Positions 1 to 64,000 of a stretch of 64,000 nucleotides of DNA are shown here, piece after piece (positions within the stretch are counted from its first letter, which is position 1; the number at the start of each line of letters is the position of its first letter). The notes below the pieces were generated by a model. It searched no databases and was not told the DNA's origin. It saw only the letters and a program-made list of their open reading frames with translations. Source of the stretch: an uncultured Methanosarcinales archaeon (GTDB lineage: Archaea > Nanobdellota > Nanobdellia > Woesearchaeales > GW2011-AR15); assembly GCA_964512765.1 (NCBI GenBank), contig CAZEKF010000004.1, forward strand, positions 15,739 to 79,738, written 5' to 3'. A program made the translations under genes and the position numbers.

Positions 1-3
1 AAG

Positions 4-453
4 ATGGAACAACAAAAACCTGAACCTAAAAAAGAAAAACAGGACAAACATAAACAACCTAAACCTGTTAAACCTTCTAAACAATCAAAACAACAACCTC
101 AAGTCCCTGACAATGTTGTTAAGCAATTAGAAGAGATAACTAGAAGGTTAAGATTGTTAGAAGAACGTTATTCTGGGTTAAGAAAAAAGACACAGTTCAC
201 TGAACAAAATATGTTAAAAGATGCAAAGGATTTGTTTGAAGAAATTTCGAGTTTACAAGAAACTATTTCTGAACTAAAAAACGAAATGTCTGAGTTAATA
301 GAAAAATTAGGCAAGTTAAGTGAAGAAGTTAATAACGCAGTCAGTAAAACTGAGTTTAATGTTCTTGCAAAATATATAGATTATTGGCAGCCAATGAATT
401 TCCTTACTAGGAAGGAAGCTGAAGAGCTTATTTCTGAACTGAAAAAAAATTAG
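4..453 (+). CDS. Hypothetical coiled-coil protein with Q/K/P-rich N-terminus
   Basis: 149-aa ORF with heptad pattern (LEEITRRLRLLEERYSGLRKK); lies upstream of a pilin-like gene. Confidence 0.8.
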   Translation: MEQQKPEPKKEKQDKHKQPKPVKPSKQSKQQPQVPDNVVKQLEEITRRLRLLEERYSGLRKKTQFTEQNMLKDAKDLFEEISSLQETISELKNEMSELIEKLGKLSEEVNNAVSKTEFNVLAKYIDYWQPMNFLTRKEAEELISELKKN

Positions 454-494
454 CGAAAGTTATTTATACTTTGAATATCTTATTTTGATTCAAA

Positions 495-1208
495 ATGCCA
501 CAAGGATCGCCTATTAACGAAATTCTACAAATGAGACAGCAAGGTTTGTCAAATAACCAGATAATTCAAAATTTGCAAAGAGAAGGATATTCAAACACAC
601 AAATTTTTGATTCCATGAACCAGGCAGATACAAAAATGGCTGTGGAAGGAATGCAACCTGTTCCTCAAGATCAGGCAACGCCTGGCAAAGACGTTTCTCA
701 AGATGTTTTTACTACAGCACCCGTTGGAGGGCAACCGGCTGTTGAACAACCACAAATGGAACAACAGGTTGTGTCTAACCAAGTTTCGTTTAATCAATCA
801 TCTGGTGACCAATCTTCTTTTAGTCAACCAGAACCGTCAATGAAAATGCCACAATCATCTTTTCAAAATGAACAAGTAAAAGTTGAAGAACTTGTTGAAG
901 CTATTGTTGAAGAGAAATGGGATGAATTGTTGAAAGATGTAAATAAAGTCGTGCAATGGAAGAACAAAGTTGAAGCACGCGTTTCTGAGATAGAGATTAA
1001 ACTTGACCATTTAAAAGAAAGTTATTCAGAGTTGCAGAAAGCAGTTATGGGTAAAGTTAACGAGTATGATAAACATATTATGGAAGTTGGTTCAGATATA
1101 AAAGCAATGGAAAAAGTATTTTCAAAAGTACTTCCTGTATTTACTGAGAATGTTAATGAATTGTCTAATATTACAAAACGTGTAAAAGAGGATGAAAAAA
1201 ATGATTAA
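495..1208 (+). CDS. Hypothetical protein: N-terminal helical motif, Q/P-rich linker, C-terminal coiled coil
   Basis: 237-aa ORF; TATA-like TTTATA about 25 nt before ATG (leaderless layout); overlaps next gene. Confidence 0.8.
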   Translation: MPQGSPINEILQMRQQGLSNNQIIQNLQREGYSNTQIFDSMNQADTKMAVEGMQPVPQDQATPGKDVSQDVFTTAPVGGQPAVEQPQMEQQVVSNQVSFNQSSGDQSSFSQPEPSMKMPQSSFQNEQVKVEELVEAIVEEKWDELLKDVNKVVQWKNKVEARVSEIEIKLDHLKESYSELQKAVMGKVNEYDKHIMEVGSDIKAMEKVFSKVLPVFTENVNELSNITKRVKEDEKND

Positions 1209-1671
1209 AAGGAAAGCACAGGCAGCTGTTGAAACTTTGTTAATTTACGGAGTAGCAATCTTGATTGTGATGCTTGCTATTGGAGCATTGATTGGGTTCG
1301 GTGTTATTGATTTAGGTAAATTGTTACCAGATACGTGCGGTGAAATAGGGACTGCATTTTCATGTGAGAATTACGCTGTTTCTCCTAGTAGTGTTCAGTT
1401 AGAACTAAAAAACATTCTAGGTAAAAATATTGCAAACTTTAGTGTTACTGTGATTGGTGAAGCAGATAATGAAGGACTATGGGGTTGTACAGAGACAGAA
1501 TATAATTCTATATTAGTAAACGGTGTAATAAGTGAAGTAATAGAAATACCTTGTAATGTTCAAGTTCCATCAGGAAAAAAGATACAAGGCGAGATCCAAA
1601 TTAACTTTTACACTGTTGGAAGTAGTATTCAGAGAACAGGTATTGGTAAGTTTAGAGCAACAGTAAGCTAA
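1201..1671 (+). CDS. Class III signal peptide (archaeal type IV pilin-like) protein
   Basis: N-terminus KRKA/QAAVETLLIYG plus hydrophobic helix with E at +5; GAGGA RBS favours ATG at 1201. Confidence 0.8.
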   Translation: MIKRKAQAAVETLLIYGVAILIVMLAIGALIGFGVIDLGKLLPDTCGEIGTAFSCENYAVSPSSVQLELKNILGKNIANFSVTVIGEADNEGLWGCTETEYNSILVNGVISEVIEIPCNVQVPSGKKIQGEIQINFYTVGSSIQRTGIGKFRATVS

Positions 1672-2372
1672 CAACCAAACCTTCTTTTTCTTTTTGAATA
1701 TTGTTCTATACACTGTACAAAATCTTCTTTCTCAAACTCTGGCCACATTTTATCAACAAAAATATATTCAGAATACGCGCTTTGGAATGCTAAAAAGTTA
1801 GAAGTACGTTTTTCACCGCCTGTTCTAATGATTAAGTCAGGCTCTGAATTTAGGTATAAGTTATTTTCAAAAACAGATTCATTAATGTCATTAATATTTA
1901 ACTCACCAGATTTCACTTTTTCAGCGATTTTTTTAGTTGCGTCAATAACTTCTTCACGCCCACCGTACGCCATTGCAAAGTTAATTATGTAACGATCATG
2001 GTCTTTTGTTAGGTCCATTATTTTTTGCATTTTTTCTTGAATTTTCTTAGGAAACATCCAAATCCTGCCAATTATGTTGATTTTTATTTTATTATCATAA
2101 ATTCGTTTATCACTTTTTATCTGGTCAAAGTTCTGGTCAAACACTTCCATAAGATATTCAAACTCATCTTTTGGCCTGTCAAAATTCTGGATAGAAAACG
2201 TGTATACTGTTAGTTCTTTGATTTTATACTCTTCACACCATTCAAGTACCTTTGCAAGCTTTTTCGCGCCCCATTCATGGCCTTTCCAAGGTTTCACCAT
2301 TAATCTTTTTGCAAACCTTCTATTACCATCCATGATTATTCCTAAATGTTTAGGAACATTTTCATTTGCCAT
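1668..2372 (-). CDS. uppS: cis-prenyltransferase (undecaprenyl/polyprenyl diphosphate synthase)
   Basis: Motifs HLGIIMDGNRRFA, FSIQNFDRP, YGGREE, PDLIIRTGGEKRTSNFL. Confidence 0.95.
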   Translation of the reverse strand: MANENVPKHLGIIMDGNRRFAKRLMVKPWKGHEWGAKKLAKVLEWCEEYKIKELTVYTFSIQNFDRPKDEFEYLMEVFDQNFDQIKSDKRIYDNKIKINIIGRIWMFPKKIQEKMQKIMDLTKDHDRYIINFAMAYGGREEVIDATKKIAEKVKSGELNINDINESVFENNLYLNSEPDLIIRTGGEKRTSNFLAFQSAYSEYIFVDKMWPEFEKEDFVQCIEQYSKRKRRFGC

Positions 2373-2411
2373 ATTTATTTTGAGATAAGAGAGAATGTTT
2401 AAAAATTTTTC

Positions 2412-3719
2412 TTAATAGTAGAACATGTCGTCTGTTAAACGATTGTTCATTTCACCAACTAAGTTTTTAGTTATTAATTCTTTAACTTTATTTTTTGGAT
2501 AGTTTGACAATAACCATGCTAATTTAATAAAAGTTGTCACAGGAGTCATATCATTCATATTACCTAGGACACCGATTGCTTGCGCATTTCTTTGGTCTTC
2601 GTACACATTCATGTTCAATCTGCCAAAAATTGTTTGAGGAGCGTTCACAACAATGCATCCACTGTCAATTATTTTTTTAATAGCTTTTTTTATGTTATCA
2701 GATTCTTTTGTCATATTGTCTATTTGACTAATTGGTAAACAAGCCAACCCTGTAGCTTCAATCACAAGACCATCATAATCTTTGTAAAAAAGAAACTGTT
2801 CAGCAAACATGTTAGTATGTTGTTTCATTATACCCACTTTAATTTTTTCATTAAACAATTTTAGGTTGAGTTTTTGGTTAGATTTTTTTCTATAATTTTT
2901 TCTAATTATTTTTATTTTATCTTTTGCATAATTAACACTCGCTATTGGTTTTGCATTAACAGGTTGGAACGCGTCTCTTCTGGAAGTATGAAACTTTCGC
3001 GATTTAAGACCTGGTAAAATCCAACAATTTTCATCATCAGTGTTTTCATGCATACAAATTCCAACTTCAGCGAAATTATTGTTTACAATAAAATAGACAG
3101 CATTTAACAGATTAAGATATGCGTCACTGCTTCCTCTATCAGAACTACGTTGTGCACCGACTATCAAGACAGGTTTTGGTAGATCTTCCAAGATAAAGGA
3201 TAATGCAGATGCAGTATAATGTAAAGTATCAGTACCATGTGTTATAATAATACCTTCTGAACCTGCTTTAATCTCTTTTTCGATTTCTTTAGCTAATAAA
3301 TTATAGTGGCTAAACCGCATATCTTGAGACCACATGTTTTTAACAAGCCTACTTCGAATATTAACAATTTTTCTTAGCTCAGGAAACATTGACAATATTT
3401 CTTCTGGAGTGAAGTTAGAACCAACACCGCCTGTTACGTAGTCAATTTTACTTGCAATCGTGCCGCCTGTATGTAATATAGAAAGAGTTGGTAAATTTTT
3501 CTTAACAGAAAGTTTCTTTTCTTTTCGATTGGTTTTTTTGTATTTCTTTATTAGATCAATTTTTTTAATTTTTTTCTTGTCAATACCTATATTGTAACCA
3601 TTTTTCAACTTTAAAACTAACATGCCTTGGCCTGTTAATTCTAATGATGGCATTAAAACTCCTTCATAAGAATCATTTTTAGTAATTACTTTGATTGTAT
3701 CTCCAGCATTATGAACCAT
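2412..3719 (-). CDS. gatD: Glu-tRNA(Gln) amidotransferase subunit D
   Basis: N-terminal LKLKNGYNIG domain, asparaginase motifs TGGTIAS and HGTDT, GAQRSSDRGSSD, HTSRRDAF. Confidence 0.95.
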   Translation of the reverse strand: MVHNAGDTIKVITKNDSYEGVLMPSLELTGQGMLVLKLKNGYNIGIDKKKIKKIDLIKKYKKTNRKEKKLSVKKNLPTLSILHTGGTIASKIDYVTGGVGSNFTPEEILSMFPELRKIVNIRSRLVKNMWSQDMRFSHYNLLAKEIEKEIKAGSEGIIITHGTDTLHYTASALSFILEDLPKPVLIVGAQRSSDRGSSDAYLNLLNAVYFIVNNNFAEVGICMHENTDDENCWILPGLKSRKFHTSRRDAFQPVNAKPIASVNYAKDKIKIIRKNYRKKSNQKLNLKLFNEKIKVGIMKQHTNMFAEQFLFYKDYDGLVIEATGLACLPISQIDNMTKESDNIKKAIKKIIDSGCIVVNAPQTIFGRLNMNVYEDQRNAQAIGVLGNMNDMTPVTTFIKLAWLLSNYPKNKVKELITKNLVGEMNNRLTDDMFYY

Positions 3720-3809
3720 ACCAAAAAATAAAGTTGTAGTGGTTTATTAAATTTATTGCTTTGATTTTCCAAAACCTATATAAACCATATTGCCTCTTTT
3801 TTGTAATTA

Positions 3810-4325
3810 ATGAAAAAGAGGTCGCAGATTTCTGTAGAGTTTGTTATGATAATTGCTATTGGTCTTATTATTATTTTGCCAGGAATTTATTTGTTTAGAA
3901 ATTATGTGTTTGAATCAAACGACGCATTATTAAAATCAAGAGTAACAGAAATTTCTACACAAATATTGTCGAAAGCCAGGGTAATGTATTATTACGGCCC
4001 ACCTTCTAAAACAACGTATGAAATAGAAATGCCACCACAAGTTAATAATATGTATCTTTTATCAGTTCCTGATAACAATGAATACTATCTTGTATTCAAT
4101 ATTTTAGCTTCTACAGGACCAGAAGATCTTTATTATGAATCAGAAATACCGTTGAAAGCACAGGAAAACATTACATGTAACATAGCATGTCAAGGGAACT
4201 GTGATTGTTTTCCAGCAAGATATTTTTCAAAAGGCGTTAAAAATTATAAAATTGAAGCAACACAAAATTGTAATTTGGAAGAATATTGTATTATCATTGG
4301 AGAAATATCTCCTGAACTAGTTTAA
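3810..4325 (+). CDS. Class III signal peptide pilin-like protein
   Basis: MKKRS/QISVEFVMIIAIG prepilin motif; C-terminal cysteines. Confidence 0.8.
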   Translation: MKKRSQISVEFVMIIAIGLIIILPGIYLFRNYVFESNDALLKSRVTEISTQILSKARVMYYYGPPSKTTYEIEMPPQVNNMYLLSVPDNNEYYLVFNILASTGPEDLYYESEIPLKAQENITCNIACQGNCDCFPARYFSKGVKNYKIEATQNCNLEEYCIIIGEISPELV

Positions 4326-4336
4326 GGTGTGATTAT

Positions 4337-4888
4337 TTGAAAAAATCTCAGGTTATAAGCATGGATTTTATCATGACTTTTATGGTTTACATGTTTGTTT
4401 TATCAATTTTTTTCATTGGCTTGAAAAGTAATTATTCAGATTCGTCAAATTTAAACATTAACGCAGAATTATTGTTTAACAGACTTAGTAACGTATATGA
4501 CCCAGACTACAGTTTTTTATCAGCATCAAAAGTTAATGTAGCAAGATTCGATGTTTTATTAAATAATTATGATCCAAATAAAGGTTATGAACTTTTTTTT
4601 AAAGATTTTGAAACCACAACGTATAGCAAAATTGATTATTGTGTTTATCTTGAAAATAATACAGAGATAATTAAAAATTTTGCAGCATGGTCTGAGCATA
4701 GAACAATAGAAGAGTATTCAGTTTTTATTAATAGTGCCAAATGTGGATCTAACAAGAATCTTGTATATCCAGAAGCAGTTGTTAGTTGTCAAGATCCAAG
4801 ATCAGATTCATTAATACTATCAAAACCTGTGTTATTTGGTCAGGACATAATAAAACTTAGCGTGGTTATATGCGCAGAAAAAAAATGA
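4337..4888 (+). CDS. Class III signal peptide pilin-like protein
   Basis: TTG start after AGGTG RBS; KKS/QVISMDF plus hydrophobic helix. Confidence 0.75.
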   Translation: MKKSQVISMDFIMTFMVYMFVLSIFFIGLKSNYSDSSNLNINAELLFNRLSNVYDPDYSFLSASKVNVARFDVLLNNYDPNKGYELFFKDFETTTYSKIDYCVYLENNTEIIKNFAAWSEHRTIEEYSVFINSAKCGSNKNLVYPEAVVSCQDPRSDSLILSKPVLFGQDIIKLSVVICAEKK

Positions 4889-5412
4889 AGAAAAAAGCAT
4901 ATATTTTTTTAATGGACGGAATCTTCGCAGTGGTTATTCTTATAATAGGTTTTATTATCATTTCTTCGAATAAACCAGGGATGCAGACAACAGCATCGCT
5001 GGAACAGGTGTCTGAGAACTTAGTGGATATATTTTCAACAGTAAAAATTAATGATTTATGCACAAATTGTCATTGTTCAAATAAAAAGCTTACCGAGTAC
5101 TGTAACCAAGGTCATATAAGAAATAAGGATCAAACAATATTCGATTATATTGGCGAGTTATATTATATTAATAATAAGGAAAAAGCAAGAGACATGTTTC
5201 AAAACATTACAGAAGATTTGTATAGGAAAGATTTGTTTGGTGTAGAACTCAAAATTGATGATGAAATTGTTTTCTCTACAAATAAAGATGGTGTAACGAA
5301 AAACCTCATTTCACGAAAAAAATTAATTTTTGGGTTTTATGAGGTATCAAGTACAGGCATTATAAATTTTTGGGGGCCATTTAAAGTAGAGGTAAATATG
5401 TGGGAAAAATGA
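4885..5412 (+). CDS. Minor pilin-like protein
   Basis: MKKKA/YIFLMDG plus hydrophobic helix; ATGA overlap with upstream stop. Confidence 0.7.
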   Translation: MKKKAYIFLMDGIFAVVILIIGFIIISSNKPGMQTTASLEQVSENLVDIFSTVKINDLCTNCHCSNKKLTEYCNQGHIRNKDQTIFDYIGELYYINNKEKARDMFQNITEDLYRKDLFGVELKIDDEIVFSTNKDGVTKNLISRKKLIFGFYEVSSTGIINFWGPFKVEVNMWEK

Positions 5413-6224
5413 AAAATTTAAAGAAAATGAAGAAAGGCATTTTTTTTTCAGTGATAAGTGTTTTTATAATCATACTTTTCGTTGCAATCACAGAACTTTC
5501 TACAAATTTCCAGCTTGAACAATTCGAACTTGAAACTACACGGACTCGACTTAAACTATTAAACTCATTAGTACGTGATATGGAAGACACATATTTTGAA
5601 AAAATGATTTATATTTCAACAAAAAACGCTTTGATTGGTTTGTCAAAATATTACTCAGAAACAAACTTTGACCAAAATAGGTTACAAAAGAAGTTAGGAT
5701 TTGTGTTAGATGATGTAATTTATAATAATACCTTAATTGATAAGAACGGTAATGAAATAGATCTATCGTTATATGTTGATCCTGATTATACGATCTTTGG
5801 TGTTATTGGAGATATAAAAGAAGTGTTTGATAGCTTAGGTTTGGAAGTTAGTGAGTTCACGGTTAGTATAGACGAAGACGAGATAGTACAAGTAGATCCT
5901 TGGACAATTGAAGTTACTGGTCAGCTTGTTTATAATTTTAAAGATAAGTTTAACACTGTTTCATGGAAAGGTAGAACAACTAAAAAGGTTAATGTTAGTG
6001 TTATAGGTATAACGTCTTTTGATTATGAATTATCAGAAAAGTCTAACACAGGCATAATTACCAGTTCATGGGTCAAGGATGAAGGTCCGTATTATACTGA
6101 ACCATCGGTAGTAGATAAGTTAAGTTTACCGTCACCTTCACCAACTCAAGGTAAAGGTATATGTTCTCCGAACTTTAATGTTAATGGTCGTTCATGTAGT
6201 GACGACCTTGCGAGTGATCATTAA
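5409..6224 (+). CDS. Minor pilin-like protein
   Basis: KKG/IFFSVIS plus hydrophobic helix; overlaps upstream stop; exact start (5409 or 5427) uncertain. Confidence 0.7.
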   Translation: MKNLKKMKKGIFFSVISVFIIILFVAITELSTNFQLEQFELETTRTRLKLLNSLVRDMEDTYFEKMIYISTKNALIGLSKYYSETNFDQNRLQKKLGFVLDDVIYNNTLIDKNGNEIDLSLYVDPDYTIFGVIGDIKEVFDSLGLEVSEFTVSIDEDEIVQVDPWTIEVTGQLVYNFKDKFNTVSWKGRTTKKVNVSVIGITSFDYELSEKSNTGIITSSWVKDEGPYYTEPSVVDKLSLPSPSPTQGKGICSPNFNVNGRSCSDDLASDH

Positions 6225-6225
6225 A

Positions 6226-7143
6226 ATGAAAAAACACGATTTATCAAGAAAAGCGCAAATATCGTTTGAGTTCATTATAATATTTAGTTTAGTATTTACT
6301 GCATTATTAGGGTTTATTTATATTATCAATGAAAGAATGTCTGAACTTTCAGAAAAACAAGAACAGTTAGTAATGAAAAGTCTTGCAAATAATATATTTA
6401 ACGAAGTTGTTTTAGCATCATCGGTTAATAATAATTACATTCGTAACTTTGATGTTCCTGTAAAGTTACTCGGTAGAGATTATAAAATGTTTATTGATAA
6501 CAATGAACTTTCTATTCAAATAATAGACGGTCCAGATTATTTCGCACCGTTTCCTGTTGAAGTTAAAGGAACATTTATTGAAAATATTGATGTTAATACT
6601 ACAAGACATTGTATAACAAAAAATAAAGTTGACGGTATTAGAATTTCAAAAAACCAAGCAAGTTTAGAAACAGAGGTTTTGGAAGTGACCAAAGGTGACG
6701 AGTTTATTGTGTATGTCAGCCTTTTCTGTATAGTTGATTTAAAGAGTATAAGAGTTACAATTAAATATGACCCTGTACAGTTAGAAATAATAAAACAAGA
6801 GTCAAAACCTGTTGTTACTTCTGACCCAGAGTTTGAAAATAGAGTTCCACTTTTTGACCATTATAGCTTAATTTATGACTATTCAAACACTGGCGGAGAA
6901 TATATTAACGACGTTACAGGAAGGTACACGTATGGATTTTTAGGAAGAGAGTGTAAATCTGGCTATGGTGACGTGATTAAACTCGTTTTCAAAGTGAAAG
7001 ATACAGCAGATATTGGAATAACGTCAATCGAATTTGATGATACAATGGATGAAACTATTAGAATGCTAGACTGTGCAACTAACCAGTTCACAAAAGAAGG
7101 ATTGCCAGATTCAAAGAACAACGTTAATATTAATATAGTTTAA
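6226..7143 (+). CDS. Class III signal peptide pilin-like protein with C-terminal cohesin-like domain
   Basis: RKA/QISFEFIII prepilin motif; C-terminal EVTKGDEFIVYVSL...IKYDPVQLEII...GDVIKLVFKVK...SIEF pattern resembles cohesin. Confidence 0.75.
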   Translation: MKKHDLSRKAQISFEFIIIFSLVFTALLGFIYIINERMSELSEKQEQLVMKSLANNIFNEVVLASSVNNNYIRNFDVPVKLLGRDYKMFIDNNELSIQIIDGPDYFAPFPVEVKGTFIENIDVNTTRHCITKNKVDGIRISKNQASLETEVLEVTKGDEFIVYVSLFCIVDLKSIRVTIKYDPVQLEIIKQESKPVVTSDPEFENRVPLFDHYSLIYDYSNTGGEYINDVTGRYTYGFLGRECKSGYGDVIKLVFKVKDTADIGITSIEFDDTMDETIRMLDCATNQFTKEGLPDSKNNVNINIV

Positions 7144-7203
7144 AGACGAAAGGTTTATATAGGTTGAAACAGGTTTGAATTAAATAGTTAAGAGGGTATG
7201 TAA

Positions 7204-10200
7204 ATGAAAAAGATTGATTTTATTGTTCTAATATTAGTTGTTTCAATGTTTATAGTGATCGACCAGGATGTTGATGCAGGTATATGTTGTTGTAGTGCAT
7301 CAGAATGTGATGGGAGTGCTATTGACTATTATGATCCAGGAAGCAGTGTACCAGGGAATAAAATTTATGACGATGCAGGAACTGGAGCAAGATACTATTT
7401 TGAACCATCTGACGAAGAAGAGGATGGAGGTGGAGGCGGTGGTTATGTTTGTTCACCGAGTTGTTCAGGTAATGAATGTGGTGATAATGGTTGTGGTGGA
7501 AGTTGTGGAAGCTGCGATGGTTTAGCATTCACAACCGGTTGTGCAGGTAAAGTATGCGAGTTTCAGGATACTAGCTTAACTGTAGAAGTAGAACCAATAC
7601 CTTGTATTTCAGAATCAAAAAGAGAATTTACAGTTAGAGGTGTTAATAATTACTGTGGTGATCTCGAGATTCTTATTTATTATCCAGAAAGCACTGAATC
7701 TCATCCTATTAGTACAGACACATTTGGTTCATATAATTATGAACACACGTTTGTTATTCCAGACGATGTTGTATTGGCACCTGAGCCAACTATTAAAATT
7801 GAAGTTAAAGGAGACCGTATGTCTAGAAGAGATCCAAAAGATGAAGGTAATTATGATTGTGAAGAAACAATAGACTCATTAAATCTTAACTATAAGAACT
7901 TCTATTACTGTCCAGATTTTAGTGAAGGAGTAACATCTTCTGAATTTGATTATTATGACAAAGAAGAGTATTATAATTTTTATGACAATGATAAGACGTA
8001 TAATTGGGATGAGGACTGTGTAAGTGATGAATCTGTATCATTTTGTTCACCTAACCCAACAGATTGTGTTGATGAAAATGGAGATACGTTTAGTTTTAAA
8101 ACAGCACACGACGCGGATAGTGACGATGAAATTGAAGTATGTCATGCAATAGATAACATTCAAGGAGGTTGGCTTGACCCGGATGTTAATGCAGATGTTT
8201 GTAGTTATGTCTCTGGCGGTGATTGGTTTGATTGCGATCCTTTAATGGGAGGGTGCGATCCTGACAAAGATACGTTTGCACCTGAAGTTGCAGGTTTTTG
8301 TTGCGGTGACGAAAATGATGAAAAAGCTATTTCTACCAAAATTTTGAAAAATTGGGACAATGAGTATGTTAAGAATAACGACGGGTCAGTAAAAGAATAT
8401 ACTGCGTGTTGCGATCCACAAGATAGCTGTGTTGATGAGACAGGCATTTGCAGAGAAGAAAATTATGAATATTGTTTAGCAGTTGGTGGTGTGAAAGGAG
8501 TATGTACTAATACAGGGTCTGGTTATGATTGGGTATTGTACAATGAACCTACTTGTGTAAGCGGTTGTGAAAAATGTGACAATAATCAAGATGCAAAAGT
8601 TGATGACATTGACTTGACAAACATTGAACTTAACTATGAAAGTACAGGTGTATCTTACAACGCAGTTTATGATGTTAACGAAGATAATGTTGTTGATGAA
8701 GCAGACAGAGAATTTTGTCATGATAACTTTTTTGAACAAACCTGTGCATATTGCGGAGATAATTTACTTCAACCAACGTACGAAAGTTGTGACGTTGTAG
8801 ATAGTGTAATTGAATACGCTTGTCCTGAAGATTATTGTTCAGTAGAAAATAATGCGTATTATGAAAGACAAGATACTTGCGATGATTTAATTTGTGAGTG
8901 TTCTTATGAATTTAAAGGATGTGACAAAACTGAATGTCCAGGGACATGTGAAGTAGATGACGATTGTGATTCTGGTTATTTGTGTAATCTTGACACGTGT
9001 AGTTGTTTAATAATAGGTTGTCCTATGGGAACTTCATTGTGCGATGACGGTACATGTAAACCCGACTGTAACTTTGTTGGTTGTGATGGTAGCCCGGATG
9101 ACGTATGTTCACCTGGCGAAGGATGCGCATGTATAGACTGTCTAGGCCAGCAAAGTATTTGTAATGATGGAGGAGTATGCGGCCCAGACGGATTATGCGG
9201 TTGTCCTGAAGGTACTGCATTATGTAACGATGGTACTTGTAGCTCAGATTGTGTTATAACTGATGATGATTTTGCTGCTTGTTTACTTGATGATAATTTA
9301 GTAACTCCTTTTATTAAAAATCCAAGCTTTGAAACAGATGAAGCATGGAATTTCAGAGATTTTGAAAGAATAACGGAAAAATCTAAAACAGGATCTTATT
9401 CAGTAAAATCTGTAGATTACTTGGGAGCTGCAGAACAACAAGAAATAAACGTGCAACCTTTAACAAAATATCAATTAAGTGGTTACATATTTAACGAATT
9501 AGAAAAAGGTAACGCATACCTTGATTTAAAGGACATACCTGAAGAGTGTCAAGCTATATCAACAAAAAAAGACCAATGGGAATTAGTGTCTTGTGAATTT
9601 ACAACATCGTTAAATACAAATAGTGTAGTTATTAGATTGGTAACTGACCATACACAGGAAGAAGACCCAGTAGGTGTAGCATATTTTGATGATATTGAAT
9701 TATTACCTTTTGAAAGTGTTGTTGTTAAGGATTATTCAGGCGAAGGTAATGATGGAACATTGTATGGACCTACTCTTGTGGATGGTAAGTATGGTAAGGC
9801 TTATGAATTTGATGGGGTTAATGATTACATAATAACGCCAAACTCAGCAGTTCTAGAAGATATTTCAGAAGGTTCTTATACTTATGAAGCATGGTATTAT
9901 CCAAAAGAAATCCCTCCGGATATTCAATATAATAATTATCATTTTATCTTATGTAAACAAGGAGAACACAATCCTTTGCTATATCATAGAGAAACACATT
10001 TTAATTTTCATATGTGGAATGATAATCACCAATCTTTTGGAATTAATTCAGGTGCATCTAATCTGGTTAATAACTGGTATCATGTTGTAGGAACATTTGA
10101 TATTAATTCTAAGGAAGTAAATCTTTATGTAAATGGTATTCATCAAGGAACTGAAATCTTTACAGGAACACCAAAAGATCATGGACAAAATCCAATTAAG

Positions 10201-13200
10201 ATTGGTATGTGCAATGGCTTTGGTCAGAACTGGGCAGGCCCTGCAGAAGGTATTATCGACGAAGTAAAAATCTATAGCAGAGCTTTATCGCCTGGTGAAA
10301 TCACAAACAGTTACCAAGGAATTCCTGTTTCTGATGCTGGTTTAGAATTATACTATCCGTTTGAAGAACTTGAATACACGTTAGATTATTCCGGTAATGG
10401 AAATACAGGAGAAGTTAACGGTGCAACACTTATAGATGGTAAATATGGCAAAGGATACAATTTTAATGGAATTAATAATTATATTGAAGTATTCAATTCA
10501 TCCACTTTTGATTTAGGATCATTACAAGGACTTAGAACAGATGCAACATTTAGCATGTGGGTTAAAACAGATTGTAATGAATGCGGAATAATGTCCATCT
10601 TGGCTGGACACGAAGGAAATAGAGGTCATGATAGACACATTTTTACTAACAATGGAAAAATTGACGGTAGAATCTGGCACGGAGACAATGGTGGATTTGA
10701 GATTGGTGACAAGGATATTGGAGACGATTCCTGGCATTTAATTACTATGACAATTGAAGAAGAAATTGGAAGTAAATTTTTTATAGATGGTGTCGAAGAT
10801 ACTACAGTCACCAAAGACCAGTCAGATTTTAACTGGAGTGACAGATTATGGTTAGGTTTTTCAAACGACGCAGATAATAATTATTTCAATGGTATTATGG
10901 ACGAGTTCAGGGTTTATAACAGAGTATTAAATCAGCAAGAAATTTCTAACCTCTACCAAGGAAATTCTGTTTTAGATAATGGATTAGTTCTGTATTATCC
11001 GTTTGACGAATCTTTAGATAACAACACACAACCGAACAGCATTTGTGAATATGGTGAAGGTTGTGCATGCAGTGACTGTGAAGACCAACAAGACGGCTGT
11101 ATATTTGGTTTAGCATGTGATGATGGTTTATGCGCGTGCGTACCTACACAGGAATATGAAACAATAATTGACGACGGTATTGATAATGACTGTGACGGGT
11201 TGATAGACGAACCGTATTTTGACGATCCTGGAGTTTATATCTGGGAAGCTAACTGTGATTATTACATGTGCGTATACTCGCATGATTCAAACGAATATAC
11301 AACAACTGGTGTGTTGTCAGGGTCAGGTTTCTCGCAAATCAGAGAACATGACTGGGAAAATGACGATAGTTACACATACGATAATGTTAACAATCTTATA
11401 TCTTTCACATCTGAACTAAAAAATGATCTGGACTGTTTAATCTTTAAAACAGACAGCATGGTTACATATGATTTGAACTTAAGCAAAGATAATGTTTATT
11501 TAACACAAAGAAAGATTAATCCATTGGAAAATCCGTTTGATTTCTCTAGTCCTGAATGTAACAGTTACTGTGAATATCCAAACTTTTGCGGAACTACATT
11601 ATTATTAATAGGAAGGGTTGACTGTGACTATGAACAGTGTATATTTGACTGTGGCGGGTACTGGGTTGATGTTGAGTCAGGTTATGACTTTTTACCTGAA
11701 GGTGTTGCAAGAAACCCTGGTGATTATTGTTCAGTTTGTTCAAATGACATGGTTTGTTCAAATTATACAAACCTATACTCGTGCCATTTTGATCCTTGTG
11801 AAGCTTCACTAACATATTTCGGATGTAACTGGGACGAAGCATCAGATACCTGTGAAGACGCGTTTAGTCCATGTATGCCAGGAACTACATTATGCAAAGA
11901 CGGAAGTTGCAGTCAGGACTGTGAAGATACAGACACTGCAAACGCAGGTTGTATAGGATATCCCGATAATGTTTGCGAACTAGGCGAAGGATGTGCGTGC
12001 AGTGATTGTGACGACGACCAGGCAAGTTGTACAAACGGCGCTATTTGCGGTGATAATGAACGGTGCGGATGTCCAGAAGATACAACCTTGTGTAATGATA
12101 AAACATGCGATGAAACTTGTGAAGATAATGGCGGTAAAACAGGATGTATTGGTAGTCCAAATAATAAATGCGAGTTTGGCGAAGGTTGTGCGTGTGAAGA
12201 TTGTTTACTTTTACAAGACAGTTGTGTTGAAGGCATAGTTTGTGAAATCGGAGAAGAAGTTTGTAGTAAATTTGGCATTGAAGAAAAATGTCCAGCAGGA
12301 ACAACATTGTGCAACGACGGTACCTGTGACAATGATTGTAATAATAATGGTGGTAAACGGGAATGTTACGGTGACCCGGACGACATTTGTCAGTACGGTG
12401 AAGGATGTGCATGTGAAGATTGTGATGAAAAACGCGATAATTGTGTAGATAGGGTATATTGTAATTATGATACTAAACTGTGTGAAGGAGAAGATTACCC
12501 AGACGATGACGATGATGATGACGACGATGATGAAGAACAGTGTATAGATAAAGACAGTGATAATTATTATAAAATTGATAAAGATTGTATAGGTAGCAAT
12601 GATTGTAATGATAGAGATAGGTCTGTGAACCCTCGTGCCAACGAAATCTGTAATAATAATAAAGATGATAACTGTGATGGTTACATTGATGAAGATTGTG
12701 ATTCGTCTCTTAAGGTTAAACTCGGGTCAATACCTGAAGTACGTGTTTTAGATAAATTTGAACTTGAAATTACTGTTAATAATAATTTAAACAAAGAAAT
12801 TGAACAGGTTGAACTAAACGTGGACGTGCCAACAGGAATTAAACCAAATAAACAAACTCAAAAAATATATAGTATAGATTCAAAAGATTTTGAAAAAGTT
12901 ACATATGAACTGTTTGTAAAAGACTTCAAACAAGATAAGGCAGATATTACTTTAAACATTGAAATTCCTGAAGAAGTTGATATTTCAGAAGAGTTATCAG
13001 TGAACATTGACATTCCTAAATTCCTTGTAGCAGCTGACCCTGAAGATGTTGATGAAAAATGTGTTGATTTGTACTACGTTATTAATGATAACTCATTACA
13101 AAATGAAGTTGATCTTGAACTTAATGTAATAGATCCTAACGCATTGCTCAGTAAAACAGTTGTTCTTGATTATCTAAGATCCATAAAAACTAAAGGAATA

Positions 13201-13380
13201 GTTATTGAAGAACTGATTTCAAACCCGTATTGTTTAGAACAAGGTAATGACTACGAAATATTTGGTTATCTTTACCAGTCAACACCAGGGTTAATTGTTG
13301 ACACTGTTGCTCAAAGCAAAGAATATTTAAAGACTTCGAACAATGTTATTAAAATAACAGTTGATATTAATGATGTTTAA
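7204..13380 (+). CDS. Giant secreted Cys-rich adhesin-like protein (dockerin-like, CBM4/9-like, two LamG domains, MopE-like repeats, C-terminal Ig-like domain)
   Basis: 2058 aa; signal peptide; paired EF-hand-like loops DNNQDAKVDDID and DVNEDNVVDEAD; KNPSFE...YFDDIEL; two LamG units (FDGVNDY...GIIDEVKIYSRALS and FNGINNY...GIMDEFRVYNRVLN); DGIDNDCDGLIDE. Confidence 0.85.
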   Translation: MKKIDFIVLILVVSMFIVIDQDVDAGICCCSASECDGSAIDYYDPGSSVPGNKIYDDAGTGARYYFEPSDEEEDGGGGGGYVCSPSCSGNECGDNGCGGSCGSCDGLAFTTGCAGKVCEFQDTSLTVEVEPIPCISESKREFTVRGVNNYCGDLEILIYYPESTESHPISTDTFGSYNYEHTFVIPDDVVLAPEPTIKIEVKGDRMSRRDPKDEGNYDCEETIDSLNLNYKNFYYCPDFSEGVTSSEFDYYDKEEYYNFYDNDKTYNWDEDCVSDESVSFCSPNPTDCVDENGDTFSFKTAHDADSDDEIEVCHAIDNIQGGWLDPDVNADVCSYVSGGDWFDCDPLMGGCDPDKDTFAPEVAGFCCGDENDEKAISTKILKNWDNEYVKNNDGSVKEYTACCDPQDSCVDETGICREENYEYCLAVGGVKGVCTNTGSGYDWVLYNEPTCVSGCEKCDNNQDAKVDDIDLTNIELNYESTGVSYNAVYDVNEDNVVDEADREFCHDNFFEQTCAYCGDNLLQPTYESCDVVDSVIEYACPEDYCSVENNAYYERQDTCDDLICECSYEFKGCDKTECPGTCEVDDDCDSGYLCNLDTCSCLIIGCPMGTSLCDDGTCKPDCNFVGCDGSPDDVCSPGEGCACIDCLGQQSICNDGGVCGPDGLCGCPEGTALCNDGTCSSDCVITDDDFAACLLDDNLVTPFIKNPSFETDEAWNFRDFERITEKSKTGSYSVKSVDYLGAAEQQEINVQPLTKYQLSGYIFNELEKGNAYLDLKDIPEECQAISTKKDQWELVSCEFTTSLNTNSVVIRLVTDHTQEEDPVGVAYFDDIELLPFESVVVKDYSGEGNDGTLYGPTLVDGKYGKAYEFDGVNDYIITPNSAVLEDISEGSYTYEAWYYPKEIPPDIQYNNYHFILCKQGEHNPLLYHRETHFNFHMWNDNHQSFGINSGASNLVNNWYHVVGTFDINSKEVNLYVNGIHQGTEIFTGTPKDHGQNPIKIGMCNGFGQNWAGPAEGIIDEVKIYSRALSPGEITNSYQGIPVSDAGLELYYPFEELEYTLDYSGNGNTGEVNGATLIDGKYGKGYNFNGINNYIEVFNSSTFDLGSLQGLRTDATFSMWVKTDCNECGIMSILAGHEGNRGHDRHIFTNNGKIDGRIWHGDNGGFEIGDKDIGDDSWHLITMTIEEEIGSKFFIDGVEDTTVTKDQSDFNWSDRLWLGFSNDADNNYFNGIMDEFRVYNRVLNQQEISNLYQGNSVLDNGLVLYYPFDESLDNNTQPNSICEYGEGCACSDCEDQQDGCIFGLACDDGLCACVPTQEYETIIDDGIDNDCDGLIDEPYFDDPGVYIWEANCDYYMCVYSHDSNEYTTTGVLSGSGFSQIREHDWENDDSYTYDNVNNLISFTSELKNDLDCLIFKTDSMVTYDLNLSKDNVYLTQRKINPLENPFDFSSPECNSYCEYPNFCGTTLLLIGRVDCDYEQCIFDCGGYWVDVESGYDFLPEGVARNPGDYCSVCSNDMVCSNYTNLYSCHFDPCEASLTYFGCNWDEASDTCEDAFSPCMPGTTLCKDGSCSQDCEDTDTANAGCIGYPDNVCELGEGCACSDCDDDQASCTNGAICGDNERCGCPEDTTLCNDKTCDETCEDNGGKTGCIGSPNNKCEFGEGCACEDCLLLQDSCVEGIVCEIGEEVCSKFGIEEKCPAGTTLCNDGTCDNDCNNNGGKRECYGDPDDICQYGEGCACEDCDEKRDNCVDRVYCNYDTKLCEGEDYPDDDDDDDDDDEEQCIDKDSDNYYKIDKDCIGSNDCNDRDRSVNPRANEICNNNKDDNCDGYIDEDCDSSLKVKLGSIPEVRVLDKFELEITVNNNLNKEIEQVELNVDVPTGIKPNKQTQKIYSIDSKDFEKVTYELFVKDFKQDKADITLNIEIPEEVDISEELSVNIDIPKFLVAADPEDVDEKCVDLYYVINDNSLQNEVDLELNVIDPNALLSKTVVLDYLRSIKTKGIVIEELISNPYCLEQGNDYEIFGYLYQSTPGLIVDTVAQSKEYLKTSNNVIKITVDINDV
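9019..12483 (+). repeat. Five copies of a Cys-rich protein repeat (CPxGTxLCxDGxCxxDC...PxxxCExGEGCACxDC)
   Basis: Units begin CPMGTSLC, CPEGTALC, CMPGTTLC, CPEDTTLC, CPAGTTLC; each has GEGCAC. Confidence 0.85.
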
Positions 13381-13407
13381 TGTTTATATAAATGAGGTGT
13401 GTGTAAA

Positions 13408-14361
13408 ATGATTATATTTGGTTTAAACTTACCCTTACCAGAATTGTTTCTATTGTTAATAATAGTCTTTTTTGTGTTTTTAGTAATGATTTTAGCCCAG
13501 TTGCAAAAATTGCAAAAAATGACAGCTGAAGAACGTAAAGAAATTGAAGAACTAGAAACACTTGTTCAGGAAGAGAAAAAAGATCTTGAGCAGCTCAAAG
13601 CATTTGAAAAAATGGAATCATACGATTTGGTTAAGTTTGAAAAAGAATTGTTTGAACTTGAAGAAGAAACAGACACAATTTATCTGAGAAAACTCGCACC
13701 TAATCTGTTCAAGCTACAAAATTACGTGCTATGGGCATTGAAAAAAGGTTTAAGTCCTAAACAAATCAAGGAAAATTTGTTGTCAAAAGGTTGGAAAGAT
13801 ACTAAGTTTATAGAGATGGTTATTGATGATACATTGAAATATCAAGGATACTATAAAAATAGGAAAGGTAAAGTTGAATCTCCTTCAATTAAAATTGAAG
13901 AAACCACCAAGATTATACAACCTGTAAAAGTTGTGAAAGTTGAGAAACCTGAAGTTAAAAAAACAGTTGAAAGAGCGCCGCCACATCCTAAGGCAAGAAA
14001 AGTCATAACAGCAAAACCAAGACCAAGTGATGACTTGAGTAAAATAGAGAGTGAACTAACTGCTTTGCAAAAAGATCTTACTAAAGAAAAGAAAGTAACA
14101 ACTAGAAAAACAAAGTCAAAGAAAAAAGCAACAACAAAGAAAAAAACAGGAGTCAAAGCTAAAAAAACTGTTGTAAGAAGTAGTGTAAAGAAAAGAATGG
14201 TTTTAGGTACAAAAGGCGGTAATAAATATCATAAACCAACCTGTATAGTGATGAAAAAAGTGCCAAAAGATAAAGTTGTTACATTCAAAAACAATGAAGA
14301 AGCACTTAAAAAAGGTTACAAGCCTTGTACTGTATGTGCAGTGGAATCAAGTCATAACTAA
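13408..14361 (+). CDS. Membrane-anchored coiled-coil protein with Lys-rich linker and C-terminal Ada-like metal-binding domain
   Basis: N-terminal TM helix; C-terminal GTKGGNKYHKPTC...EALKKGYKPCTVC; GAGGTG RBS before ATG 13408. Confidence 0.75.
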   Translation: MIIFGLNLPLPELFLLLIIVFFVFLVMILAQLQKLQKMTAEERKEIEELETLVQEEKKDLEQLKAFEKMESYDLVKFEKELFELEEETDTIYLRKLAPNLFKLQNYVLWALKKGLSPKQIKENLLSKGWKDTKFIEMVIDDTLKYQGYYKNRKGKVESPSIKIEETTKIIQPVKVVKVEKPEVKKTVERAPPHPKARKVITAKPRPSDDLSKIESELTALQKDLTKEKKVTTRKTKSKKKATTKKKTGVKAKKTVVRSSVKKRMVLGTKGGNKYHKPTCIVMKKVPKDKVVTFKNNEEALKKGYKPCTVCAVESSHN

Positions 14362-14369
14362 TTCTTTTT

Positions 14370-14930
14370 TTATATTATTATTTTTGTTAACAAATTAGTA
14401 AAGCTAAATATTAATACTAGGTTAAACACTAAATGTGATGTGAAAAATAATATTATTTGAGGTAGTGAACTTCCCATTAAATAATAAAATACAACAGTAA
14501 TAATTTCAAATATTAAAGTCAAGAGAATTAATGCAATAACTAAAGGAAAAGTTAAGAAAAACTTTGATAATATTATTACTGAACAAAGTCCAATTAAAGT
14601 AACAAGCGTGTAATGGCTTAGTTTGTTTGCTAAATAATCTGCAATTAGGATGCTGGGTATTCCAACAACAAAACCTAGTATAATGTTATTATATGTTAAA
14701 GAAACTATTAATGTAGGGAACAAAATAAAATCTAGTCCTAGTTTGCTCTTTAAGAATTTGTGATATATTTTAGATAAGCTCCCAATTACTATGAGAACTA
14801 ATATGAAAATTGTTGTTCTTACGTACTGGCTGTATGTCAGGAATAAAAACATTACAATCATAATTAAAAGAATAATTCGTTTTTTGTTTTTCAACAAGTT
14901 ATAAATTTTTTTAAGATAATTGTTTAGCAT
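14370..14930 (-). CDS. Integral membrane protein (ECF S-component-like)
   Basis: About 6 hydrophobic segments; GLDFILFPTLIVSLTY...GFVVG motif. Confidence 0.65.
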   Translation of the reverse strand: MLNNYLKKIYNLLKNKKRIILLIMIVMFLFLTYSQYVRTTIFILVLIVIGSLSKIYHKFLKSKLGLDFILFPTLIVSLTYNNIILGFVVGIPSILIADYLANKLSHYTLVTLIGLCSVIILSKFFLTFPLVIALILLTLIFEIITVVFYYLMGSSLPQIILFFTSHLVFNLVLIFSFTNLLTKIII

Positions 14931-15804
14931 TTTTCATTAACTTTTCTAACGGTAGCTCAGAAAGTATCATTGCAATTACAATAATTAACCCACCCATTGC
15001 TCTGTTCCTAATAAAAACTTCGTTGCCTAATGTCCAGGCAAACACAGCAGCAAACACAGGTTCCATTGAAAAGATTAAAGCTACTTTGACAGGAGTTGTA
15101 TACTTTTGTGCTATTAACTGAATAACAAAAGCAGACACAGTTGGAAATAAGGTTAAGAATAATACAACTCTTAAAGTATTAATTGTCCCAAAACTAGTTG
15201 GTAGTTGAAAAACAATTCCTGTAATAATGCTTAACACACCAATAAAAAAAAACTGTTGGAAGCTTAAGACATATGGATCTGATTTCTTTTTAATATATTT
15301 ATCAGCAAATAAAATGTGGAATGCATAAGTTACTGCTGCAATTAAAGTTAACATATCACCAATATTAATTTCTTTAAGACCACCTGTTAATAACCATAAA
15401 CCTAATAATGCAAGAAAAACAGAAAACAGTTTTGCTATGGATAACTTTGTTCGAAAAAACATCATTGAGAAGATAGGCACAAATAAGATAAACAATCCAG
15501 TTATAAATCCAGAATTTGAGGCTGTTGTATACTTCAATCCAATTGTTTGTGAAATATAAAGTAACCACAGTATAAACCCAAGAACAAAACCGTGTTTCCA
15601 ATTATTGAATAACCTTTTTTTCTGAAAATAAACAATAAAACCAAGTATGATAGCAGCTAACAAAAATCTATATCCTACTAACATTACAGGATCAATGTGC
15701 TTTAAACTCTCCTTAACAATGAAGAACGTAGAACCCCAGATAGCTGCTGCGTATAACAAACCAAGATCAGCTAACAATGTTTTTTTCTTTGTAACCAATT
15801 TCAT
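14911..15804 (-). CDS. DMT/EamA family transporter
   Basis: AAIWGSTF, LQTIG-like TTASNSGFITG, EPVFA; 10 TM duplicated architecture. Confidence 0.9.
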   Translation of the reverse strand: MKLVTKKKTLLADLGLLYAAAIWGSTFFIVKESLKHIDPVMLVGYRFLLAAIILGFIVYFQKKRLFNNWKHGFVLGFILWLLYISQTIGLKYTTASNSGFITGLFILFVPIFSMMFFRTKLSIAKLFSVFLALLGLWLLTGGLKEINIGDMLTLIAAVTYAFHILFADKYIKKKSDPYVLSFQQFFFIGVLSIITGIVFQLPTSFGTINTLRVVLFLTLFPTVSAFVIQLIAQKYTTPVKVALIFSMEPVFAAVFAWTLGNEVFIRNRAMGGLIIVIAMILSELPLEKLMKNAKQLS

Positions 15805-15845
15805 TTAAGAAAAGAAGTAAGATGAAGTTTATATTTGCTTTTATT

Positions 15846-16175
15846 TCAAAGCATGTAATCCATTGCACGTGGAAGTCTAAGAAGTTCGGATATATTAGAT
15901 ACTGCTCTATCAGATTGTGAAAGAGGATCAGGAGTCTTATGCCCTATAGGAGATACTAAATCTTTAATACCTATATCTCTCTTTAGATTTAATGATTTTA
16001 ACATTCTGGCATAAGGAGTATTATCAGCACCAAGTACTTCATGGAACAGAGAATATTCTCTAGCGGTGATTCTAGGATCCATTCCTGAATAAGGCCTCAA
16101 ATTAAGTTCATTATTATGTGTATATAAAGCATTCTGTGCAGCTGCATCTTGTTCTCCAATTGTTGTATATCCCAT
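15846..16175 (-). CDS. Hypothetical protein
   Basis: 109-aa ORF filling the intergenic space, AAGGA RBS; no recognisable motif. Confidence 0.55.
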   Translation of the reverse strand: MGYTTIGEQDAAAQNALYTHNNELNLRPYSGMDPRITAREYSLFHEVLGADNTPYARMLKSLNLKRDIGIKDLVSPIGHKTPDPLSQSDRAVSNISELLRLPRAMDYML

Positions 16176-16241
16176 TTTTTCCTTAATATTCTATTTTTCT
16201 ACTATACTAATACAATTTCTTTTACAAATGTTTCGATTTTG

Positions 16242-16261
16242 TAATCACTGTCAAGTGATTA
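16242..16261. promoter_or_regulatory. Palindrome between divergent promoters, possible operator
   Basis: TAATCACT-gtca-AGTGATTA perfect 8-bp inverted repeat. Confidence 0.4.
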
Positions 16262-16309
16262 TATCATCCAAGCAAAGTTTTAAATATAAAATTAATCTAC
16301 TGTTTTGTT

Positions 16310-16354
16310 ATGTATTCGTTATGGAAAACTTTAGCAGTAGTAGTGGTGCAATAG
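16310..16354 (+). CDS. Putative valS leader peptide MYSLWKTLAVVVVQ
   Basis: ATG about 25 nt after TTTAAATA box; GTA GTA GTG GTG run; hairpin and U-tract follow; valS directly downstream. Confidence 0.65.
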   Translation: MYSLWKTLAVVVVQ

Positions 16355-16420
16355 TTTCCATTGGCTTTTTTCTTCTAATATTTTATTAATTATTAGGAAA
16401 ATTATATAGAAGAGAAAGCA
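16321..16420 (+). promoter_or_regulatory. Putative attenuator in valS leader
   Basis: ATGGAAAACT pairs with AGTTTCCAT, then CTTTTTTCTTC; this U-tract can also pair with TAGAAGAGAAAGC near 16407-16419. Confidence 0.5.
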
Positions 16421-16457
16421 TTATAAATATGAAAACAAAGGTGCATGAATATGGAAA

Positions 16458-16505
16458 AAAAAATTAATAAATTTTTTAACCACCAAAAATCACAAGGTGA
16501 TTTTT
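16458..16505 (+). repeat. Double-hairpin element, copy 1 (covers valS RBS)
   Basis: AAAAAATT-aata-AATTTTTT, 7-nt spacer, AAAAATCAC-aag-GTGATTTTT. Confidence 0.55.
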
Positions 16506-16506
16506 G

Positions 16507-18933
16507 ATGGAATTACCAAAGAAATATGATCCGAAGATATCTGAAAAAAAATGGCAAAAGTATTGGGAAGATAAAGAAATTTACAAGTTTGACCCAAAAG
16601 ATACAGAACGTGAGTTATATGTAATAGACACTCCACCGCCTACTGTATCAGGTGCTATGCATATAGGTCACGCTTCAATGTATTCACAGATGGACATTAT
16701 TGCACGTTATCAAAGATTAAAAGGTAAGAATTTGTTTTATCCGTTCGGCACAGATGATAACGGGTTAGCAACTGAAAGATTAATAGAGAGAACTAAAAAA
16801 GTAAGATCTGTTAACATGAAGAGATCTGAGTTTATTAAACTGTGCTTGAAAACATTGGAAGAAATCAGGCCAGGCTTTGTTCAGGACTGGAAAAATGTTG
16901 GTATTAGTTGCGATTTTACATTGTTTTATTCAACTATTAATGACCATTGTAGAAAAATATCACAGAAATCATTCCTTAAACTGTATAAAAAAGGCAGAGA
17001 ATATAGAAAAGAGTCACCTTCTATATGGTGCCCTGAGTGCCAGACTGCAATTGCGCAAGTCGAGTTAGAAGATAAAGAACTAAAAAGTACATTTAATGAT
17101 ATCATCTTTAAAGTAGATGGTAATGATTTGGTAATTGCAACTACACGGCCAGAAATGTTAAGCAGTTGCGTAGCAGTTTTTGTACATCCAGATGATAAAC
17201 GTTACAAAAAATACATTGGTAAGAAAGCTAAAGTTCCGTTGTTTAACTACGAAGTACCGATTCTAATTGATAAACGAGCAGACCCTGAAAAAGGTACAGG
17301 AGTTGTAATGTGTTGTACGTTTGGTGACCAGACAGACATTGAATGGTATAAAGCGCATAATCTAGATCTAAGAATATCAATTACCAAAGATGGTAAAATG
17401 ACAAAATTAGCTGAAAAATACCATGGATTAAACATTGAAAATGCTCGAAAAGAAATTATTAATGATTTAAAGAAAAACAAATTATTGATTAAACAAGAGC
17501 CGATTAAACATACAGTTAATGTTCATGAACGATGTGGGACAGCTATTGAAATTCTTAACACAAAACAGTGGTTTATTAAGTATCTTGATCTGAAAGATCA
17601 GTTTTTGCAGAACGGTGCAGCCATGAACTGGTATCCTAAACATATGAAGTCTAGATTAGATAACTGGATCAATGGTTTACAATGGGACTGGTGCATTTCA
17701 AGGCAAAGACATTTCGGTGTACCGTTTCCTGTATGGTACTGTAAAAAATGCGATACTGAAATTCTTGCAAATGAAAAAGATCTTCCAGTAGACCCGCTAG
17801 AAGATAAACCACCAGTTAAGAAATGTCCTAAATGTAGTTGTAAAGATTTTGTACCTGAGAAAGATGTTTTTGACACATGGGCAACAAGTTCATTAACACC
17901 TGAACTAGCAGGTGAACTAATCAAAGGTAGTCCTAATTATAAAAACATTTATCCGATGGATTTAAGACCGCAAGCGCATGACATTATAACGTTTTGGTTG
18001 TTTAACACAATGGTTAAATCACAGTTGCATCACAAAAGAAACCCGTGGAAAAACATAACCGTTTCTGGCTGGGCTTTGGATCCACACGGTAAAAAAATGT
18101 CAAAGTCAAAAGGTAATGTTATACATCCACAAGAAATGATTGAAAAGTACAGCGCTGATGCGTTAAGGTTCTGGGCAGCTGGAAGCAAACTTGGAGATGA
18201 TCTGCCTTTCCAAGAAAAAGACCTTGTAACAGGTAAAAAAACCATTACAAAGTTATGGAACGCTAGCAAGTTTGTTTTAATGCATCTTGAAGATTATGAA
18301 TATGAAAAACATGATCTTGAAAATATTGACAAATGGATCTTGTCAAAGTTACAGAACTTAGTTAAAACATGCACAGAACATTTTGATAAATATGAATATT
18401 CAAAAGTTAAGTTGGATGTTGACACATTTTTTTGGCACGTGTTCTGTGACAACTATCTAGAACTAGTTAAAGATAGATTGTACAATCCAGAGAAACATCA
18501 CAAAGGTGCAAGAAATTCTGCACAGTTTACACTTTATGAAATATTGTTAACTATACTTAAGTTATTAGCACCGATATTACCACATATAACTGAAGAAATC
18601 TACCAGTTGTACTTTGCAAAAAAAGAAAACAAGAAAAGTATCCATATTTCTTTGTGGCCAGAGTTTAATATAACTTATGTTGATAAAGAAATTGAACAAA
18701 CGGGAGATTATGTGGTTAGTATAGTATCTGCGGTTAGAAAAGCTAAATCCGAGAAAGCTCTTTCATTAAACACTGAACTAAAAACATTAGTGATTGAGTG
18801 TTCATCTTCAATAAGAAAAAATCTCGAGTTGGTGTTACCTGATATCAGTGCAGTTACAAAAGCTAACAATATAGAATTTGGTAAGGGTAATATTGAACTA
18901 AGTAAAGAAATAAAGATTAAAGTTATTTTTTAA
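16507..18933 (+). CDS. valS: Valine--tRNA ligase (archaeal type)
   Basis: IDTPPPTVSGAMHIGH, ATTRPE, WCISRQR, KMSKS; AGGTGA RBS. Confidence 0.97.
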   Translation: MELPKKYDPKISEKKWQKYWEDKEIYKFDPKDTERELYVIDTPPPTVSGAMHIGHASMYSQMDIIARYQRLKGKNLFYPFGTDDNGLATERLIERTKKVRSVNMKRSEFIKLCLKTLEEIRPGFVQDWKNVGISCDFTLFYSTINDHCRKISQKSFLKLYKKGREYRKESPSIWCPECQTAIAQVELEDKELKSTFNDIIFKVDGNDLVIATTRPEMLSSCVAVFVHPDDKRYKKYIGKKAKVPLFNYEVPILIDKRADPEKGTGVVMCCTFGDQTDIEWYKAHNLDLRISITKDGKMTKLAEKYHGLNIENARKEIINDLKKNKLLIKQEPIKHTVNVHERCGTAIEILNTKQWFIKYLDLKDQFLQNGAAMNWYPKHMKSRLDNWINGLQWDWCISRQRHFGVPFPVWYCKKCDTEILANEKDLPVDPLEDKPPVKKCPKCSCKDFVPEKDVFDTWATSSLTPELAGELIKGSPNYKNIYPMDLRPQAHDIITFWLFNTMVKSQLHHKRNPWKNITVSGWALDPHGKKMSKSKGNVIHPQEMIEKYSADALRFWAAGSKLGDDLPFQEKDLVTGKKTITKLWNASKFVLMHLEDYEYEKHDLENIDKWILSKLQNLVKTCTEHFDKYEYSKVKLDVDTFFWHVFCDNYLELVKDRLYNPEKHHKGARNSAQFTLYEILLTILKLLAPILPHITEEIYQLYFAKKENKKSIHISLWPEFNITYVDKEIEQTGDYVVSIVSAVRKAKSEKALSLNTELKTLVIECSSSIRKNLELVLPDISAVTKANNIEFGKGNIELSKEIKIKVIF

Positions 18934-19487
18934 ATCCAGTATCCGATCAAAAGCACAGCAAACAAACATACAATAAGTACAAGTAACATAGCTAACACTT
19001 TAGGATGGAACATAGTAGCACCAAAATTCTGCGCATAGCTGGTTGAACCAACATCACCACCTTCTCCAACTACAACACTATCATAATCAATTGATTCATT
19101 GCTTAAGAACGGCCCAGCTCCTTGTCCAAGTCGCATTGCAATGTTAATAACAAGTATGATAAGACCAATAACTAAAACCCAAGTTCCCATAGTTTTCATT
19201 AATTCTGGAGTGAATTCTGCACCAATAGATATTGTAACAAAGTATGCCATTGTCAAGGCAACTAACATGATGATATACCAGGGTACAGTGTTTTTAATAA
19301 TTTCAACAGCATCTTTAGAAAAAATGAACATCATGGAAATAGCGAAAGCAAGCATTGCGTTAAGACCTTTGTGGGATCCGAACGGTGCTTTTAAGGTTAA
19401 GATGGCATACACTGCTGTAAACACAAATAAAATTACAAAAATGTCTGAAAAATGTCCAAGCAGTGATATGTCAAGTAATGATGCCAT
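18930..19487 (-). CDS. Membrane protein, paralog 3 of tandem family
   Basis: FVFTAVYAIL...NAMLAFAI motif shared with the two neighbours. Confidence 0.75.
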   Translation of the reverse strand: MASLLDISLLGHFSDIFVILFVFTAVYAILTLKAPFGSHKGLNAMLAFAISMMFIFSKDAVEIIKNTVPWYIIMLVALTMAYFVTISIGAEFTPELMKTMGTWVLVIGLIILVINIAMRLGQGAGPFLSNESIDYDSVVVGEGGDVGSTSYAQNFGATMFHPKVLAMLLVLIVCLFAVLLIGYWI

Positions 19488-19498
19488 TTTATGTTAGT

Positions 19499-20071
19499 TT
19501 AATGACTGTCTCCTTTTCCAAGCCATCCTCCAAAGGCTCTATCAAGTGCTTTGTGCGTTTTTTCTCGTTCAGGTTTATCCTCTTTAGTTATGAACCAAAT
19601 CACTAGCCCGAATACTAAAATTGCAACAAGTAGAGATTTTGTTTCAGGGTCACTTAACCATGCGATTTCTTTTACAAGTCCTGCTGATGCAAGAAATGTC
19701 CAACCAACAGCAATGACAGCAAATAATACTACAATTCCTTCAAGAGGTGATCCTAGTATGTTAACTTCTTCACCAAACACACCAATTAATAGTAAAGCCA
19801 TCATTGAAGCGATCATAAGTAATGATACATTTGGAAGTGCAGCATTAATAATTACAACAACGTCGGGACCTCTTCCTATGACGTGAGGTATAATCGATGC
19901 GAGTGCTAACACAAAACTGATCACTGTGTTAAAATTTTTTGAATCTTTACCAAGTATTTTTGATTTTTGCAACACTGCAAATGCAATTGTAAATATTAAC
20001 ATGAACGGTAGTAACACGTCCAAAAATCCGTAGCTTTCAAGAGTTGCAAGCCAATTTGCGAAATATGACAT
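19499..20071 (-). CDS. Membrane protein, paralog 2 of tandem family
   Basis: LLPFMLIFTIAFAVLQKSKILG...NTVISFV. Confidence 0.8.
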   Translation of the reverse strand: MSYFANWLATLESYGFLDVLLPFMLIFTIAFAVLQKSKILGKDSKNFNTVISFVLALASIIPHVIGRGPDVVVIINAALPNVSLLMIASMMALLLIGVFGEEVNILGSPLEGIVVLFAVIAVGWTFLASAGLVKEIAWLSDPETKSLLVAILVFGLVIWFITKEDKPEREKTHKALDRAFGGWLGKGDSH

Positions 20072-20096
20072 TTTTATTAAACCTCCTTTCTAGTAT

Positions 20097-20729
20097 TTAA
20101 TGATCGTCTTTTTTTTCTTCATCTTTTGTTGATTTAGCAACACCAAACGCACCTTCAGTAGGTTTGGCAGTAACAAAACCCATAATACCAACAATAATTA
20201 ATGTTAAAATTAATGCGCCCATGGCACCTGTGTCAAAGTTTCTTACAACATAATTCCATGCATAGTATAACCATGGTGTGCCATTTTTTGTTTTTATAGC
20301 GTGTAAAAATATTGCTAATATTCCAACCAGCATTAATATCATGAAAATGTTTTTATAACCTTTTTCCATTTCAAACTCATCTTTACCAGTATGGAACACT
20401 CCTGCTAATAGTAAAAAGCAAAATCCTAGCAATAATAATATTGTCATGTTTGCGATTGCTTCATTAACAGCCGCAACCAATCTTGTACTGGCAACAACCA
20501 AAAATGCTGTAACAAAAGCAAACATACTGTTGAGGTTCTTTTTAGACATCTCAACTTCGCCACCTGCACCTGTTGCAGCCACAACGGTTTCTGTGCCGAA
20601 AAGCCTAGTTTTTTCAAGGATAGCAAATACTAAAGTAAATATTAATAAAAAAGGTAAAAGAACTTCATATACTCCAATTCTATCTAGAAACTGGATACCA
20701 GTAGCAAAAGGTGACGTATAATCTGCCAT
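20097..20729 (-). CDS. Membrane protein, paralog 1 of tandem family
   Basis: LLPFLLIFTLVFAILEKTRLFG...NSMFAFV. Confidence 0.8.
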   Translation of the reverse strand: MADYTSPFATGIQFLDRIGVYEVLLPFLLIFTLVFAILEKTRLFGTETVVAATGAGGEVEMSKKNLNSMFAFVTAFLVVASTRLVAAVNEAIANMTILLLLGFCFLLLAGVFHTGKDEFEMEKGYKNIFMILMLVGILAIFLHAIKTKNGTPWLYYAWNYVVRNFDTGAMGALILTLIIVGIMGFVTAKPTEGAFGVAKSTKDEEKKDDH

Positions 20730-20845
20730 ATTAGTATAGAATTAGATGATTCTTCCTATATAAATGTTTTGTTTCCCCATATATAGGTTTTAGACGAAAA
20801 AAAGAGTAAATAATTTTATAAATAATATAGGTTTACCATGGTTTT

Positions 20846-21409
20846 ATGAAAGAAATTTTTTCAAAAATAAAAAAAGAAATTGAAAGTAAGGATAAGGTTA
20901 GAGAAGAGCTAATTGTAAATTCCAGGCCAATTATTAAAAATTCGAAACAAGCAATTTATGCAATGCATAGAAGCGCGTTGAAAGAAGCAAAAAAGTTAAT
21001 TGATATTGCAAACAAAGATTTGGATAAGTTAAGAAACATAACTAATAAACAAGAAATTGGTGCGTTTAACGCAGCACTACAAGAATATGCAGAAGCTGTT
21101 ACTTATTATTATTATTTAACTGAACAAAGATTAGTTAAACCAGGTGAGATTAAAGTAGATGCAGAAAACTATTTATTAGGTGTTTGTGATCTTACGGGAG
21201 AATTATCTAGAAAAGCAGTATTTTCTGTTGTTAATGAAAAATATTCAGAAGTTGAAAAAATTAAAGATTTTGTTTCTGAAATCTACAACGAGTTCCTTAA
21301 ATTTAGTTTTAGAAACAGTGAACTAAGAAAAAAATCAGATTCTATTAAATGGAACTTAAAAAAAATTGAAGAAATAATGTATGATTTGAAAATCCGGGGA
21401 AAGATATAA
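20846..21409 (+). CDS. Translin/TRAX family protein
   Basis: REELI...ALQEYAEA...YLLGVCDLTGELSR...LRKKSD motifs. Confidence 0.85.
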   Translation: MKEIFSKIKKEIESKDKVREELIVNSRPIIKNSKQAIYAMHRSALKEAKKLIDIANKDLDKLRNITNKQEIGAFNAALQEYAEAVTYYYYLTEQRLVKPGEIKVDAENYLLGVCDLTGELSRKAVFSVVNEKYSEVEKIKDFVSEIYNEFLKFSFRNSELRKKSDSIKWNLKKIEEIMYDLKIRGKI

Positions 21410-21895
21410 ATGGGTTTTAAACAGGCATTGGAAAAATTACATAGTTCTAAAGAGTACAATGATTGGAAGAAAAAGAATACATATCTTACTTACTGTTTTA
21501 TTATGATATCTCCTGAAGTTAAACAAGAATGGCAAATAGGTTACTATGATCCTGATGCTGATAAAATAACAGCTTTCAGTGTTTCTGATGATGTTGTTAA
21601 AAACCCTGACTCAGAAGTGTTTAAAAAAGATAAAAAAGTTCTTGAACTAGAGCCGAGTAAGGTTAAAATTACGCTTGATAAAACACTTGAAAAAGCCAAA
21701 AAATTGCAGAAAACAGTGTATAGCCAACACACACCAGTTAAAAAAGTTGTTATTTTACAAAAACTTAGTTTAGGGCAAGTCTGGAATGTAACTTATATTA
21801 CTCAGACTTTTAAAACATTGAACATTAAAATTGACGCAGAATCTGGTGAAGTAATAAAACACGATTTAATAGAATTGTTTAGGTTTGACAAATAG
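21410..21895 (+). CDS. Hypothetical protein with PepSY-like C-terminus
   Basis: WQIGYY and WNVTY...IKIDAESGEVI; abuts the translin stop codon. Confidence 0.7.
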   Translation: MGFKQALEKLHSSKEYNDWKKKNTYLTYCFIMISPEVKQEWQIGYYDPDADKITAFSVSDDVVKNPDSEVFKKDKKVLELEPSKVKITLDKTLEKAKKLQKTVYSQHTPVKKVVILQKLSLGQVWNVTYITQTFKTLNIKIDAESGEVIKHDLIELFRFDK

Positions 21896-22023
21896 TTACT
21901 TCTCAATGAATTTCTTTATAAAATTTATTTAATTAAAACCTATATATTTGATTGTAATAGATTTTATAAAGCGCAAAAAAAATAATAAATTTGTTCTTTG
22001 ATTGAATGAGTTGAATAAAAAAC

Positions 22024-22452
22024 ATGGTAGAAGTAAGAGTCTTAAAAACAGATCCTGAACTAACAACACCCCATTACGCGCATACAGGAGATGCTGCTTT
22101 TGATTTAAGGAGTTGTGAAGAATTAGTTCTTGGACCTAATGAACGTCATACAGTTAAAACTGGACTGAAAATGGATATTCCTGATGGTTATTTTGGCTTA
22201 ATAAAAGATAGAAGCGGTTACGCGCACAAGTTTGGAATACATTGTTTGGCAGGAGTGATAGATTCAGGCTATCGCGGTGAGATAGGTGTTGTCATGATTA
22301 ATTTAGGTGACGATGCATTTGAAATCAAAAAAGATATGAAGATTGCGCAGATGTTAATCCTTCCAGTTCCAGAAGTTACTCTTAATGAAGTAGATTCATT
22401 GGACGATTCTGGGAGAGGAGAAGGGGGTTTTGGTAGCACAGGACATCATTAA
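22024..22452 (+). CDS. dut: Trimeric dUTP diphosphatase
   Basis: GDAAFDL, RSG, GVIDSGYRGEI, IAQ, RGEGGFGSTG. Confidence 0.95.
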   Translation: MVEVRVLKTDPELTTPHYAHTGDAAFDLRSCEELVLGPNERHTVKTGLKMDIPDGYFGLIKDRSGYAHKFGIHCLAGVIDSGYRGEIGVVMINLGDDAFEIKKDMKIAQMLILPVPEVTLNEVDSLDDSGRGEGGFGSTGHH

Positions 22453-22476
22453 TTAAAAGAGAGGTGAAAAAGTAAA

Positions 22477-22584
22477 ATGGTAGACGACAAAGAAATTGTA
22501 AAAAATAAAACAACAGTAAGTTATAAAGCAATGATGTCAAGTAAAAAACTAGATTCTTTTTTTGAAGAAGAGGATGAAGAATAA
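22477..22584 (+). CDS. Unannotated 35-aa acidic microprotein with PIP-box-like motif
   Basis: GAGGTGA RBS at 22461; MVDDKEIVKNKTTVSYKAMMSSKKLDSFFEEEDEE. Confidence 0.6.
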   Translation: MVDDKEIVKNKTTVSYKAMMSSKKLDSFFEEEDEE

Positions 22585-22632
22585 GTTCTTTTTCTATTAT
22601 ATTTAAATATAAGATTAATTCTCCCTGGTTTT

Positions 22633-22857
22633 ATGATACGTGAAATGGACAATACTGAATGTGATATAACTGAGTTTGACAAAGCAAACCAAAAATTAAT
22701 GAAATGTAAACAAAGTGTAAATTTTATAGGTTTGAAATCATGCAATCTTTTTTCACACAGGTTTGACACTAGTTATGATATAATGGCTCATTGTGGTAGT
22801 TGTAAAACTAATAAGAAAAAACCAACTTCAAAAACACTTAATGTAAGATTTTATTAA
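22633..22857 (+). CDS. Small Cys-containing hypothetical protein
   Basis: 74 aa, 5 Cys including HCGSC; TTTAAATA about 25 nt upstream. Confidence 0.5.
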   Translation: MIREMDNTECDITEFDKANQKLMKCKQSVNFIGLKSCNLFSHRFDTSYDIMAHCGSCKTNKKKPTSKTLNVRFY

Positions 22858-23470
22858 TTTCTTGAATAATTCTGTTAAAAACTGTTTCTTGATCTCCGTT
22901 AGCGTCAATGCTAACCCAGTTATCTTTGAACTCTTGCATTTCAGAGAGTTCAATGTAACCTTGTTCTATTTTTTTGAAAAAATCAACATTTTCTTGTTCG
23001 AATTTATCTCCTTCTTTGTCAAAAGATCTGTTTAAACCTATTTGAGGATCTAATTTTAGGAATAATATTAAATCAGGGCTAGTGTTTTCAATTGCTGTTT
23101 TGTTAATCTTTAATACTTTGTTTATCCCTATACCTCGCGTATATCCTTGGTATGCAAGACTACTGATGAAACTTCTATCTGATATTACAATTCCGCCTTG
23201 GTCAAGAACTGGTCTAACAAGGTTTCTTAATAATTGTGCACGTGCAGATGCGTATAAATACGCTTCACAAACAGGATCCATTTTTTCTTCAAATTTGGTT
23301 CCCTGCACTAATTTTCTAATAGCTTCAGCAATCTCTGTACCACCAGGTTCTCTTGTTAGAACAACTTTTTTATTAGGAAATTTATTTTTTAGATATTCGT
23401 AAACATTAGTTGCTTGGGTTGTTTTTCCAGTACCAACTACACCTTCTAGAATGATGTATGTACCTTTCAT
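22838..23470 (-). CDS. tmk: Thymidylate kinase
   Basis: EGVVGTGKTT P-loop, TREPGG, SDRSFISSLAYQG, PDL. Confidence 0.95.
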   Translation of the reverse strand: MKGTYIILEGVVGTGKTTQATNVYEYLKNKFPNKKVVLTREPGGTEIAEAIRKLVQGTKFEEKMDPVCEAYLYASARAQLLRNLVRPVLDQGGIVISDRSFISSLAYQGYTRGIGINKVLKINKTAIENTSPDLILFLKLDPQIGLNRSFDKEGDKFEQENVDFFKKIEQGYIELSEMQEFKDNWVSIDANGDQETVFNRIIQEINKILH

Positions 23471-23547
23471 AGGAATTTAGATAAAAGAATACTTTAAATA
23501 AATATTGAAAACCTATTTAAACCTCTAGTTAATTCTTTTAGCCATAT

Positions 23548-23663
23548 GGCGGTAGTCGTATAATGGTTAGTATTCAGGACTGTGGCAAGTAATTGCAGAC
23601 ATCCTGAGGAGCGAGCTGATGATTGAAATGAGCATCACGCGAATTCGATTCTCGCCTATCGCC
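23548..23663 (+). tRNA. tRNA-His(GTG) with encoded G-1 and two introns (23586-23600 at 37/38; 23616-23643 at 53/54)
   Basis: Acceptor GCGGTAG/CTATCGC, anticodon stem CAGGA/TCCTG, T stem GCGAG/CTCGC with TTCGATT loop after removing both inserts; BHB-like motifs at both. Confidence 0.9.
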
Positions 23664-23758
23664 CTCTCATTTCAATTTTTCCTTATTTTTTTCTATAACA
23701 TTTAAATATAAAGAAAACCTATAATATAATTGATAAAAAGAATGGTTAAGGTGTTTTC

Positions 23759-24310
23759 ATGGTTAAGAACAAAAAACCTTCTTCACTTAAAAACAAATAT
23801 GCATGTCTGATTCAAATAATTCTTTTACTCTTTATTATTCTTATTTTTACACAATATAAACCTTTACTACTTATCTTGGTTTTTGAGATTGTTGAATTAA
23901 TAAAAGTGTTAATAAAACAAAAAACTAAACAATTTCCTATTGATTTTGTGTTTGTTTTTGGAATAACTGCATCTTATTTTTATAGTCCTATAATAGGATT
24001 TGTAATATTTTTTTTAGGCGTTCACAACAGAAAACTGATGAAAACTATTAAATCAAGACATATAACAAAAGGTGTAAGACATTTAACTTTGTTTTTGATT
24101 GTAAGTTTATTAAGATCGTTTCCTTTTTTTAGTGCGGCAGTCTTAATGTTAATGATAAATTATGCTTTTAAATATTTAATAGGAATTCTTTTCTTAAGCG
24201 AGAATGTTTTTGATAAAGCGCTTTACCATATTACAAATTTCATAGGTTCAACTGTATTATTTCAAATTATTTCAATTTTATATCAGAATTTAAGATTTCT
24301 AAGACCATAA
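23759..24310 (+). CDS. Integral membrane protein (ECF S-component-like)
   Basis: About 6 TM segments; PIDFVFVFGITASYFYSPIIG resembles the motif in 14370-14930. Confidence 0.65.
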   Translation: MVKNKKPSSLKNKYACLIQIILLLFIILIFTQYKPLLLILVFEIVELIKVLIKQKTKQFPIDFVFVFGITASYFYSPIIGFVIFFLGVHNRKLMKTIKSRHITKGVRHLTLFLIVSLLRSFPFFSAAVLMLMINYAFKYLIGILFLSENVFDKALYHITNFIGSTVLFQIISILYQNLRFLRP

Positions 24311-24348
24311 CCTTTATATATGACTCATAATTTCTTGGTGTATAATCA

Positions 24349-24394
24349 ACCCGAGTTAACGCGATAGGGTTAATAATTGTGTTAATTCTTGGGT
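24349..24394 (+). promoter_or_regulatory. Structured 5' leader of the rps13 operon
   Basis: ACCCGAG-TTAACGCGAT pairs with ATTGTGTTAA-tt-CTTGGGT using G-U pairs; TTTATATA box at 24313. Confidence 0.5.
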
Positions 24395-24413
24395 AAATTG
24401 AATATAAAACACT

Positions 24414-24463
24414 AAAAAATTGCTAGCAATTTTTTGTGTGCCAAAAATCATATGGTGATTTTT
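24414..24463 (+). repeat. Double-hairpin element, copy 2 (covers rps13 RBS)
   Basis: AAAAAATTGC-ta-GCAATTTTTT, 7-nt spacer, AAAAATCA-tatgg-TGATTTTT. Confidence 0.55.
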
Positions 24464-24467
24464 TAGC

Positions 24468-24950
24468 ATGGCAGATGAACAACAAAAAGTTAAACATATT
24501 GTAAGGATAGCTAATACTGACGTTTCTGGTCAAAAAGCTATAGTTGTAGCTTTAACAAAGATTAGAGGTATTGGATATGTTTTTGCGAACACAGCATGCA
24601 AACTTGCACATGTTGACAAAACTAAAAAAGCAGGTTTGTTAGACGCACGAGAAGTTGAAAAGTTAACAGAAGTTATTCAAAACCCTGCAAAGTATAATGT
24701 TCCGAGCTGGTTATTTAACAGAAGAAAAGATTATGAAACAGGCGATGATAAACATATTATTATGGGAGATTTGATATTTTCAAAACAGCAAGACGTCAGA
24801 AGATTACAAAAAATTAAATCATACCGTGGTTTAAGACACGCAGCAAACTTACCATTAAGAGGCCAACGTACAAAATCCAATTTCAGAAGAAATAAAGGTA
24901 AAGCTGTTGGTGTTAAACGTAAAAAAGGAAGTAAATCAGGTAGAGTCTAA
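24468..24950 (+). CDS. rps13: 30S ribosomal protein S13
   Basis: IRGIG, KIKSYRGLRH, PLRGQRTKSNFR. Confidence 0.97.
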   Translation: MADEQQKVKHIVRIANTDVSGQKAIVVALTKIRGIGYVFANTACKLAHVDKTKKAGLLDAREVEKLTEVIQNPAKYNVPSWLFNRRKDYETGDDKHIIMGDLIFSKQQDVRRLQKIKSYRGLRHAANLPLRGQRTKSNFRRNKGKAVGVKRKKGSKSGRV

Positions 24951-24952
24951 AA

Positions 24953-25699
24953 ATGGGAGACCCAAAGAAACTAAGGAAAAAGTATTCAACACCCAGCCAT
25001 CCTTGGCAAAAGCAAAGGATTGATGAAGAAAGGGTTTTAATGAGAGAGTACGGGTTTAAAAATAAAGCTGAGTTATGGAAATTAAATTCTAAATTAAGAA
25101 AATATAAAACACAGGTTAAAAACCTTATCTCGAAACATGACGAACATGCTGAAAAACAAAAGGTTGAATTAATAAAAAGAGTACAAAAATTAAATTTAAT
25201 TGATGAAAAAGCTGTTCTTGAAGATATTCTTTCATTAACATTAAAAGATATTTGTGAAAGACGTTTACAAACAATTGTTCTGAAGAAAGGATTGGCAAGG
25301 TCTATTAAACAAGCTAGACAGTTTATCACTCATGAACATATTGTTATAGGTGACCAGAAAATTACGTCTCCGTCGTACATTGTTAGTTCAGGTGAAGAAA
25401 TTATTGTTAAGTTTGCAGATAATTCAGAGTTTAGATCTGAAGATCATCCTGAAAGACTGGCTGAAAAACCTAAAGTAACAAAGAAAAAAGAACCTGAACC
25501 AGTTGAAGAAGAAGTTTCTGAAGAACCTATTGCAGAGAAAGAAGCTCCAGTAGAAGAACCAAAAGAAGAGCCAGTTGAAGAAGAAAAACCAGCTGTACCT
25601 GAACCAGCAGAAGAGAAAAAAGAAGAAGAACCAGCTGCTGAAGAAAAGAAAGAAGAAGAAGAACCAAAAGAAGAGAAGAAGGTTGAAGAAGAAAAATGA
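24953..25699 (+). CDS. rps4: 30S ribosomal protein S4 with long acidic C-terminal tail
   Basis: [31 protein letters not shown]. Confidence 0.97.
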
Positions 25700-26145
25700 G
25701 AAATTCTAGAGGAGGTAGAGGACCAAGAAGAGATCATAGAGCAAGAGTACCTAGAGGAGATATTAGATGGGGCATTTGCCACATATATTCTTCATATAAT
25801 AATACAATTGTGCATATTACAGACATAACAGGTAGTGAAACTATTGCGTTATCATCAGGCGGTCAAATTGTTAAAGCAGACAGGTTAGAAAGTTCGCCAA
25901 CAGCTGCAATGGCAGCATCAAAAAAGGTTGGGGAAGCAGCTCTTGAAAAAGGTATTCGAGGGTTACATGTTAAAATAAAAGCACCTGGCGGTCATAACGG
26001 TCCGAATAACCCAGGACCCGGTGCACAGGCAGCAGTAAGAGCGTTATCAAGAATGGGTTTAAGAATTGGTATAATTGAAGATGTTACACCTGTTCCTCAC
26101 GACGGTTGCAGGAAAAAGGGTGGAAAAAGAGGTCGACGTGTATAA
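25696..26145 (+). CDS. rps11: 30S ribosomal protein S11
   Basis: [39 protein letters not shown]. Confidence 0.97.
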
Positions 26146-26147
26146 AA

Positions 26148-26921
26148 ATGGTAAGCTTTGAAAAAATATCAAATAAAGATAATAAAATGACGTTTTTATT
26201 AAAGAAAAGTACACCTGCTTATGCAAATGCATTAAGAAGAATTATGCTTACTGAAGTTCCAGTGATGGCAATTGAAGATATTGAGTTTAGAAAAAACAGT
26301 TCTGCATTGTACGATGAAGTATTAGCTCACAGGCTTGGTTTAATGCCATTAACAACAGACTTGAAATCGTACGAGCTTCCAAAATCTCAAGAAGATGTTG
26401 ACAATAAAAAAGCTAAATGTACGCTACAACTAACACTTAAAGAAAAAGGTCCAAAAACTGTTTATGCGTCAGACATGAAGTCTAAAGATCCCAAAGTTAA
26501 GCCAGTATATCCAAAAACACCAATTGTGAAATTGTTAAAAGATCAAGAATTGGAACTTGTTGCAACTGCAATATTAGGAAAAGGCACTGAGCATGTTAAA
26601 TGGTCGCCAGGACATATATGGTATAATTATAATGCAAAAATTACAGTAAATAAATCAAAAGATGTTGAACAGTTTAAAGAATTATATCCTCCGCAAGTGT
26701 TTAATAAAAAAGGAGAGATTGACGAGAAATTAATTTTGGAAAATAACTTAGTGGATGCAGTCGCTCATGTTAATGAAGACCTTGTTAAAGTTGAATATGA
26801 TGACACAGAATTTATATTTCAAGTAGAATCATGGGGACAGTTGTCTCCTAAAGAAATTGTAGTTACAGGATTAGGAATATTTAATGATAAACTTGACGAG
26901 CTAGGTAAACTCCTCAAATAA
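26148..26921 (+). CDS. rpoD: DNA-directed RNA polymerase subunit D (Rpo3)
   Basis: ANALRRIMLTEVP, NSSALYDEVLAHRLGL, HVKWSP, VESWGQL. Confidence 0.95.
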   Translation: MVSFEKISNKDNKMTFLLKKSTPAYANALRRIMLTEVPVMAIEDIEFRKNSSALYDEVLAHRLGLMPLTTDLKSYELPKSQEDVDNKKAKCTLQLTLKEKGPKTVYASDMKSKDPKVKPVYPKTPIVKLLKDQELELVATAILGKGTEHVKWSPGHIWYNYNAKITVNKSKDVEQFKELYPPQVFNKKGEIDEKLILENNLVDAVAHVNEDLVKVEYDDTEFIFQVESWGQLSPKEIVVTGLGIFNDKLDELGKLLK

Positions 26922-26940
26922 CTCTCGCATAAATTATCAT

Positions 26941-27077
26941 GCGGGGGTGGCAGAGCCTGGTCAATCGAAAATCGAAGATTTTCGAAGCGTCAAAAACCTT
27001 CGGTTTCAGACCAAATGCGCAAGGTTGAGGGCCTTGTCCCAAAAGTGGGTGCGCGTGTTCAAATCACGTCCCCCGCA
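26941..27077 (+). tRNA. tRNA-Leu(GAG) with 50-nt intron in the D-loop (26965-27014)
   Basis: GCGGGGG/CCCCCGC acceptor, CAAGG-TTGAGGG-CCTTG, long variable arm, GCGTG-TTCAAAT-CACGT; GGTC/GACC helix flanked by AA|N bulges. Confidence 0.9.
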
Positions 27078-27094
27078 TTATATAAAATAAAAAA

Positions 27095-27442
27095 ATGAAG
27101 AACCAACAATTAACAACATTGGTAACAGAACTAAAGAAAACATCAATTGAAAATGATGTTAAACTTTGGAAAAGGATCGCGTTAGAGTTAGAAGGACCTA
27201 CAAGCAAAAGACGAGTTGTTAATTTATCAAGAATAAACAGGTATTGTAAAGATAATGATGTTGTTGTCGTTCCCGGAAAAGTATTATCAATGGGTTCACT
27301 GGATAAAAAATTAACAATCGCAGCTTACAACTTTTCAGGCCAAGCACTTGATAAAATTAAAAATGCAGGTAGTAAAGCAATTACAATTTATGATTTAGTT
27401 AAGAAAAATCCAAAAGCAAGTAAAGTGAGGATAATAGGATGA
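27095..27442 (+). CDS. rpl18e: 50S ribosomal protein L18e
   Basis: VNLSRINR, VVVPGKVL, AYNFS. Confidence 0.95.
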   Translation: MKNQQLTTLVTELKKTSIENDVKLWKRIALELEGPTSKRRVVNLSRINRYCKDNDVVVVPGKVLSMGSLDKKLTIAAYNFSGQALDKIKNAGSKAITIYDLVKKNPKASKVRIIG

Positions 27443-27861
27443 TTATTATAGATGCAACAGATTTAATTGTTGGAAGAATTGGTACTTATGCAGCTAAACA
27501 AGCATTATTAGGGGAGGAAATCAGGATCATAAACAGTGAAAAAGCTGTTATTTCAGGTAGAAAAGAAAATACATTTGAAAAATATTTAACAATAAAAGCA
27601 ATGGGTACACCGAGAAAAGGACCTTTTTTGCACAGGATGCCTGAACGATTGTTAAGAAGATCTATCAGAGGCATGTTATCTCATAAAAAGCCAAGAGGCA
27701 AAGAAGCTTACAAAAGAATATTATGTTATCAAGGCATTCCGGATGAGTTTAAAGATAAAAAATCAATTACAATCAAAGATGCTAACAGATCAAAATTGCC
27801 AAATTTAAAATATGTAAATTTAAAAGATGTATCAAAAAGATTAGGTGCTAATGTTGGGTAA
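27439..27861 (+). CDS. rpl13: 50S ribosomal protein L13
   Basis: IDATDLIVGR, NSEKAVISG, GPF...RGML. Confidence 0.95.
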   Translation: MIIIDATDLIVGRIGTYAAKQALLGEEIRIINSEKAVISGRKENTFEKYLTIKAMGTPRKGPFLHRMPERLLRRSIRGMLSHKKPRGKEAYKRILCYQGIPDEFKDKKSITIKDANRSKLPNLKYVNLKDVSKRLGANVG

Positions 27862-28264
27862 GAAAAAATCAAAATCAATTGTTGTGTCAGGAAAAAGAAA
27901 AACTGCTATTGCACGTGCTACATTAAACCAAGGCACTGGAAAAGTTAAAATTAACAATGTTCCTCTGGACTTGTATGTTCCAAAAGTGTATAAAATGAGG
28001 ATTGAAGAACCTTTAATTCTTGCAGGAGATGTAAGAAATAATGTTGACATTTCTGTTAATGTTAACGGCGGCGGGTCAATGAGCCAGAGCGACGCATCCA
28101 GAACTGCAATTGCAAGAGCACTTGCAACACATGATCCTAAACTAAAACCTAGGTTCTTAAATTATGACAGGCATTTACTTGTCGCAGATGTTAGACTAAA
28201 AGAAACTCATAAGCCAAACAGGCATGGTAGTGCTAGGTCAAAGAAGCAAAAATCTTATAGATAG
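27851..28264 (+). CDS. rps9: 30S ribosomal protein S9
   Basis: GKRKTAIARA, GGGSMSQ, YDRHLLVADVR, ARSKKQKSYR. Confidence 0.95.
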   Translation: MLGKKKSKSIVVSGKRKTAIARATLNQGTGKVKINNVPLDLYVPKVYKMRIEEPLILAGDVRNNVDISVNVNGGGSMSQSDASRTAIARALATHDPKLKPRFLNYDRHLLVADVRLKETHKPNRHGSARSKKQKSYR

Positions 28265-28335
28265 TTTTATTTTTTCTTTATATTCTATTCATAGACCGAA
28301 ACAAATTAAAACTCATATTTAATTCTAGATGAGTT

Positions 28336-29259
28336 ATGTATGCTATAGAAGTTAAAAATGTAAACAAAATGTTTAAGCATAAAGATAGAGATATTTATGC
28401 TCTTCAGGATGTTTCGTTCAATGTAAACAAAGGAGAAATATTTGGTTTTTTAGGACCAAATGGAGCAGGTAAAACTACTTTGATAAACATTTTAACTACA
28501 ATTCTAAACCAAGATTCAGGTAGTGTAAAAATTGAAGGATTGGATGTTTCAAAAAATACGTATAAAGTTTTAGAAATAATAAATACATCAAGTGGCAGTG
28601 CAATCTGTCATCATTTACTAAAAGTCAAAGAAATCTTAAAGTTTTATTCAAGGTTATATAGCACATCCGAGAAAAAGCGAATAAAAAGAGTCAAAGAAAT
28701 AATTAAATCATTGGAAATTGAAGATTTGCTTGAAACAAAGTTTGGTGTGTTGTCAAGCGGCCAGAAAATGCGGACAATACTTGCAAAAGCATTATTGAAC
28801 TATCCTAAAGTATTGTTGTTAGATGAACCAACAATTGGTATGGATCCTGACATTGCAATAAAAACCCGAAAGTTAATTAGAAAAATCAATGAAAAAGAAA
28901 AATGCACTATTTTGTTAACAAGCCATTACATGCACGAGGTTGAAGAATTATGTGAAAGAATAGCGTTTATAAACCATGGCAAGATAATTGATATTGGAGA
29001 TATTAAAAAACTAAAAGATAAGAGATTCTTTGGTTTTAAAGTTATAATTAAAGTTAAGGAAATTATCAATAAACAGTTTTTACTTAAAAATAAATTTGAA
29101 GTTAAAGGAAATACCCTACTTAAAAGGGTGCAGACAGACGATGAAGTTAGTAATATAATGGAGCTATTAAGTAAAAACGGTTTTGTTGTGTTATACATTG
29201 AGTCAAAATCACCAACATTAGAAGATTATTTTATAAAAATGAGTAACATGAAAAAATGA
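28336..29259 (+). CDS. ABC-2 exporter ATP-binding protein
   Basis: GPNGAGKTT, LSSGQ, LLLDEPT, TSH. Confidence 0.9.
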   Translation: MYAIEVKNVNKMFKHKDRDIYALQDVSFNVNKGEIFGFLGPNGAGKTTLINILTTILNQDSGSVKIEGLDVSKNTYKVLEIINTSSGSAICHHLLKVKEILKFYSRLYSTSEKKRIKRVKEIIKSLEIEDLLETKFGVLSSGQKMRTILAKALLNYPKVLLLDEPTIGMDPDIAIKTRKLIRKINEKEKCTILLTSHYMHEVEELCERIAFINHGKIIDIGDIKKLKDKRFFGFKVIIKVKEIINKQFLLKNKFEVKGNTLLKRVQTDDEVSNIMELLSKNGFVVLYIESKSPTLEDYFIKMSNMKK

Positions 29260-30038
29260 ACTTAAGAAGAATACTTGCAGTTATTGAACGTGATCTAAGA
29301 TTAACACTAAGATTAAAATGGCGTTTAGTTGAAACATTATATTTCCCAATTACAAACGTTATTTTATGGGGCTTTTTCACGATCTGGACCCAGAATCTAG
29401 CAATTGAAGCAGCATTTACATTACTTGCGATTAACATGTTCTGGACATTTGCATACCAGTCTCAATCAGGTAGTAACCAACAAATGATGGAAGATAGATG
29501 GACACAAAGTTATCCGCAGATATTAACAACACCATTAAGACCTACTGAATATTTGATTGGTAAGACTTTTTTTGGAGTAGTGTTTACAGGTATTAGTTTC
29601 CTAATTACATTAATATTGGCACATACTGTGTTTGATTATACAATTTTTATTGAACATTTTAATTTGTTTTTGATATTGTCAGTAATAACAATTATTGCTT
29701 CAGTTAGCCTTACAATACTTGTTGCTTCAATTATCAATGTACTAGGAGTGCATTATGCGTTTTTATCATGGTCAGCAATGCAGCTTGTTGTACTGTTTTC
29801 AGCTCCATTTTTTCCATTAACAATATACCCACCTGTACTTCAGGCTATTTGTAAATTTGTACCTTACACATGGGTGTTTGAGTCAATAAGAATGGTCGGT
29901 GCACAAGGGTTTATCCATACCTCTTTCTTGTTAAAAGGATTAGGCCTTAGTATTCTTTACCTGGCAATTGCTGTTCCAATATATTATTACACAATGGACA
30001 AAGCAAGAAAGTCTGGGAAGTTAGTTAAGATTTGGTAG
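29256..30038 (+). CDS. ABC-2 exporter permease
   Basis: 6 TM; EDR..S...ILTTP..P.EYLIGK; SAPFFP; ATGA overlap with the ATPase. Confidence 0.85.
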   Translation: MNLRRILAVIERDLRLTLRLKWRLVETLYFPITNVILWGFFTIWTQNLAIEAAFTLLAINMFWTFAYQSQSGSNQQMMEDRWTQSYPQILTTPLRPTEYLIGKTFFGVVFTGISFLITLILAHTVFDYTIFIEHFNLFLILSVITIIASVSLTILVASIINVLGVHYAFLSWSAMQLVVLFSAPFFPLTIYPPVLQAICKFVPYTWVFESIRMVGAQGFIHTSFLLKGLGLSILYLAIAVPIYYYTMDKARKSGKLVKIW

Positions 30039-31199
30039 TTTTTTATTCTCTCTAACCATCAACACTAAAGCAATCGCAATAGTTACTGTCGCAGCTATTC
30101 CTAAACTACCTGGATAGAAATAATTTATCATAGAATTACCTATTACTGGCCCGATAATTTGTGACATGCTTCTCAACGAGTTCCTAACACCGTTAATAGC
30201 GCCTTGTTCTTTTTCATTAACTTGCCGAGATATGTCTCCGGATAATAACGGTATTGCAAGTCCTGCACCTGCAGAAAATAATGTCATTACAATTACAAAC
30301 AACCAAACTTGGTTTAGGAAAGTTAAAAAAATCATGCCAAGAAGTATTGAGTTTACACCAATGAACCTTAGTTTACGTTCACCAAACCAGTCAATTAATT
30401 TATTAAGTAAAAACCCACGCATAATAATACTAATAACACCTACGTAAGTTAACAAATAACCAATATTGTCTGATTGAAACCCAAATGTTCTTTCTGCAAA
30501 AAAAGCTAAACCAGTTACATAAACAGCATGTGTTAATGAAAATGAAAAATATTGCCAAAGCTTTGATGATACTTTTTTATTATGAAAATATTTTTTGAAA
30601 TCATTTAAATGAAACGCTTGTTTTAGATTGAATTTAATTTCCTTTTTTCTTTTAACTGTTTCAGGTAAAAAGAAATAAGTTGTGATTATTGTCATTAAAG
30701 AAACTCCTGCTGCAATGAATGAGGGTATGCTGTAATTAATCTTTGCTAAATAACCTCCAATACCTGGCCCAATAAGAAATCCAATTCCGAACGCAACACC
30801 AATCATCCCAAATGCTTTGCTTCTATTTTTTTTTGAAGAAATATCACTAATATATGCTTGTGCAATTGTCATGTTACTTCCTAACATACCATCAACTATT
30901 CTTGATAATAATACTAACCAGATAGTGTTTGCAAATCCTAAAATAATAAAACTAATAAAAGTTGATAACTGTGAAAATATTAACATTGGTTTTCTACCGT
31001 AATAATCGCTTAACTTGCCCATGATTGGCGCAGATACAAACTGAAACAATGAAAATGTCATTAAAATAAGACCGTATGTTAAAGGTGTTGCACCAAGTGA
31101 TTCAACATAGAAAGGTAAAAATGGAAGTATCAAAGAAAACCCAAGAACTTCTGTTAAAATAATGAAAAAGATTATTGTGTATTCTTTTGAAAACTTCAT
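30021..31199 (-). CDS. MFS transporter (TetA/DHA1-like)
   Basis: GKLSDYYGRKP motif A, RIVDG, GFLIGPGIGG. Confidence 0.9.
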   Translation of the reverse strand: MKFSKEYTIIFFIILTEVLGFSLILPFLPFYVESLGATPLTYGLILMTFSLFQFVSAPIMGKLSDYYGRKPMLIFSQLSTFISFIILGFANTIWLVLLSRIVDGMLGSNMTIAQAYISDISSKKNRSKAFGMIGVAFGIGFLIGPGIGGYLAKINYSIPSFIAAGVSLMTIITTYFFLPETVKRKKEIKFNLKQAFHLNDFKKYFHNKKVSSKLWQYFSFSLTHAVYVTGLAFFAERTFGFQSDNIGYLLTYVGVISIIMRGFLLNKLIDWFGERKLRFIGVNSILLGMIFLTFLNQVWLFVIVMTLFSAGAGLAIPLLSGDISRQVNEKEQGAINGVRNSLRSMSQIIGPVIGNSMINYFYPGSLGIAATVTIAIALVLMVRENKKLPNLN

Positions 31200-31222
31200 T
31201 ATTCCTTGAATTAAGAAGTGGT

Positions 31223-31885
31223 TTATATGTTTTTAGATGCATTTAATTTGAAATAAACTTTTGTTCCTCCAATAACTAAAGTAACAAATAGAAATAACAA
31301 CCAGTTGAATTTTACACCTTCTTTAAGAAGGTTATCGAAGAAGTTACCGAATAGTCCAGCGTAGAAACTATTTACAAAAGTCAATAAGATTCCTCCACCT
31401 ATAATCATAACCATTGCTTGAGGAAAAGGGTATTTAGCATAGAAAAACCTCATAGGAAGCATTACGAGTAATCTAAGTATTGAATACCATATTGTTGTAA
31501 CTATAATATTTCTTCCCACTATTAAATATACATAAGGAATTATAAAACAAACAATGAATTGGGCAACTGCATCTTTCATTATAGTTATCCAGTCTGGGAA
31601 ACTGCCAACAATTCTCGATCCAATATTGATTATTATTGAGAATAGTGCTCCACTCAGTCCGCTAATATTAATAGCTACGATTATACTGAAAATGTCTACC
31701 ACGTCAAACAGCATTAACCATTCTCCTGGGGGAGGAGTTCCTACTCCAGGTAGTCTTGACCAAAAAGCTACTAATGCGAACAAAAAAACCGTACTGGTTA
31801 CGGATTTAAATGGGAGAAATAAAATTATTCCAATGTATAAAACAATTGTTACAAAATTAACTAGCCGCCATTGTACTGAAAACAT
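31223..31885 (-). CDS. Integral membrane protein (ECF S-component-like)
   Basis: Multiple TM segments; DVVDIFSIIVAINISGLSGAL. Confidence 0.65.
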   Translation of the reverse strand: MFSVQWRLVNFVTIVLYIGIILFLPFKSVTSTVFLFALVAFWSRLPGVGTPPPGEWLMLFDVVDIFSIIVAINISGLSGALFSIIINIGSRIVGSFPDWITIMKDAVAQFIVCFIIPYVYLIVGRNIIVTTIWYSILRLLVMLPMRFFYAKYPFPQAMVMIIGGGILLTFVNSFYAGLFGNFFDNLLKEGVKFNWLLFLFVTLVIGGTKVYFKLNASKNI

Positions 31886-31920
31886 TTGAAAAAGTAGTGG
31901 GAAGTTATTAATAAATTTCA

Positions 31921-31940
31921 GTCGTAATATTTGTTACGAC
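31921..31940. promoter_or_regulatory. Putative operator of the TrmB-like regulator
   Basis: GTCGTAA-tatttg-TTACGAC inverted repeat immediately upstream of TTTTAAATA, between divergent genes. Confidence 0.6.
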
Positions 31941-31973
31941 AATTTTAAATATTAGTTTTGTTTTAATTAATTT

Positions 31974-32741
31974 ATGGATATTACTTTGTTTGAAGATCTT
32001 GGATTGACAGAAAATGAGTCTACAATATATTTAACATTATTAAAAGAAGGAGAGTTAACAGCTAACGAAGCAAGTGAAAAAACTGGATTGCATCGTAGTT
32101 ATGTATACGATACTCTTTCTAAAATGGCGAACAAAGGTTTTGTTAGTTACTTGATAAAATTAGGAAAAAAGCATTTCAAAGGAGTGCATCCAAACAAATT
32201 TCTGAAAATGCTTAAGGAAAAAGAAGAAAAAATTCAAGAATTAATTCCTGAACTATTAAAAGTGTATAAAGAGGAAAAAGCGGACTATAATATTGAGATT
32301 CTAGAAGGTAAAGAAGGCCTAAAAACTTTTTATGACACTTTGTTTGATTATCTTTTTTCTGAAGATCCTAAAGAGGTGTTACAATTAGGAAGAAAAGAGC
32401 CCATAGAAGAGCATGTTGTTAAATATTACAGAGTTAAAATGACAAAAGAAGCTGAAAAATTAGGTATTATGAAAAAGTTAAAACAAGGAAAAATGAAAGC
32501 AAGATCATTACTTGACTACTCTGTAAAAAAAGAAAAACGTCTTATTAAAGAACTAATGCCTTATAGATATTTACCAAAAGAATTTGATACAAAAGGAAAG
32601 GATTTGTTGATTGTTGGAGATAAAACAACCATTGAATCAACAGAGGGAAAACCTTTTGTTATAGTAATATCCAATAAAGGAATAACAGATTTTTTTAGAG
32701 AAATGTTTAATGCTTTGTGGAATATCTCTGAAGAAGAGTAA
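31974..32741 (+). CDS. TrmB family transcriptional regulator
   Basis: LGLTENESTIYLTLL...ASEKTGLHRSYVYDTL HTH, EGKEGLK, C-terminal FNALW. Confidence 0.9.
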   Translation: MDITLFEDLGLTENESTIYLTLLKEGELTANEASEKTGLHRSYVYDTLSKMANKGFVSYLIKLGKKHFKGVHPNKFLKMLKEKEEKIQELIPELLKVYKEEKADYNIEILEGKEGLKTFYDTLFDYLFSEDPKEVLQLGRKEPIEEHVVKYYRVKMTKEAEKLGIMKKLKQGKMKARSLLDYSVKKEKRLIKELMPYRYLPKEFDTKGKDLLIVGDKTTIESTEGKPFVIVISNKGITDFFREMFNALWNISEEE

Positions 32742-32755
32742 TTATTACCACATTT

Positions 32756-34534
32756 TTAAGTATCATCAATGATTTCAACACACGCTCCATTTTGACAAAC
32801 TGTACCAGGTATCATATCTGAACAGTTTCTATACCTTTCAACAACCTGTCCATACGCATTACATGCATACTCAGTAATAAATTCATCAGAATTACAATAA
32901 TCTGTTCCTTCCATGGGTTCACCTTGAGCGGTATATCCTGTAGCACTACCTGTTTTATTATAAATCCAACCAGATTCAGTAGTACCATATATTATCCCAA
33001 CGTCTGTGTCTTCACACAACCTTATACATGCACCATCTACACACCCATCTGGACAATCTATTGCTTCATTTACTCTTAGATCATTTTCACAATATTGTTC
33101 AATTACCTGTGTGCCAGAAAAACAAAATTCACTAAATTCATTGTCACAACCAGCGCAAGTATCAGAGTTTCCATTTGCAGATCCTTTTATGAAAGGTTCT
33201 TTACCTTCATCAGAATCAACACATTGTGGAACATCATCACCGCATAGTACCCAGGGGTTGACATATTTCACACCACATTTGCCATCATTGTTACATTTTT
33301 CTTTACAAAACTCATGTGCAAGGCTAGCCCAGTGTGATACTGTTTGGCAGTCATATTCTGAACCACCTTCAGATCTTTCTCCATTATAACACACCCACAT
33401 AGCCCTACGTCTAGTTTCTTTTGAATATATACATGCGCCGTTTAAACAACCTCTTTTAAGCCCGTCGGGTGACGCAAACATTGGACAAGTAAATTCTATA
33501 TTTTTAATTTCACTGTTTTCACAATAATATTCAGTAACTCTTTGTTCAATTCTGTTTGGATGATCCCAGTCACTCTCAACCCAGTCATTGCAATAATCGT
33601 CATTACTATTATCATTCAGAGAGGTTTTACCTTTGACATAAAACTCTTTACCTTCATCCGAATCAACACATCCTATATCACAATCTAAACATATATCTAC
33701 ACAATTATTATTCAAACATTCCTGATTTTCTTCACATTCTAAATCAGTCACACATTCAAATTCATCATCTGTGTCGTCTTCATCAATATCATCATCGTCA
33801 ATAACAATACAAACATTGTTTGCACAGGTTTCATTAATATCACAATCTGCATCAGAAACACAATCTGGCGGTTCAACAGGTTCAGTCTCGTTACATTGGC
33901 CCAGATAATCACCGTGTGCTAAATGAGAATCTATTGCAGATAACGAAATTTCTATGGTATGCGCTGACCCAGTATTTCCTGGAGGGATGTGACAAATCAC
34001 AACTTTTTCGTTTTTTTCTTCCTGCTCTTCTTCATCAGGCTTTTCTTTGTTTTTTTTATTCTCTGAATCTTTATATCCAGATTGTTTTATTGTATTAATC
34101 TCGTTAAGAAAATTACTGGTCTCATCCTTATTAGGATTGTCGTTGTTTATTGTTTGCTTATTAAACCTTTTTTCAACTTCATTATAATGTGCGTCCAGAT
34201 GTGATTGAATAAATTCTTTGTTTTTTGCTTTTGCTTTGTTAGACAGTTTTTCAACATAAGTGATTGTTTTTAAATATTCATCCTGTGCTTTTAGAGTTGC
34301 TTCGTTATTCTCATTTTCAGCCATTTGTTTAGCTTCTTCAAGCCTTTCATTGGCTACCTCAATTGCTTTTTGAGCCTTTTTTTCCTTATTAAATGTTAAT
34401 GTTACTGATATTTTATCAATAAATACATCAAATCCATAAAAAAATGAATCAGGAGTAACTCCTGCATCTGTAGCAGAAACTATTGGCATAAATAGTATTA
34501 ATAAAATTAATAAAACAGTTTTTTTCATTATCAT
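32756..34534 (-). CDS. Secreted surface protein: DUF5667-like helical domain, ICHIPPGN module, Cys-rich CxDSD repeats
   Basis: Signal peptide; AGVTPDSFFY...ANERLEEA; KVVICHIPPGN...HLAHGDYLGQC; CVDSDEG...E.YC...C..GAC units. Confidence 0.8.
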   Translation of the reverse strand: MIMKKTVLLILLILFMPIVSATDAGVTPDSFFYGFDVFIDKISVTLTFNKEKKAQKAIEVANERLEEAKQMAENENNEATLKAQDEYLKTITYVEKLSNKAKAKNKEFIQSHLDAHYNEVEKRFNKQTINNDNPNKDETSNFLNEINTIKQSGYKDSENKKNKEKPDEEEQEEKNEKVVICHIPPGNTGSAHTIEISLSAIDSHLAHGDYLGQCNETEPVEPPDCVSDADCDINETCANNVCIVIDDDDIDEDDTDDEFECVTDLECEENQECLNNNCVDICLDCDIGCVDSDEGKEFYVKGKTSLNDNSNDDYCNDWVESDWDHPNRIEQRVTEYYCENSEIKNIEFTCPMFASPDGLKRGCLNGACIYSKETRRRAMWVCYNGERSEGGSEYDCQTVSHWASLAHEFCKEKCNNDGKCGVKYVNPWVLCGDDVPQCVDSDEGKEPFIKGSANGNSDTCAGCDNEFSEFCFSGTQVIEQYCENDLRVNEAIDCPDGCVDGACIRLCEDTDVGIIYGTTESGWIYNKTGSATGYTAQGEPMEGTDYCNSDEFITEYACNAYGQVVERYRNCSDMIPGTVCQNGACVEIIDDT

Positions 34535-34703
34535 TATAAGATATAATATTTTAGATATTACTATAAATATTTTGCCAAAAAAAATAATTTGAGATAATAT
34601 TTAATCACCCATAACCTTTATATATTTTTAAACTAACCACTACAGAATACAACAATCATTCTTACTCTTGGTTCTTGTATTATTAGCGAGGTGTTTATTA
34701 ACA

Positions 34704-35129
34704 ATGGAAGTAAAAGAAGGTAGTAAAGTAAAATTTCATTACAAAGGAACTTTGAAATCTGGAGATGTTTTTGACAATTCTGAAGGCAGAGAACCGTTAG
34801 AGTTTGAAGTTGGTAAAGGCATGATCATTCCAGGATTGGAAAAAGAAATGATGGGACTAAAGAAGGGCGATAAAAAGTCAATAACAGTAGCAGCAAAAGA
34901 AGCGTACGGTGAACCTAATAAAGAATTAATAAAAGAAGTTCCAAAAGGTCCTGTTCCTGAAGGTATGAAATTAGAGAAAGGTGCAATGTTATACTTGAAA
35001 ACACCTGAAGGCCAACCGTTTCCTGCAAAAGTTGTTGAAGTTAAAGAAGAAACAGTTGTTTTAGATCTTAACCATCCTTTAGCAGGTCAAGACCTTACGT
35101 TTAATGTTGAGATTGTCGAAGTCAGTTAA
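34704..35129 (+). CDS. slyD: FKBP-type peptidyl-prolyl isomerase (SlyD-like, no His-rich tail)
   Basis: VFDNS, IIPGLE, EAYG, LDLNHPLAGQDLTFNVEI; GAGGTG RBS favours ATG 34704. Confidence 0.9.
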   Translation: MEVKEGSKVKFHYKGTLKSGDVFDNSEGREPLEFEVGKGMIIPGLEKEMMGLKKGDKKSITVAAKEAYGEPNKELIKEVPKGPVPEGMKLEKGAMLYLKTPEGQPFPAKVVEVKEETVVLDLNHPLAGQDLTFNVEIVEVS

Positions 35130-35161
35130 TTTTATATATTATTTATGATTTACTTTTTTGT

Positions 35162-35221
35162 ATGATTACTAAATGTAGTAACGATAATAATTTCTGTACA
35201 GATGATTGCGGTAGCAGTTAA
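35162..35221 (+). CDS. Putative leader peptide MITKCSNDNNFCTDDCGSS upstream of ppcA-aspS
   Basis: ATG about 25 nt after TTTATATA (35131); stop lies in GCAGT-taa-ACTGT hairpin followed by TTTCTTTTT. Confidence 0.5.
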   Translation: MITKCSNDNNFCTDDCGSS

Positions 35222-35267
35222 ACTGTCATTGAGTTTCTTTTTATATATAATTAATAGGTGAATTATA

Positions 35268-36728
35268 ATGAAAATCCCAAGAGCAATGTCAACACAACAT
35301 CCGGATAATGTAAAACAACCGTTTTTTGTAGAAAATTCTGTAATCGGCGGTGATGATGAGATTAAAGAAGCGTTTTACGCGTTCTCACATCTTAAAATAA
35401 AAGAACAGTTATGGGACTGTGAAGGTAAAGAAGTTGATAACTTTGTTGTTGAAAAATTATTAAGTAGGTATGAGCATTATTTCAGAGAAAATAAAATTGG
35501 TAAAGATATTTTTATTACTTTGAGAAGTCCAAACCCAAGGATTGAGAAAGGTAAAGGAAAGTTATTACTTGAAACATTAGAAAGCATACCAAGGAATTAT
35601 GACATTGCTAAACAGTTTTACGGTGAAGACATTGCACCTATATTTGAAATAACAATACCCATGGTGTCAAATGCTAACGAGATTCTTAGAGTTAAAGATT
35701 ATTATACTAAATACATTATTGAAAAACAAAACAAAATTGCAAATGATATCAAAGTTAAAGATTGGGTTGGCGAGTTTAAACCTGAACAGATTAAAGTTAT
35801 TCCTTTGATAGAAGACAAGGATAGTATGTTAAATGCTGATAAAATTGTAGAAGAATATCTGTCTAAAGCAAATGAAAAAGAGTATCAAAGAGTGTGGCTG
35901 GCCAGGAGTGATCCTGCTTTGAACTATGGTAATTTAGCAGCTGTTTTAGTTAATAGAATAGCGTTCCAAAGATTGCATAAATTACAGCAAAAGTTATCAA
36001 TTGAATTATTACCTATAATAGGCTGTGGTTCTGTGCCGTTCAGGGGTAACTTTCGTCCTGATAACATGCAGAATATACTAAAAGCATACCCAAGTGTTCA
36101 GACGTTTACATTACAATCTGCGTTTAAATACGATTTTCCTGAAGAAGATGTTAGAAAAGCAGTTGAGTTATTGGATAACACACCAAGAAAAGATCCAAGA
36201 AAAATTAATGAAACAAAAGCACTTGAAATTATAGAAAAAACATCTAAAGAATATCAGAAACAAATTATACAAATAGCTCCATTGATAAACCAGATAGCTA
36301 ATTATGTTCCTCAAAGACGAAAAAGAAAAATGCATATTGGTTTGTTTGGCTATTCAAGAGATGGTTCCGGTGTTAAACTGCCACGTGCAATTAAATTTTG
36401 TGCGTCATTATATTCACTAGGTATACCACCAGAATTGTTTGGACTAAACGCACTAGATGAAAAAGAGTGGGAATTTATTTTTGAAAATACAGGTGTTGAA
36501 AAAGATATTAAAGATGCATTGTTATTTTTGAACAAAGATAATCTATCAATACTACCTAAAGACATTCAGAAAGAATTAATGTCTGTCATTAACAATTTTA
36601 ATGTTGAACCAGATCTTAAACACAAAAAGATTACATCAATCATATTCAATGACTATAAAAAAAATAATCTAATTGCGTTGTCAGAAAATATTGAACGAGC
36701 AGCTAGTATTAGGAATTTTTTAGGATAA
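35268..36728 (+). CDS. ppcA: Archaeal-type phosphoenolpyruvate carboxylase
   Basis: IPRAMSTQHPDN, WDCEGKEVD, LARSDPALNYG, PFRG, GLFGYSR, LPRAI. Confidence 0.95.
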   Translation: MKIPRAMSTQHPDNVKQPFFVENSVIGGDDEIKEAFYAFSHLKIKEQLWDCEGKEVDNFVVEKLLSRYEHYFRENKIGKDIFITLRSPNPRIEKGKGKLLLETLESIPRNYDIAKQFYGEDIAPIFEITIPMVSNANEILRVKDYYTKYIIEKQNKIANDIKVKDWVGEFKPEQIKVIPLIEDKDSMLNADKIVEEYLSKANEKEYQRVWLARSDPALNYGNLAAVLVNRIAFQRLHKLQQKLSIELLPIIGCGSVPFRGNFRPDNMQNILKAYPSVQTFTLQSAFKYDFPEEDVRKAVELLDNTPRKDPRKINETKALEIIEKTSKEYQKQIIQIAPLINQIANYVPQRRKRKMHIGLFGYSRDGSGVKLPRAIKFCASLYSLGIPPELFGLNALDEKEWEFIFENTGVEKDIKDALLFLNKDNLSILPKDIQKELMSVINNFNVEPDLKHKKITSIIFNDYKKNNLIALSENIERAASIRNFLG

Positions 36729-36773
36729 TATAGATAAAATATTTAAAATAAAGATGAGTAAGAGGTTAATACA

Positions 36774-39008
36774 ATGCTAAGAACACATAATTGTGGAGAG
36801 TTAAGAAAAAAACATATTAAGAAAAAAGTTACATTATGCGGGTGGACAAATTCGTATCGCGACCATGGGGGCGTAATATTTATAGATCTGCGTGATCGTT
36901 GGGGTAAGACACAAATAGTTTTTGATCCAAGCCACAACAAAAAATCACATAAAGTGGCAGATTCTTTAAGAAGAGAATGGGTTATCCAGATAGAAGGCAA
37001 AGTCAGAAGCCGTGGTGAACTTGTTAATAAAAAACTAAACACTGGTGAGATTGAAGTTTTAGCAGATTCTATTAAGGTTCTTAGCAAGAGTGAAACACCG
37101 CCTATTGAAGTGGATGATAACAAAATAGCAGGTGAAGAACCTAGGTTAAAGTATCGTTATTTAGATTTAAGAAGACCAGTTATGCAGAAAAATCTATTGA
37201 ATAGACATAAAGCAATGAAATCTGCTATGAATTATTTGGATAGTCAAGATTTTGTGCATTTAGAGACTCCAGTATTAATGAAATCAACTCCTGAAGGTGC
37301 AAGAGATTATGTTGTTCCTTCTCGTGTAAACATGGGCAAATTTTATGCATTGCCACAATCACCGCAGTTGTACAAACAAATTCTAATGGTAAGCGGTTTT
37401 GACAGGTATTTCCAGTTTGCTAGGTGTTTACGAGACGAAGATTTGAGATCAGACAGGCAACCTGAACATACACAGATAGATTTAGAAATGAGTTTTGTTG
37501 AAAGAGAAGATGTTTTTGAAGTTGTTGAAGGATTAATGAAATCTATGTGGAAAGATGTTCTTAAAATAAATGTAAAAATACCTTTCCCTAAATTATCTTG
37601 GCAAGAAGCAATGGAAAAATATGGTAGTGACAAACCAGACTTAAGGTTTGGCCTAGAATTTATTGATGTTACAAACCTGATGAAAAAATCTAGTTTTAAT
37701 GTATACAAAGAAGTTATTAAAAATAACGGAGTTGTAAAATGCTTAAAAGTTCCTAAAGCCAGTAAACTCTCAAGAAAAGAAATTGATGAATTTATTGAGT
37801 TGGCAAAGACACACCATGCAAAAGGATTATCATGGATGAAGATTGTTAATGGTAAAGCAGAAAGTTCAATAACCAAATATTTTAATAATAAATTATTAGC
37901 TGAATTAGTTAAGAAAACCAAAGCTAAAACTGATGATTTATTGTTATTTGTTGCTGATAAGTTTGAAGTTGCTTGCAATGCTCTTGGTCAGGTTAGATTA
38001 GCAGTAGGTGAGAAGCTTAATTTAATTAAAGATGACTGGAAATTTGCCTGGATAATTGATTTTCCATTGTTTGAATGGAATGAAGATGAACAGAAATGGG
38101 ACACTATGCACCATATGTTTTGTTCTCCTAAAAAAGAAGATATTCCTAAACTTGAAAAAGATCCAGGTTCTGTACTATGCAATCAGTATGATTTAACTCT
38201 TAATGGTGTAGAATTATGTTCAGGAAGTATTAGAATAACGGATCCTAAATTACAGGAAAAAGTTATGAAAATTGTTGGTTTTTCAAAAAAAGAAGCTTAC
38301 AAACGATTTGGATTTTTATTGGATGCATTCAAATACGGCGTACCTCCACACGGCGGTGTTGGTCTAGGCTTTGACAGGATAGTTGCTTTAATGAACGGTT
38401 ATAATGATATTCGAGAAGTTATTGCATTTCCAAAAAATAAACAAGCGCAATGTCCAATGGACGGTTCTCCAGGTGATATTGACGACAGGCAAATGAAAGA
38501 ATTGCATATTAAACTTGATTTTGTTAAGAAAAAAGATACAGAGGACAAATCTGTGTTTAAGGATATTAAGAAATTGCTTGAGAAAAACAAGGTTAAATAC
38601 GAAGAAATGCATCACAAAGCAGTTTTTACAAGTGAAGAAGCTGCTAAAATCAGAGGAACTAAATTAAGGCAAGGTGCAAAAGCATTGATATTTAAAGCTG
38701 ATGATAAACCAGTCATGGCAGTGGTTTCTGCTGCTAAACAAGTTGATACAAACAAGTTTAGAAAATTATTGAAAGTTAAAAAACTAAGATTAACAACAGC
38801 TGATGAAGTTAAAGATTTAACAGGGTTAAAAATTGGATCCATACCTCCTTTCGGCAATTTGTTTGGTATGGATACGTATGTTGATGAATCTTTAACAAAG
38901 ATACAAGTCATAGCTTTTAATGCAGGATCTCATACAGATTCATTAAAAATGAAATTCGGTGATTGGAGAAAAGTAGTTGAACCAAAAGTAGGTGAGTTTG
39001 GAAAATGA
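36774..39008 (+). CDS. aspS: Bacterial-type aspartate--tRNA ligase (likely non-discriminating) with C-terminal YbaK/ProX-like domain
   Basis: RTHNCGEL, RDHGG, STPEGARDY, LPQSPQLYKQ, GAD insert, PPHGG; extra C-terminal ~155 aa with AKALIFK and GSIPPFG. Confidence 0.95.
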   Translation: MLRTHNCGELRKKHIKKKVTLCGWTNSYRDHGGVIFIDLRDRWGKTQIVFDPSHNKKSHKVADSLRREWVIQIEGKVRSRGELVNKKLNTGEIEVLADSIKVLSKSETPPIEVDDNKIAGEEPRLKYRYLDLRRPVMQKNLLNRHKAMKSAMNYLDSQDFVHLETPVLMKSTPEGARDYVVPSRVNMGKFYALPQSPQLYKQILMVSGFDRYFQFARCLRDEDLRSDRQPEHTQIDLEMSFVEREDVFEVVEGLMKSMWKDVLKINVKIPFPKLSWQEAMEKYGSDKPDLRFGLEFIDVTNLMKKSSFNVYKEVIKNNGVVKCLKVPKASKLSRKEIDEFIELAKTHHAKGLSWMKIVNGKAESSITKYFNNKLLAELVKKTKAKTDDLLLFVADKFEVACNALGQVRLAVGEKLNLIKDDWKFAWIIDFPLFEWNEDEQKWDTMHHMFCSPKKEDIPKLEKDPGSVLCNQYDLTLNGVELCSGSIRITDPKLQEKVMKIVGFSKKEAYKRFGFLLDAFKYGVPPHGGVGLGFDRIVALMNGYNDIREVIAFPKNKQAQCPMDGSPGDIDDRQMKELHIKLDFVKKKDTEDKSVFKDIKKLLEKNKVKYEEMHHKAVFTSEEAAKIRGTKLRQGAKALIFKADDKPVMAVVSAAKQVDTNKFRKLLKVKKLRLTTADEVKDLTGLKIGSIPPFGNLFGMDTYVDESLTKIQVIAFNAGSHTDSLKMKFGDWRKVVEPKVGEFGK

Positions 39009-39223
39009 AAACAAGATTTGTACCAAATATATTTGGAGTTGTTTTAGTTACAGCATTTTTTATTTTTGTTAGTGCATTACTTTATGCATTACCATTATGG
39101 TTAATATGGAATTTCACTATTCCTAGACTGTTTAATGGTCCTGTATTATCTTTATTAGATGCGTTCTTGCTTAACTTGTTAGCAGGAATATTGTTTAAGA
39201 GTAAGGATAATAGTAAGAATTAG
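39005..39223 (+). CDS. Small membrane protein
   Basis: 72 aa, two hydrophobic helices, LWLIWN...P.LF; ATGA overlap with aspS. Confidence 0.7.
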   Translation: MKTRFVPNIFGVVLVTAFFIFVSALLYALPLWLIWNFTIPRLFNGPVLSLLDAFLLNLLAGILFKSKDNSKN

Positions 39224-39259
39224 TTACTTTTTTATATTCTCTAATCCAACCATTATGTT

Positions 39260-40204
39260 ATGATAGAAGTATTCTCACATGACAAGACAAAGGACAGGAT
39301 AAAGAAGATTAAGTTAACTCAGTTATCCAGAAAACAGACATGGATAAGACTAGTAAACCCTAACCTGGATAGTTTGTCCCAATTATCAAAACATACAAAG
39401 ATTCCAATTGAAGAGTTAAAAGAATCTTTAGAAGAAGAAGAACGGCCAAAAGTATCTGCAAAGTCTTATTTAGAAATTATTTACAGAGCACCATCTATAA
39501 TAGATCAGGAATTAGAAACACAACCTATTTACTTTTACTTGTTAGAAAACATGCTTGTTACTATAGAAAAAAAACCTTTGAAAATATTTGAAAATATTTC
39601 TGAAAATTTGTCTAAAAATAAAAACAAATTTTTGTTTAAAAAAGGTTTTTCATACTTTATTTATTATGTTATTGATAGGATTAATGATGACTTTTTAATG
39701 CGAATTGATAAGATTGCAGATCGAATAGATATTTATGAAAATTTTTCTAAAAAACAGATGAATGTTAAAGATATAGAAAAGATCTATGACCAGTCTGTTA
39801 CATTAAGTTTTTTCAACCAAGCATTGATAGCAAACGTTGAAGTTCTTAATTTACTAAAAAAAGGGTATTTTAAACTAATACCAAGGAAAGATAATGGGTT
39901 GTTTGAAGAACTGTACTATGACGTTCTCCAGATATTAGACACTGAAAAGATTCAAAGAGAAGTCATAACTAATTTAATCAGTGTTAATTCTGTTTTAACA
40001 ACCACAAGACTAAACGAGTATATGAAACAATTAACCTTGATAGCTTTAATAATAGCCATACCAACATTGCTTTCAGGCATCTATGGCATGAACTTTGTTA
40101 ACATTCCATTAGCAGATCATAAATACGGTTTTCACATTACTTCTGCTATAATATTATTCATTACCTTTGCAACATATTACTTGTTTACTAAGAAATTCCG
40201 ATGA
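39260..40204 (+). CDS. corA: CorA family Mg2+/Co2+ transporter
   Basis: LNEYMKQLT...PTLLSGIYGMNF signature, two C-terminal TM. Confidence 0.92.
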   Translation: MIEVFSHDKTKDRIKKIKLTQLSRKQTWIRLVNPNLDSLSQLSKHTKIPIEELKESLEEEERPKVSAKSYLEIIYRAPSIIDQELETQPIYFYLLENMLVTIEKKPLKIFENISENLSKNKNKFLFKKGFSYFIYYVIDRINDDFLMRIDKIADRIDIYENFSKKQMNVKDIEKIYDQSVTLSFFNQALIANVEVLNLLKKGYFKLIPRKDNGLFEELYYDVLQILDTEKIQREVITNLISVNSVLTTTRLNEYMKQLTLIALIIAIPTLLSGIYGMNFVNIPLADHKYGFHITSAIILFITFATYYLFTKKFR

Positions 40205-40770
40205 TTGATTGCTATATTTTTGACCTGGATGATACACTTATAGACAGTTCCATCTATAAAAGAATGTATAATGAAGTTATTAGTAATTTAATATCACATC
40301 TTAAAATAACAGAGATTGAATTGCAAGAAGTAATTAGTAAACTTAAACAAGAAACTGGGAAATTAGATACGTATGATTTGTGTAAAAAACTTAATTCAAC
40401 TGAATTATATTATAAACTTCTTGAAAAATACATTAAACACACATACTCGTTAAAAACTAAAAACATACCCAAACTGTTCAGAAAGGTTAAAGATAATAAG
40501 AAAAAAATTGGAATAGTAAGTAATTCACAGGAAAGAACCATTAACTTGTTCTTGAAACGTTTTAATTTATTGGAATATGTTGATTTCACTGAATCAGGTA
40601 AAAAAGATACAATCTTATTCTGGATATCTCTTGAAAAAAAGCATAATATAAAAAAAGAACATACAATGGTGATAGATGATTCTGATAATATTCTTAAAAT
40701 TGCAGAACAATGTGGATATAAAGTATTGAATGTGAAAGAAATCGACGAGCTAGAAATGTTTCATTTATAG
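40201..40770 (+). CDS. HAD superfamily hydrolase
   Basis: IFDLDDTLIDS motif I, VSNS, VIDD. Confidence 0.85.
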   Translation: MIDCYIFDLDDTLIDSSIYKRMYNEVISNLISHLKITEIELQEVISKLKQETGKLDTYDLCKKLNSTELYYKLLEKYIKHTYSLKTKNIPKLFRKVKDNKKKIGIVSNSQERTINLFLKRFNLLEYVDFTESGKKDTILFWISLEKKHNIKKEHTMVIDDSDNILKIAEQCGYKVLNVKEIDELEMFHL

Positions 40771-40896
40771 TCAAAGAAAAAAATTGTTAGACAATTTTTT
40801 CTTTTCTTAATAAGCAAACGACATACTGCTTGTAAGAATAGCCATGTCGTTTACTATATAATAACTTTTAAATATCATATACATATGCTTTTACCT

Positions 40897-41181
40897 ATGA
40901 AAGTTGACAAAGAATTAATAGAGCATGTGGCAAACGTTGCTAGATTAAAATTGACTAATGAAGAAATTAAAGAATTCTTACCTCAATTAAAAGAGATACT
41001 TAAAGCGTTTGAAGAATTACAGCAGGTTAACACAAATAAAACAAAACCAAGTTATCATTCTATTGAGTTAAAGAACACAATGCGTGAAGATATTCCCAAA
41101 TCTTGTTTAACAAATGAACAAGCATTAAAAAACACTCAACATAAAGCTAAAGGTTATTTTAAAGGTCCAAAGGTGGTATAA
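40897..41181 (+). CDS. gatC: Asp-tRNA(Asn)/Glu-tRNA(Gln) amidotransferase subunit C
   Basis: HVANVARLKL, MRED, YFKGPKV. Confidence 0.92.
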   Translation: MKVDKELIEHVANVARLKLTNEEIKEFLPQLKEILKAFEELQQVNTNKTKPSYHSIELKNTMREDIPKSCLTNEQALKNTQHKAKGYFKGPKVV

Positions 41182-41185
41182 AAAA

Positions 41186-41284
41186 ATGGCAAAAAAACCG
41201 TTTATATCTAAACAAAAAATGTGGTTGTTCACAGGATTTGTAGTGCTAATGTATGCATTAATGAAACTGTTCGGGTTGGTATGA
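41186..41284 (+). CDS. Unannotated 32-aa single-TM peptide
   Basis: MAKKPFISKQKMWLFTGFVVLMYALMKLFGLV fills the gatC-cyclophilin gap exactly; stop abuts the next ATG. Confidence 0.55.
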   Translation: MAKKPFISKQKMWLFTGFVVLMYALMKLFGLV

Positions 41285-41836
41285 ATGAAAAAGATAGTTT
41301 TCTTGTTATTGTTGTTAACAATTATAAGTTGTACAAAGGAGGGTTCTAACATGATAGTTGTATTTGAAACTAACCAAGGTAATTTTGAAGTTGAACTAAA
41401 CAAAGAAAAAGCACCAATATCTGTGGAGAATTTTCTTAGTTATGTTAATGAAGGTTATTATGACGGATTAATATTTCATAGAGTAATAAATAATTTCATG
41501 GTCCAAGGCGGTGGTTTTGACCAGGACATGAACCAAAAACAAACCAAAGAATCTATTAAAAATGAAGCAGATAATGGCTTGAAGAATGAAAAATATACAG
41601 TTGCAATGGCAAGAACAAGTGAAATTGATAGTGCAACTTCGCAGTTTTTTATTAACACTGCAGACAATGCGTTTTTAGACAACGGAGCAAGAGATTTTGG
41701 ATATGCAGTTTTTGGTAAAGTTGTTTCTGGTCAAGAAACAATTGATAAAATAAATTCTGTTAAAACAACTACTAAAGGGTTTTATTCAGATGTGCCAGTT
41801 GAGCCAGTAATAATAAACAAAGCATACGTTAAATGA
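41285..41836 (+). CDS. Cyclophilin-type peptidyl-prolyl isomerase with lipoprotein-like signal
   Basis: [35 protein letters not shown]; LLTIISC. Confidence 0.9.
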
Positions 41837-43206
41837 ACTCATTAGAATTCATAAAAAAAGCTAAAAAAGGAGAAATTGATATTGTTAAAAATACTAAAAA
41901 AACATTAGATGAATGTAAAAAAATTAACAAGGAATACAACTATTTTTTAGCTTTTAATGATAATGCAGTTGAAGAATCTAAAAAACTGAAAAAAGGTAGG
42001 TTGTACGGGCTACCAGTTTCTATTAAAGATAACATTGTTGTTAAAGATGTTGAGAGTAAAGCAGGTAGTAAAATATTAGAGGGATATCAGCCAGTGTTTG
42101 ACGCAACTGTTGTTGAAAAAATCAAGAATGAAGGTGGCATTATAATAGGAAAAACACAAATGGATGTATTTGGTTTCGGCTCTTTTAGTGTTAATGTTGG
42201 AAAAGGATACAAAATTCCATTAAATCCGTTTGACAAAACAAGATGTACAGGCGGATCGTCAGGTGGTGGTTCTGCAATATTGCAAAAATTAGAGTTGCCA
42301 ACAATCTCAATAACTGAAAGTACTGGAGGTAGCATTGCATCACCGGCATGTTATTGCGGTGTTTATGGATTATGCCCCACATATGGAAGAGTTTCTAGGT
42401 ATGGATTAATAACTTTCTCAAACAGTATGGATAAAATAGGCATCACAGCAAAAGATATTGAAGAAATTGCTCTAATGCTAGAACTAATTTCTGGTTATGA
42501 TAAAAACGATTCAACTTCAAAAAATCTTCCAGTACCTAAATACACAGAAAAAAAACATTCAAAGTTTAAGATAGCAGTAATAAAAGAATCATTAGGTAAA
42601 GGTGTCCAAGAAGGAGTAAAAACTAATTTGTTGCAATCCTTAAAAAACATAAAATTTGATTATGTGTCAATGCCAATTAATTTCAAGTATAGTGTCCAGA
42701 ATTATTATCTGTTGAACATGTCAGAAACATCTACAAACTTAGCAAAACTCTGTGGAATGAGATACGGTCAACATGATGAATTAAAAGGCAGTTTTAATGA
42801 ATATTTTTCTAAAGTAAGGAGCAAGAATTTTAATAAAGAAGCCAAACGAAGAATAATACTTGGAACTTTTGCACGTATGTCAGGGTTCAGAGACGCATAT
42901 TACCTCAAAGCATTAAAAGTCAGAACAAAAATCATAGAAGAATACAAAAACTTGTTTAAAAAATATGATGTAATAATAACTCCATCTATGCCAAACATTG
43001 CACCGAAATTCTCAGAAATAGATAAAATGACACCTTTAGAAAATTACATGACTGATATTATGACTGCAGGACCTAACTTAGCAGGATTTCCACATCTTAG
43101 TATTCCAAATGGATTATCTGAAAAAATGCCAACAGGGTTATTAGCAACAGCAGATCATTTTAATGAACATAAATTAATAGATTTTGCAAGAAGGTGGTTA
43201 CAATAA
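41833..43206 (+). CDS. gatA: Amidotransferase subunit A (amidase signature)
   Basis: [38 protein letters not shown]. Confidence 0.95.
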
Positions 43207-43991
43207 AAAAAGTTGGATTAGCTTTAGGCAGCGGTGGTGCACGTGGGTTTGCGCATGTTGGTGTAATAAAAGAATTGCAGAAAAATAACATTCCTATTGA
43301 TTACATTTCTGGCACGAGTATGGGAGGTATGGTAGCTGCATATTATGCATTATATGGACATGTAACAGGCATTGAAAACGTAGTTAATACATTTAGAAAA
43401 AGAGATTATTTAAGATTAGTTGATCTTAATAATCCAAAAAAATCATTAATTAAAGGAGATAGAGTAAAAAAGCTTTTAAAAAAGTTTTTTGGTGATAGAA
43501 CTTTCAAAGATACTAAAATACCATTAACACTTGCAGCTACTGATTTGAATAAAGCAACACAGATTGTTATTAAAAAAGGTAGAATACTTGACGCTTTAAT
43601 GGCATCTGGCGCTTTTCCTGGTGTGTTCCCTGTTGTTAAGTATAAAGGTAAATACGTTGTTGATGGTGGTTTATTAGACGCTACTCCTGTTAATCTTGTT
43701 AGTAAAATGGGTGCAGAAGTTATTATTGCAGTTGACCTTTTTTATTTAAGTCCTGTTAAAAGCAAAGAATATAACAGACTATTAGAAGTTATACAAAGAG
43801 TTTACGATATTCTTTTATCAAACTTGTCAACGTATAGTGCAAAAGAATATGGAGATAATATTATAGTAATAACACCTGATGCAGGTTATCGAACAGCAAC
43901 TTTTGCGTTTCACAAAGCTAAAACATACATTAAAGCAGGTGAAGAAGGAGCTCAGAAAAATATTAAAAAAATAAAAAGATTATTGAAATGA
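43194..43991 (+). CDS. Patatin-like phospholipase
   Basis: LGSGGARG, GTSMG nucleophile elbow, DGG. Confidence 0.92.
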   Translation: MVTIKKVGLALGSGGARGFAHVGVIKELQKNNIPIDYISGTSMGGMVAAYYALYGHVTGIENVVNTFRKRDYLRLVDLNNPKKSLIKGDRVKKLLKKFFGDRTFKDTKIPLTLAATDLNKATQIVIKKGRILDALMASGAFPGVFPVVKYKGKYVVDGGLLDATPVNLVSKMGAEVIIAVDLFYLSPVKSKEYNRLLEVIQRVYDILLSNLSTYSAKEYGDNIIVITPDAGYRTATFAFHKAKTYIKAGEEGAQKNIKKIKRLLK

Positions 43992-45385
43992 AATATAATA
44001 AGGAAATTGTAATTGGAATTGAATGTCATATTGAACTTAATACTAAATCAAAATTATTCTGTAGTTGTCCAACTCAAGGTTCTGAGAAACCTAATACTAG
44101 AGTTTGTAATGTGTGTTTAGGTCATCCAGGCAGTAAACCAGTTGCGAATAAAAAAGCAGTTGAATATGCAATCAAATTAGCAATGGCATTAAAATGTAAA
44201 TTAGCTAAACAAGTTATTTTTTCAAGAAAAAGTTATTTTTATCCAGACATGAGCAAGAATTACCAAATAACACAGTATGAAATACCAATAGGTGAAAACG
44301 GTTCAATGGAACTTGCTAGTAAAAAGATTGGTATAACTAAGGTACATCTTGAAGAAGACCCTGCTGCATTGACACATCCTGGCGGGCTAGGTAAAGCACA
44401 GTATGTTTTAGTTGATTATAACAGGTCTGGAAACCCGTTATGCGAGATAGTTACTGAACCAGAACTTAACAGTCCTGAAGAAGCTCGTGATTTCATGAAA
44501 ACATTAGTTACAATACTCCAGTATCTTAAGATATTTGATCCTGAAAAAAATATTATTAAAGCTGATGCAAACGTTTCTCTTAAATCAAATAATTATGTTA
44601 GGGCAGAAATAAAAAACATTACAGGATTTAAAGAAATTGAACGTGCATTGAAATACGAAATTGAAAGACAAAAAGCAGAAGGTGTAAAAAAACAAGAAAC
44701 AAGAGCGTGGAACTCAGACAAAGGTGTAACAACATTGCTTAGAACAAAAGAAACTGAAGAAGATTATGGTTATATTTTTGACCCAGATTTAGTGCCCATT
44801 GATATTACAAAAGATTGGTTATCTAAAATAAAATTACCTGAATTACCAAATGAAAAAGCTAAAAATTATGTTAGTAAATACAAGCTTAAAAAAGAAGATG
44901 CAATTGTGTTAACAAACGATTATTCTTTAACACAAATCTTTGAAAAAGCTGTTAAAAAAGTTGATCCTGTACTTGCTGCTAAATGGATCAGAAGAGAGCT
45001 TGTAAGAGTATTGAATTATAACAAGATAGATGCTTCAGATATGAAACTTAATATAGATGAGTTTGTAGTATTATTAGATTTACTTGATAAAAGGAAAATA
45101 ACTGATAATGTTGCGCAGAAAATATTAGACAAATTAGTTGTTGAGAACATTGATGTTAGGAAATATGTCAGTAAACAAGGATTAGAGGCGGTCTCTGATT
45201 CTAATCTTTTAGAAAGATATTGCAAACAAGCAATTAAAGAAAGTAAAAAAGCTGTTGATGATTATAAATCAGGTAATGAAAATTCTTTGAACTTTGTAGT
45301 TGGTAAAGTAATGCGATTAAGTAAAGGTAAAGCTGATGCTAAGGAAGTTAAAGAGTTGTTGAAAAAAATAATTTCATTGTTGTGA
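43988..45385 (+). CDS. gatB: Amidotransferase subunit B
   Basis: IGIECHIEL, RKSYFYPD, HLEED, DYNRSG.PL.EIVTEP, C-terminal Yqey-like domain. Confidence 0.95.
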   Translation: MKYNKEIVIGIECHIELNTKSKLFCSCPTQGSEKPNTRVCNVCLGHPGSKPVANKKAVEYAIKLAMALKCKLAKQVIFSRKSYFYPDMSKNYQITQYEIPIGENGSMELASKKIGITKVHLEEDPAALTHPGGLGKAQYVLVDYNRSGNPLCEIVTEPELNSPEEARDFMKTLVTILQYLKIFDPEKNIIKADANVSLKSNNYVRAEIKNITGFKEIERALKYEIERQKAEGVKKQETRAWNSDKGVTTLLRTKETEEDYGYIFDPDLVPIDITKDWLSKIKLPELPNEKAKNYVSKYKLKKEDAIVLTNDYSLTQIFEKAVKKVDPVLAAKWIRRELVRVLNYNKIDASDMKLNIDEFVVLLDLLDKRKITDNVAQKILDKLVVENIDVRKYVSKQGLEAVSDSNLLERYCKQAIKESKKAVDDYKSGNENSLNFVVGKVMRLSKGKADAKEVKELLKKIISLL

Positions 45386-46189
45386 TGGGTCTGCCAAATG
45401 ATCTAATCCTTCTTTTTCTCTCCCTAACCTTCCGATCAGTTCTCCATTTTCTTTTGCATTCGTTGTGGCTTGTTTAAAAAGTAGATACAAGAAATCAAAA
45501 TCAATTTTGCTAGCAAGTACCTGTGAATAGGATATCTCATGCCATTCTGTAGTAATTTTAATTCTTCCGTTTGTTAGTTTTTTCTTATCATTAGAAGGAA
45601 CAGAAATATATGTTACTTTCCCATACAATTCTTCAAATTCAGATACTGATAAACCAAACTCATCAACAGTAAAACTTTTTTGATAGTTACTTCTTTCTAT
45701 AGAAACTTCAATTGATTGATCTCCTCCGTTGTTACCATGAATTGTATAATGATTTTCTTCATGAACAGTTGTTGATTCATCAAAAAAATCTAATGGATCA
45801 CCTTCCAACCACCAAGTATATTTTGATTCAAGATGATTACCAAATATATAACTGTTAGAGGTTAATCCAACCATTAATTCTGCTATTAGATTATGCAAAT
45901 ATTCGTTATCTTCTGGTGCTTCTGATGGGTCTAATTCATGAATATTTGAAACTGCAATGGGCAGGTTAGGAAAACTAAGAATATGATATGTTGTATCCCA
46001 ATATTTATGACCTAGTTCTTTTCCTAAACAATACACAACATTTTCTAAAGTTTGTGATTGTAGTTCTTGATGTTGATTAGTACTTCTTCCTATTAGAACA
46101 ATATGATCTGGCTTGGCTAAAAAAGTTTGTTGGTATGTTTCTCCAGCATATTTCACATTTATTCTTAACATGTATTCAGGATCTGGCAT
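45374..46189 (-). CDS. Hypothetical protein
   Basis: 271-aa ORF with AGGTGAG RBS; no confident domain. Confidence 0.7.
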   Translation of the reverse strand: MPDPEYMLRINVKYAGETYQQTFLAKPDHIVLIGRSTNQHQELQSQTLENVVYCLGKELGHKYWDTTYHILSFPNLPIAVSNIHELDPSEAPEDNEYLHNLIAELMVGLTSNSYIFGNHLESKYTWWLEGDPLDFFDESTTVHEENHYTIHGNNGGDQSIEVSIERSNYQKSFTVDEFGLSVSEFEELYGKVTYISVPSNDKKKLTNGRIKITTEWHEISYSQVLASKIDFDFLYLLFKQATTNAKENGELIGRLGREKEGLDHLADPSQQ

Positions 46190-46277
46190 ATTGTCTCACC
46201 TTGCTTCATATTCCTGACTCTACAACGTTATTATACAGAAAAGAAACCATTCATGAAAGAATGAACTTTTCTGTTCA

Positions 46278-46358
46278 TTAAATAATAAGTAGCAGAACCA
46301 AGATAATAGATACCAAGCTAATTAAACAGTTTATTTTGTTTCCTTTGCTAGGTATCAT
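46278..46358 (-). CDS. Putative Ile/Leu/Val-rich leader or small membrane peptide MIPSKGNKINCLISLVSIILVLLLII
   Basis: TATA-like box about 27 nt upstream; followed by competing hairpins and a U-rich tract. Confidence 0.5.
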   Translation of the reverse strand: MIPSKGNKINCLISLVSIILVLLLII

Positions 46359-46436
46359 TGTTTGTAAATGAATATTTAAATCATTTATATAATTATTTGT
46401 TATTTCATTAATTATAATTTTAGTAGATATAAAAAA

Positions 46437-47468
46437 TTAAATGTTTTCTCTATTATATTCAACAATCCATTCTACATCTTTATAAGGAACATCTGATAGG
46501 AATAATGATAGTATTTCTTGGCCAAGAGCAATATCTTCTTTTTTTACAGGTCCTTGTTCATATATTCGGTCACCTACTTGAAAATGTAAGAAACCTGTTG
46601 GAATATAATCTAAAGGAAAATCAATGGGTACAGGATGAGAAACTGATGATGTATTAAATGTAAATCTATAGCCTTGGTCCTTAATATTAATACTTACATT
46701 ATACGGTGGAAGATTGCATGTGATCATAACAGGATGGGGTGTTTCCTGTAAATTAACAGGAATTCTTGTCCAATTACAGTGTCCAGGAACACTTATGTCA
46801 AGGAGAAATCTTAAATAATCACTATGCATTTTTTCAGTCTCAAATAACCTAAAATTAAGGTTTGACCAATGTCTTTTTTTAAGCATTTTATAAACACTAT
46901 CCATACCTGGTCTTGAAGGTTGATCTGTAATATCTTTAGCTTTGTCTAATCCAAGTAATTGTAATATTTCTATTACGTGTTGGTCTGCTTCATCAGAATA
47001 ATATATTTCTATTTCTGTTTTAGGTGAATATCCATCTGAAAAACTTACACTATATTCATATTCGTCAAATCCATCTTGACCGTCTTTTCTAAAAGAAATG
47101 GTAACATATTTACTTTCTTTTAATTTTGGATTGTGAAAACTAAATAGCTTACTGTAATCAATCAATCCACCTATAGAAGGATAGCTTCTTCCATTTACCA
47201 AACAATAATTAATTACAAAGTCAATTTGAGAGATTTTATGGTTATTAACGTTGACATCAATTTCAAAACCATTGAAACCATCGTCTTGATCTAGACACAT
47301 ACACCAAAACTCATCCATTGAAATTGCACCAGAGAGAAAATAATCTTCTAATCTTTGAAAACAAGTATTTCTTTTAATTGTTATGACACCATTCTTAATT
47401 GAACTTAAATCTACCTGATTAACTAAAGAAATAATATCTTCACCTTGTCTTGTTGTTATAATATGCAT
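46437..47468 (-). CDS. Hypothetical protein
   Basis: 343-aa ORF, TTTAAATA upstream; no recognisable motif. Confidence 0.7.
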   Translation of the reverse strand: MHIITTRQGEDIISLVNQVDLSSIKNGVITIKRNTCFQRLEDYFLSGAISMDEFWCMCLDQDDGFNGFEIDVNVNNHKISQIDFVINYCLVNGRSYPSIGGLIDYSKLFSFHNPKLKESKYVTISFRKDGQDGFDEYEYSVSFSDGYSPKTEIEIYYSDEADQHVIEILQLLGLDKAKDITDQPSRPGMDSVYKMLKKRHWSNLNFRLFETEKMHSDYLRFLLDISVPGHCNWTRIPVNLQETPHPVMITCNLPPYNVSINIKDQGYRFTFNTSSVSHPVPIDFPLDYIPTGFLHFQVGDRIYEQGPVKKEDIALGQEILSLFLSDVPYKDVEWIVEYNRENI

Positions 47469-47551
47469 AAAAGGAAGTTGTTGATTGTTATATTTAAATT
47501 TACCTCTAAATAGTAGTAATATTTATAAATAAACTATTGTTTTTGTTTATT

Positions 47552-50128
47552 ATGACTCCTTCAGAAATTATTGAGGAAGAAATAAGTGTAGCTTCTCTTT
47601 TCTTTAGTAGTGTTTATCCGGAAAATTCAGATCAGTCACACCTTCGAGAACAAAGACATGAAATGCTTCACAAAATTTTTTAATACCACTTAATGAGACA
47701 AGAATTTGGCAAACTACATAATGAAAATGTTTTTTATCATCCTTTTTTACCTTCTGAACAAGAAGAAAGAATAAGAGCTTGTCTAGATAAAAAAATTCAA
47801 GAACTATGGATTTGTTTCTCTGGAGAGGAAGAATTTCATGAAGAGGGATTGTTTTCGCAGATGATGGCTATTGTTGATTTTGGAAAATTAAAAAATGATT
47901 TTATTCAACAATTAATGGGCGGAGAAATTAATGAATATCCTATTTCTCATCCTTCTGTCCTAGTTCTAGGAAATGCTTCAACTTTCAATGGAAGAAGATT
48001 CCATAGGACAATAAATTTAGAGGGAATGTCAGATTCTGCACTTGGAGATTTTCTAGATGTAAATTGGGAGAGATATATTCCAAGATTTTATGAATCTAGA
48101 ACAAAACTCGATTCACTCATTCATACAGTTCTTCCTGAAAACTCAATTCATTATAGAGATAGTGGAAAACTTGAACGTGTTGTATATTATAGATTAATAC
48201 TGTCAGAATTTGAAAAATCATCTCAAAATAACTTTTTTTGGCATTCTTCTTTAAGTATTGAACAAGGAACAAGACTGGAAGAAATATTAACTACGAAAGC
48301 AGACGAATTGTGGACAGAAATTGTTCAAAACAATGATTTGGATCCAAATTTTATTGATTCATTATTTGAGGAAATAAATTTTGATACAATAAAACAAATG
48401 ATGATAGATCAAATATTAAAAGAAGGACGATATCAGGAAAGAAAATTACACCCAGCAGTGTTATATTTGGGAAGAACTGCAGAACCAGTTAGAAGAATTT
48501 TTTCATTTAGAGGAATAATAGATATGGATAATTTATCTGATCATGCTTTAAGTGACTCTTTTGATGTCCATTGGGAAAGATATAAATCTTTCTTTATTGA
48601 TGCAATGCCTGAAATATCCTATATTTATTATAATATGATGTATAAGAGATCAGAAAATGCATGGAGAATTGATCAACGAGCAGCACGGAAAAGAGATTCT
48701 TATAAGTTAGCTAATGGAATAGAATTAAACGAAGCATCTAAGATGTTTTATTGTTTAGATGTTGATCTGTTAAGAAGTATGTCAGATTTGTATGCGAATA
48801 CAAATAAACCTGTAAGAAACTTTAATCCTTATTTGCAGATTGAAATCGAATGTGATGAAAGTTATGTGGCTAATTTGCTGAAGCAATTACCTGACAGATA
48901 TTCTTATAGTCAAGCATATTTATTACTACCTCATAAAGCAGTAAATATTGGTTTTAGTTATGAAATTAATATAAATAAAATAATGGAAGTTTTATTTGAA
49001 GAATTAGTAATACCTTTTGGAGAACAATTTAATTTAATAAATAGACCATTAGATCAAATATTTGATAAATATTGTGCATTAGCATTATTACCCAGATTTG
49101 AACCAACAGATGGAGCATTTGAATATACAAGGGATCCAATTGAGGAGCTTACAGACTGGGACCCTGAAAAGCATTTTGAAACAGTTTGTGAATCAGGATT
49201 ATGGATAATACCAAACAATTTACGTTGGCAGCATACTAAAAAAGGAGATTATTTCATTGTTGGCAGAATTGAAAGCAATAGTGAGCATGGTGTTACTCAT
49301 ATAATTGAAGATCTGACTAAGATATTGGAAATTGATGTAGATGAAGAAGAAAGATTTTTTTTAAATTTGTCAAAGTTTAAATCTGATGCAAAACCAGAAG
49401 TTTTTACTATCTACTCTGGGAGATTGGAACGAATGTTTAAACCAGTTGAACCAAGTGATAATGGAAATGACTTTTCTCAGATTTCCAATTGGCTAAGATT
49501 TCTAGGGCAATTTAGAGGTGCATCAGGTTATATTATTAACAATCCTAATTTTATTAAAATGTTTGGCGGACCAGTGGTAGTGACAGCAGCTCATTGTTTG
49601 AATAAAGATGACCGTAGAGCAATAATGAGAAACACTGAAAAATATCATTTTTCTATTGATGTTTCAAATGGTGAAAGAAAAATTCATAGTCTTAAACTTA
49701 AAAGTAACAGAATTTTGTATGTTGATAAAGAAAAGGATCAAGCATTGGTTGTTTTTGATAATGATACAAGATTACCTAATTTAGATCAAATCTGTTTCTT
49801 GCCTTATGAAGAAATTGTAATTGGAAGTCAAGTATATTTTGCAGGATTTCCACAAAGTGCAGACGTACCAGTGATTGTACCAGCTATAGTTGATAATAAG
49901 AATCATGATACTAATGTGAATGATTATGGACAAGTATTAGATTCAATTCATTTTAATACTCATACACCAATAGAATTAGCTGGGGGGTCAGGAGGAATAT
50001 TGTGTGATAGCAATGGTTTAATAGCAGTTCATAGCTATGGTGGTCGTGATAATATTGGACATGGAGGAACACCTTATTATAATGTTCCAGATATTCTTGA
50101 GAAAGCTTTAGAAATTATGTTTGCATAG
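47552..50128 (+). CDS. Large protein with duplicated N-terminal domain and C-terminal trypsin-like serine protease; in-frame TAA at 47681-47683 (open from ATG 47693)
   Basis: TAAHC, DQALV, GGSGG triad motifs; repeats HPSVLVLG...SDSALGDFLDVNWERY and HPAVLYLG...SDHALSDSFDVHWERY. Confidence 0.75.
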
Positions 50129-50187
50129 ATTCAAAGCGTTTTTATTCTTAAAAAAACTTATAAAATAATCTTCTCTTCTTATTCAAA

Positions 50188-51345
50188 ATGAAATACACAT
50201 CTGAACAAATAATAAAAGAAGTTACAAAATCAAATGATTATCTCTTGATTGAACTAGACAACACAATCTTTTACCCTGGAGGCGGAGGTCAGCCTTGTGA
50301 CACAGGAACTATTGAATCAGATTCATTCAAAGGAGATGTTGTTGAAGTTTACATAGAACAAGATAAAATAATACAAAGAGTTAAACCAAAAAAAGGTAAT
50401 ATTAAACAAGGAGATAAAATTGTTATAAAAATCAACAAAGAAAGAAGAACTAAATTAATTCAAATGCACACAGGCGAACATATTTTTTACAAAGCAATTG
50501 AAATGGCATTAAAAGATTCAAAATTAGATAAAATACATTTAGGTGTTGAAGAAAGTTCAATTTTTATTAAAACAGATAAATTAACCTGGGAAGATTTGTT
50601 CAAAGCTGAAGAATTAGCCAATAAAATCATTGAAGAAGACCGTTCATTAATTGAAAAACAATATACTAAACAAGAAGCAATTGATTTAGGTAAATTGAGG
50701 ATTAAACCAGATAGAATAAAGTCTGATAAAGTTAGGGTTGTTGAAGTAAAAGATTTTGACTATTCAGCATGTACTGGATTACACTGTGAATCATCTGGAC
50801 AAGTTGGTAATATATTGATAACAAAGTTTAGTTTTAACAAAGGCAGCTGGGAAATACGGTTTAAAGTTAATGTAAAAAAAGAATTGTTTGAACTAGCTAG
50901 AATAACAAGGCAATCTGCATCATTATTAGAAACTGATGTTGATAATGTACTAGGTTCAATTAATAAAATACAAAAAGAAACAGATAACTATAAACAAAAG
51001 TTCAGACAAGTATCAAGTAAGTTTTTAGATTATTACAAAGAAGAGAAAATTAAGGAAATTACTTTAATCTATAACACAGTTGAAAATTTAGAAAAAAAAC
51101 AGTTAATTGACAAAGCAGCGTTATTAATTAAAAACAAAACAATAGTGTGTTTTGTTAATAAACTAGAAGGTAAAGCAATGGTTTTAATGAACACATCTAA
51201 AGAGTTTAATGCTCCTAAATTACTAAAAAAAGCTATTTCTAAGTTCAATGGTAAAGGTGGTGGCAGAGATAACTTTGCAATGGGTTCAGTTGAATTGAAA
51301 TATAGTAATAATATAATTGATGAATTGAAGCAAATTCTAAATTAA
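50188..51345 (+). CDS. Alanyl-tRNA editing protein with C-Ala/DHHA1 domain (AlaX-L or beta half of a split AlaRS)
   Basis: FYPGGGGQPCDTG, HTGEH, CTGLH, GKGGGR..FAMG; no aminoacylation domain. Confidence 0.88.
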   Translation: MKYTSEQIIKEVTKSNDYLLIELDNTIFYPGGGGQPCDTGTIESDSFKGDVVEVYIEQDKIIQRVKPKKGNIKQGDKIVIKINKERRTKLIQMHTGEHIFYKAIEMALKDSKLDKIHLGVEESSIFIKTDKLTWEDLFKAEELANKIIEEDRSLIEKQYTKQEAIDLGKLRIKPDRIKSDKVRVVEVKDFDYSACTGLHCESSGQVGNILITKFSFNKGSWEIRFKVNVKKELFELARITRQSASLLETDVDNVLGSINKIQKETDNYKQKFRQVSSKFLDYYKEEKIKEITLIYNTVENLEKKQLIDKAALLIKNKTIVCFVNKLEGKAMVLMNTSKEFNAPKLLKKAISKFNGKGGGRDNFAMGSVELKYSNNIIDELKQILN

Positions 51346-51348
51346 TTT

Positions 51349-52716
51349 TTGTTATTGGTTTGGTGTTACATAAGTTTAAATATTAATAGAAAAAAGAATA
51401 AATTACAGTGGGGGAGAGTTATTATTAGCAACATTAAAGATATAGTTGAACCAATATTTGTCGCTGTAATAGGAGGAACATCTTCTGGAAAATCTACTAT
51501 TGCAGAATTGATAGCCATGATAATAGGTCAGGAACAATCTTCAAAGATTCTTGTTACTAGACACTTCCCTGATGTTGATCTAACGCTTACTTCTAACTAT
51601 GATCCAACTATGGAATATGTAACAATAGTTGAAGCAGATAGGTTTTACAGGGACATAACTGCTGTTGAAGCAATTCAAGGTGCAATAAGAAATTGGGATG
51701 ATCCTAATTTAATTGATTTTATTGCATTATACAATTCGCTTATAAGATTGTCTCTGGGTGAAACTGTACCTATGCCCTATTATAGAAAAAATCCAGGGGA
51801 CCTTATTTGGGATCATGAAAAAGCTACTCCCTTAGAACCTGCACCAGTAATAATTGTAGAAAGTTTTTTACTTCATGCTGTGGAAAAAGGATTAGAAAAT
51901 TCATACTTTTTTAGAGAAGATGTTAATGTTGTAACTCATGATGGTCCTGAGCCTAAAAAATTTAGAACAGGAGACCCAGTTATCCCACCAACATTACTGA
52001 ATAAAGATGGAACATTAAGTTTAGCTGGAGATGAAGATTCAAGTTCTAGTAATTACATTAGTGATACTAGAAAATTCATACAAGAGAGTTTATTTGGAGA
52101 AAACGGTCTTTTTAAAGGCCATAAATACTTTGTGCATTGTGATGAAAGTGAAGCTTTAATCAGAAGATTATTGAGAGATTATGTTAAACAAGGAAGAGAA
52201 TTTGGAGAAACATTTGGATATCTTCCAGATATACAAAAAACATTTCAAGATATTATTTTAAGAGAATATCAAGATAATCGTGCAGAGTGGCAACTGATAA
52301 ATAATACTATCTTTACAGCAGATACTGCAGCTCAAATTGGTGATATAGCAAAATCCCTAACAGAAGAAGCAGGAATACAAACCTTTCGACGTTTTGATGA
52401 TTTTCGACAAAGAGCTGGAGATGTTTTAGCAACATATAGTTTGTATATGGAATTCTTAGTTAAGTCTTATATTGAAGCAAACCCTGTTAAATTATCTAAG
52501 TTTATTGGTGGATACACAGAGTTTAGAGAAGGATTCAATCTATGTATTCCCAATCTTCCAGCGGGCGCTTCAATTGAACAATATCAAACTCACCTTGAAA
52601 ACTTTGAAGAATATATTCAAAAACAATTAATTTTTCAAACTTTACCTCCATTTCTTCCTGAATGGTTAGTTCAGGATAAAAATACAGTTAAGTTAATGCA
52701 AGATTACAGAGGTTAA
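51349..52716 (+). CDS. Uridine kinase-like P-loop protein with insertions
   Basis: GGTSSGKST, DRFYR, NWDDP, IRRLLRD; start uncertain. Confidence 0.75.
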   Translation: MLLVWCYISLNINRKKNKLQWGRVIISNIKDIVEPIFVAVIGGTSSGKSTIAELIAMIIGQEQSSKILVTRHFPDVDLTLTSNYDPTMEYVTIVEADRFYRDITAVEAIQGAIRNWDDPNLIDFIALYNSLIRLSLGETVPMPYYRKNPGDLIWDHEKATPLEPAPVIIVESFLLHAVEKGLENSYFFREDVNVVTHDGPEPKKFRTGDPVIPPTLLNKDGTLSLAGDEDSSSSNYISDTRKFIQESLFGENGLFKGHKYFVHCDESEALIRRLLRDYVKQGREFGETFGYLPDIQKTFQDIILREYQDNRAEWQLINNTIFTADTAAQIGDIAKSLTEEAGIQTFRRFDDFRQRAGDVLATYSLYMEFLVKSYIEANPVKLSKFIGGYTEFREGFNLCIPNLPAGASIEQYQTHLENFEEYIQKQLIFQTLPPFLPEWLVQDKNTVKLMQDYRG

Positions 52717-52726
52717 TGCGTTATAT

Positions 52727-53932
52727 TTAAATTTCCAATATCCTCATCAACTCTTCCTTAACTCTATCTTCATACTCGTAAACTTTTTCACCTTCTTTTT
52801 TTTCAGAACTCAGTAATGTCATGAAACTTTTTACCATGGACTTTTCTTTGTTCATGTCCCAACCATTTATTTCAACCTGTCCAACATGTTCATTAATCAA
52901 TTGATCTTCAATTTCCTCAGCAGTTGTTGTTTCAATTTTAATCTCTTCAAAATCTTTAGTTGTTAATCCACTTGTGTTTCTCATAACAAAATAAGCTTTT
53001 TTTTCATGTAATAACTCAGTTATTTTCTTATAATCTATCTCACTTATTTTACCAGAGTCTAAAACACCAGACACTCTGATTAGAACAATTTTATCTTTAA
53101 CATCTTTAATCTGGTCAATTATTTCACTTGTTATAGTTTCTGGAATTTTATTATTTGCATCTACTTTGATTTTAACAACATCTTTAATCTTAATATCGTG
53201 CCTTTTAACATCTCCTTTGTCATATATGTAAAAACCACCGTTAGTTAACTCTTCAAGTTCGTAAAATGTGTTGGGAAAAGTTGGACCAGGATAAACAACG
53301 TTTTTGTAACCAGGAAGATCTTGTTTTTCTATTATATGAACATGACCACCTGCATAATAATCAAAACCTTTTGGTAAAAAAGATATTGGCGCAGATTCCA
53401 TTCTTTCTAATGCTTTAGGTTTTAACTCAGTTAAAGCAGTATGGAACATGAATATTTTGAAACCTGATTCTTTTTCTAACGAATCTCTGTCAAGTTCTTC
53501 ATAATAAGATTTTTCTAACATGCCTCGTCTTCCTAACATGCCAGTTATTTTAGCACCTGTTTTCTTATCAACAGTAAATTTTAGTTTTAACTTATTATCT
53601 TCAACTGAACCTTTTACAACATTAGTGCACAATCCAGCTTCTTCAAGTACATCTAACATTGTTTTTCCAGAAGGTGAAAAGTCATGGCTGCCCGCAATTA
53701 AATAAACAGGAATATAGTTATCTTTCAACTCTTTGAATTTCTTAACAACTTCTTTTAACTTATCAATACCTGGCAATGCAGTGTTAAACAAATCACCTGC
53801 TATAAGAATAAAATCAACTTTTTCAAGAATAGAAATATCTATAGCTTTGAAAAACGCTTGAGTGTTAATATCTTTCAACTTCGGATCACGCCAACCGCCA
53901 ATGTGACAGTCTGCTAGATGTGAGAATTTCAT
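52727..53932 (-). CDS. mre11: DNA double-strand break repair nuclease Mre11
   Basis: HLADCHIG, AGDLF, AGSHD, MFH, GGHVH, YPG. Confidence 0.9.
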   Translation of the reverse strand: MKFSHLADCHIGGWRDPKLKDINTQAFFKAIDISILEKVDFILIAGDLFNTALPGIDKLKEVVKKFKELKDNYIPVYLIAGSHDFSPSGKTMLDVLEEAGLCTNVVKGSVEDNKLKLKFTVDKKTGAKITGMLGRRGMLEKSYYEELDRDSLEKESGFKIFMFHTALTELKPKALERMESAPISFLPKGFDYYAGGHVHIIEKQDLPGYKNVVYPGPTFPNTFYELEELTNGGFYIYDKGDVKRHDIKIKDVVKIKVDANNKIPETITSEIIDQIKDVKDKIVLIRVSGVLDSGKISEIDYKKITELLHEKKAYFVMRNTSGLTTKDFEEIKIETTTAEEIEDQLINEHVGQVEINGWDMNKEKSMVKSFMTLLSSEKKEGEKVYEYEDRVKEELMRILEI

Positions 53933-54052
53933 TATTAATTAAAGATGTTGAACATATTTAAAGATATGCAGTAGTTTTAAATATAAAAGAATAAATTATT
54001 GAGATAAAAAGGGGAATTCTTTCAAAAATTATTAAATAGTGAGGAAGGAATA

Positions 54053-54928
54053 GTGGCAGGATTAGAACATTTAATTGCAGTTGCATATGGTACAGGCATG
54101 CACGTTGGGTTTGGACTCGCGGTTAACCAAGTCATGGACCAGATTAGAAAATCAATTATTACATATTACCAAAGAAAAATACAACCTGAAGAAAAACTTG
54201 ATCCAGGTGAAGATTGTTTACTAGCCTCAGTTCTATCTTTTTCTCCTGATATTGATGCAGCAACGCAAATTAAAAGAATAGATGACGTCGCAAACAGAAC
54301 ATATGGCTTTTCTGAATACTTAGCAGAACATTTTCCAAAAGAAGAGTATGGTTCTATTTCAAGTAAAATATTGGGTTTGTTAAGAAAAGTTAGAAAGCAC
54401 CAAATAACAAACAATGCTGAGAAAGTAATACCAGAAGAATTAATTGAAGAATGTCGAAAATGGTGTCACAGAGGCGAAGAATTACATTTTCCCGGAGGAT
54501 TATATAAATCTTTACTGGTTGGATTAGCAATTGCTGTTCAAAGGAACAGGAAAGAAATTATTGAATTTTGTCGTGATGGAATCCAAGAAATGACAAAAGC
54601 GTATCATAATAAAAATTTACTTGACACGTTAACATCAAAATTCTCTAATTTTGTTAGTTCAGTAGAACTGAAAAAATTACCTTTGTATATAGTTAAGTCA
54701 GATTTTACTTTCTTACCTTTAAAATCATTAGCAGTGGTTGGAAGCCATATGTTTTTAGATTATTTTGTACAATCCGGAGATGCTGCAGCATTTACTGATC
54801 CAAAATGGTACATAGCTCAATATGCTACTGTTTTAGGGATGTGGGCATTAGCAGTCGCAGATGTACCTCAAAGAGTACAAAATTATGTAATGAATAGAAA
54901 ATATAAACCTCAAGAAATGCTAATCTAA
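54053..54928 (+). CDS. Putative membrane-associated metal-dependent hydrolase (YdjM/DUF457-like)
   Basis: Ordered motifs EH, PDID, HRG...H, SHMFLD; GTG start with GAGGA RBS. Confidence 0.6.
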
Positions 54929-56443
54929 CTTAACCCCGTCATACCCTAACTTTTCCTGCTTTTCTTTAACTTTATCTTTCACGTATTCTTCGAATAAAGG
55001 TATTTTAACTGGTATAGCAAACTTAGTAAAGTTAGAAGTAATAATTGCTTCACCTTTGTCTAGGGCAGCAATTGCTCTTGAATCACTGCTTAAATCTTGT
55101 GAAGAACTTTCAATAATTGCTTGTCTCTCTGGTGCCATTTCTATGCCTAGAATTATCTTAGTGTTCATGTTAGCTAGTATTTGCCTAGGTATTAATGAGG
55201 GTAATTGTGTGATAGCAGTTAACCCTATTTTGAACTTCCGACCTTCTCTAGCAATTGTTGAGAATATGTTAGATCCTTTTTCCAAAACATCTTTGCCTAA
55301 CACCCTAGGCGCTTCTTCTAATAATATGGAAATAACTGGCTTCTGGTTCAATTCACCTGTTGTTTTATAATATTTGTACCTGCTTAAAATTTCAGTTGAA
55401 ATTAAACTACCTATCAAAATCTCAACACTGCCAGAAAAACTTGACGTGTCAACAATAACTATTTTATTTTTTTCAAGGTCATTACAAATATCACCTACTG
55501 TTGTTTCACCAGAGTTAAAGTCAAATATACCTTTTGCATTAATCCTGTTATCATACTGGCTTAAATTAAGCAGAGACATTAACCTTCTTTTCACAACTCC
55601 AATAGTACCTTCATGAAACTTGAACCCTGTTTCTTGCTCTGTTATTATTGCCTGGATCCAGTTATGTTTAAACACTTTAAAATACGCTACTAAAGCTTCT
55701 TTTTGCGCAGTGCTCCAATCCATGACACCGTTGAAATGGGTTGGCCGTATTTGTCTAATATTAATCTTTAAAGTTCTCTGACCTGCAGGTGGGTTAGGTG
55801 AATAATAAACACAATTAGCACTAGGATGGTCTTTTAACCCGATTTTGTTGCGACCATAATATTCATCGTGTGGATCCAAGACTAAAATTCCAGTATACTT
55901 TTCATCTAACAACGACCATAACATTGTAGAAGCTAGGTTAGATTTTCCTTTACCAGTACTAGCACCTATTAAAACATGGTGCTGGAACACTTTCTGGCCA
56001 GGTAAAAAAATCTCAACATCTAACACTTTATTACCAGATCGTAAATTACCTACATACAACGGATTAATAGGTCGTGTGATAAAAGATAAATCTTGTTTTT
56101 TAACACTTCTAACATTTGAGAAAAAGTCAGGTAATGACTTTGAAGAGTGTGCAAATTTATCTTTGATAGTTATTAAATTTTTTAACAATGCAAGGTTATA
56201 ATTTCTTATTTTTTCGTCCATGAACATTAACTCTGAGTCTTCCTCCAATTTCATACCAGACACTAACTCCAGATTACTTGAAGATAACTGTGAACCATAC
56301 ACTAAATCATAGACTTGTAACAATATCGTTGAATCTTTATTCTCAGCAATTAACAACTCGCCTAATTCAATTTCTTCACCGTGTTTCTGCCTAGCTACTA
56401 TCTCAGAAAACTTGCCAGAAATAATAATGCCTTTCTCGCTCAT
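54920..56443 (-). CDS. herA: HerA helicase/translocase
   Basis: [37 protein letters not shown]. Confidence 0.9.
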
Positions 56444-56500
56444 TGCAATGTTCTAAAAAAGAAATATATTTATAATGTTAATTGTATGATTTAATAAATA

Positions 56501-57313
56501 ATGAAGAAGGGGCAGATTACTGTTTTTGTTATTATTGGGGTTGTTATTGTTATTTTAATTGGAGCGTTTCTATATAACGTAAACAAAAGAAATAAAGTAC
56601 AATTTGAACGGGAAATTGGGGATGTGTCGCTTGAATTATATGCAGAACAAATACAAGAGTATGTTGAACAATGTTTATATGATGAATTACGGAATTTACT
56701 TTTCCACAGATTAAGTTTACAAGGAGGGTACATTGATCCGGAATCGGAAAACATCAAATGGAGTCGTTCAGGTTTTATTAAAATTCCTTATTGGTTTCAT
56801 AATGGAGAAGACATATCTCCAGAGTTAGATTATATTGAAAAACAAGTTTCACAGCATGTTCAGACGAATATTGATAATTGCACAGATTTCTCAGCCATGG
56901 AATCCTTGAGAAAAGTTTCTATTACTGTGTTTGATGAAATTAATGTTAACACCACAATTAATAACCACTCAGTTCTTGTTCAAATTAACTATCCTGTCTC
57001 ATTGGAAATCGAAGACAATAAGAATACTATTGAATCTTTTAATGTAAATATTAAAACACCGCTCGGAAGAAATTTTAATATTGCAAAACAGCTCTTGCAA
57101 CAAGCTATTGATTCAAACGTAAACATAGGAGAATTCAATGTGGCTGGTGTTTGTAATACCACCAGGACCACGTCTCAAATTAACATTGTACCAGTTAATA
57201 AGATGATAGTATTATTTGATTATAGCACATTTTCTGATCCAAAATATGATCGGACATTTGTGTTTCAGTATAAATATGATGAGTTAAACATATATGGGTA
57301 TTGTATAGGATGA
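56501..57313 (+). CDS. Class III signal peptide pilin-like protein
   Basis: MKKG/QITVFVIIG; YVEQCL, QGGY, IPYW, IDNC. Confidence 0.8.
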   Translation: MKKGQITVFVIIGVVIVILIGAFLYNVNKRNKVQFEREIGDVSLELYAEQIQEYVEQCLYDELRNLLFHRLSLQGGYIDPESENIKWSRSGFIKIPYWFHNGEDISPELDYIEKQVSQHVQTNIDNCTDFSAMESLRKVSITVFDEINVNTTINNHSVLVQINYPVSLEIEDNKNTIESFNVNIKTPLGRNFNIAKQLLQQAIDSNVNIGEFNVAGVCNTTRTTSQINIVPVNKMIVLFDYSTFSDPKYDRTFVFQYKYDELNIYGYCIG

Positions 57314-59175
57314 TGCAAAAAAAAATAATTTTATTTACTGTATTTTTTTTATGTGTATATCTCTCGTTCGGTGAAATAGGGGAATTCTGTCTACGAACAG
57401 ATGATTGTGGAGAGGAAGAGTTTTGTTTTGAGTGGAATTGTGTACTTCCGGAAACCATCCCCTGTAAGGCATTTGACACGAAAGGTGATGAATTACTTGA
57501 TAATGGAAAAAATTTTCATCAAAAAGGATATGTGGAGTACTACCGCGATGGTAAACTAAGACAATTGCCAGATAAGTGTTGTTCTAGCTGTGATAAACCA
57601 GATATGTTATATGAGGAGTATTGTGATGGGACAGAACCGAAACTTGAAATTATTTCGTGTTCAGAAGTATTCAACGAACAATGCTTTAAAGACAGATGCT
57701 ACCCTTTAGGTTCAGGCGAAGAGGGAGACCCATGTGAGTTTCAAGAAGATTGTAAATCTGATTTAATTTGTTACAACGGTCAATGTATGGATTCTGTAGA
57801 TGTTCCTTGTCTTGAATCTGAGGAAATAAGCAGGAATGTTTTTATTAAAGGATACACAAAAGGTGTTTTGAATGGAAAATTTCAACAACTTGAAGACACT
57901 TGTTGCGATAATTGCGAGACTCCAGAAACAATTTATGAATGGTATTGTGAAGACAATAAACCAAAAGTTGATAAAATACCTTGTGAAAATTTTGGAGCTT
58001 ACTGTGCCAATGATAAATGTGCTTATCTTGATTTTGATTCTGACGGAATTCCGGATTCAATTGAACCAGAAACCTGTCAAGATAGTAAGCCGCTTAGTAA
58101 AGTAGATAAAAGAAACGTAATCCAAGGTAACAGCAACCCTTTTTATGGTTGTTCCTGTGAACAAAGTGCGGAAAAAGTCGAGGTTTTAATGTACAATTAT
58201 GAGCCCGAATATATTAGTTGTAGTAATTTCGATTTAATTAGATTTCCTGATTGTCCAGATGGATTACCTTCAAGTTGTTGTAACGGAGTTTATGATGATT
58301 TTGAATTCTTAATTGATTGTGGTTACTCTTATGGTTCAACATGTGGAAGATGCGAAGGTTATTGTACGAAGGTGCATGATGGTGGAGATTTAGATATCCT
58401 TTTTGTACCAGTTGGATATAGCGGATCACCTTCTGAACACCTTGAGAATAATTTTAATGATTGGGTTGAAAGAATTGATACAGAGATGTTTAAAGTTCTA
58501 TCAACTCCTCCTTTTGACCAAGGACATATAACTTTTTGGACATTTAATGTTTTTGGAATTAATAAAGAACTAAGACAGGCTATCCTAACAGGAGAAGATA
58601 TTAGTACTTTTTATTTACCAGATGAATATGATAGAATGTGTCCAGTTTATATTGATAAGGTTGTGTTTACAACAGTTAATTCAGGTAAGAGTTATGCATT
58701 AGATAAGCTCGGTGGTAAATACATGTTGGTTCGTGATAGGCCAATTGATGTGAATACAATAACACATGAACTTGGACATGCAGTGTGTGGATTAGCAGAT
58801 GAATATATTGATGGGGATTTGGAAGATAAAGTTTATGATGTGGAGCCCAATTGTGATTCGAATCCTGTGCCTGTTTTGGATGATGAAGGAGATCCAGTAA
58901 TTCTTTCTAATGTACCTATTAAGAAAGACATGTTAGGAAATATTCTTTATCAAGATATACCTAAATTGAAATGTAAATGGGAAGATGAATTCCCAGATGC
59001 AGGATGCATTCCAGGATGCGGATACAGAGAAGATAAGTACAGACCCGCAAACCCTCCTTTTTCTATGATGTACAGTAACTATATAGTTGGACCAGGAGAC
59101 AACGGTATGAGTTCATGGAACATAGTAAGCTTTACAACATGTCAAGAAGAACTTGATAAATATGATAAGGGATAA
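57310..59175 (+). CDS. Secreted Cys-rich zinc metalloprotease (M64-like)
   Basis: Signal peptide, duplicated Cys module, DILFVPVGY, HELGH..CGLADEY, SMM Met-turn-like. Confidence 0.8.
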   Translation: MMQKKIILFTVFFLCVYLSFGEIGEFCLRTDDCGEEEFCFEWNCVLPETIPCKAFDTKGDELLDNGKNFHQKGYVEYYRDGKLRQLPDKCCSSCDKPDMLYEEYCDGTEPKLEIISCSEVFNEQCFKDRCYPLGSGEEGDPCEFQEDCKSDLICYNGQCMDSVDVPCLESEEISRNVFIKGYTKGVLNGKFQQLEDTCCDNCETPETIYEWYCEDNKPKVDKIPCENFGAYCANDKCAYLDFDSDGIPDSIEPETCQDSKPLSKVDKRNVIQGNSNPFYGCSCEQSAEKVEVLMYNYEPEYISCSNFDLIRFPDCPDGLPSSCCNGVYDDFEFLIDCGYSYGSTCGRCEGYCTKVHDGGDLDILFVPVGYSGSPSEHLENNFNDWVERIDTEMFKVLSTPPFDQGHITFWTFNVFGINKELRQAILTGEDISTFYLPDEYDRMCPVYIDKVVFTTVNSGKSYALDKLGGKYMLVRDRPIDVNTITHELGHAVCGLADEYIDGDLEDKVYDVEPNCDSNPVPVLDDEGDPVILSNVPIKKDMLGNILYQDIPKLKCKWEDEFPDAGCIPGCGYREDKYRPANPPFSMMYSNYIVGPGDNGMSSWNIVSFTTCQEELDKYDKG

Positions 59176-59197
59176 AGAAAAAGATAAAAAAATTAAA

Positions 59198-59431
59198 TTA
59201 TCTTCGTCCTCGAGCCATTTTAGCTCTTGAAACGTCGCCTTGTTTATCTACAAAGTATAGAAATCCGGATTCTTTTCTAACTCCTACCCGAGCTACTTTT
59301 TCAGTTTTAACTGAACCTTTTTTACGTCCGCCTCTGCTCATTGGAGCTCTTGAGACATCTCCTTGTTTATCTACAAAGTAAAGGTACCCACCTTCTTTTC
59401 TAACGCCTGCTTTAGATACTTTTTCTGCCAT
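59198..59431 (-). CDS. Small basic CC1-like chromatin/nucleic-acid-binding protein with internal duplication
   Basis: Two copies of KV...GVRKE.G.LYFVDKQGDVSRA.M.RG; GAGGAGGT RBS. Confidence 0.75.
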   Translation of the reverse strand: MAEKVSKAGVRKEGGYLYFVDKQGDVSRAPMSRGGRKKGSVKTEKVARVGVRKESGFLYFVDKQGDVSRAKMARGRR

Positions 59432-59593
59432 TTTATTTTACCTCCTCAATAATATAATAGGGAAAACTATTTGATGAAAAACGTATAAATTTCCCCCTCC
59501 GTCTATAAATAGAGGAGATTAAATATTTAAATCTTACTGTTTTTAGCGTCTAAAATAAGAGGAAAACACTAGAATCCTTCAATTTTCTTTACA

Positions 59594-59654
59594 CGAAAAA
59601 ATCTCTCAAAGAGAGATTTTTGATGTCCCGAAAATCTACCTAATGTAGATTTTC
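59594..59654. repeat. Double-hairpin element at 3' end of PIN gene (possible terminator)
   Basis: AAAAATCTCTC-aaa-GAGAGATTTTT, 8-nt spacer, GAAAATCTAC-ctaat-GTAGATTTTC. Confidence 0.6.
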
Positions 59655-60325
59655 ATGACTTCTCTGATTTCATGTTCAGTCACTGAACAGCCGTTTAATT
59701 TCACGCCCCAGAGCAGTCCATCAAGCAAAGTTTTCTTTGGATCGGGTAATTTTAGGTAATAATTTTCAAACATGCCAAGTTCGTATGCAATTGTAACTAA
59801 CTCAAACGATCTGATAACTTTAACACCTTTAACTTCTTTTTTGAACAGTTTAAGATTGTTATCATCAATCATGACGTTAGTATGCAACTTTTTTTTCATA
59901 CGTTTTTTAACTGATAACGGATCTTCTATCAATGACCTTGTTATAAACTCGTCAATAACAACAGCTTCAGCACCTAGTAACTTTAATGCCATTATAGCTT
60001 CAATCTCTGCATATTGTACATTTTTAATATAATTATCGTGTGCTTTGAACAAACTATTTGCAAGGTTTAATAATGTAAGAGATTTATGTTTTAATTCTGG
60101 ATTTTTATAAATCTTAATAATCCCGTCTTGGATTAACTTAAAAACCTGTATTGCTTCATACTTATATTTCTTGCTTGTCAATGGCCTATCAACACATTCA
60201 CGTTTAACAGATTCTGTGATGTAAAACTCGCCGTTAAACTTATCTTTCATTTCCTTGACAAGCCATAATAGATTGTTCATTGCAAGTGTAATAATTGGTC
60301 CTGTATCAAAAACCAGAGCTTTCAT
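59636..60325 (-). CDS. PIN-like domain protein
   Basis: LVFDTGPII, ITESVKRE, AEIEAI, VVIDE acidic pattern. Confidence 0.75.
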   Translation of the reverse strand: MKALVFDTGPIITLAMNNLLWLVKEMKDKFNGEFYITESVKRECVDRPLTSKKYKYEAIQVFKLIQDGIIKIYKNPELKHKSLTLLNLANSLFKAHDNYIKNVQYAEIEAIMALKLLGAEAVVIDEFITRSLIEDPLSVKKRMKKKLHTNVMIDDNNLKLFKKEVKGVKVIRSFELVTIAYELGMFENYYLKLPDPKKTLLDGLLWGVKLNGCSVTEHEIREVMKIYIR

Positions 60326-60861
60326 TTAAACAACCCTCTTGTAAACTTTAACTTATCATGAACATTTGTTTTATGTTCAAACTTGTCAACAATCCGTGTT
60401 TTACCAACATAGTCCATTAATTCCCATAATGATATTCCTAACGCATCAGCAACTTGGCCAAGAGAAATACCATGTTCAAACATTTTAGACGCTTTTTTAA
60501 TTTGTGCACGTTCCAAAACTTCGTTAATGTAAAACTTAGTCTTAGCATCTTTTTCAGTAATATCTTTAACCATATTTTTAATTTCTTTTTCATACTGGTT
60601 AAAACTACCTTTGCTAAGAAACTCTTTAGCATTTGACAAATGTGAAACAATCACATGATCAAGATCTTTCACAGTTTTGTATATTTTTGACATTGAATAT
60701 ATTGTTACTGCAATTGTAATAGAATCTTTATCCTGGAATACTGCAGCGTTATGTATAACATGATCACTAAGTTCTCTTAACTTGAACAAATTACCACTCT
60801 TTATAATAGAGAGAGTTTGTTCAATAACATTTAGAATATCTTTTTTAACAATAGGGTTCAT
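60322..60861 (-). CDS. Hypothetical protein with C-terminal HTH (UPF0175-like)
   Basis: GISLGQVADALGISLWEL; ATGA overlap with the PIN gene. Confidence 0.75.
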   Translation of the reverse strand: MNPIVKKDILNVIEQTLSIIKSGNLFKLRELSDHVIHNAAVFQDKDSITIAVTIYSMSKIYKTVKDLDHVIVSHLSNAKEFLSKGSFNQYEKEIKNMVKDITEKDAKTKFYINEVLERAQIKKASKMFEHGISLGQVADALGISLWELMDYVGKTRIVDKFEHKTNVHDKLKFTRGLFK

Positions 60862-60892
60862 ATAAAATATCAAAAGCATGATTTTATATAAA

Positions 60893-61449
60893 TTATTCGA
60901 ATTTGTATACTTTTATTCCACCGTCAAAATAACGTGTTAGATTAAGTTGTTTTGTATTGTTAAAATAACCAAACAAAGTAAGGTCTTTATCATTACTTTC
61001 TTCATACACACTAACTAGCCATATAGGTTTACTGATAAAATCACTTATTGTTTCACCACCAATCGGACTGTATACTTTACTATTATTTTCGCAACATACC
61101 ACGCTATGGTTTAAGGATAACAGATTATGGTTCTTAAACCCGCACTCGTAAATTTCCCATTCAGTGAAACAATGATCTGAATAATAGTATATGAAAGGGT
61201 CCTGATGATAAAACGGGAAAATAAAGATCATATCATTTTCTTTATTTACATTTTCACCTAAAAACTTTGTAACAGTTTTCCAATCATTTTTTTGTATAGT
61301 GTTTACTTGTGATAACAAAACAAGAAATAACATAATTACTATTGAAATTAAAGCTAAATGTTTAGACTTTGAGTCTAAATATGAAATAAAATAAGAAACA
61401 CAAACAAGATTAGATTATTTTTTGAAACTTTGCCAAAAAGTTTTTTCAT
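60893..61449 (-). pseudogene. Probable remnant of a GT-C (ArnT/PMT-like) glycosyltransferase gene
   Basis: ATG 61449 gives MKKLFGKVSKNNLILFVFLILFHI* out of frame with the 146-aa C-terminal-type ORF (KNDWK...DPFIYYY...IWLV...IKVYKF). Confidence 0.5.
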
Positions 61450-61531
61450 GTTCTGGATTATATGACGAATATTATATAAATTATACTGTTTAAGGTAGAT
61501 TTAAATAAATAGTTTCTTTTAAATTATAATT

Positions 61532-62926
61532 ATGAAAAAACAATCAATTGTTTTTTTTATTTTTTTTATTTTTGTGCTTCAATCTGTACAATTAATTTAT
61601 TTTGTTCATAAAGATAATTCTAACCCAGAATGGGACCAGTCATGGCATTTAATGATAAGTCTTCACAAATACTATAAGTTTAAAGGTATTGACACAACCA
61701 AGTTTGAAAGTGCGTATCCCATATTCAATTGGGCATTAAATTATTACCCACCTTTTTTTCATTATACGACAGTTCCATTTTTCATGATGTTTGGACCTAG
61801 TTATGACAGTGGAATGTTAACAAACTTATTTTATTTAGGAGTTCTAGTACTAAGCTGTTTTTTCATTGGTAAAAAACTTAGTAATAACAAAACAGGATTA
61901 ATCCTAGCGTTTATTGTTTCAACAATTCCGTTATATAATGAGTTAATGCGAGATTATTTGTTAGATTATCCTTTAGTCTCAATGATAGCTTTAGGATATA
62001 TGTTTTTATTATATTCTGATAATTTTAACAATAAGAAATTTTCCATTTTGTTTGGGCTAACTTTTGGATGTGGTTTACTTATTAAATGGTCATATTTTGT
62101 TTATTTTATAATTCCGTTGTTAAAAATAAAAAACCCAAAAAACTACATCTTACCTTTTTCTATTGCTTTTTTAGTTGCTTTACCATTTTACATTAAATTT
62201 AATTTTCTTCAATTATTGGCTAATCTAAGTTCGCAAGGTAACCCTGAATTTTACACTTTTTCAGGTATAACTTATTACTTGTTTGCAATCATTAATGGAT
62301 TTTCATTTGTATATTTTGTCTTATTCTTGTACAGTCTTAAAAACAAAAAAACTAAACCTGTTCTTGGTAATGTTTTTTTCATCTGCGGACTTTTCACACT
62401 GATTTCTAACAAAGACCCAAGATATATTGCACCAGTCTTTATTTTCATGTCAATGGTTATTGCGTGTAACAAATTTATTAGAAAACATTTACTGGTTTTT
62501 ATTATGTTATTTGCTGCTTTTAACCTTGCATATAATTCAAGTATGATTGATTATACGTTTAGTATTGGTAAGACAGAACTAATTAACACACAAAGTAATT
62601 ATCCTTTCATGTCATCAGTAAACCTTAATTCTATTTTTCCATATATGACTAAAACCAATTATACAGTATGTGTGGTTGCTGAACATAATGACATTAATGA
62701 TGTTAGTATCCCATATTATGCAATGAAAGGGAATTACCCAGTAACGTACATGATGGGCAATGGATGCAATCCATTGTATTTTGATTATACAGTACTAGGA
62801 CCTATAAAAAACACGTGGAGACAAAATAATTTCCTTAAATCTAAACAAATATTGCAACAGAATCTTAACAAGTTTAAAATGGTTTATTCAACTGACACTG
62901 TTCAGGTTTATGAAAAAATAGAATGA
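61532..62926 (+). CDS. GT-C fold glycosyltransferase (ArnT/PMT family)
   Basis: WDQSWH, YPPFF, LLDYP, GLLIKW, KDPRYIAP; many TM segments. Confidence 0.85.
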   Translation: MKKQSIVFFIFFIFVLQSVQLIYFVHKDNSNPEWDQSWHLMISLHKYYKFKGIDTTKFESAYPIFNWALNYYPPFFHYTTVPFFMMFGPSYDSGMLTNLFYLGVLVLSCFFIGKKLSNNKTGLILAFIVSTIPLYNELMRDYLLDYPLVSMIALGYMFLLYSDNFNNKKFSILFGLTFGCGLLIKWSYFVYFIIPLLKIKNPKNYILPFSIAFLVALPFYIKFNFLQLLANLSSQGNPEFYTFSGITYYLFAIINGFSFVYFVLFLYSLKNKKTKPVLGNVFFICGLFTLISNKDPRYIAPVFIFMSMVIACNKFIRKHLLVFIMLFAAFNLAYNSSMIDYTFSIGKTELINTQSNYPFMSSVNLNSIFPYMTKTNYTVCVVAEHNDINDVSIPYYAMKGNYPVTYMMGNGCNPLYFDYTVLGPIKNTWRQNNFLKSKQILQQNLNKFKMVYSTDTVQVYEKIE

Positions 62927-64000
62927 AATTAAAAATTATTAGTTCAGTGTTTTTAATATTAATAACTTACTCTGCCAAGTACGTACAAAGACAATCTAAC
63001 ATCATAAATTTTTTTAAAATTTTATTTCCTTTTTTTCTAATATTGCCTGTTGGTTTTTATTTGTTCAAACTGTTTTTTAAACAAGAAAAATCATTGTTGC
63101 GTACATTATTGGGAGGTTTTGCTATATCTGTTTTTTTAAACTATTTTTTAGTTTTAATCCTTGGATTGTTTAATGCTGTTACTTACTCTGCTCTACTAAT
63201 TTTTTATGGAATTTTATTACTTGGTTTAACTATAAAAACCAAACTTGATTTCAAAATAAAAATTAATGTTTATTGCCTTGTTATTTTATTATTAATCCTG
63301 TTCCCTATTGCGTATTACCAAATAACACAAACCAAATATCTTTTGATAGATACCTTGCCATATGTGGGATCTGTTCAACAAGTCTCTTCTTTTAATGATT
63401 ACAATGCATTTTCAAATAACCCTTCTCCGCTTTACTCAGACCATCAAGTGTTACCAATAATTTCAACATATTTTGGAACATTAAGCATTTTTTCAGGTCT
63501 AAAAGCAATTTATGCAATCTCTGGGTTTTTAATTATTCAGAATATATTATTAATACTGAGTTTTTACTTATTATCAGAAACGCTTTTTGGTAAAAAAAGT
63601 GGCAAATGGTCATTATTATTTTTAATAATGTCTTTTGTATGGGCAAGAACATTAGATGTTCGTGGAACAACAATCAGCTTTATTTTTTTATCGGGTGCAT
63701 TAGCGTTTTTAAAAAGAAATAAGATAATGACTTCAATCTTTCTATCATTATGTTTAATGACTAACCCAGCAATAGGTTTGATTGTTTATTTAATAGTAAC
63801 ATTATATGGATTGTTTAATCTCTTGCTTGGAGAACATAAAGAAACTGTTGGTTCAGTAAGGTCAATAATAATTTCAATACTTTTTTCATCTGTTTATCTA
63901 TATTCAAATGTTAAGGAACTTGTTTCTCCTTTAATTTTTCTCATTGGTTTAATTTTGTTAATAATATTGTACTTCCTTACTTATATAAAATTCAAGTTTA
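62923..64000 (+). CDS. Polytopic membrane protein, partial (runs off the window)
   Basis: ATGA overlap with the upstream stop; hydrophobic frame MKLKIISSVFLIL... that appears open to the window end. Confidence 0.75.
   Translation, partial: MKLKIISSVFLILITYSAKYVQRQSNIINFFKILFPFFLILPVGFYLFKLFFKQEKSLLRTLLGGFAISVFLNYFLVLILGLFNAVTYSALLIFYGILLLGLTIKTKLDFKIKINVYCLVILLLILFPIAYYQITQTKYLLIDTLPYVGSVQQVSSFNDYNAFSNNPSPLYSDHQVLPIISTYFGTLSIFSGLKAIYAISGFLIIQNILLILSFYLLSETLFGKKSGKWSLLFLIMSFVWARTLDVRGTTISFIFLSGALAFLKRNKIMTSIFLSLCLMTNPAIGLIVYLIVTLYGLFNLLLGEHKETVGSVRSIIISILFSSVYLYSNVKELVSPLIFLIGLILLIILYFLTYIKFKF

Follow-up and report, generated by a model that had tools for sequence, protein, structure and literature searches.

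The window—the whole 64,000-nucleotide stretch of DNA analyzed here—originates from a small marine DPANN archaeon with a 1.5-Mb genome. On its forward strand, five pilin-like genes follow one another in the same direction and tightly packed (3810-4325, 4337-4888, 4870-5412, 5400-6224 and 6226-7143), with the gene for a giant secreted protein directly downstream (7204-13380). All five operon proteins display a short basic leader and then a single N-terminal hydrophobic segment, in line with the pilin-like operon proposed in the initial annotation. The leader of the first protein (171 aa) reads MKKRS/QISVEF (the slash marks the cleavage site), its hydrophobic segment spans aa 4-34, and the Class_IIIsignal model matches weakly (14.1 bits). 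In the second, third and fourth proteins (183, 180 and 274 aa), the leaders are KKS/QVISMDF, KKKA/YIFLMDG and KKG/IFFSVIS, respectively; these three genes are in conserved synteny, and the gene order of the operon matches that in related loci. A Pfam search with the second protein gave no family.

The last gene of the operon (6226..7143, 305 aa) encodes a modular pilin. Its N-terminus, RKA/QISFEFIIIFSLVF, contains the class III signal RKA/QISFEF and the one hydrophobic segment of the protein (aa 9-36), combining the basic leader, the [KR][GAS]/Q cleavage motif and the hydrophobic helix that characterize archaeal class III pilins. The Pfam model Class_IIIsignal (PF04021) scored 20.5 bits, below its cut-off of 23.7; across 32 homologues of the cohesin-pilin, residues Q11, S13, E15 and F16 are nearly invariant, and they include the Q (+1) and E (+5) of the class III motif. 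The structure predicted by AlphaFold2 (pLDDT 90.3) consists of an α1 helix (residues 4-65), a β head (71-149) and a C-terminal β sandwich (150-305), with the long α1 helix packed on the β-sheet head as in a pilin fold. These data bear out the prepilin N-terminus previously claimed for this gene and, as far as sequence and predicted structure go, the identification of the cohesin carrier as a type IV pilin holds. The protein has the architecture of a modular pilin, in which a pilin module (aa 1-149) is joined to a cohesin module (aa 150-305) that is not pilus-specific; the published set of modular pilins is defined by the bacterial signature IPR012902, and the cohesin-pilin is placed alongside it by architecture.

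The C-terminal ~155 residues of this pilin (6673..7140) had been described as cohesin-like from their strands alone, and profile and structure comparisons now agree with that description. Over aa 155-274 of the whole protein, the Pfam Cohesin model (PF00963) scored 25.2 bits against a cut-off of 24.1 (E 2e-5), rising to 27.4 bits for the isolated domain, and precomputed PF00963 matches exist in 28 of the 32 clusters of homologues. When a profile of the module (A1) was compared with the PDB, cohesins ranked at the top (3l8q_A, E 5e-6). Among the Foldseek matches listed for the cohesin-pilin model there were cohesins only (best, 6kgd_A; E 9e-9, TMt 0.74), and the best 20 rows of VIA-align were likewise cohesins (Z 10.5-14.9), including 3l8q_A (Z 14.9, rmsd 2.7, 143 residues) and the Archaeoglobus fulgidus cohesin 2xdh (Z 13.1). 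Gram-positive pilin and adhesin Ig-like domains followed below them (Z 8-10.5). The module thus adopts the jelly-roll β sandwich of cohesins in a predicted, not a solved, structure, and we regard its assignment to this family, made on profile scores and modeled fold, as firm.

A spacer of 60 nt separates the cohesin-pilin gene from that of the giant. It contains TTTATATA (7154..7161, forward strand), an element located 50 nt upstream of the giant's ATG that we take to be TATA-box-like by comparison with the archaeal TATA consensus, as well as a Shine-Dalgarno-like GAGGGT (7192-7197, forward strand). Owing to the TATA-like element, co-transcription of the two genes is not assured. Two contigs of an RNA library map within the giant gene (8471-8708 and 12319-12494), which gives a weak hint that it is transcribed.

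The giant itself is a Cys-rich adhesin of 2058 aa, 142 of them cysteines, with a signal peptide at aa 1-26. A hydrophobic-segment scan found no segment other than this N-terminal signal and no C-terminal anchor, as the initial annotation had stated. Its description as a LamG/CBM adhesin stands in part. Two Laminin_G_3 (concanavalin-A-like lectin) modules are clearly present (9811..10986; aa 870-1033 and, with approximate bounds, ~aa 1059-1261), with two stretches matched at E 3e-48 and 164 bits and only LamG-like matches for this region in the PDB. The CBM_4_9-like module in front of them (9313..9645, aa 704-814) is weak (E 0.0027; 18.5 bits, under the 25.9 cut-off). The giant's orthologues (1242-1854 aa) align to its aa 78-700 and 1278-2058, so the CBM/LamG block (aa ~700-1278) was inserted specifically in the window's giant and does not characterize the family. 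The C-terminal 234 aa (12676..13377) have no Pfam match; the nearest Atlas clusters are annotated as 'CARDB domain-containing protein' (score 0.93, recognition sub-threshold), a lead that these residues possibly form CARDB-like Ig-fold domains. Downstream lies a conserved gene for a 320-aa membrane protein (13399..14361, forward strand) with PLPE[LI]F in its N-terminal TM segment, a Lys-rich central part and a C-terminus resembling an Ada-type Zn-binding domain (Ada_Zn_binding at 21.8 bits, the cut-off being 23). ORFs with a similar N-terminus, M-x-[VI]-FG-x-N-[LM]-PLPE-[IL], follow the giant gene in five related loci (L010, L011, L012, L015 and L016), and in a sixth (L013) a PLPE-type ORF comes directly after the cohesin-pilin gene.

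Inside the giant, conserved cysteines flank a dockerin-like module (8578..8733, aa 459-510). Dockerins are built from 12-residue Ca loops with D or N at positions 1, 3, 5, 9 and 12, each followed by a helix. Both loops of the giant, DNNQDAKVDDID (aa 459-470) and DVNEDNVVDEAD (aa 490-501), together covering nt 8578-8706, fit D-x-N-x-D-x3-D-x2-D; their starts are 31 residues apart, and helices come after them in the model (residues 29-41 and 60-70), resulting in two tandem Ca-loop-plus-helix repeats. Such loops were sought genome-wide by regex in all six frames: among 2870 ORFs with a length of 80 aa or more, 24 contained one or more loops and 8 contained a pair 22-45 residues apart, four of these pairs being TSP3-type repeats. 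The dockerin named in the initial annotation is supported by this loop spacing, by the profile of its orthologues and by the predicted fold, whereas the window's own copy stays under the Dockerin_1 (PF00404) cut-off, with 17.4-19.1 bits against 22.9. For segments of 91 and 100 aa, Dockerin_1 was the sole family at E <0.01, yet still sub-cut-off (17.6-19.1 bits). A phmmer search of the PDB with the window segment alone returned an unrelated protein as its best match (E 0.49) and the dockerin 2jnk at E 1.7; with a profile of 7 orthologous segments, the top 12 matches were dockerin chains (E 8e-5 to 7e-3), and a local HMM found the module kept in 17 of the giant's 17 homologues.

The AlphaFold2 model of the dockerin segment has a mean pLDDT of 81.4, with means of 78-96 for ten-residue blocks across residues 11-70, and the top rows of VIA-align identify its fold as that of a dockerin. 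The best match was 2ozn_B (Z 7.0, rmsd 1.9, 53 residues), and the best 16 rows were dockerin-containing chains (Z 7.0-2.9), with the first unrelated row also at Z 2.9. Dockerins also occupied the first Foldseek rows (TMt up to 0.75), with E values that are not significant (best, 0.13). For both modules, these fold matches partly mirror likeness to solved cohesins and dockerins, because AlphaFold2 was trained on such structures. We conclude that the giant carries a divergent dockerin, whose identity we consider firm for the orthologue family and for the predicted fold. Its internal position in a protein of 2058 aa, framed by predicted disulfides, is unlike that of typical terminal dockerins.

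We consider it reasonably likely that the modular pilin serves as a scaffoldin-like dock, holding the adhesin via the internal dockerin. In such an arrangement, the operon would encode a group of minor-pilin-like proteins for an archaeal type IV pilus, with the cohesin borne by the final one, and all five would be cleaved by prepilin peptidase before being assembled into the filament. The giant, which has no anchor of its own, would be exported by Sec and captured on the filament, its internal dockerin binding the pilin cohesin in a Ca-dependent manner. Bacterial modular pilins suggest, by analogy, the tip or its vicinity as the most likely site, and there the LamG/CBM modules of the giant could bind glycans on the surface of a host or particle.

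To place this pair in a broader context, we examined 16 related Woesearchaeota/Nanoarchaeia loci besides the window. A dockerin protein is encoded at most two genes downstream of the cohesin-pilin in 9 of them, as it is in the window, and these neighbours have three different architectures. The dockerin is the only part that the neighbours in L019 and L021 have in common with the giant of the window; the one in L023 has both dockerin and LamG in common with it but in another order, its LamG region aligning to the giant's aa 1059-1261. Dockerin_1 was the best family for all 10 neighbour segments and exceeded its cut-off in 5 of them, with whole-protein PF00404 scores of 70 (L019), 35.7 (L021) and 24.3 bits (L023). 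In the cohesin-pilin tree, loci with an adjacent dockerin gene fall on either side of the deepest split, that is, in two deep clades. For L013, the giant's orthologue sits elsewhere in the genome (42% identity, E 5e-124). Moreover, one homologue (P0071, 726 aa) consists, in this order, of pilin, cohesin, four DUF4215 repeats and Laminin_G_3. We take it to be the pilin of L010, where it appears as a 729-aa frame and where the dockerin neighbour has no LamG; the fusion of LamG to a cohesin-pilin beside a LamG-free neighbour would make this a Rosetta-stone-like case. Judged from these gene neighbourhoods, the functional coupling of the cohesin-pilin with a dockerin protein has strong comparative support.

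The same data bear on the view that no cohesin-dockerin pairing takes place, with the cohesin-fold module acting as an adhesive or structural pilin head, the giant's segment as a structural Ca-binding element, and the adjacency of the genes reflecting a shared role in surface adhesion. The part of the survey by Raynaud et al. (PMC8179133) considered here documents modular pilins with grafted binding modules as widespread in bacteria, a precedent to which the Gram-positive Ig-like domains in the VIA-align results, the sub-cut-off score of the window's dockerin and one cohesin-pilin clade can be added: within 10 kb of the pilin gene, the four loci of this clade (L018, L020, L022 and L024) have no dockerin, and three of the four genomes (G202, G203 and G204) have no PF00404 match at E <= 0.01. 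A common adhesive theme, however, poorly explains why the dockerin should be the sole shared part across neighbours of different architecture, and cohesins lie 4 Z units above other β sandwiches in VIA-align. In addition, the pilin is the only place matched by PF00963 in its own genome, which contains several dockerin-like modules, and it is the sole match in each of two genomes of the same family (G067 and G170). Among 201 genomes sampled from the order, 27 contain a cohesin and 42 a dockerin (16 have both, 11 the cohesin alone, 26 the dockerin alone and 148 neither). A dockerin is therefore present in 16 of the 27 cohesin genomes as opposed to 26 of the 174 others, kin in this sample not being independent. 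Genomes in which only one of the two modules was detected (26 with a dockerin, 11 with a cohesin) are common in the order and count against the proposed dock; according to match coordinates, the two lie within 5 kb of each other on the same strand in 8 sampled genomes. The cohesins of these pilins form a narrow subfamily: among 1.84 billion representatives searched, 27 matched at E <= 0.001, of which 20 were pilin-cohesins or fragments of such proteins. On balance, we rate the absence of any pairing as improbable.

The giant may not be the only cargo, since dockerin-like modules also occur on GH5, CBM60 and GHL15 proteins encoded elsewhere in the genome. In an ORF on contig C14, a Pel9A-like β-helix and a GH5 cellulase domain (E 1e-22) are joined to a dockerin at the C-terminus (19.4 bits); the C14 dockerin is the genome's best PF00404 match (22.4 bits, or 29.9 together with its neighbours). 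A C6 protein with a signal peptide has a dockerin-like pair in its N-terminal part as well as a CBM60 (E 5e-16), and a GHL15 protein on C38 has one dockerin-like loop. The dockerin-like modules of these proteins score no higher than the cut-off; two of the reading frames seem incomplete, and a short contig carries one. Tetranucleotide composition fits the genome well for C14 (r 0.995) and C6 (r 0.998) and less so for the 4.8-kb contig C38 (r 0.945). An alternative picture, unlikely to a similar degree as the absence of pairing, is that of a 'filamentous cellulosome', the pilus being a polymerisable and exchangeable scaffoldin that displays changeable dockerin cargos, namely the LamG/CBM giant and the GH5, GHL15 and CBM60 proteins. 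The giant lectin would grasp the host or particle while the other proteins would open the glycan coat, and cargos would be swapped in evolution by moving a dockerin or by fusing a lectin onto the pilin.

The scaffoldin-like dock assumes that the five operon proteins enter a pilus. It seems still less probable that they form a pseudopilus or bindosome-like platform that is short and rooted in the membrane, with the cohesin keeping dockerin proteins at the cell surface as the archaeal counterpart of an anchoring scaffoldin. In Sulfolobus, class III signals on sugar-binding proteins serve such a surface 'bindosome', and the composition of the operon would suit a platform, as it lacks a small major-pilin gene and any gene for an assembly ATPase or a platform protein. 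Class III pilins of small size (136-159 aa) are encoded outside the operon (C1:27388, C1:27889 and C25:832), as is pilus machinery: the genome has 2 Peptidase_A24 (prepilin peptidase), 4 T2SSE and 6 T2SSF matches and, in total, three ATPase/platform sets, including one ATPase/platform pair ~16 kb upstream of the operon on the same contig. On the other hand, the predicted pilin fold would suit incorporation into a filament, the five-gene set resembles, by analogy, the bacterial minor-pilin sets that prime true pili, and the present data fit a short filament and a long one equally. Finally, we consider it very unlikely that the cohesin-pilin docks chiefly the GH5/β-helix, CBM60 and GHL15 proteins, making the pilus a carrier of carbohydrate-active proteins while the giant's loops serve otherwise: the dockerin-like modules of these proteins (that of C14 outscoring all others) and the composition of C14 and C6 speak for it, but conserved gene adjacency favours the giant, no signal peptide is recognisable in the C14 ORFs, the upstream one of which seems truncated, C38 is short and less well supported by composition, and such docking would be compatible with the giant as an additional cargo.

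DPANN archaea rely on contact with other cells, and their genomes are rich in giant LamG-type surface proteins adjoining type IV pilus genes. A cohesin on a pilin and a dockerin in the adjoining adhesin offer a concrete mechanism for joining the adhesin to the pilus. Cohesin-dockerin pairs and modular pilins are both known already; the novelty suggested by the present sequences and models lies in their combination, and the literature searched contained no description of a cohesin-pilin with a dockerin-adhesin neighbour. If the proposed docking is true, cohesin-dockerin assembly would reach from multi-cohesin scaffoldins to a polymerising filament, the repertoire of modular pilins would gain an adaptor-type module, and the locus would represent a natural plug-and-play system for pilus display. 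With only ~30 sequence clusters, the family is small and coherent enough for a survey and structural studies to be feasible.

Compared with known cohesin-dockerin systems, which comprise cellulosomal pairs of types I-III and non-cellulosomal cases such as NagH/NagJ of Clostridium perfringens and the cohesin of Archaeoglobus fulgidus, the pilin's cohesin module has the same β sandwich as solved cohesins (Z 13-15, the A. fulgidus structure 2xdh included), and the NagH dockerin 2ozn_B, with the same duplicated Ca-loop-plus-helix, is the closest structural match of the giant's dockerin. A further similarity is that one cohesin is matched by a number of proteins with dockerin-like modules, among them proteins that also contain glycoside-hydrolase or CBM domains; the giant's dockerin differs from those of known pairs in being internal and framed by conserved cysteines. 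We also considered a cellulosome with a multi-cohesin scaffoldin and CBM and rejected it: the carrier contains a single cohesin and lacks a CBM, and the locus is therefore not filed as a cellulosome. Scaffoldins are multi-cohesin proteins with SLH or sortase anchoring, whereas the carrier here is a single-cohesin type IV pilin. Multivalency, if any, would come from polymerisation of the pilin, in which case the locus may work like a cellulosome.

In bacterial type IVa pili, the minor-pilin complex carries PilY1/PilC tip adhesins. The arrangement proposed here is similar in that a big non-pilin adhesin is encoded beside four or five minor pilins and would be presented by them. It differs in sequence and fold, with no kinship between the adhesins, and in the mode of docking, which relies on a β-propeller in PilY1 and would be cohesin-dockerin here. 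These tip adhesins are also treated in the parts of Raynaud et al. (2021, PMC8179133) considered here, together with modular pilins such as Streptococcus sanguinis PilB, with a vWA module, and PilC, with a concanavalin-A-like lectin module that is paralleled by the LamG module of P0071. In these proteins, as in the cohesin-pilin, a functional module is grafted on the C-terminus of a small pilin and is probably displayed at the tip. That survey relied on the bacterial IPR012902 signature; neither 'cohesin' nor 'archaea' occurs in its main text, and neither 'cohesin' nor 'dockerin' in its supplementary text, outside which the full Dataset S1 may fall. In contrast to the bacterial cases, the cohesin-pilin belongs to an archaeon and has a class III signal of the form Q-I-S-x-E-F, and the grafted cohesin would be an adaptor, not the binding module itself, so that the cargo could be exchanged.

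Related settings have been reported for other small-celled lineages. Omnitrophota, which are ultra-small and probably host-dependent as well, encode giant dockerin-bearing surface proteins beside type II secretion/type IV pilus-like loci, with non-cellulosomal dockerins and small class III-signal genes nearby; they are bacteria, and the parts of these accounts considered here describe no cohesin-bearing pilin (PMC10066038; bioRxiv 10.1101/2023.11.21.568195). In the DPANN archaeon 'Ca. Mancarchaeum acidiphilum' Mia14, LamG jelly-roll proteins beside type IV pilus genes were proposed to act in host contact (PMC5498576). The passages of that paper considered here give no physical link between LamG proteins and pilus, and the cohesin-dockerin pair of the present locus is a candidate for precisely such a link.

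The genome to which the window belongs is 1.53 Mb long (44 contigs, 97% complete, approximately 31% G+C), and the window lies on its contig C4. Public records label the relatives of the window as Woesearchaeota, Nanoarchaeia or Nanobdellota—i.e., DPANN lineages—and marine and seawater metagenomes of two studies contain the window DNA. The locus consists of seven packed genes on the + strand, with overlaps or gaps of no more than 60 nt: five pilin-like genes (3810-4325, 4337-4888, 4870-5412, 5400-6224 and 6226-7143), a gene for a giant, secreted adhesin-like protein of 2058 aa (7204-13380) and a gene for a 320-aa membrane protein (13399-14361). In all five pilin-like proteins, a short basic leader precedes the only hydrophobic segment, which is N-terminal. 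Housekeeping genes, e.g., those for GatD and a class I aminoacyl-tRNA synthetase, flank the locus, and NCBIfam returned nothing useful for the seven proteins.

Upstream of the first pilin gene, a TATA-box-like element, CTATATAAA (3775-3785), lies approximately 30 nt before the ATG. The giant gene may have its own promoter, a point against coupling, since a TATA-like TTTATATA (7154-7161) precedes it by approximately 50 nt from the ATG; both elements were read against the TATA consensus. A GAGGGT motif (7192-7197) also precedes the giant gene. In one RNA library, two short contigs map to the giant gene, with no contig on the pilin genes. This hints at transcription of the giant gene no more than weakly, as DNA carry-over is possible and the uncovered parts prove nothing. 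As to the 320-aa protein, a TM segment with a PLPE[LI]F motif at its N-terminus is followed by a Lys-rich central part, and its C-terminus resembles the Zn-binding region of Ada (21.8 bits, below the cut-off). Among related loci from 16 species (L009-L024), an ORF whose N-terminus follows a similar pattern (M-x-[VI]-FG-x-N-[LM]-PLPE-[IL]) is found downstream of the giant gene in L010, L011, L012, L015 and L016 and directly downstream of the fifth pilin-like gene in L013; the membrane protein may be part of the system.

The fifth pilin-like protein, here termed cohesin-pilin, spans 305 aa from the ATG at 6226 and starts with MKKHDLSRKA/QISFEF, with Q11, S13, E15 and F16 nearly invariant across 32 homologue clusters; the class III signal model scored 20.5 bits, slightly below its cut-off of 23.7. 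The Pfam cohesin family (PF00963) matched residues 155-274 with 25.2 bits against a curated cut-off of 24.1, and the isolated domain reached 27.4 bits. A PDB search with a 32-sequence profile gave 3l8q_A as the best match (E 5e-6), and the 22 sequences retrieved at E <= 1 were 19 cohesin or scaffoldin chains and three THEMIS chains matching the helix. In the AlphaFold2 model of the protein (mean pLDDT 90.3, pTM 0.76), a 60-residue helix leads into a beta head (71-149), and residues 150-305 form a beta sandwich. Foldseek returned exclusively cohesins for this model, with 109 matches at E <= 0.001 (best 6kgd_A, E 9e-9, TMt 0.74). Likewise, all of the top 20 entries in an all-against-representatives structural alignment were cohesins (Z 10.5-14.9), among them the non-cellulosomal cohesin of Archaeoglobus fulgidus (Z 13.1), with Ig-like domains of Gram-positive pilins coming next (Z <= 10.5). 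The initial annotation had described the product of gene 6226-7143 as a pilin-type protein with a cohesin-like C-terminal region; the PDB profile, the model, Foldseek and the structural alignment, in agreement with the Pfam match, therefore bear out that observation. 'Cohesin domain-containing protein' is the existing NCBI name for some family members.

We also examined how widely this combination occurs. The pilin is the only PF00963 match in the window's own genome, and the same holds for each of two genomes of the same family. Searched by phmmer against 1.84 billion representative proteins, the cohesin module by itself gave 27 matches at E <= 0.001, of which 20 are proteins of approximately 300 aa aligned at the same position, or fragments of such proteins, and seven are long multi-stretch proteins; those 20 include nine newly returned sequences with a visible class III motif at the start, three N-terminally cut calls and six already present in the family alignment. 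When 201 genomes, sampled evenly from the same order, were scanned with the full-length cohesin-pilin profile, end-to-end matches came from five genomes of two families; the remaining 125 matching genomes aligned with the pilin N-terminus only. Cohesins are not rare as such in the order (27 of 201 genomes). The notion that these other cohesins are also carried on pilins was rejected: by regular expression, none of the 32 over-cut-off cohesin ORFs in 21 other genomes (seven sub-cut-off rows left out) has the class III motif, and their N-termini are Sec-type signals or TM anchors. The phmmer count, the five full-length genomes and the lack of class III motifs in these 32 ORFs thus identify, at the level of sequence, the pilin-borne cohesin as a narrow, coherent subfamily.

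The candidate partner is the giant protein, rich in cysteines (142) and in Asp and Glu (20%). In Pfam, it matched Laminin_G_3 in two modules (E 3e-48) and, weakly, CBM_4_9, and phmmer with the whole protein against the PDB returned LamG-like matches alone. CARDB clusters in the ESM Atlas show similarity to the C-terminal 234 aa, a lead only. A short GATGACGACGAT tandem repeat at 12505-12533 translates into approximately ten consecutive Asp residues. Within the giant, residues 459-470 and 490-501 form 12-residue loops with D/N at positions 1, 3, 5, 9 and 12, and a helix comes after each loop. For pieces of 91-100 aa around these loops (residues 459-510), Dockerin_1 ranks first among the families, with a sub-threshold 17.6-19.1 bits vs 22.9, and its score falls to 11.4 bits on larger pieces; phmmer with the window's segment alone against the PDB found no significant match to solved dockerins. 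Relatives make the stronger case. In each of the 17 homologues of the giant's N-terminal 700 aa, the module is found at the same position (by a local HMM, a partly circular criterion), and Dockerin_1 is the best family in 10/10 segments from neighbours of cohesin-pilin genes and above the cut-off in five. Moreover, a profile of seven orthologous segments, which leaves out the three strongest canonical dockerin segments, placed dockerins in the top 12 positions against the PDB (E 8e-5 to 7e-3, spanning both repeats), and a ten-sequence dockerin profile reached E 1e-6.

For the segment, AlphaFold2 predicted two loop-helix units (mean pLDDT 81.4, with block means of 78-96 over residues 11-70). 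The first Foldseek rows for this model are dockerins (TMt up to 0.75, rmsd of approximately 2 Å), with E-values that are not significant (best 0.13). In VIA-align, the top 16 entries are dockerin-containing chains (Z 7.0-2.9, ten with Z >= 5; first unrelated row Z 2.9), led by 2ozn_B, the NagH dockerin of Clostridium perfringens (rmsd 1.9 over 53 residues). Six cysteines of the segment—C12, C16, C19, C66, C78 and C90—are invariant among the seven orthologues, and we read the module, from sequence and modeling, as a divergent, internal dockerin framed by cysteines. The loop pair noted in the initial annotation is thereby upheld by the relatives' profile and the predicted fold, but the window copy alone stays below the Pfam (PF00404) cut-off; the case rests on the relatives, and the weakness of the window copy by itself counts against a pairing. 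The lack of a TM anchor in the giant stood as described, the sole hydrophobic segment being the N-terminal signal (aa 1-28).

A dockerin protein is encoded no more than two genes downstream of cohesin-pilin in 9/16 related loci (L009, L010, L011, L012, L015, L016, L019, L021 and L023). Contigs end too early for a judgment in L014 and L017, and a local dockerin-core HMM detected no dockerin within 10 kb in L013, L018, L020, L022 and L024. Three types of neighbour occur: orthologues of the window's giant; the neighbours in L019 and L021, unrelated to the giant save for the dockerin (whole-protein Dockerin_1 70 and 35.7 bits); and, in L023, a rearranged LamG/Kazal/PPC protein with a dockerin near residue 1340 (24.3 bits). 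The cohesin-pilin tree splits into two halves (support 100/99), both of which contain loci with dockerin neighbours. In L013, the genome encodes an orthologue of the giant on another contig (42% identity, E 5e-124). An additional association concerns the lectin modules. One cohesin-pilin relative of 726 aa, P0071, combines in one chain a pilin, a cohesin, four DUF4215 Cys-rich repeats and a Laminin_G_3; it is assumed to be the pilin of L010 (L010:9992-12181, a 729-aa frame). P0071 carries LamG while the L010 neighbour does not, and the orthologues in L009-L016 lack the LamG/CBM block (aa ~700-1278 of the window's giant); thus, the lectin would sit on either the pilin or its neighbour, which provides Rosetta-stone-type support, from gene content, for a shared structure.

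Across the order sample, 16 of the 201 genomes contain both cohesin and dockerin, 11 cohesin only, 26 dockerin only and 148 neither; the genomes are related, so that these counts are not a statistical test, and the window's own genome and G067 fell into the 'cohesin only' class, since their dockerins score below the threshold. The sample, apparently the same for all tallies, includes two genomes flagged as unpublished (G132 and G183), and we make no specific claim on either. According to match coordinates, cohesin and dockerin lie on one strand and no more than 5 kb apart in eight other genomes (G119:C8, G200:C4, G088:C79 and C72, G188:C131, G071:C140, G002:C62, G057:C22 and G042:C6), a pattern suggestive, for these archaea, of chains of cohesin-dockerin partners encoded next to each other. 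The dockerin in these genomes is often found 200-400 nt upstream of the cohesin, the cohesin itself coming after a Sec signal.

Taken as a whole, the reading we consider most likely, and hold with moderate confidence, is a pilus filament whose cohesin-pilin captures the giant by its dockerin. It builds on the observed domain identities, genomic coupling and presence of machinery genes, and the steps beyond these would run as follows. An A24 peptidase would cleave the five proteins, which would then build or prime a type IV filament, with the bulky cohesin-pilin probably located at or near the tip, by analogy with what PMC8179133 proposes for bacterial modular pilins. The giant would be exported by Sec and, having no anchor of its own, be captured via the dockerin; its LamG and CBM modules could then bind glycans of a host or a particle. 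The central step would be a putative cohesin-dockerin binding.

Three alternatives bear on this reading. According to the first, the main cargo of the cohesin-pilin would be other dockerin-like proteins of the genome. Three such proteins were found: a Pel9A-like beta-helix with a GH5 cellulase domain and a C-terminal dockerin (G000:C14:44374-47745, L025), a signal peptide with an N-terminal dockerin pair and a CBM60, cut by the contig end (G000:C6:1-1904, L026), and a GHL15 with a single dockerin-like loop (G000:C38:1191-3546, L027). No signal peptide is seen in the ORFs on contig C14, of which the upstream one seems to be truncated; the encoded neighbour of the cohesin-pilin is the giant itself. 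A further 'dockerin' match on contig C1 was dismissed as chance, being a 417-aa frame among iron-sulfur-cluster-assembly-like ORFs that, by eye, resembles a cysteine desulfurase. Elsewhere in the genome, two adjoining open frames, 6225 aa and 2092 aa long (G000:C12:6748-25423 and 25571-31847), each contain isolated Ca-loop motifs, and several large ORFs on contigs C2, C32 and C37 carry TSP3-type DxDxDGxxDxxD repeats every 15-23 residues—repeats that mimic dockerin loops in a simple regular expression.

In the second alternative, the cohesin fold itself would be the adhesive head and the Ca loops merely structural. Two further points against a pairing fit here: in the order, dockerins often occur without cohesins, and a whole cohesin-pilin clade (L018, L020, L022 and L024; support 100/99) has no neighbouring dockerin, with no PF00404 match at E <= 0.01 in three such genomes (G202, G203 and G204), whose completeness is not given. 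On the other side stand the dockerin neighbours of different kinds in both halves of the tree, and G203 does encode a 1635-aa ORF matching aa 260-676 of the giant. In the clade's L022 locus, a 1322-aa protein encoded two genes downstream of the distant cohesin-pilin (L022:7254-11222) shows several Hint/intein-type and AXH-like matches (Hint E 3e-35). The third alternative is a short surface platform instead of a long pilus. The window contains no pilus ATPase or platform gene. Its genome does have four matches to T2SSE-type ATPases and six to T2SSF, together with two A24 prepilin peptidases; one of the ATPase/platform pairs lies approximately 16 kb upstream of the locus on contig C4.

The preferred reading, capture of the giant by a cohesin-pilin, is specific, conserved and directly testable. 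The parts involved are cohesin, dockerin and archaeal type IV pilin, all of them known families. The literature searched on archaea, DPANN and Woesearchaeota, a scope that did not include Peer et al. 2009, the key review of non-cellulosomal cohesins, yielded no account of a cohesin carried by a pilin. The words 'cohesin' and 'dockerin' are absent from the main text of the archaeal pilus survey of Makarova et al. 2016 (PMC4858521), and the main text of the modular-pilin paper (PMC8179133) contains neither 'cohesin' nor 'archaea', with nothing in two of its supplement files, the full data set possibly being elsewhere. That LamG genes are linked to pilus loci in DPANN was noted earlier, without a mechanism in the sections covered (PMC5498576). 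The locus is not a cellulosome, because its carrier has one cohesin and no CBM; the closest kinds to its arrangement are cohesin-dockerin assemblies, including non-cellulosomal ones, and modular pilins.

Follow-up and report, generated by a model that had tools for sequence, protein, structure and literature searches.

The RNA upstream of valS, the valine–tRNA ligase gene in the window (the whole 64,000-nt stretch of DNA analysed here), is probably a ribosome-mediated attenuator built on a leaderless leader peptide; judging from sequence, we put the probability of this reading at about 0.85. Control of valS by ribosome stalling on cognate codons is predicted with strong in silico support, which comprises (i) the upstream open reading frame (uORF) itself, (ii) promoter geometry, (iii) conservation at the amino acid level, (iv) covarying stems, (v) a motif shared among leaders and (vi) the same design at no fewer than 12 other loci. 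Beyond these observations, we infer that the uORF is translated, that ribosomes stall on it, in which direction the system responds and that termination is the regulated step. Every element that a first-pass annotation had described here (TATA box, uORF ATG at 16310, four Val codons, enclosing stem, U tract, a segment pairing with that tract, and valS) is present in the sequence (Table 1).

Table 1. Elements of the Val leader and of valS in the 64,000-nt window
Feature	Position	Strand	Remarks
TATA box of the leader promoter, TTTAAATA	16279..16286	+	ATG of the uORF 31 nt further on
Leaderless uORF (leader peptide), MYSLWKTLAVVVVQ*	16310..16354	+	ATG at 16310, TAG at 16352-16354
Val codons GTA GTA GTG GTG, proposed stalling site	16337..16348	+	Read from the sequence
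Hairpin A	16321..16361	+	5' arm ATGGAAAACT, 16321-16330; 3' arm AGTTTCCAT, 16353-16361; one-base bulge
Post-stop motif, TTCCATTGG	16356..16364	+	Family consensus N-TTCA-K-TG
Pyrimidine tract, C-T6-CTTCT	16365..16376	+	Candidate termination tract; also 5' arm of hairpin B
Hairpin B	16364..16419	+	GCTTTTTTCTTCT (16364-16376) with AGAAGAGAAAGC (16408-16419)
Second uORF, 20 aa, MNMEKKINKFFNHQKSQGDF*	16445..16507	+	TGA overlaps the valS ATG (TGATG)
Hairpin AAAAATCAC/GTGATTTTT	16485..16505	+	Minimum-free-energy fold; encloses the valS Shine-Dalgarno
valS, valine--tRNA ligase, 808 aa	16507..18933	+	Pfam; NCBIfam NF009687

The valS product scores 1105.6 bits on NF009687 (cut-off 738), and the gene has its own Shine-Dalgarno sequence (GGTGA, 16496-16500), which fits an internal cistron. 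The host had been taken for an archaeon by the first-pass annotation, and its genome has indeed archaeal TATA geometry, while the closest named valS loci are from Woesearchaeota MAGs. Genome-wide, the distance from TATA box to ATG among 1201 long ORFs has its mode at -31 (40 genes, with 21 each at -30 and -32), so that the 31-nt spacing of the window uORF equals the modal spacing of the leaderless genes of this genome; in the family, TTTAWATA is found at -30/-31 in 12/12 val leaders. With its ATG at leaderless distance from TTTAAATA, the start signals of the Val uORF are credible and its translation is predicted. A scan of 15800-16900 with bacterial promoter and terminator models, which are uninformative for an archaeon, returned 0 terminator-like sites and no more promoter matches than shuffled sequences. 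The leader of the window also carries ~55 nt of extra sequence, which include the second uORF and the hairpin at 16485-16505; the aligned relatives lack this block, the second uORF occurs only in the window genome, and the hairpin was not seen in relatives either. The first-pass annotation had mentioned neither this block and its two elements nor the lack of a U tract after hairpin B of the window (below).

The Val leader is one of a set. Among 37 short ORFs (≤35 aa) with TTTAWATA 30–32 nt upstream, the longest single-residue runs in the genome are T6, V4 and I4, and each of these three ORFs immediately precedes the cognate synthetase gene. Leaders at synthetase genes comprise T6 at thrS, an Ile-rich one at ileS, Leu-rich at leuS, Met-rich at metS, Ser at serS and Ala at alaS, together with a Cys-run (CCC) uORF upstream of cysS; at biosynthesis loci they are Phe/Tyr-rich (DAHP synthase, DAHPS), Arg (argG), Met (metA) and Thr-rich (thrC), and a WCWW leader stands before tRNA-Trp-trpE-trpG. 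In all, at least 12 further loci besides valS have a leader whose codons match the synthetase or biosynthesis gene that follows, and at least 11 amino acid specificities are covered. The runs consist of 3–7 cognate codons, are always in frame with an ATG at leaderless TATA distance and end 0–2 codons before the stop. Most of the leaders are shared within the family, as at thrS (16/19 loci), leuS (15/17), ileS (12/18) and DAHPS (8/8), with all six Leu and all four Thr codons in use; outside the family, the thr leader was found at 4 of 60 sampled thrS loci.

A Val-run uORF of the same geometry, in frame, precedes valS at 11 of the 19 readable family loci. All four Val codons are used over these 11 leaders (GTA 16, GTG 13, GTT 11, GTC 4); a conserved Val run with synonymous variation in relatives was the check that the first-pass annotation had suggested. 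The last Val codon lies 0–2 codons ahead of the stop and conservation of the peptide is limited to the Val run and the RNA-paired codons. No uORF was found at 7 of the 19 loci (G001, G002, G011, G013, G015, G017 and G018); in G009 the RNA element is kept with its Val codons out of frame. Of 16 valS loci from outside the family, a single one is preceded by a Val-run uORF. The Ser-rich frame starting from an ATG at 16321, initially raised as a caveat, is unconserved: the leaders of G012 and G007 have CTG in place of its ATG. The Val uORF is thus a genuine element and not a chance ORF, given the cognate runs found genome-wide, its recurrence in relatives with synonymous Val codons and the lack of conservation of the Ser-rich frame.

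RNA folding bears out the stems proposed earlier: the two-hairpin fold of the RNA 16310-16425 has an energy of -24.6 kcal/mol (z = -2.61; 1 of 200 shuffles as stable). In hairpin A, codons 4–7 form the 5' arm, the 3' arm overlaps the stop codon and the loop holds the Val codons. RNAalifold, run on a MAFFT alignment of 10 val leaders, gave no consensus structure and was therefore replaced by a comparison of duplex energies between matched and mismatched arms, with permutations. For hairpin A the matched arms of val leaders averaged -7.69 kcal/mol versus -5.54 kcal/mol for mismatched ones, a value reached in 13 of 5000 permutations; TGAAATCT/AGATTTCA in G003 is an example of a compensatory change. 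The corresponding means for hairpin B were -12.63 and -11.23 (161/5000), and G006 has GCCTC/GAGGC in place of GCTTT/AAAGC. The matched value was reached in 25 of 5000 permutations for the leu hairpin and in none of 5000 for either the stop-codon hairpin of thr leaders or the ile hairpin. Two further pairings were discarded: an outer helix in thr leaders (5' 30 nt versus post-stop +4..+22) was unsupported (950/5000), and a long-range pairing of Ile codons with GRUAGAGA, although predicted at -11.5 kcal/mol, showed no covariation (529/5000) because both strands are invariant.

Hairpin B is followed by TTTTT(A) in six relatives (G012, G007, G005, G004, G016 and G009); in the window ATTATAAATA comes next and there is no U tract. 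No antiterminator, i.e. no competing 2:3 pairing, was found for hairpin B, hairpins A and B lie side by side, and a stalled ribosome is not obviously able to prevent hairpin B from forming. The proposal of the first-pass annotation that stalling on Val codons controls valS gains from promoter spacing, conservation, the covarying stem and the further cognate loci; a terminator/antiterminator switch made of the U tract and its pairing segment is a candidate only. Nor does a single rule of hairpin plus U tract suit all leaders, since the tRNA begins 7 nt after the trp leader, which lacks a T run, some leuS leaders are separated from the gene by just 35 nt, and the hairpins of ileS and DAHPS leaders have no U tracts. 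Searches of Rfam with the 12 other leader loci (E up to 0.1) returned no match except tRNA-Trp.

A feature common to leaders of different specificity is the motif UUCAKUG followed by a G-poor U/C tract. It is present in 38 of 65 leaders (score ≥7/8 within 28 nt of the stop), at positions from 2 nt before to 10 nt after the stop codon, and these leaders represent nine gene types (val, leu, thr, met, ser, argG, metA, trp and one ile leader). The 12 nt downstream of the motif are 71% pyrimidine versus 50% in intergenic controls, and 34% of leaders have a run of ≥5 T within 25 nt, versus 14% of controls and 25% of convergent gene ends; among val leaders a T5–T6 run directly follows the motif in 9 of 12 and is offset in G008. 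The motif is not a general terminator of this genome: 35 of 405 TTCA[GT]TG[GT] matches are intergenic, approximately what a genome with 10% non-coding DNA would give. The idea that it is the complement of the uORF 5' AUGAA fails in val and thr leaders, where 5' ends differ and the motif is constant; in some leaders (arg, cys, ala and several leu) such complementarity does exist, with covariation. Two leader-like loci on C13 and C14 also match TTCAGTG, but they consist of CCACTGGACA repeats that adjoin a recombinase-like ORF and are not leaders. FttA/aCPSF1 is encoded in the genome (871.6 bits; cut-off 580.2), and aCPSF1 is described in excerpts of two papers as preferring single-stranded CA and binding U tracts (PMC3553952; PMC8716108). 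The CA of the motif is paired within hairpin A in val and leu leaders, a poor fit with cleavage at single-stranded CA.

We propose that transcription would start ~31 nt past the TATA box, at or beside the uORF AUG, so that a ribosome could bind the 5' end of the nascent RNA. It would then translate a 14-codon uORF with four Val codons among its last codons. When charged tRNA-Val is scarce, the ribosome would stall at the Val codons, and its footprint may cover the 5' and/or 3' arm of hairpin A and reach the UUCAKUG motif after the stop. When tRNA-Val is plentiful, the ribosome would arrive at the stop one or two codons later and leave, hairpin A could form, and the motif and U/C tract would be exposed. 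This exposed or folded state would lead to premature loss of the transcript just past the uORF, for which candidate routes are intrinsic termination at T6 with help from a hairpin, termination assisted by FttA/aCPSF1, or something else. A stalled ribosome would block this loss, and valS would thus be made at low valine charging. The direction of the response is suggested by the biosynthesis loci (trp, arg, met, thr and aromatic), which stalling would have to switch on. We also put forward, as a possibility that should be held loosely, an archaeal 'ribulon': leaderless cognate uORFs would end just before a hairpin, UUCA|KUG and a U/C tract, where FttA/aCPSF1 or the polymerase itself would end the transcript prematurely except when a tRNA-starved ribosome occupies the site. 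In this one genome, seven or more synthetase genes, one tRNA gene and the trp, thr, met, arg and aromatic pathways would then be under a single device. That FttA and a coupled ribosome compete sterically has already been proposed, according to excerpts of PMC11616081.

Of the other explanations, translational attenuation survives best, albeit as an unlikely one. Here the uORF or post-stop RNA would pair with the valS ribosome-binding site (RBS), which a stalled ribosome would free, and no termination would be involved. It has a precedent in the closest known system, the mycobacterial 'Cys ribulon', whose leaderless poly-Cys sORF attenuators are bacterial, serve one amino acid and, in the excerpts of the report concerned, act by RBS sequestration, i.e. 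translational attenuation (bioRxiv 10.1101/834739). As described there, this system shares with the archaeal leaders short leaderless first-cistron ORFs, a cognate codon tract as the sensor and several loci coordinated via the ribosome, and the CCC leader of cysS adds to the likeness. It is also in keeping with this alternative that the 35-nt leuS leaders are too short for separate terminators and that the second uORF of the window reads through the hairpin containing the Shine-Dalgarno sequence. However, that hairpin is missing from relatives, and neither the uORF nor the post-stop 30 nt covaries with the translation-initiation region: the matched value was reached in 2157 and 1358 of 3000 permutations for val leaders, 2409 and 1958 for thr, 1812 and 1686 for ile, and 2278 and 241 for leu. 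When a stalled ribosome was masked, the Shine-Dalgarno/ATG was predicted to become no more accessible (mean change -0.048 for val), and control at a ribosome-binding site is impossible for the tRNA gene that follows the trp leader. The archaeal set differs from the mycobacterial one both in this negative test for RBS sequestration and in the number of amino acid specificities covered.

It is very improbable that the leader senses tRNA without translation in the manner of a T-box, with Val codons in the loop pairing to the tRNA-Val anticodon and a conserved UGG pairing to the CCA end. The location of the codons in a hairpin loop, the UGG that follows and the RNA retained in G009 despite its broken reading frame could be so explained, but the placement of cognate runs, in frame with a leaderless ATG and close to the stop, speaks against it; third-position variation fits coding, no single anticodon could pair with all six Leu codons, the base after UGG shows no discriminator-like variation with amino acid specificity, and no Rfam family, T-box included, matches 15500-17200 at E up to 10. 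Finally, a chance ORF or a small hydrophobic protein with a function unrelated to valS is scarcely credible: short AT-rich ORFs are common, and 20 other TATA-positioned short ORFs with tails of ≥3 identical residues (mostly L, K or I) do precede unrelated genes, but a cognate match at 13 loci of one genome, conserved across genera, and a peptide constrained only where it reads Val or pairs as RNA argue against it.

In bacteria, amino acid control by leader peptides is textbook knowledge, exemplified by trpL, pheL/pheM, thrL, ilvL and hisL, with pheM-pheST as the synthetase example. Like these attenuators, the archaeal leaders have a short upstream ORF that closes with repeated codons for the amino acid of the downstream gene, RNA stems overlapping the ORF, a U-rich tract before the gene and, presumably, a readout of ribosome position relative to RNA polymerase. 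Unlike them, they reside in an archaeon, whose promoters are of the TATA/TBP type and whose polymerase resembles Pol II, their uORFs are leaderless, no 2:3 antiterminator was found, leaders of different specificity have UUCAKUG in common, many targets are synthetase genes and one leader precedes a tRNA gene. Bacterial synthetase genes are mostly under T-box or protein control. The T-box riboswitches of Firmicutes have the same targets (aminoacyl-tRNA synthetase genes) and the same signal (tRNA charging), but need no translation, and the archaeal leaders are of another design. If the motif were an entry or cleavage site of FttA/aCPSF1, there would also be a likeness to tnaC/Rho control of the E. 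coli tna operon, Rho-dependent leader control being known for mgtA as well: a ribosome halted where the uORF ends would hide a factor site beside the stop, except that the factor would be a CPSF73-type nuclease and that stalling would result from tRNA shortage, not from arrest by nascent peptide and ligand. Full-text literature searches found no paper describing leader-peptide amino acid control in an archaeon, and archaeal small-ORF papers mentioned it only as a bacterial analogy; gene control by amino acid-matched leader peptides has so far been described only in bacteria, in agreement with the scant archaeal precedent noted at the outset by the first-pass annotation.

If the 'ribulon' reading is true, ribosome-mediated attenuation would for the first time be on record for archaea, and the leaders would report directly, in vivo, on transcription–translation coupling and FttA polarity. 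At least 13 leader loci are present in one genome and are conserved across genera of a DPANN family. For annotators they supply a simple search rule: a short ORF that ends in a cognate codon run and whose ATG lies ~31 nt after a TATA box. The leaders argue for regulatory use of ribosome–RNA polymerase coupling in archaea, offer a natural, mutable test bed for ribosome block of archaeal termination (U tracts, FttA) and show how an uncultured lineage may sense its amino acid supply.

The valS leader described in the first-pass annotation is confirmed: its TATA box, short leaderless reading frame (uORF), Val codons, stem, pyrimidine tract, downstream complement and valS were all found in the sequence as claimed. 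The proposed host, a DPANN archaeon, agrees with the nearest named valS loci, which belong to Woesearchaeota MAGs. The leader lies in a divergent intergenic region (16176-16506), the upstream neighbour (15846-16175) being on the opposite strand; an Rfam search of this region gave no family match. Folding of RNA 16310-16425 yielded two adjacent hairpins (−24.6 kcal/mol, z = −2.61; equalled by 1 of 200 shuffles): hairpin A, the stem around the Val codons, and hairpin B, in which the tract pairs with its complement. After hairpin B come ATTATAAATA and some 55 additional nt, in which lie a second uORF and a hairpin containing the valS Shine-Dalgarno sequence.

Features of the valS leader, and of a second leader, in the window
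Feature	Position	Strand	Basis
TATA box TTTAAATA	16279-16286	+	sequence
uORF MYSLWKTLAVVVVQ	ATG 16310 to TAG 16352-16354	+	sequence
Val codons GTA GTA GTG GTG	16337-16348	+	sequence
Stem around Val codons, ATGGAAAACT / AGTTTCCAT	16321-16330 / 16353-16361	+	sequence
Tract C-T6-CTTCT	16365-16376	+	sequence
Complement of the tract, AGAAGAGAAAGC	16408-16419	+	sequence
Second uORF, stop overlapping valS ATG	16445-16507	+	sequence
valS Shine-Dalgarno GGTGA	16496-16500	+	sequence
valS	ATG 16507, end 18933	+	Pfam; NCBIfam NF009687, 1105.6 bits (cut-off 738)
TATA box TTTATATA	35131-35138		
uORF MITKCSNDNNFCTDDCGSS	35162-35221		
Archaeal-type PEP carboxylase gene	35268-36728		TIGR02751, 593.6 bits (cut-off 146)

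The source genome, G000, is a 1.53 Mb assembly of 44 contigs (97% complete, 31.9% G+C), in which the window corresponds to C4:15739-79738. Upstream of its 1201 long ORFs, the offsets of TTTAWATA peak sharply at −31 (40 genes), with 21 each at −30 and −32, 10 at −33, 8 at −34 and no more than 6 elsewhere; it follows that many G000 genes are leaderless and have their TATA box some 31 nt upstream of the ATG. The valS uORF stands at exactly this spacing and valS itself is preceded by a Shine-Dalgarno sequence, as would be expected if the transcript started at the uORF and valS were its second cistron.

The family comprises 20 species genomes, all but one of which have a readable valS 5' flank (the exception is G019, where a contig end cuts valS). 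At 11 of these 19 flanks there is a short ORF that closes with a Val run, in every case with TTTAWATA at −30 or −31. The runs draw on all four Val codons (GTA 16, GTG 13, GTT 11, GTC 4) and the final one lies 0-2 codons from the stop; a Val-run uORF with synonymous variation is what the first-pass annotation had proposed looking for. The alternative Ser-rich frame that it mentioned is not conserved, the start ATG being CTG in G012 and G007. Seven flanks have no Val-run uORF (G001, G002, G011, G013, G015, G017 and G018). In G009 (locus L114) the post-stop motif UUCAKUG, hairpin B and the U tract are intact, but the frame opened by the ATG reaches a stop ahead of the Val codons, which lie in another frame; this could reflect an assembly error (indel) or decay of the leader. 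Of 16 valS loci from outside the family, one carries a Val-run uORF (G039, MICVVVVVA). None of 53 named valS loci passed a strict VVV filter; one of these, L085, is a G016 contig and carries VIVV.

The 5' arm of hairpin A is formed by codons 4-7 and its 3' arm spans the stop, the Val codons being enclosed. It is maintained by differing sequences (e.g. CTGAAAAC/GTTTTCAG, TGAAATCT/AGATTTCA, CTCTA/TAGAG), and matched arms gave −7.69 versus −5.54 kcal/mol for cross-genome pairs, the matched value being reached in 13 of 5000 permutations. Hairpin B varies little; a compensatory change is clear in one genome (G006), and the permutation result is weaker (161/5000). It is followed by TTTTT(A) in six relatives (G012, G007, G005, G004, G016 and G009), where it looks like an intrinsic terminator; the G008 and G014 leaders lack hairpin B and show just the motif with a run of T5-T6.

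Cognate leaders were also found at other G000 genes. A genome scan for ATG 30-32 nt after TTTAWATA gave 167 matches, 37 of which open ORFs of at most 35 aa; the top four of these 37, by longest single-residue run, carry T6, V4, I4 and L3. As a noise control, 20 further TATA-positioned short ORFs with at least three identical residues in the last eight (mostly L, K or I) were considered; the genes downstream are unrelated or unnamed, and include those for an aminotransferase, a carbamoyltransferase, NrdR, a glycosyltransferase, FBPase, a radical SAM protein, a nitroreductase and a phage tube protein. The metA assignment rests on a profile match of 208.8 bits, below the cut-off of 460.5 and beginning at profile position 36, and the TATA box of the Cys leader is at −33.

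Leader peptides in G000 and at valS of its relatives
Genome	Peptide	Downstream gene(s)
G000	MYSLWKTLAVVVVQ	valS
G000	MELNYVDRLSEYILLILNTTTTTTC	thrS
G000	MTSTVIQIISIIII	ileS
G000	MKLELLLMLQ	leuS
G000	MNMTNHFNMSMMMR	metS
G000	...DYFAYFYFYFS	DAHP synthase
G000	MKFKTSISS	serS
G000	MRTPAIAAR	alaS
G000	MNTYTLRNSRRL	argG
G000	MLNYCLINSKMLMMC	metA
G000	...NVNWCWWL	tRNA-Trp(CCA), trpE, trpG
G000	MNLGCCC	two unnamed ORFs, then cysS
G000	MKIVELLKIILSDISTITVTC	small kinase-like ORF, then thrC
G012	MYNLLKTLIVVVVN	valS
G007	MINVLETVVVVV	valS
G005	MYSLYKTLDVVVC	valS
G004	MYSIWKTLSVVVAN	valS
G006	MNRLLKVYMVLVV	valS
G008	MYLVSGIFSVVVA	valS
G014	MYQLFKTVSVVVV	valS
G016	MNSQVIVVD	valS
G003	MNIILKSVFVVVVN	valS
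G010	MYSLYQTLIVIVVS	valS

Several of these loci are unusual in arrangement. On contig C6 (59264-61770; L238) a tRNA gene lies between leader peptide and trp operon: tRNA-Trp(CCA) (L238:185-258) begins about 20 nt after the Trp leader and is followed by a T7 run, trpE and trpG. Two Thr-type leaders stand in tandem on one strand (C12:15379-19600; L120, L244), the first before a 209-aa P-loop kinase-like ORF and thrC, the second right after thrC, with the thrC operon thus directly upstream of the thrS leader; the kinase-like ORF matches the non-canonical homoserine kinase model weakly (39.7 bits, cut-off 197). Between the Met leader and metA (C1 ~106060-106364; L243) are a small Shine-Dalgarno-led ORF and, by eye, an apparent O-acetylhomoserine sulfhydrylase gene remnant with N- and C-terminal pieces and internal loss. 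The window itself holds another leader built in this way, before a PEP carboxylase gene; its uORF has many Asn, Asp, Cys and Ser residues, with GTCATTGAG and TTTCTTTTT after the stop and then a Shine-Dalgarno sequence, and it may sense the Asp/Asn family.

A leader was scored as conserved if at least three of its final 10 residues were cognate and a TATA-like box (at least 6/8) stood at −29 to −33. Within the family, leaders were found at 16 of 19 thrS loci, 15 of 17 leuS loci (16/18 if both G009 copies are counted), 14 of 18 ileS loci (12 after discounting two long AT-rich ORFs) and 2 of 16 metS loci. All eight DAHP synthase loci of the family have an F/Y/W-rich leader, and a trpE leader with at least two Trp occurs at 2 of the 4 family loci having at least 450 nt upstream (a fifth, G017, has only 135 nt). 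All six Leu and all four Thr codons are present in the runs. Outside the family, 4 of 60 thrS loci have a Thr leader (4/40, one of these with only 104 nt, and 0/20 in two samples), a figure that also bounds the criterion's false-positive rate. The device is therefore concentrated in the family, and its distribution in the rest of the order is patchy.

The other leaders have structures of their own. In thr leaders, the last two codons pair with 6 nt after the stop, so that the stop codon is looped out in a small hairpin, which covaries strongly (ACCUGC/GCAGGU, ACCUCU/AGAGGU, ACGAGC/GCUCGU and others; 0/5000 permutations). The post-stop sequence of leu leaders pairs with the beginning of the uORF, in many cases with AUGAA itself (25/5000), and ile leaders have a covarying post-stop hairpin (0/5000) as well as GRUAGAGA, which does not vary and is complementary to the Ser-Ile codons. 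The motif (N-UUCA-K-UG) was found in 38 of 65 leaders, placed from 2 nt before to 10 nt after the stop codon; the leaders that have it are of the val, leu, thr, met, ser, argG, metA and trp types, plus a single ile leader. The tract after it is G-poor (71% pyrimidine versus 50% in controls), and a T run of at least 5 follows in 34% of leaders versus 14% of controls (25% at convergent gene ends). A genome-wide count ruled out the motif as a general intergenic feature of G000.

The 65 collected leader ORFs end in TAG (36), TAA (20) or TGA (9), in a 32% G+C genome, and the stop codon is often within the stem or loop of the adjacent hairpin. Clusters of 4-5 CCACTGGACA repeats (C13 ~10880-11140; C14 minus strand ~41130-41270), found through a TTCAGTG match, are not leaders; they lie upstream of ORFs, that on C14 being recombinase-like by eye. 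Two adjacent similar units, CCAGTAACCAAYCTGGRGAWTGYATTCATTGT, on the C5 minus strand (scan coordinates 32415-32540), the first inside the TATA-positioned short ORF MKASNQPGDCIHCR, are possibly a repeated regulatory RNA of another kind.

The direction of control is deduced from trpEG, argG, metA, thrC and DAHP synthase, which a stall caused by lack of the amino acid must switch on. Common to the leaders are a leaderless uORF whose final codons are cognate, the motif with its pyrimidine tract, and a stem positioned where a stalled ribosome would sit. A ribosome stalled on the cognate codons would hold the stem open and prevent loss of the transcript; one that finishes and leaves would let the stem fold and expose motif and tract, and we infer that the transcript would then be lost, either through intrinsic termination at its T tract or by FttA/aCPSF1, a CPSF73-type archaeal termination factor. 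Several points favour a role for FttA: it is encoded in G000, its KH domains are described as binding U tracts (PMC8716108), its preference is for single-stranded CA (PMC3553952), and steric competition between it and the coupled ribosome has been proposed (PMC11616081). Against a simple termination picture speak the failure to find an antiterminator for hairpin B in val leaders, the pairing of the motif CA in val and leu leaders, the trp leader, where just 7 nt, lacking any T run, separate it from the tRNA, and the missing U tracts after the hairpins of ile and DAHP synthase leaders. Sequestration of the ribosome-binding site, the mycobacterial type of mechanism, gained no support when tested on the leaders. 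The core of the original reading, a ribosome-sensed Val leader controlling valS, is supported, and loss of the transcript by termination would be a possible mechanism.

Full-text searches over the main texts of openly searchable papers found none that describes a leader peptide with cognate codons from an archaeon; an earlier description elsewhere is possible. A passage of the Haloferax small-proteome paper (PMC10117724) mentions leader peptides only as a bacterial/eukaryotic analogy, and a Methanosarcina paper has the term in its reference list only. The G000 device would work like bacterial leader-peptide attenuators, the closest in working being mycobacterial leaderless poly-Cys sORFs (bioRxiv 10.1101/834739). 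It differs from them in that it belongs to an archaeal host, covers many amino acids, has synthetase genes and a tRNA among its targets and carries a motif of its own.

Follow-up and report, generated by a model that had tools for sequence, protein, structure and literature searches.

Three upstream ORFs in the window

Do the short upstream ORFs (uORFs) that precede several genes in the window, the 64,000-nucleotide stretch of archaeal DNA analysed here, act as amino-acid sensors? The window belongs to a 1.53 Mb genome assigned to Woesearchaeota (DPANN), and the initial annotation had described three intergenic regions with a common layout, namely a TATA box, a short ORF biased to one amino-acid family, a hairpin, a U tract and a downstream gene carrying its own GGTGA. 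We conclude that ORFs of this kind are probably cis-acting leader peptides, placed at the 5' terminus of leaderless, TATA-driven transcripts, whose last codons form a run cognate to the downstream gene. At the first locus, this gene is valS:

16279-16286, + strand: TATA core TTTAAATA, 31 nt ahead of the ATG
16310-16354, + strand: Val leader ORF MYSLWKTLAVVVVQ-TAG, 14 codons, ATG at 16310
16321-16364, + strand: predicted hairpin P1, ATGGAAA (16321-16327) pairing with post-stop TTTCCAT (16355-16361)
16337-16348, + strand: four Val codons, GTA GTA GTG GTG, within the Val leader ORF
16358-16364, + strand: post-stop motif CCATTGG of the valS leader
16363-16419, + strand: predicted hairpin P2 of the valS leader, GGCTTTTTTCTTCTA pairing with TAGAAGAGAAAGC (16407-16419)
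16366-16371, + strand: T6 run inside the 5' arm GGCTTTTTTCTTCTA of P2
16496-16500, + strand: GGTGA Shine-Dalgarno (SD) of valS
16507-18933, + strand: valS (NCBIfam NF009687, valine--tRNA ligase, 1105.6 bits; Pfam tRNA-synt_1 and Anticodon_1)

At the second locus the leader is rich in Asp and Asn, and it precedes a PEP carboxylase (PEPC) gene followed after 45 nt by aspS, with which it is probably co-transcribed:

35131-35138, + strand: TATA box of the Asp/Asn leader, 31 nt ahead of the ATG
35162-35221, + strand: Asp/Asn leader ORF MITKCSNDNNFCTDDCGSS-TAA, 19 codons, ATG at 35162, three Asp and three Asn codons
35225-35231, + strand: post-stop motif GTCATTG
35234-35242, + strand: pyrimidine/U tract TTTCTTTTT
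35257-35261, + strand: GGTGA of PEPC
35268-36728, + strand: archaeal-type PEP carboxylase (TIGR02751, 593.6 bits)
36774-39008, + strand: aspS, bacterial-type, fused to a YbaK-like editing domain (NF001750, 841.5 bits; PF04073)

The match between residue bias and downstream function is upheld for these two of the three loci. The third region, on the minus strand, also exists as described:

46358 down to 46278, - strand: uORF MIPSKGNKINCLISLVSIILVLLLII-TAA, 26 codons
46232-46277, - strand: post-stop stem-loop ACAGAAAAG.TTCATTC...GAATGG...TTTCTTTTCTGT, containing GTTCATTC
46200-46196, - strand: GGTGA
46189-45374, - strand: orphan gene, 271 aa

Its membership in a leader system, however, is unconfirmed. 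The downstream gene matched no Pfam or NCBIfam family, gave no usable atlas match and has relatives in none of the 19 family genomes; the TATA-like boxes, placed 34 and 22 nt upstream, miss the peak at -29/-30 that characterizes the other leaders; and the Leu/Ile bias is indistinguishable from chance, since tails of this type occur in 20 of 893 upstream regions for each residue, as is common in an AT-rich genome. For this locus only, a chance uORF is the leading reading, against which stands the very stable post-stop hairpin containing GTTCATTC: the 127-nt stretch folds at -31.8 kcal/mol (z = -4.19), a value matched by none of 200 shuffles.

Cognate uORFs are enriched upstream of aminoacyl-tRNA synthetase genes

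The upstream regions of the source genome, 893 in total, were scanned for ATG uORFs with at least three cognate residues within their last six codons, the aminoacyl-tRNA synthetase (aaRS) genes having been named by NCBIfam. A cognate uORF was present at 7 of the 17 aaRS upstream regions (Val, Ile, Leu, Met, Thr, Ser and Ala) where 0.106 were expected from the 893-region background (P = 1.4e-12). Permuting the labels never reached a count of seven in 20000 trials, and 300 dinucleotide shuffles yielded a mean of 0.127 positive aaRS regions with a maximum of one. For rare residues, scoring regions were found only at cognate loci (Ala one, Cys one, Trp one and Met two of 893). Biosynthetic operons carry such leaders as well, and at least 15 leader loci sharing one sensory design are spread over 11 contigs:

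valS: MYSLWKTLAVVVVQ
ileS: MTSTVIQIISIIII
leuS: MKLELLLMLQ
metG: MNMTNHFNMSMMMR
thrS: MELNYVDRLSEYILLILNTTTTTTC
serS: MKFKTSISS
alaS: MRTPAIAAR
trpEGDCFBA-yggS-trpS: ..NVNWCWWL
argG: MNTYTLRNSRRL
metA: MLNYCLINSKMLMMC
homoserine-kinase-like gene (thrB) and thrC: MKIVELLKIILSDISTITVTC
DAHP synthase: ..DYFAYFYFYFS
proC-proS: MKDIILPPF
LmbE-like gene and cysS: MNLGCCC
PEPC-aspS (the 35162 locus): MITKCSNDNNFCTDDCGSS

The upstream regions of argS, glyS, gltX, pheS, lysS, asnS and the his operon in the source genome were searched and contained no cognate leader. Several uORFs with residue runs stand before genes unrelated to amino acids. A genuine tRNA-Trp gene lies between the Trp leader and trpE, and a tRNA gene was also found upstream of hisG.

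Could the whole set be functionless uORFs arising by chance in AT-rich intergenic DNA? Short ORFs are indeed abundant, with 794 ATG uORFs across the 893 regions, Leu- and Ile-rich tails are frequent, some run-bearing uORFs lack an amino-acid link, and the third locus of the window combines an orphan gene with off-peak TATA spacing. For the system as a whole, the enrichment at aaRS genes, the cognate-specific conservation, and promoter, stop and motif features that set the leaders apart from control uORFs leave this explanation with a negligible probability.

The leaders are conserved with their cognate residue

We compared the leaders across a family set of 20 genomes; all genomes used are metagenome assemblies, and the relatives are non-independent samples. 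By a single uniform criterion, a Leu-run leader was found at 15 of 17 family leuS loci, an Ile-run leader at 14 of 19 ileS loci, a Thr-run leader at 14 of 19 thrS loci and a Val-run uORF at 7 of 12 valS loci, and each non-cognate residue scored only 0-2 per set, which is the background level. Outside the family, one of 16 loci from other families and one of 72 distant loci carried the Val-run uORF, and Thr leaders turned up in three of the order's 27 other families. A Trp-containing leader was present at all four trpE loci with enough upstream sequence, and a D/N-rich leader ahead of PEPC at five of nine such family loci, where the peptides include MITKCNNDGNCSVIDCDNN, MFNNDNNLLGDSY, MTADNDNR and MNKSTKDNNSQ. 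Poorly conserved were the Met leader (2/17 under the uniform rule and 4/17 when it was relaxed) and the Ala leader (2/19). Cognate codons lie far above background and shuffled controls in the source genome, and in the relatives the leaders are conserved with their amino-acid specificity, in agreement with what the initial annotation had predicted. From sequence, this distribution suggests that the leaders together make up a regulon read by the ribosome, with at least 11 amino acids covered (Val, Ile, Leu, Met, Thr, Ser, Trp, Arg, Pro, Cys, Asp/Asn and Tyr/Phe).

Leaders share promoter, stop codon and post-stop elements

Next to control uORFs, 77 compiled leaders, with ORFs of 6-33 codons located upstream of the gene at a distance of 27-256 nt (median 72), display a common architecture. 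A TATA-like octamer starting at -38 to -24, with a peak at -29/-30, precedes 64 of the 77 leaders compared with 51 of 548 control uORFs; a TATA box about 30 nt before the leader ATG implies that transcription would start at the ATG, making the transcript leaderless. The stop codon follows immediately in frame after the residue run and is TAG in 40/77 leaders versus 229/1528 genes. Within 30 nt after the stop, CA[GT]TG occurs in 47 of the leaders but in only 28 of 599 control uORFs, and a pyrimidine tract stands after this motif in 55% of cases as against 19%. Within the runs, synonymous codons vary, all four Val and all four Thr codons being used across orthologues. This variation, the fixed ATG-to-TATA distance and the in-frame stop after the run lead us to take the ORFs as probably translated.

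The same features bear on a sensor of the T-box type, in which the runs would be untranslated specifier triplets that bind the cognate tRNA anticodon, and the post-stop motif would belong to a fold related to tRNA. The post-stop motif TAGTTCAGTGG does resemble tRNA positions 8-19 (D-arm/A-box), and the tRNA genes near trpE and hisG also count in its favour. Nevertheless, the fixed spacing and in-frame stop of the 77 leaders speak against an untranslated sensor, and synonymous codons within runs point to decoding rather than to pairing with a single anticodon. Moreover, searching 14 leader loci at E values up to 1 returned no T-box, tRNA-like or leader family, the matches being genuine tRNAs and 5S rRNA, and the window itself yielded no tRNA by ARAGORN and no Rfam match at gathering score. 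We therefore consider a tRNA-binding sensor very unlikely.

Predicted RNA structure and the output step

In the translated leader peptides that we favour, scarcity of the cognate aminoacyl-tRNA would stall the ribosome on the residue run. This run is situated within a conserved hairpin and post-stop element, or immediately 5' of them, the element being YUCAKUG(G) with a U/C-rich tract after it. A ribosome stalled there would block an inhibitory structure and so permit expression of the downstream gene; with charged tRNA, the ribosome would clear the ORF, the structure would form and expression would be attenuated. What the sequences show directly is the ORFs with their cognate residues, their conservation and their common promoter, stop and motif layout; leaderless initiation, stalling, the direction of control and the output step are inferences, among which sensing through stalled ribosomes is well supported. 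For the output, premature termination of transcription at the U/C tract appears the most likely option, with a probability slightly below even, the alternatives being translational control and mRNA stabilisation.

In the minimum free energy fold of the valS leader (z = -1.46), the P1 loop is predicted to enclose the Val codons and the stop, and 70% of P1 cells are paired in the Val alignment (A2). P2 has 96% of its cells paired, almost without covariation; in this alignment covariation was not significant, as the two pairs changed on both sides were equalled by 235 of 500 shuffles. After P2, five of nine Val leaders, in the relatives' copies, continue with TTTTTAT or TTTTTAC, and the window copy with ATTATAAATA. 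Of 13 Ile leaders, 12 have their Ile codons paired across 8 bp or more with a GGUAGAGA segment further downstream, versus 28% of shuffles, and in Thr leaders the stop lies in the loop of a hairpin with 4 bp or more in 10 of 16 cases versus 16% of shuffles, with differing arm sequences. Within 45 nt, T runs of five or more occur in 67% of the Val leaders and 56% of the Thr leaders, the background being 31%; Ile leaders, which lack the U tract, fall below it with 15%.

The hairpin and U tract of the initial annotation were both seen; their role as a terminator is putative. A scan with the bacterial-type terminator consensus found no sites in the two window leaders (16310 and 35162); termination in Archaea follows rules distinct from the bacterial ones. 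Folding energies of the 15 own-genome leaders were mostly unremarkable, two of them beating all 200 shuffles and seven having z >= -0.2. Constrained folding of seven Val leaders predicted the terminator-like P2 with or without a simulated stalled ribosome, and these thermodynamic predictions revealed no mutually exclusive antiterminator or conserved competing helix. In addition, our own geometric reasoning, based on bacterial ribosome and polymerase footprints, suggests that a decision made simply by a hairpin and the U tract after it would be hard to time.

Translational attenuation, in which the leader region would hide the downstream SD or start codon until a stalled ribosome frees it, could draw on the presence of an individual GGTGA at every regulated gene, on compact leaders with just 27-35 nt between their stop and the downstream start codon, and on the pairing of the Ile codon tract with a downstream purine segment. 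Its architecture of a leaderless sORF with a regulatory tract at the 3' end, repeated at many loci, is also that of a mycobacterial system (bioRxiv 10.1101/834739). However, the Ile tract pairs with a segment some 40 nt upstream of the ileS SD rather than with the SD itself, and simulated stalling in 41 leaders left predicted SD/AUG accessibility unchanged (means in the free and the stalled state: Val 0.49 and 0.44/0.50, Ile 0.57 and 0.54/0.57, Thr 0.44 and 0.41/0.44, PEPC 0.56 and 0.57/0.56), and we regard this output as unlikely.

Stalling close to the 5' end could instead lengthen mRNA half-life, the ribosome shielding the transcript from 5'-to-3' exonucleases or from endonucleolytic cleavage within the leader structure, as in the ermC mRNA of Bacillus subtilis, which is stabilised by stalled ribosomes. 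Such a mechanism needs no alternative RNA structures and hence fits both the absence of a detected switch and the weak folding z-scores, and the putative stall site lies within 30-80 nt of the 5' end in all leaders. Stabilisation leaves unexplained the conserved post-stop CAKTG with its pyrimidine tract as well as the helices conserved around the runs, and we judge it similarly improbable.

Relation to known regulatory systems

In enterobacteria, leader-peptide attenuators comprise trpL, hisL, thrL, leuL, ilvL and pheL, together with pheM upstream of pheST. The principle of transcription attenuation by leader peptides is treated in bioRxiv 10.1101/834739 and PMC1183508. Common to those attenuators and the archaeal leaders are a short ORF upstream of an operon, a codon cluster cognate to the pathway amino acid, hairpins overlapping or following the ORF and, in some classes, U-rich tracts after them. 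Mixed sensing (Asp/Asn and Tyr/Phe here) parallels Thr/Ile and Leu/Val/Ile in E. coli, and control of an aaRS gene parallels pheM-pheST, with at least seven aaRS genes under putative leader control here versus one in E. coli. Unlike the enterobacterial attenuators, the leaders reside in an archaeal host, possess a TATA promoter and a sensor ORF that would be leaderless and has no SD, and carry the run at the extreme C-terminus beside a stop that is mostly TAG; no terminator/antiterminator pair was identified, and no Rfam leader family matched. To our knowledge, the shared post-stop CAKTG with its pyrimidine tract has no bacterial counterpart.

Archaeal amino-acid genes can be controlled by DNA-binding regulators at promoters, for example TrpY at the trp genes of Methanothermobacter. 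The physiological task in Archaea is the same, whereas the leaders would act after initiation. Cognate leader-peptide control is known so far only from bacteria, and the literature we searched held no archaeal precedent for amino-acid sensing by leader peptides. We tentatively propose, at rather less than an even chance, that these leaders represent the first archaeal case of ribosome-mediated attenuation: a Woesearchaeales-wide 'ribulon' of leaderless ORFs that cover 11 or more amino acids, governing most regulated aaRS genes and biosynthesis operons, in which the new post-stop YUCAKUG(G) and pyrimidine-tract element would make termination or pausing of the archaeal RNA polymerase depend on ribosome occupancy of the leader. 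If so, a coupled ribosome would directly control archaeal transcription elongation.

T-box riboswitches of Firmicutes bind uncharged tRNA directly through one specifier codon, with no need for translation. They share with the present leaders the set of aaRS and amino-acid biosynthesis genes and, as the signal, the charging state of the cognate tRNA; they differ in that the leaders here are ORFs with codon runs and gave no T-box match.

The mycobacterial 'Cys ribulon' of Canestrari et al. consists of leaderless polycysteine sORF attenuators that sense one amino acid and are shown to act on translation through pairing of the Cys tract with the SD (bioRxiv 10.1101/834739). As portrayed there, many independent loci answer one charged tRNA with the ribosome as regulator, and this multi-locus design recurs here, as does the regulatory tract at the sORF 3' end; the sORFs here would also be leaderless, to judge from TATA spacing. 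Unlike that system, the one described here is archaeal, covers at least 11 amino acids, includes aaRS genes and has a predicted SD accessibility that does not respond to stalling. A Cys-run leader, MNLGCCC, is found here too.

The three starting loci and their genome

The window (G000:C4:15739-79738, G000 being its genome and C4 the contig) belongs to a genome of 1.53 Mb in 44 contigs with ~31% G+C, a completeness of 97.37% and a contamination of 0.33%. The initial annotation had spoken of a reduced-genome archaeon, which agrees with this size, with an SSU gene that matched the archaeal and not the bacterial model, and with the closest valS relatives in named records, which come from Candidatus Woesearchaeota, Nanoarchaeia or Pacearchaeota MAGs. 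In the window, neither a tRNA gene nor, at gathering score, any Rfam family was found; its largest ORF encodes 2058 aa (7204-13380, plus strand). A layout of TATA box, short upstream ORF (uORF), hairpin and downstream gene had been described at three places, and it is present at all of them:

Features of the three loci in the window
16279-16286, plus strand: TATA box TTTAAATA of the valS leader
ATG at 16310, TAG stop to 16354, plus strand: valS leader ORF MYSLWKTLAVVVVQ
35131-35138, plus strand: TATA box of the PEP carboxylase (PEPC) leader
ATG at 35162, plus strand: PEPC leader ORF MITKCSNDNNFCTDDCGSS
36774-39008, plus strand: aspS of bacterial type (GAD domain, NF001750), 45 nt after the PEP carboxylase gene
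46358 to 46278, minus strand: third-locus ORF MIPSKGNKINCLISLVSIILVLLLII, upstream of a 271-aa gene

At valS, a predicted hairpin surrounds the Val codons and the stop, and 3' of it lie a T6 run, the Shine-Dalgarno (SD) sequence GGTGA at 16496-16500 and valS itself. The PEPC leader ORF is followed by GTCATTG, TTTCTTTTT, GGTGA and then the gene for an archaeal-type PEP carboxylase; the aspS product carries a YbaK/ProX-type aminoacyl-tRNA editing domain (PF04073, residues 614-733) as a C-terminal fusion. The proposal that these uORFs sense the amino acid handled by the downstream gene is supported for the first two loci, which carry conserved cognate leaders, and gained no support at the third, where the 271-aa gene gave no Pfam or NCBIfam family, no relative in 19 family genomes and no atlas hit, and where the Leu/Ile bias is one that is common among the upstream regions of the genome.

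Cognate leaders upstream of aminoacyl-tRNA synthetase genes

Genes of G000 were called by a simple procedure based on ORFs and codon usage (1528 genes, 91% coding), and aminoacyl-tRNA synthetase (aaRS) genes were located by phmmer and by searching the genome with Pfam, then named by NCBIfam. Using a fixed rule, by which an ATG uORF of 6-40 codons has at least 3 cognate residues in its last 6 codons, we found leaders at 7 of the 17 aaRS upstream regions:

Cognate leader peptides at aaRS genes of G000
valS, Val: MYSLWKTLAVVVVQ
ileS, Ile: MTSTVIQIISIIII
leuS, Leu: MKLELLLMLQ
metG, Met: MNMTNHFNMSMMMR
thrS, Thr: MELNYVDRLSEYILLILNTTTTTTC
serS, Ser: MKFKTSISS
alaS, Ala: MRTPAIAAR

The expectation from all 893 upstream regions was 0.106 (Poisson-binomial P = 1.4e-12), none of 20000 label permutations reached 7 aaRS matches, and dinucleotide shuffling of these 17 regions gave a mean of 0.127 and a maximum of 1 in 300 rounds. 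The scan that had been suggested, cognate codons against shuffled controls, thus yields a clear enrichment. The upstream regions of argS, glyS, gltX, pheS, lysS and asnS in G000 had no cognate leader; tyrS sits at the end of a contig, and hisS could not be found in this genome. Several of the synthetases are themselves unusual: ProRS (G000:C10:26765-28906) and TrpRS (G000:C6:66823-68610) have ~240 and ~220 additional N-terminal residues, the class II bacterial-type LysRS (G000:C5:64575-67076) has ~345 additional C-terminal residues, and the 914-aa MetRS (G000:C14:28331-31075) has an insert ahead of its tRNA-binding domain.

We then searched every upstream region for uORFs showing a TATA box, a C-terminal run or a post-stop motif, and named the downstream genes:

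Leaders at biosynthetic genes and operons of G000
..NVNWCWWL: upstream of trpE-G-D-C-F-B-A, a YggS gene and trpS
MNTYTLRNSRRL: upstream of argG
MLNYCLINSKMLMMC: upstream of metA
MKIVELLKIILSDISTITVTC: upstream of a homoserine-kinase-like gene and thrC
MSELTCVNFVDSWLDYFAYFYFYFS: upstream of DAHP synthase
MKDIILPPF: upstream of proC-proS
MNLGCCC: upstream of an LmbE/BshB-like gene, a 203-aa gene and cysS

Together with PEPC, these loci bear out the expectation that leaders would also precede genes of amino-acid metabolism (the trp operon, argG, metA, thrC, DAHP synthase, proC). Counting the PEPC-aspS leader, the operons bring four further aaRS genes under leaders. Matches for rare residues were essentially limited to leader loci: of the 893 regions, one each matched for Ala, Cys and Trp, and two for Met.

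Conservation and specificity in related genomes

When valS loci were taken from 40 related genomes and their small upstream ORFs listed, a Val-run ORF appeared at the equivalent position in relatives (MYNLLKTLIVVVVN, MINVLETVVVVV, MYSLYKTLDVVVC, MYLVSGIFSVVVA, MNRLLKVYMVLVV and MYSIWKTLSVVVAN), with further cases in another family (MICVVVVVA) and in one further relative (MNSQVIVVD), and the distance to the TATA box is the same in all of these Val leaders. Since all four Val codons occur in the runs (GTA 13, GTG 11, GTT 7, GTC 4), it is the amino acid that is under constraint rather than any one nucleotide string, which is evidence that the runs are read as codons. Every gene family of the GTDB family (20 genomes) was then scored by one uniform rule.

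Loci with a cognate leader in the GTDB family, uniform rule
leuS, Leu: 15 of 17
ileS, Ile: 14 of 19
thrS, Thr: 14 of 19 (16 of 19 on a looser reading)
valS, Val: 7 of 12
metG, Met: 2 of 17 (4 of 17 at two or more Met), weakly conserved
alaS, Ala: 2 of 19, one of the two doubtful

By the same rule, non-cognate residues scored 0-2 per residue in each gene set. On its count of 2 of 19, the Ala leader MRTPAIAAR was rejected as a conserved class. At PEPC, the leader is rich in D and N at 5 of 9 family loci (NNDGN..DCDNN, NNDNN, DNDN, DNN), and at trpE all four loci with enough upstream sequence have a Trp-containing leader, counting 3, 2, 1 and 1 Trp codons close to its end. Beyond the family, valS carries a Val leader in 1 of 16 other families within the order and at 1 of 72 more distant loci; thrS carries a Thr leader in 3 of 27 other families within the order, and in two of these the same post-stop motif is present as well. 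Among leuS regions from the other orders of this class, 8 of 40 have a Leu-tail uORF vs a Leu background of ~7% in non-leuS sets; two of the eight, MKALLLR and MRTSLLLR, look like genuine leaders.

A shared design

Anatomical features were counted in 77 compiled leaders, which proved to have a common promoter, stop and motif design.

Features of the compiled leaders
TATA-like octamer with its start 24-38 nt upstream of the ATG: 64 of 77 leaders vs 51 of 548 control uORFs; 42 of the 64 at -29/-30
TAG stop: 40 of 77 leaders vs 229 of 1528 genes
CA[GT]TG at most 30 nt after the stop: 47 of 77 leaders vs 28 of 599 control uORFs
Pyrimidine tract following the motif (7 or more of 8 nt): 55% of leaders vs 19% of controls

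Judged by the usual archaeal spacing between TATA box and start, transcription would begin at the leader ATG itself, which makes the leaders probably leaderless messages. The distance from leader stop to gene start is 27-256 nt (median 72). The post-stop motif CA[GT]TG is missing in the Ile class (2 of 13) and the Met class (0 of 4). The heptamer TTCA[GT]TG, considered on its own, was discarded as a signal, being not enriched in upstream regions (32 sense vs 31 antisense); its enrichment is confined to the position after a leader stop. A second TAG often opens the post-stop motif (TAGTTAGTTCAGT...), and the motif resembles tRNA positions 8-19.

RNA structures and the output step

Class-specific helices include or abut the cognate runs. 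In Val leaders, a segment of the ORF is predicted to pair with the post-stop motif (P1) and GGCUUUUUCUUCU with AGAAGAGAAAGC (P2), and UUUUUAU or UUUUUAC follows P2 in 5 of 9. In Ile leaders, the Ile codon tract and a GGUAGAGA segment further downstream are predicted to form a helix that encloses a small hairpin; 12 of 13 leaders have such a stem of at least 8 bp, vs 28% of shuffles. In Thr leaders, a short hairpin holds the stop codon in its loop (stems of at least 4 bp in 10 of 16 vs 16% of shuffles), its arms differing among genomes, and a peptide segment ..EEFILLIL.. is also conserved. This segment, (D/E)(E)F/L-I-L-L/F-I/V-L, is kept across genera besides the Thr run (retrieved loci L150-L167); it could have a nascent-peptide role or reflect an RNA constraint. 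In three Ile leaders (L132, L133, L148) another small ORF (MVEM.., MIES..) starts with the downstream helix arm (ATGGTAGAGATG or ATGATAGAGAG); this ORF ends 8-16 nt before ileS and is absent in G000.

We infer that a ribosome would stall on the cognate run when the amino acid is short, that the stalled ribosome would block these structures, and that downstream expression would rise. Regulated premature termination is the leading candidate for the output, which we put a little short of an even chance. It is favoured by the motif with its pyrimidine tract, by the P2-U5 arrangement and by the enrichment of T runs of at least 5 (Val leaders 67%, Thr leaders 56%, background 31%). It is weakened by the depletion of such runs in Ile leaders (15% vs 31%), by P2, which is predicted to form regardless of a simulated ribosome, and by the lack of any conserved antiterminator in full or truncated Val leaders and of any bacterial-consensus terminator site in both window leaders. 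Weak folding also weighs against it, only 2 of 15 G000 leaders folding better than all shuffles, as does the absence of significant covariation: in the Val-leader alignment (A2), 235 of 500 shuffles had as many pairs with changes on both sides. That alignment does show conservation, 83.6% of cells being paired vs 43-63% when slid. RNAalifold on MAFFT alignments gave only 5 pairs for the Ile set and 9 for the Val set; the alignments are not structure-aware, P1 being shifted by one column in two rows. Translational control of the downstream gene seems unlikely to us, as constrained folding of 41 leaders left the predicted accessibility of SD and AUG unaffected by simulated stalling and so lent no support to SD occlusion. 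Stabilisation or processing of the mRNA is given an equally low standing. At an E value of up to 1, Rfam matched the 14 leader loci only with 3 tRNAs, a 5S rRNA and a chance sroH (E 0.92), and no Rfam leader or T-box model matched them. What likelihood termination, translation and stabilisation or processing leave over goes to means not yet imagined.

Relation to known systems

Leader-peptide attenuation is a textbook bacterial mechanism, and the sensing principle proposed for the archaeal leaders is the same. To our knowledge, control of aaRS genes en bloc by leader peptides is not practised even in bacteria. The leaders differ from known systems in their archaeal host, in a TATA-driven, probably leaderless sensor, in the breadth of the putative aaRS control, in a run that adjoins a mostly TAG stop, and in the lineage-specific post-stop motif. 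The closest design is the mycobacterial 'ribulon' of leaderless polycysteine sORFs, which are reported to work by SD occlusion (bioRxiv 10.1101/834739). A full-text search found no case of leader-peptide attenuation in Archaea within the papers that it covered, and the abstract of a paper on archaeal transcription names promoter recruitment as the sole known regulatory target (PMC8448881). Leader-peptide sensing is apparently seen here for the first time in Archaea, and its output mechanism is possibly new.

If the elements work as proposed, archaeal transcription-translation coupling serves gene-specific regulation, small DPANN genomes sense amino-acid supply via the ribosome, and aaRS genes could come under en-bloc leader control. 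As compact, portable modules of 60-150 nt, the leaders lend themselves to probing whether nascent-RNA hairpins, U/C tracts or trailing ribosomes act on archaeal RNA polymerase, and the leader rule helps annotators to spot unannotated small ORFs in archaeal MAGs.

Other uORFs and neighbouring RNA genes

Seven other run-bearing uORFs (MVVLKHYPLVVV, MKNRRRTVI, MTKNGKMFNMQQQG, MQLQQLR, MGAGVAG, MNTESTTTA and MHCSTYSSICSA) were taken as chance, their downstream genes having no recognisable amino-acid link or family. A Tyr-rich uORF, MSYIYGTYYL (in G000:C9:5876-8125, minus strand), has no well-placed TATA box and lies upstream of a 331-aa gene followed by a HydG/ThiH-like radical-SAM enzyme, of a family whose substrate is tyrosine.

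Upstream of hisG-D-C-B-H (G000:C5:56160-56640, minus strand; L221:4760-5240) there is no His-run leader. This region has two tandem ~45-nt units, each with a small Cys-Ile-His-Cys ORF like MKASNQPGDCIHCR and containing TTCATTGT, and a tRNA gene, which ARAGORN calls Phe-GAA, or Ser-GGA with introns permitted; on visual inspection it might be a His-GUG tRNA interrupted by a 15-nt intron. The Trp leader and trpE are separated by a tRNA-Trp(CCA) gene, located 44 nt ahead of trpE (G000:C6:59385-59458; L230:1384-1457, L171:386-459; outside the window), and because of this position the leader, tRNA-Trp, trp operon and trpS may form one unit; relatives that have the Trp leader have no tRNA there. Finally, the Tyr/Phe leader of DAHP synthase has a 5S rRNA gene ~100 nt upstream on its own strand (G000:C20:9779-9894, minus strand; L174:1980-2095).
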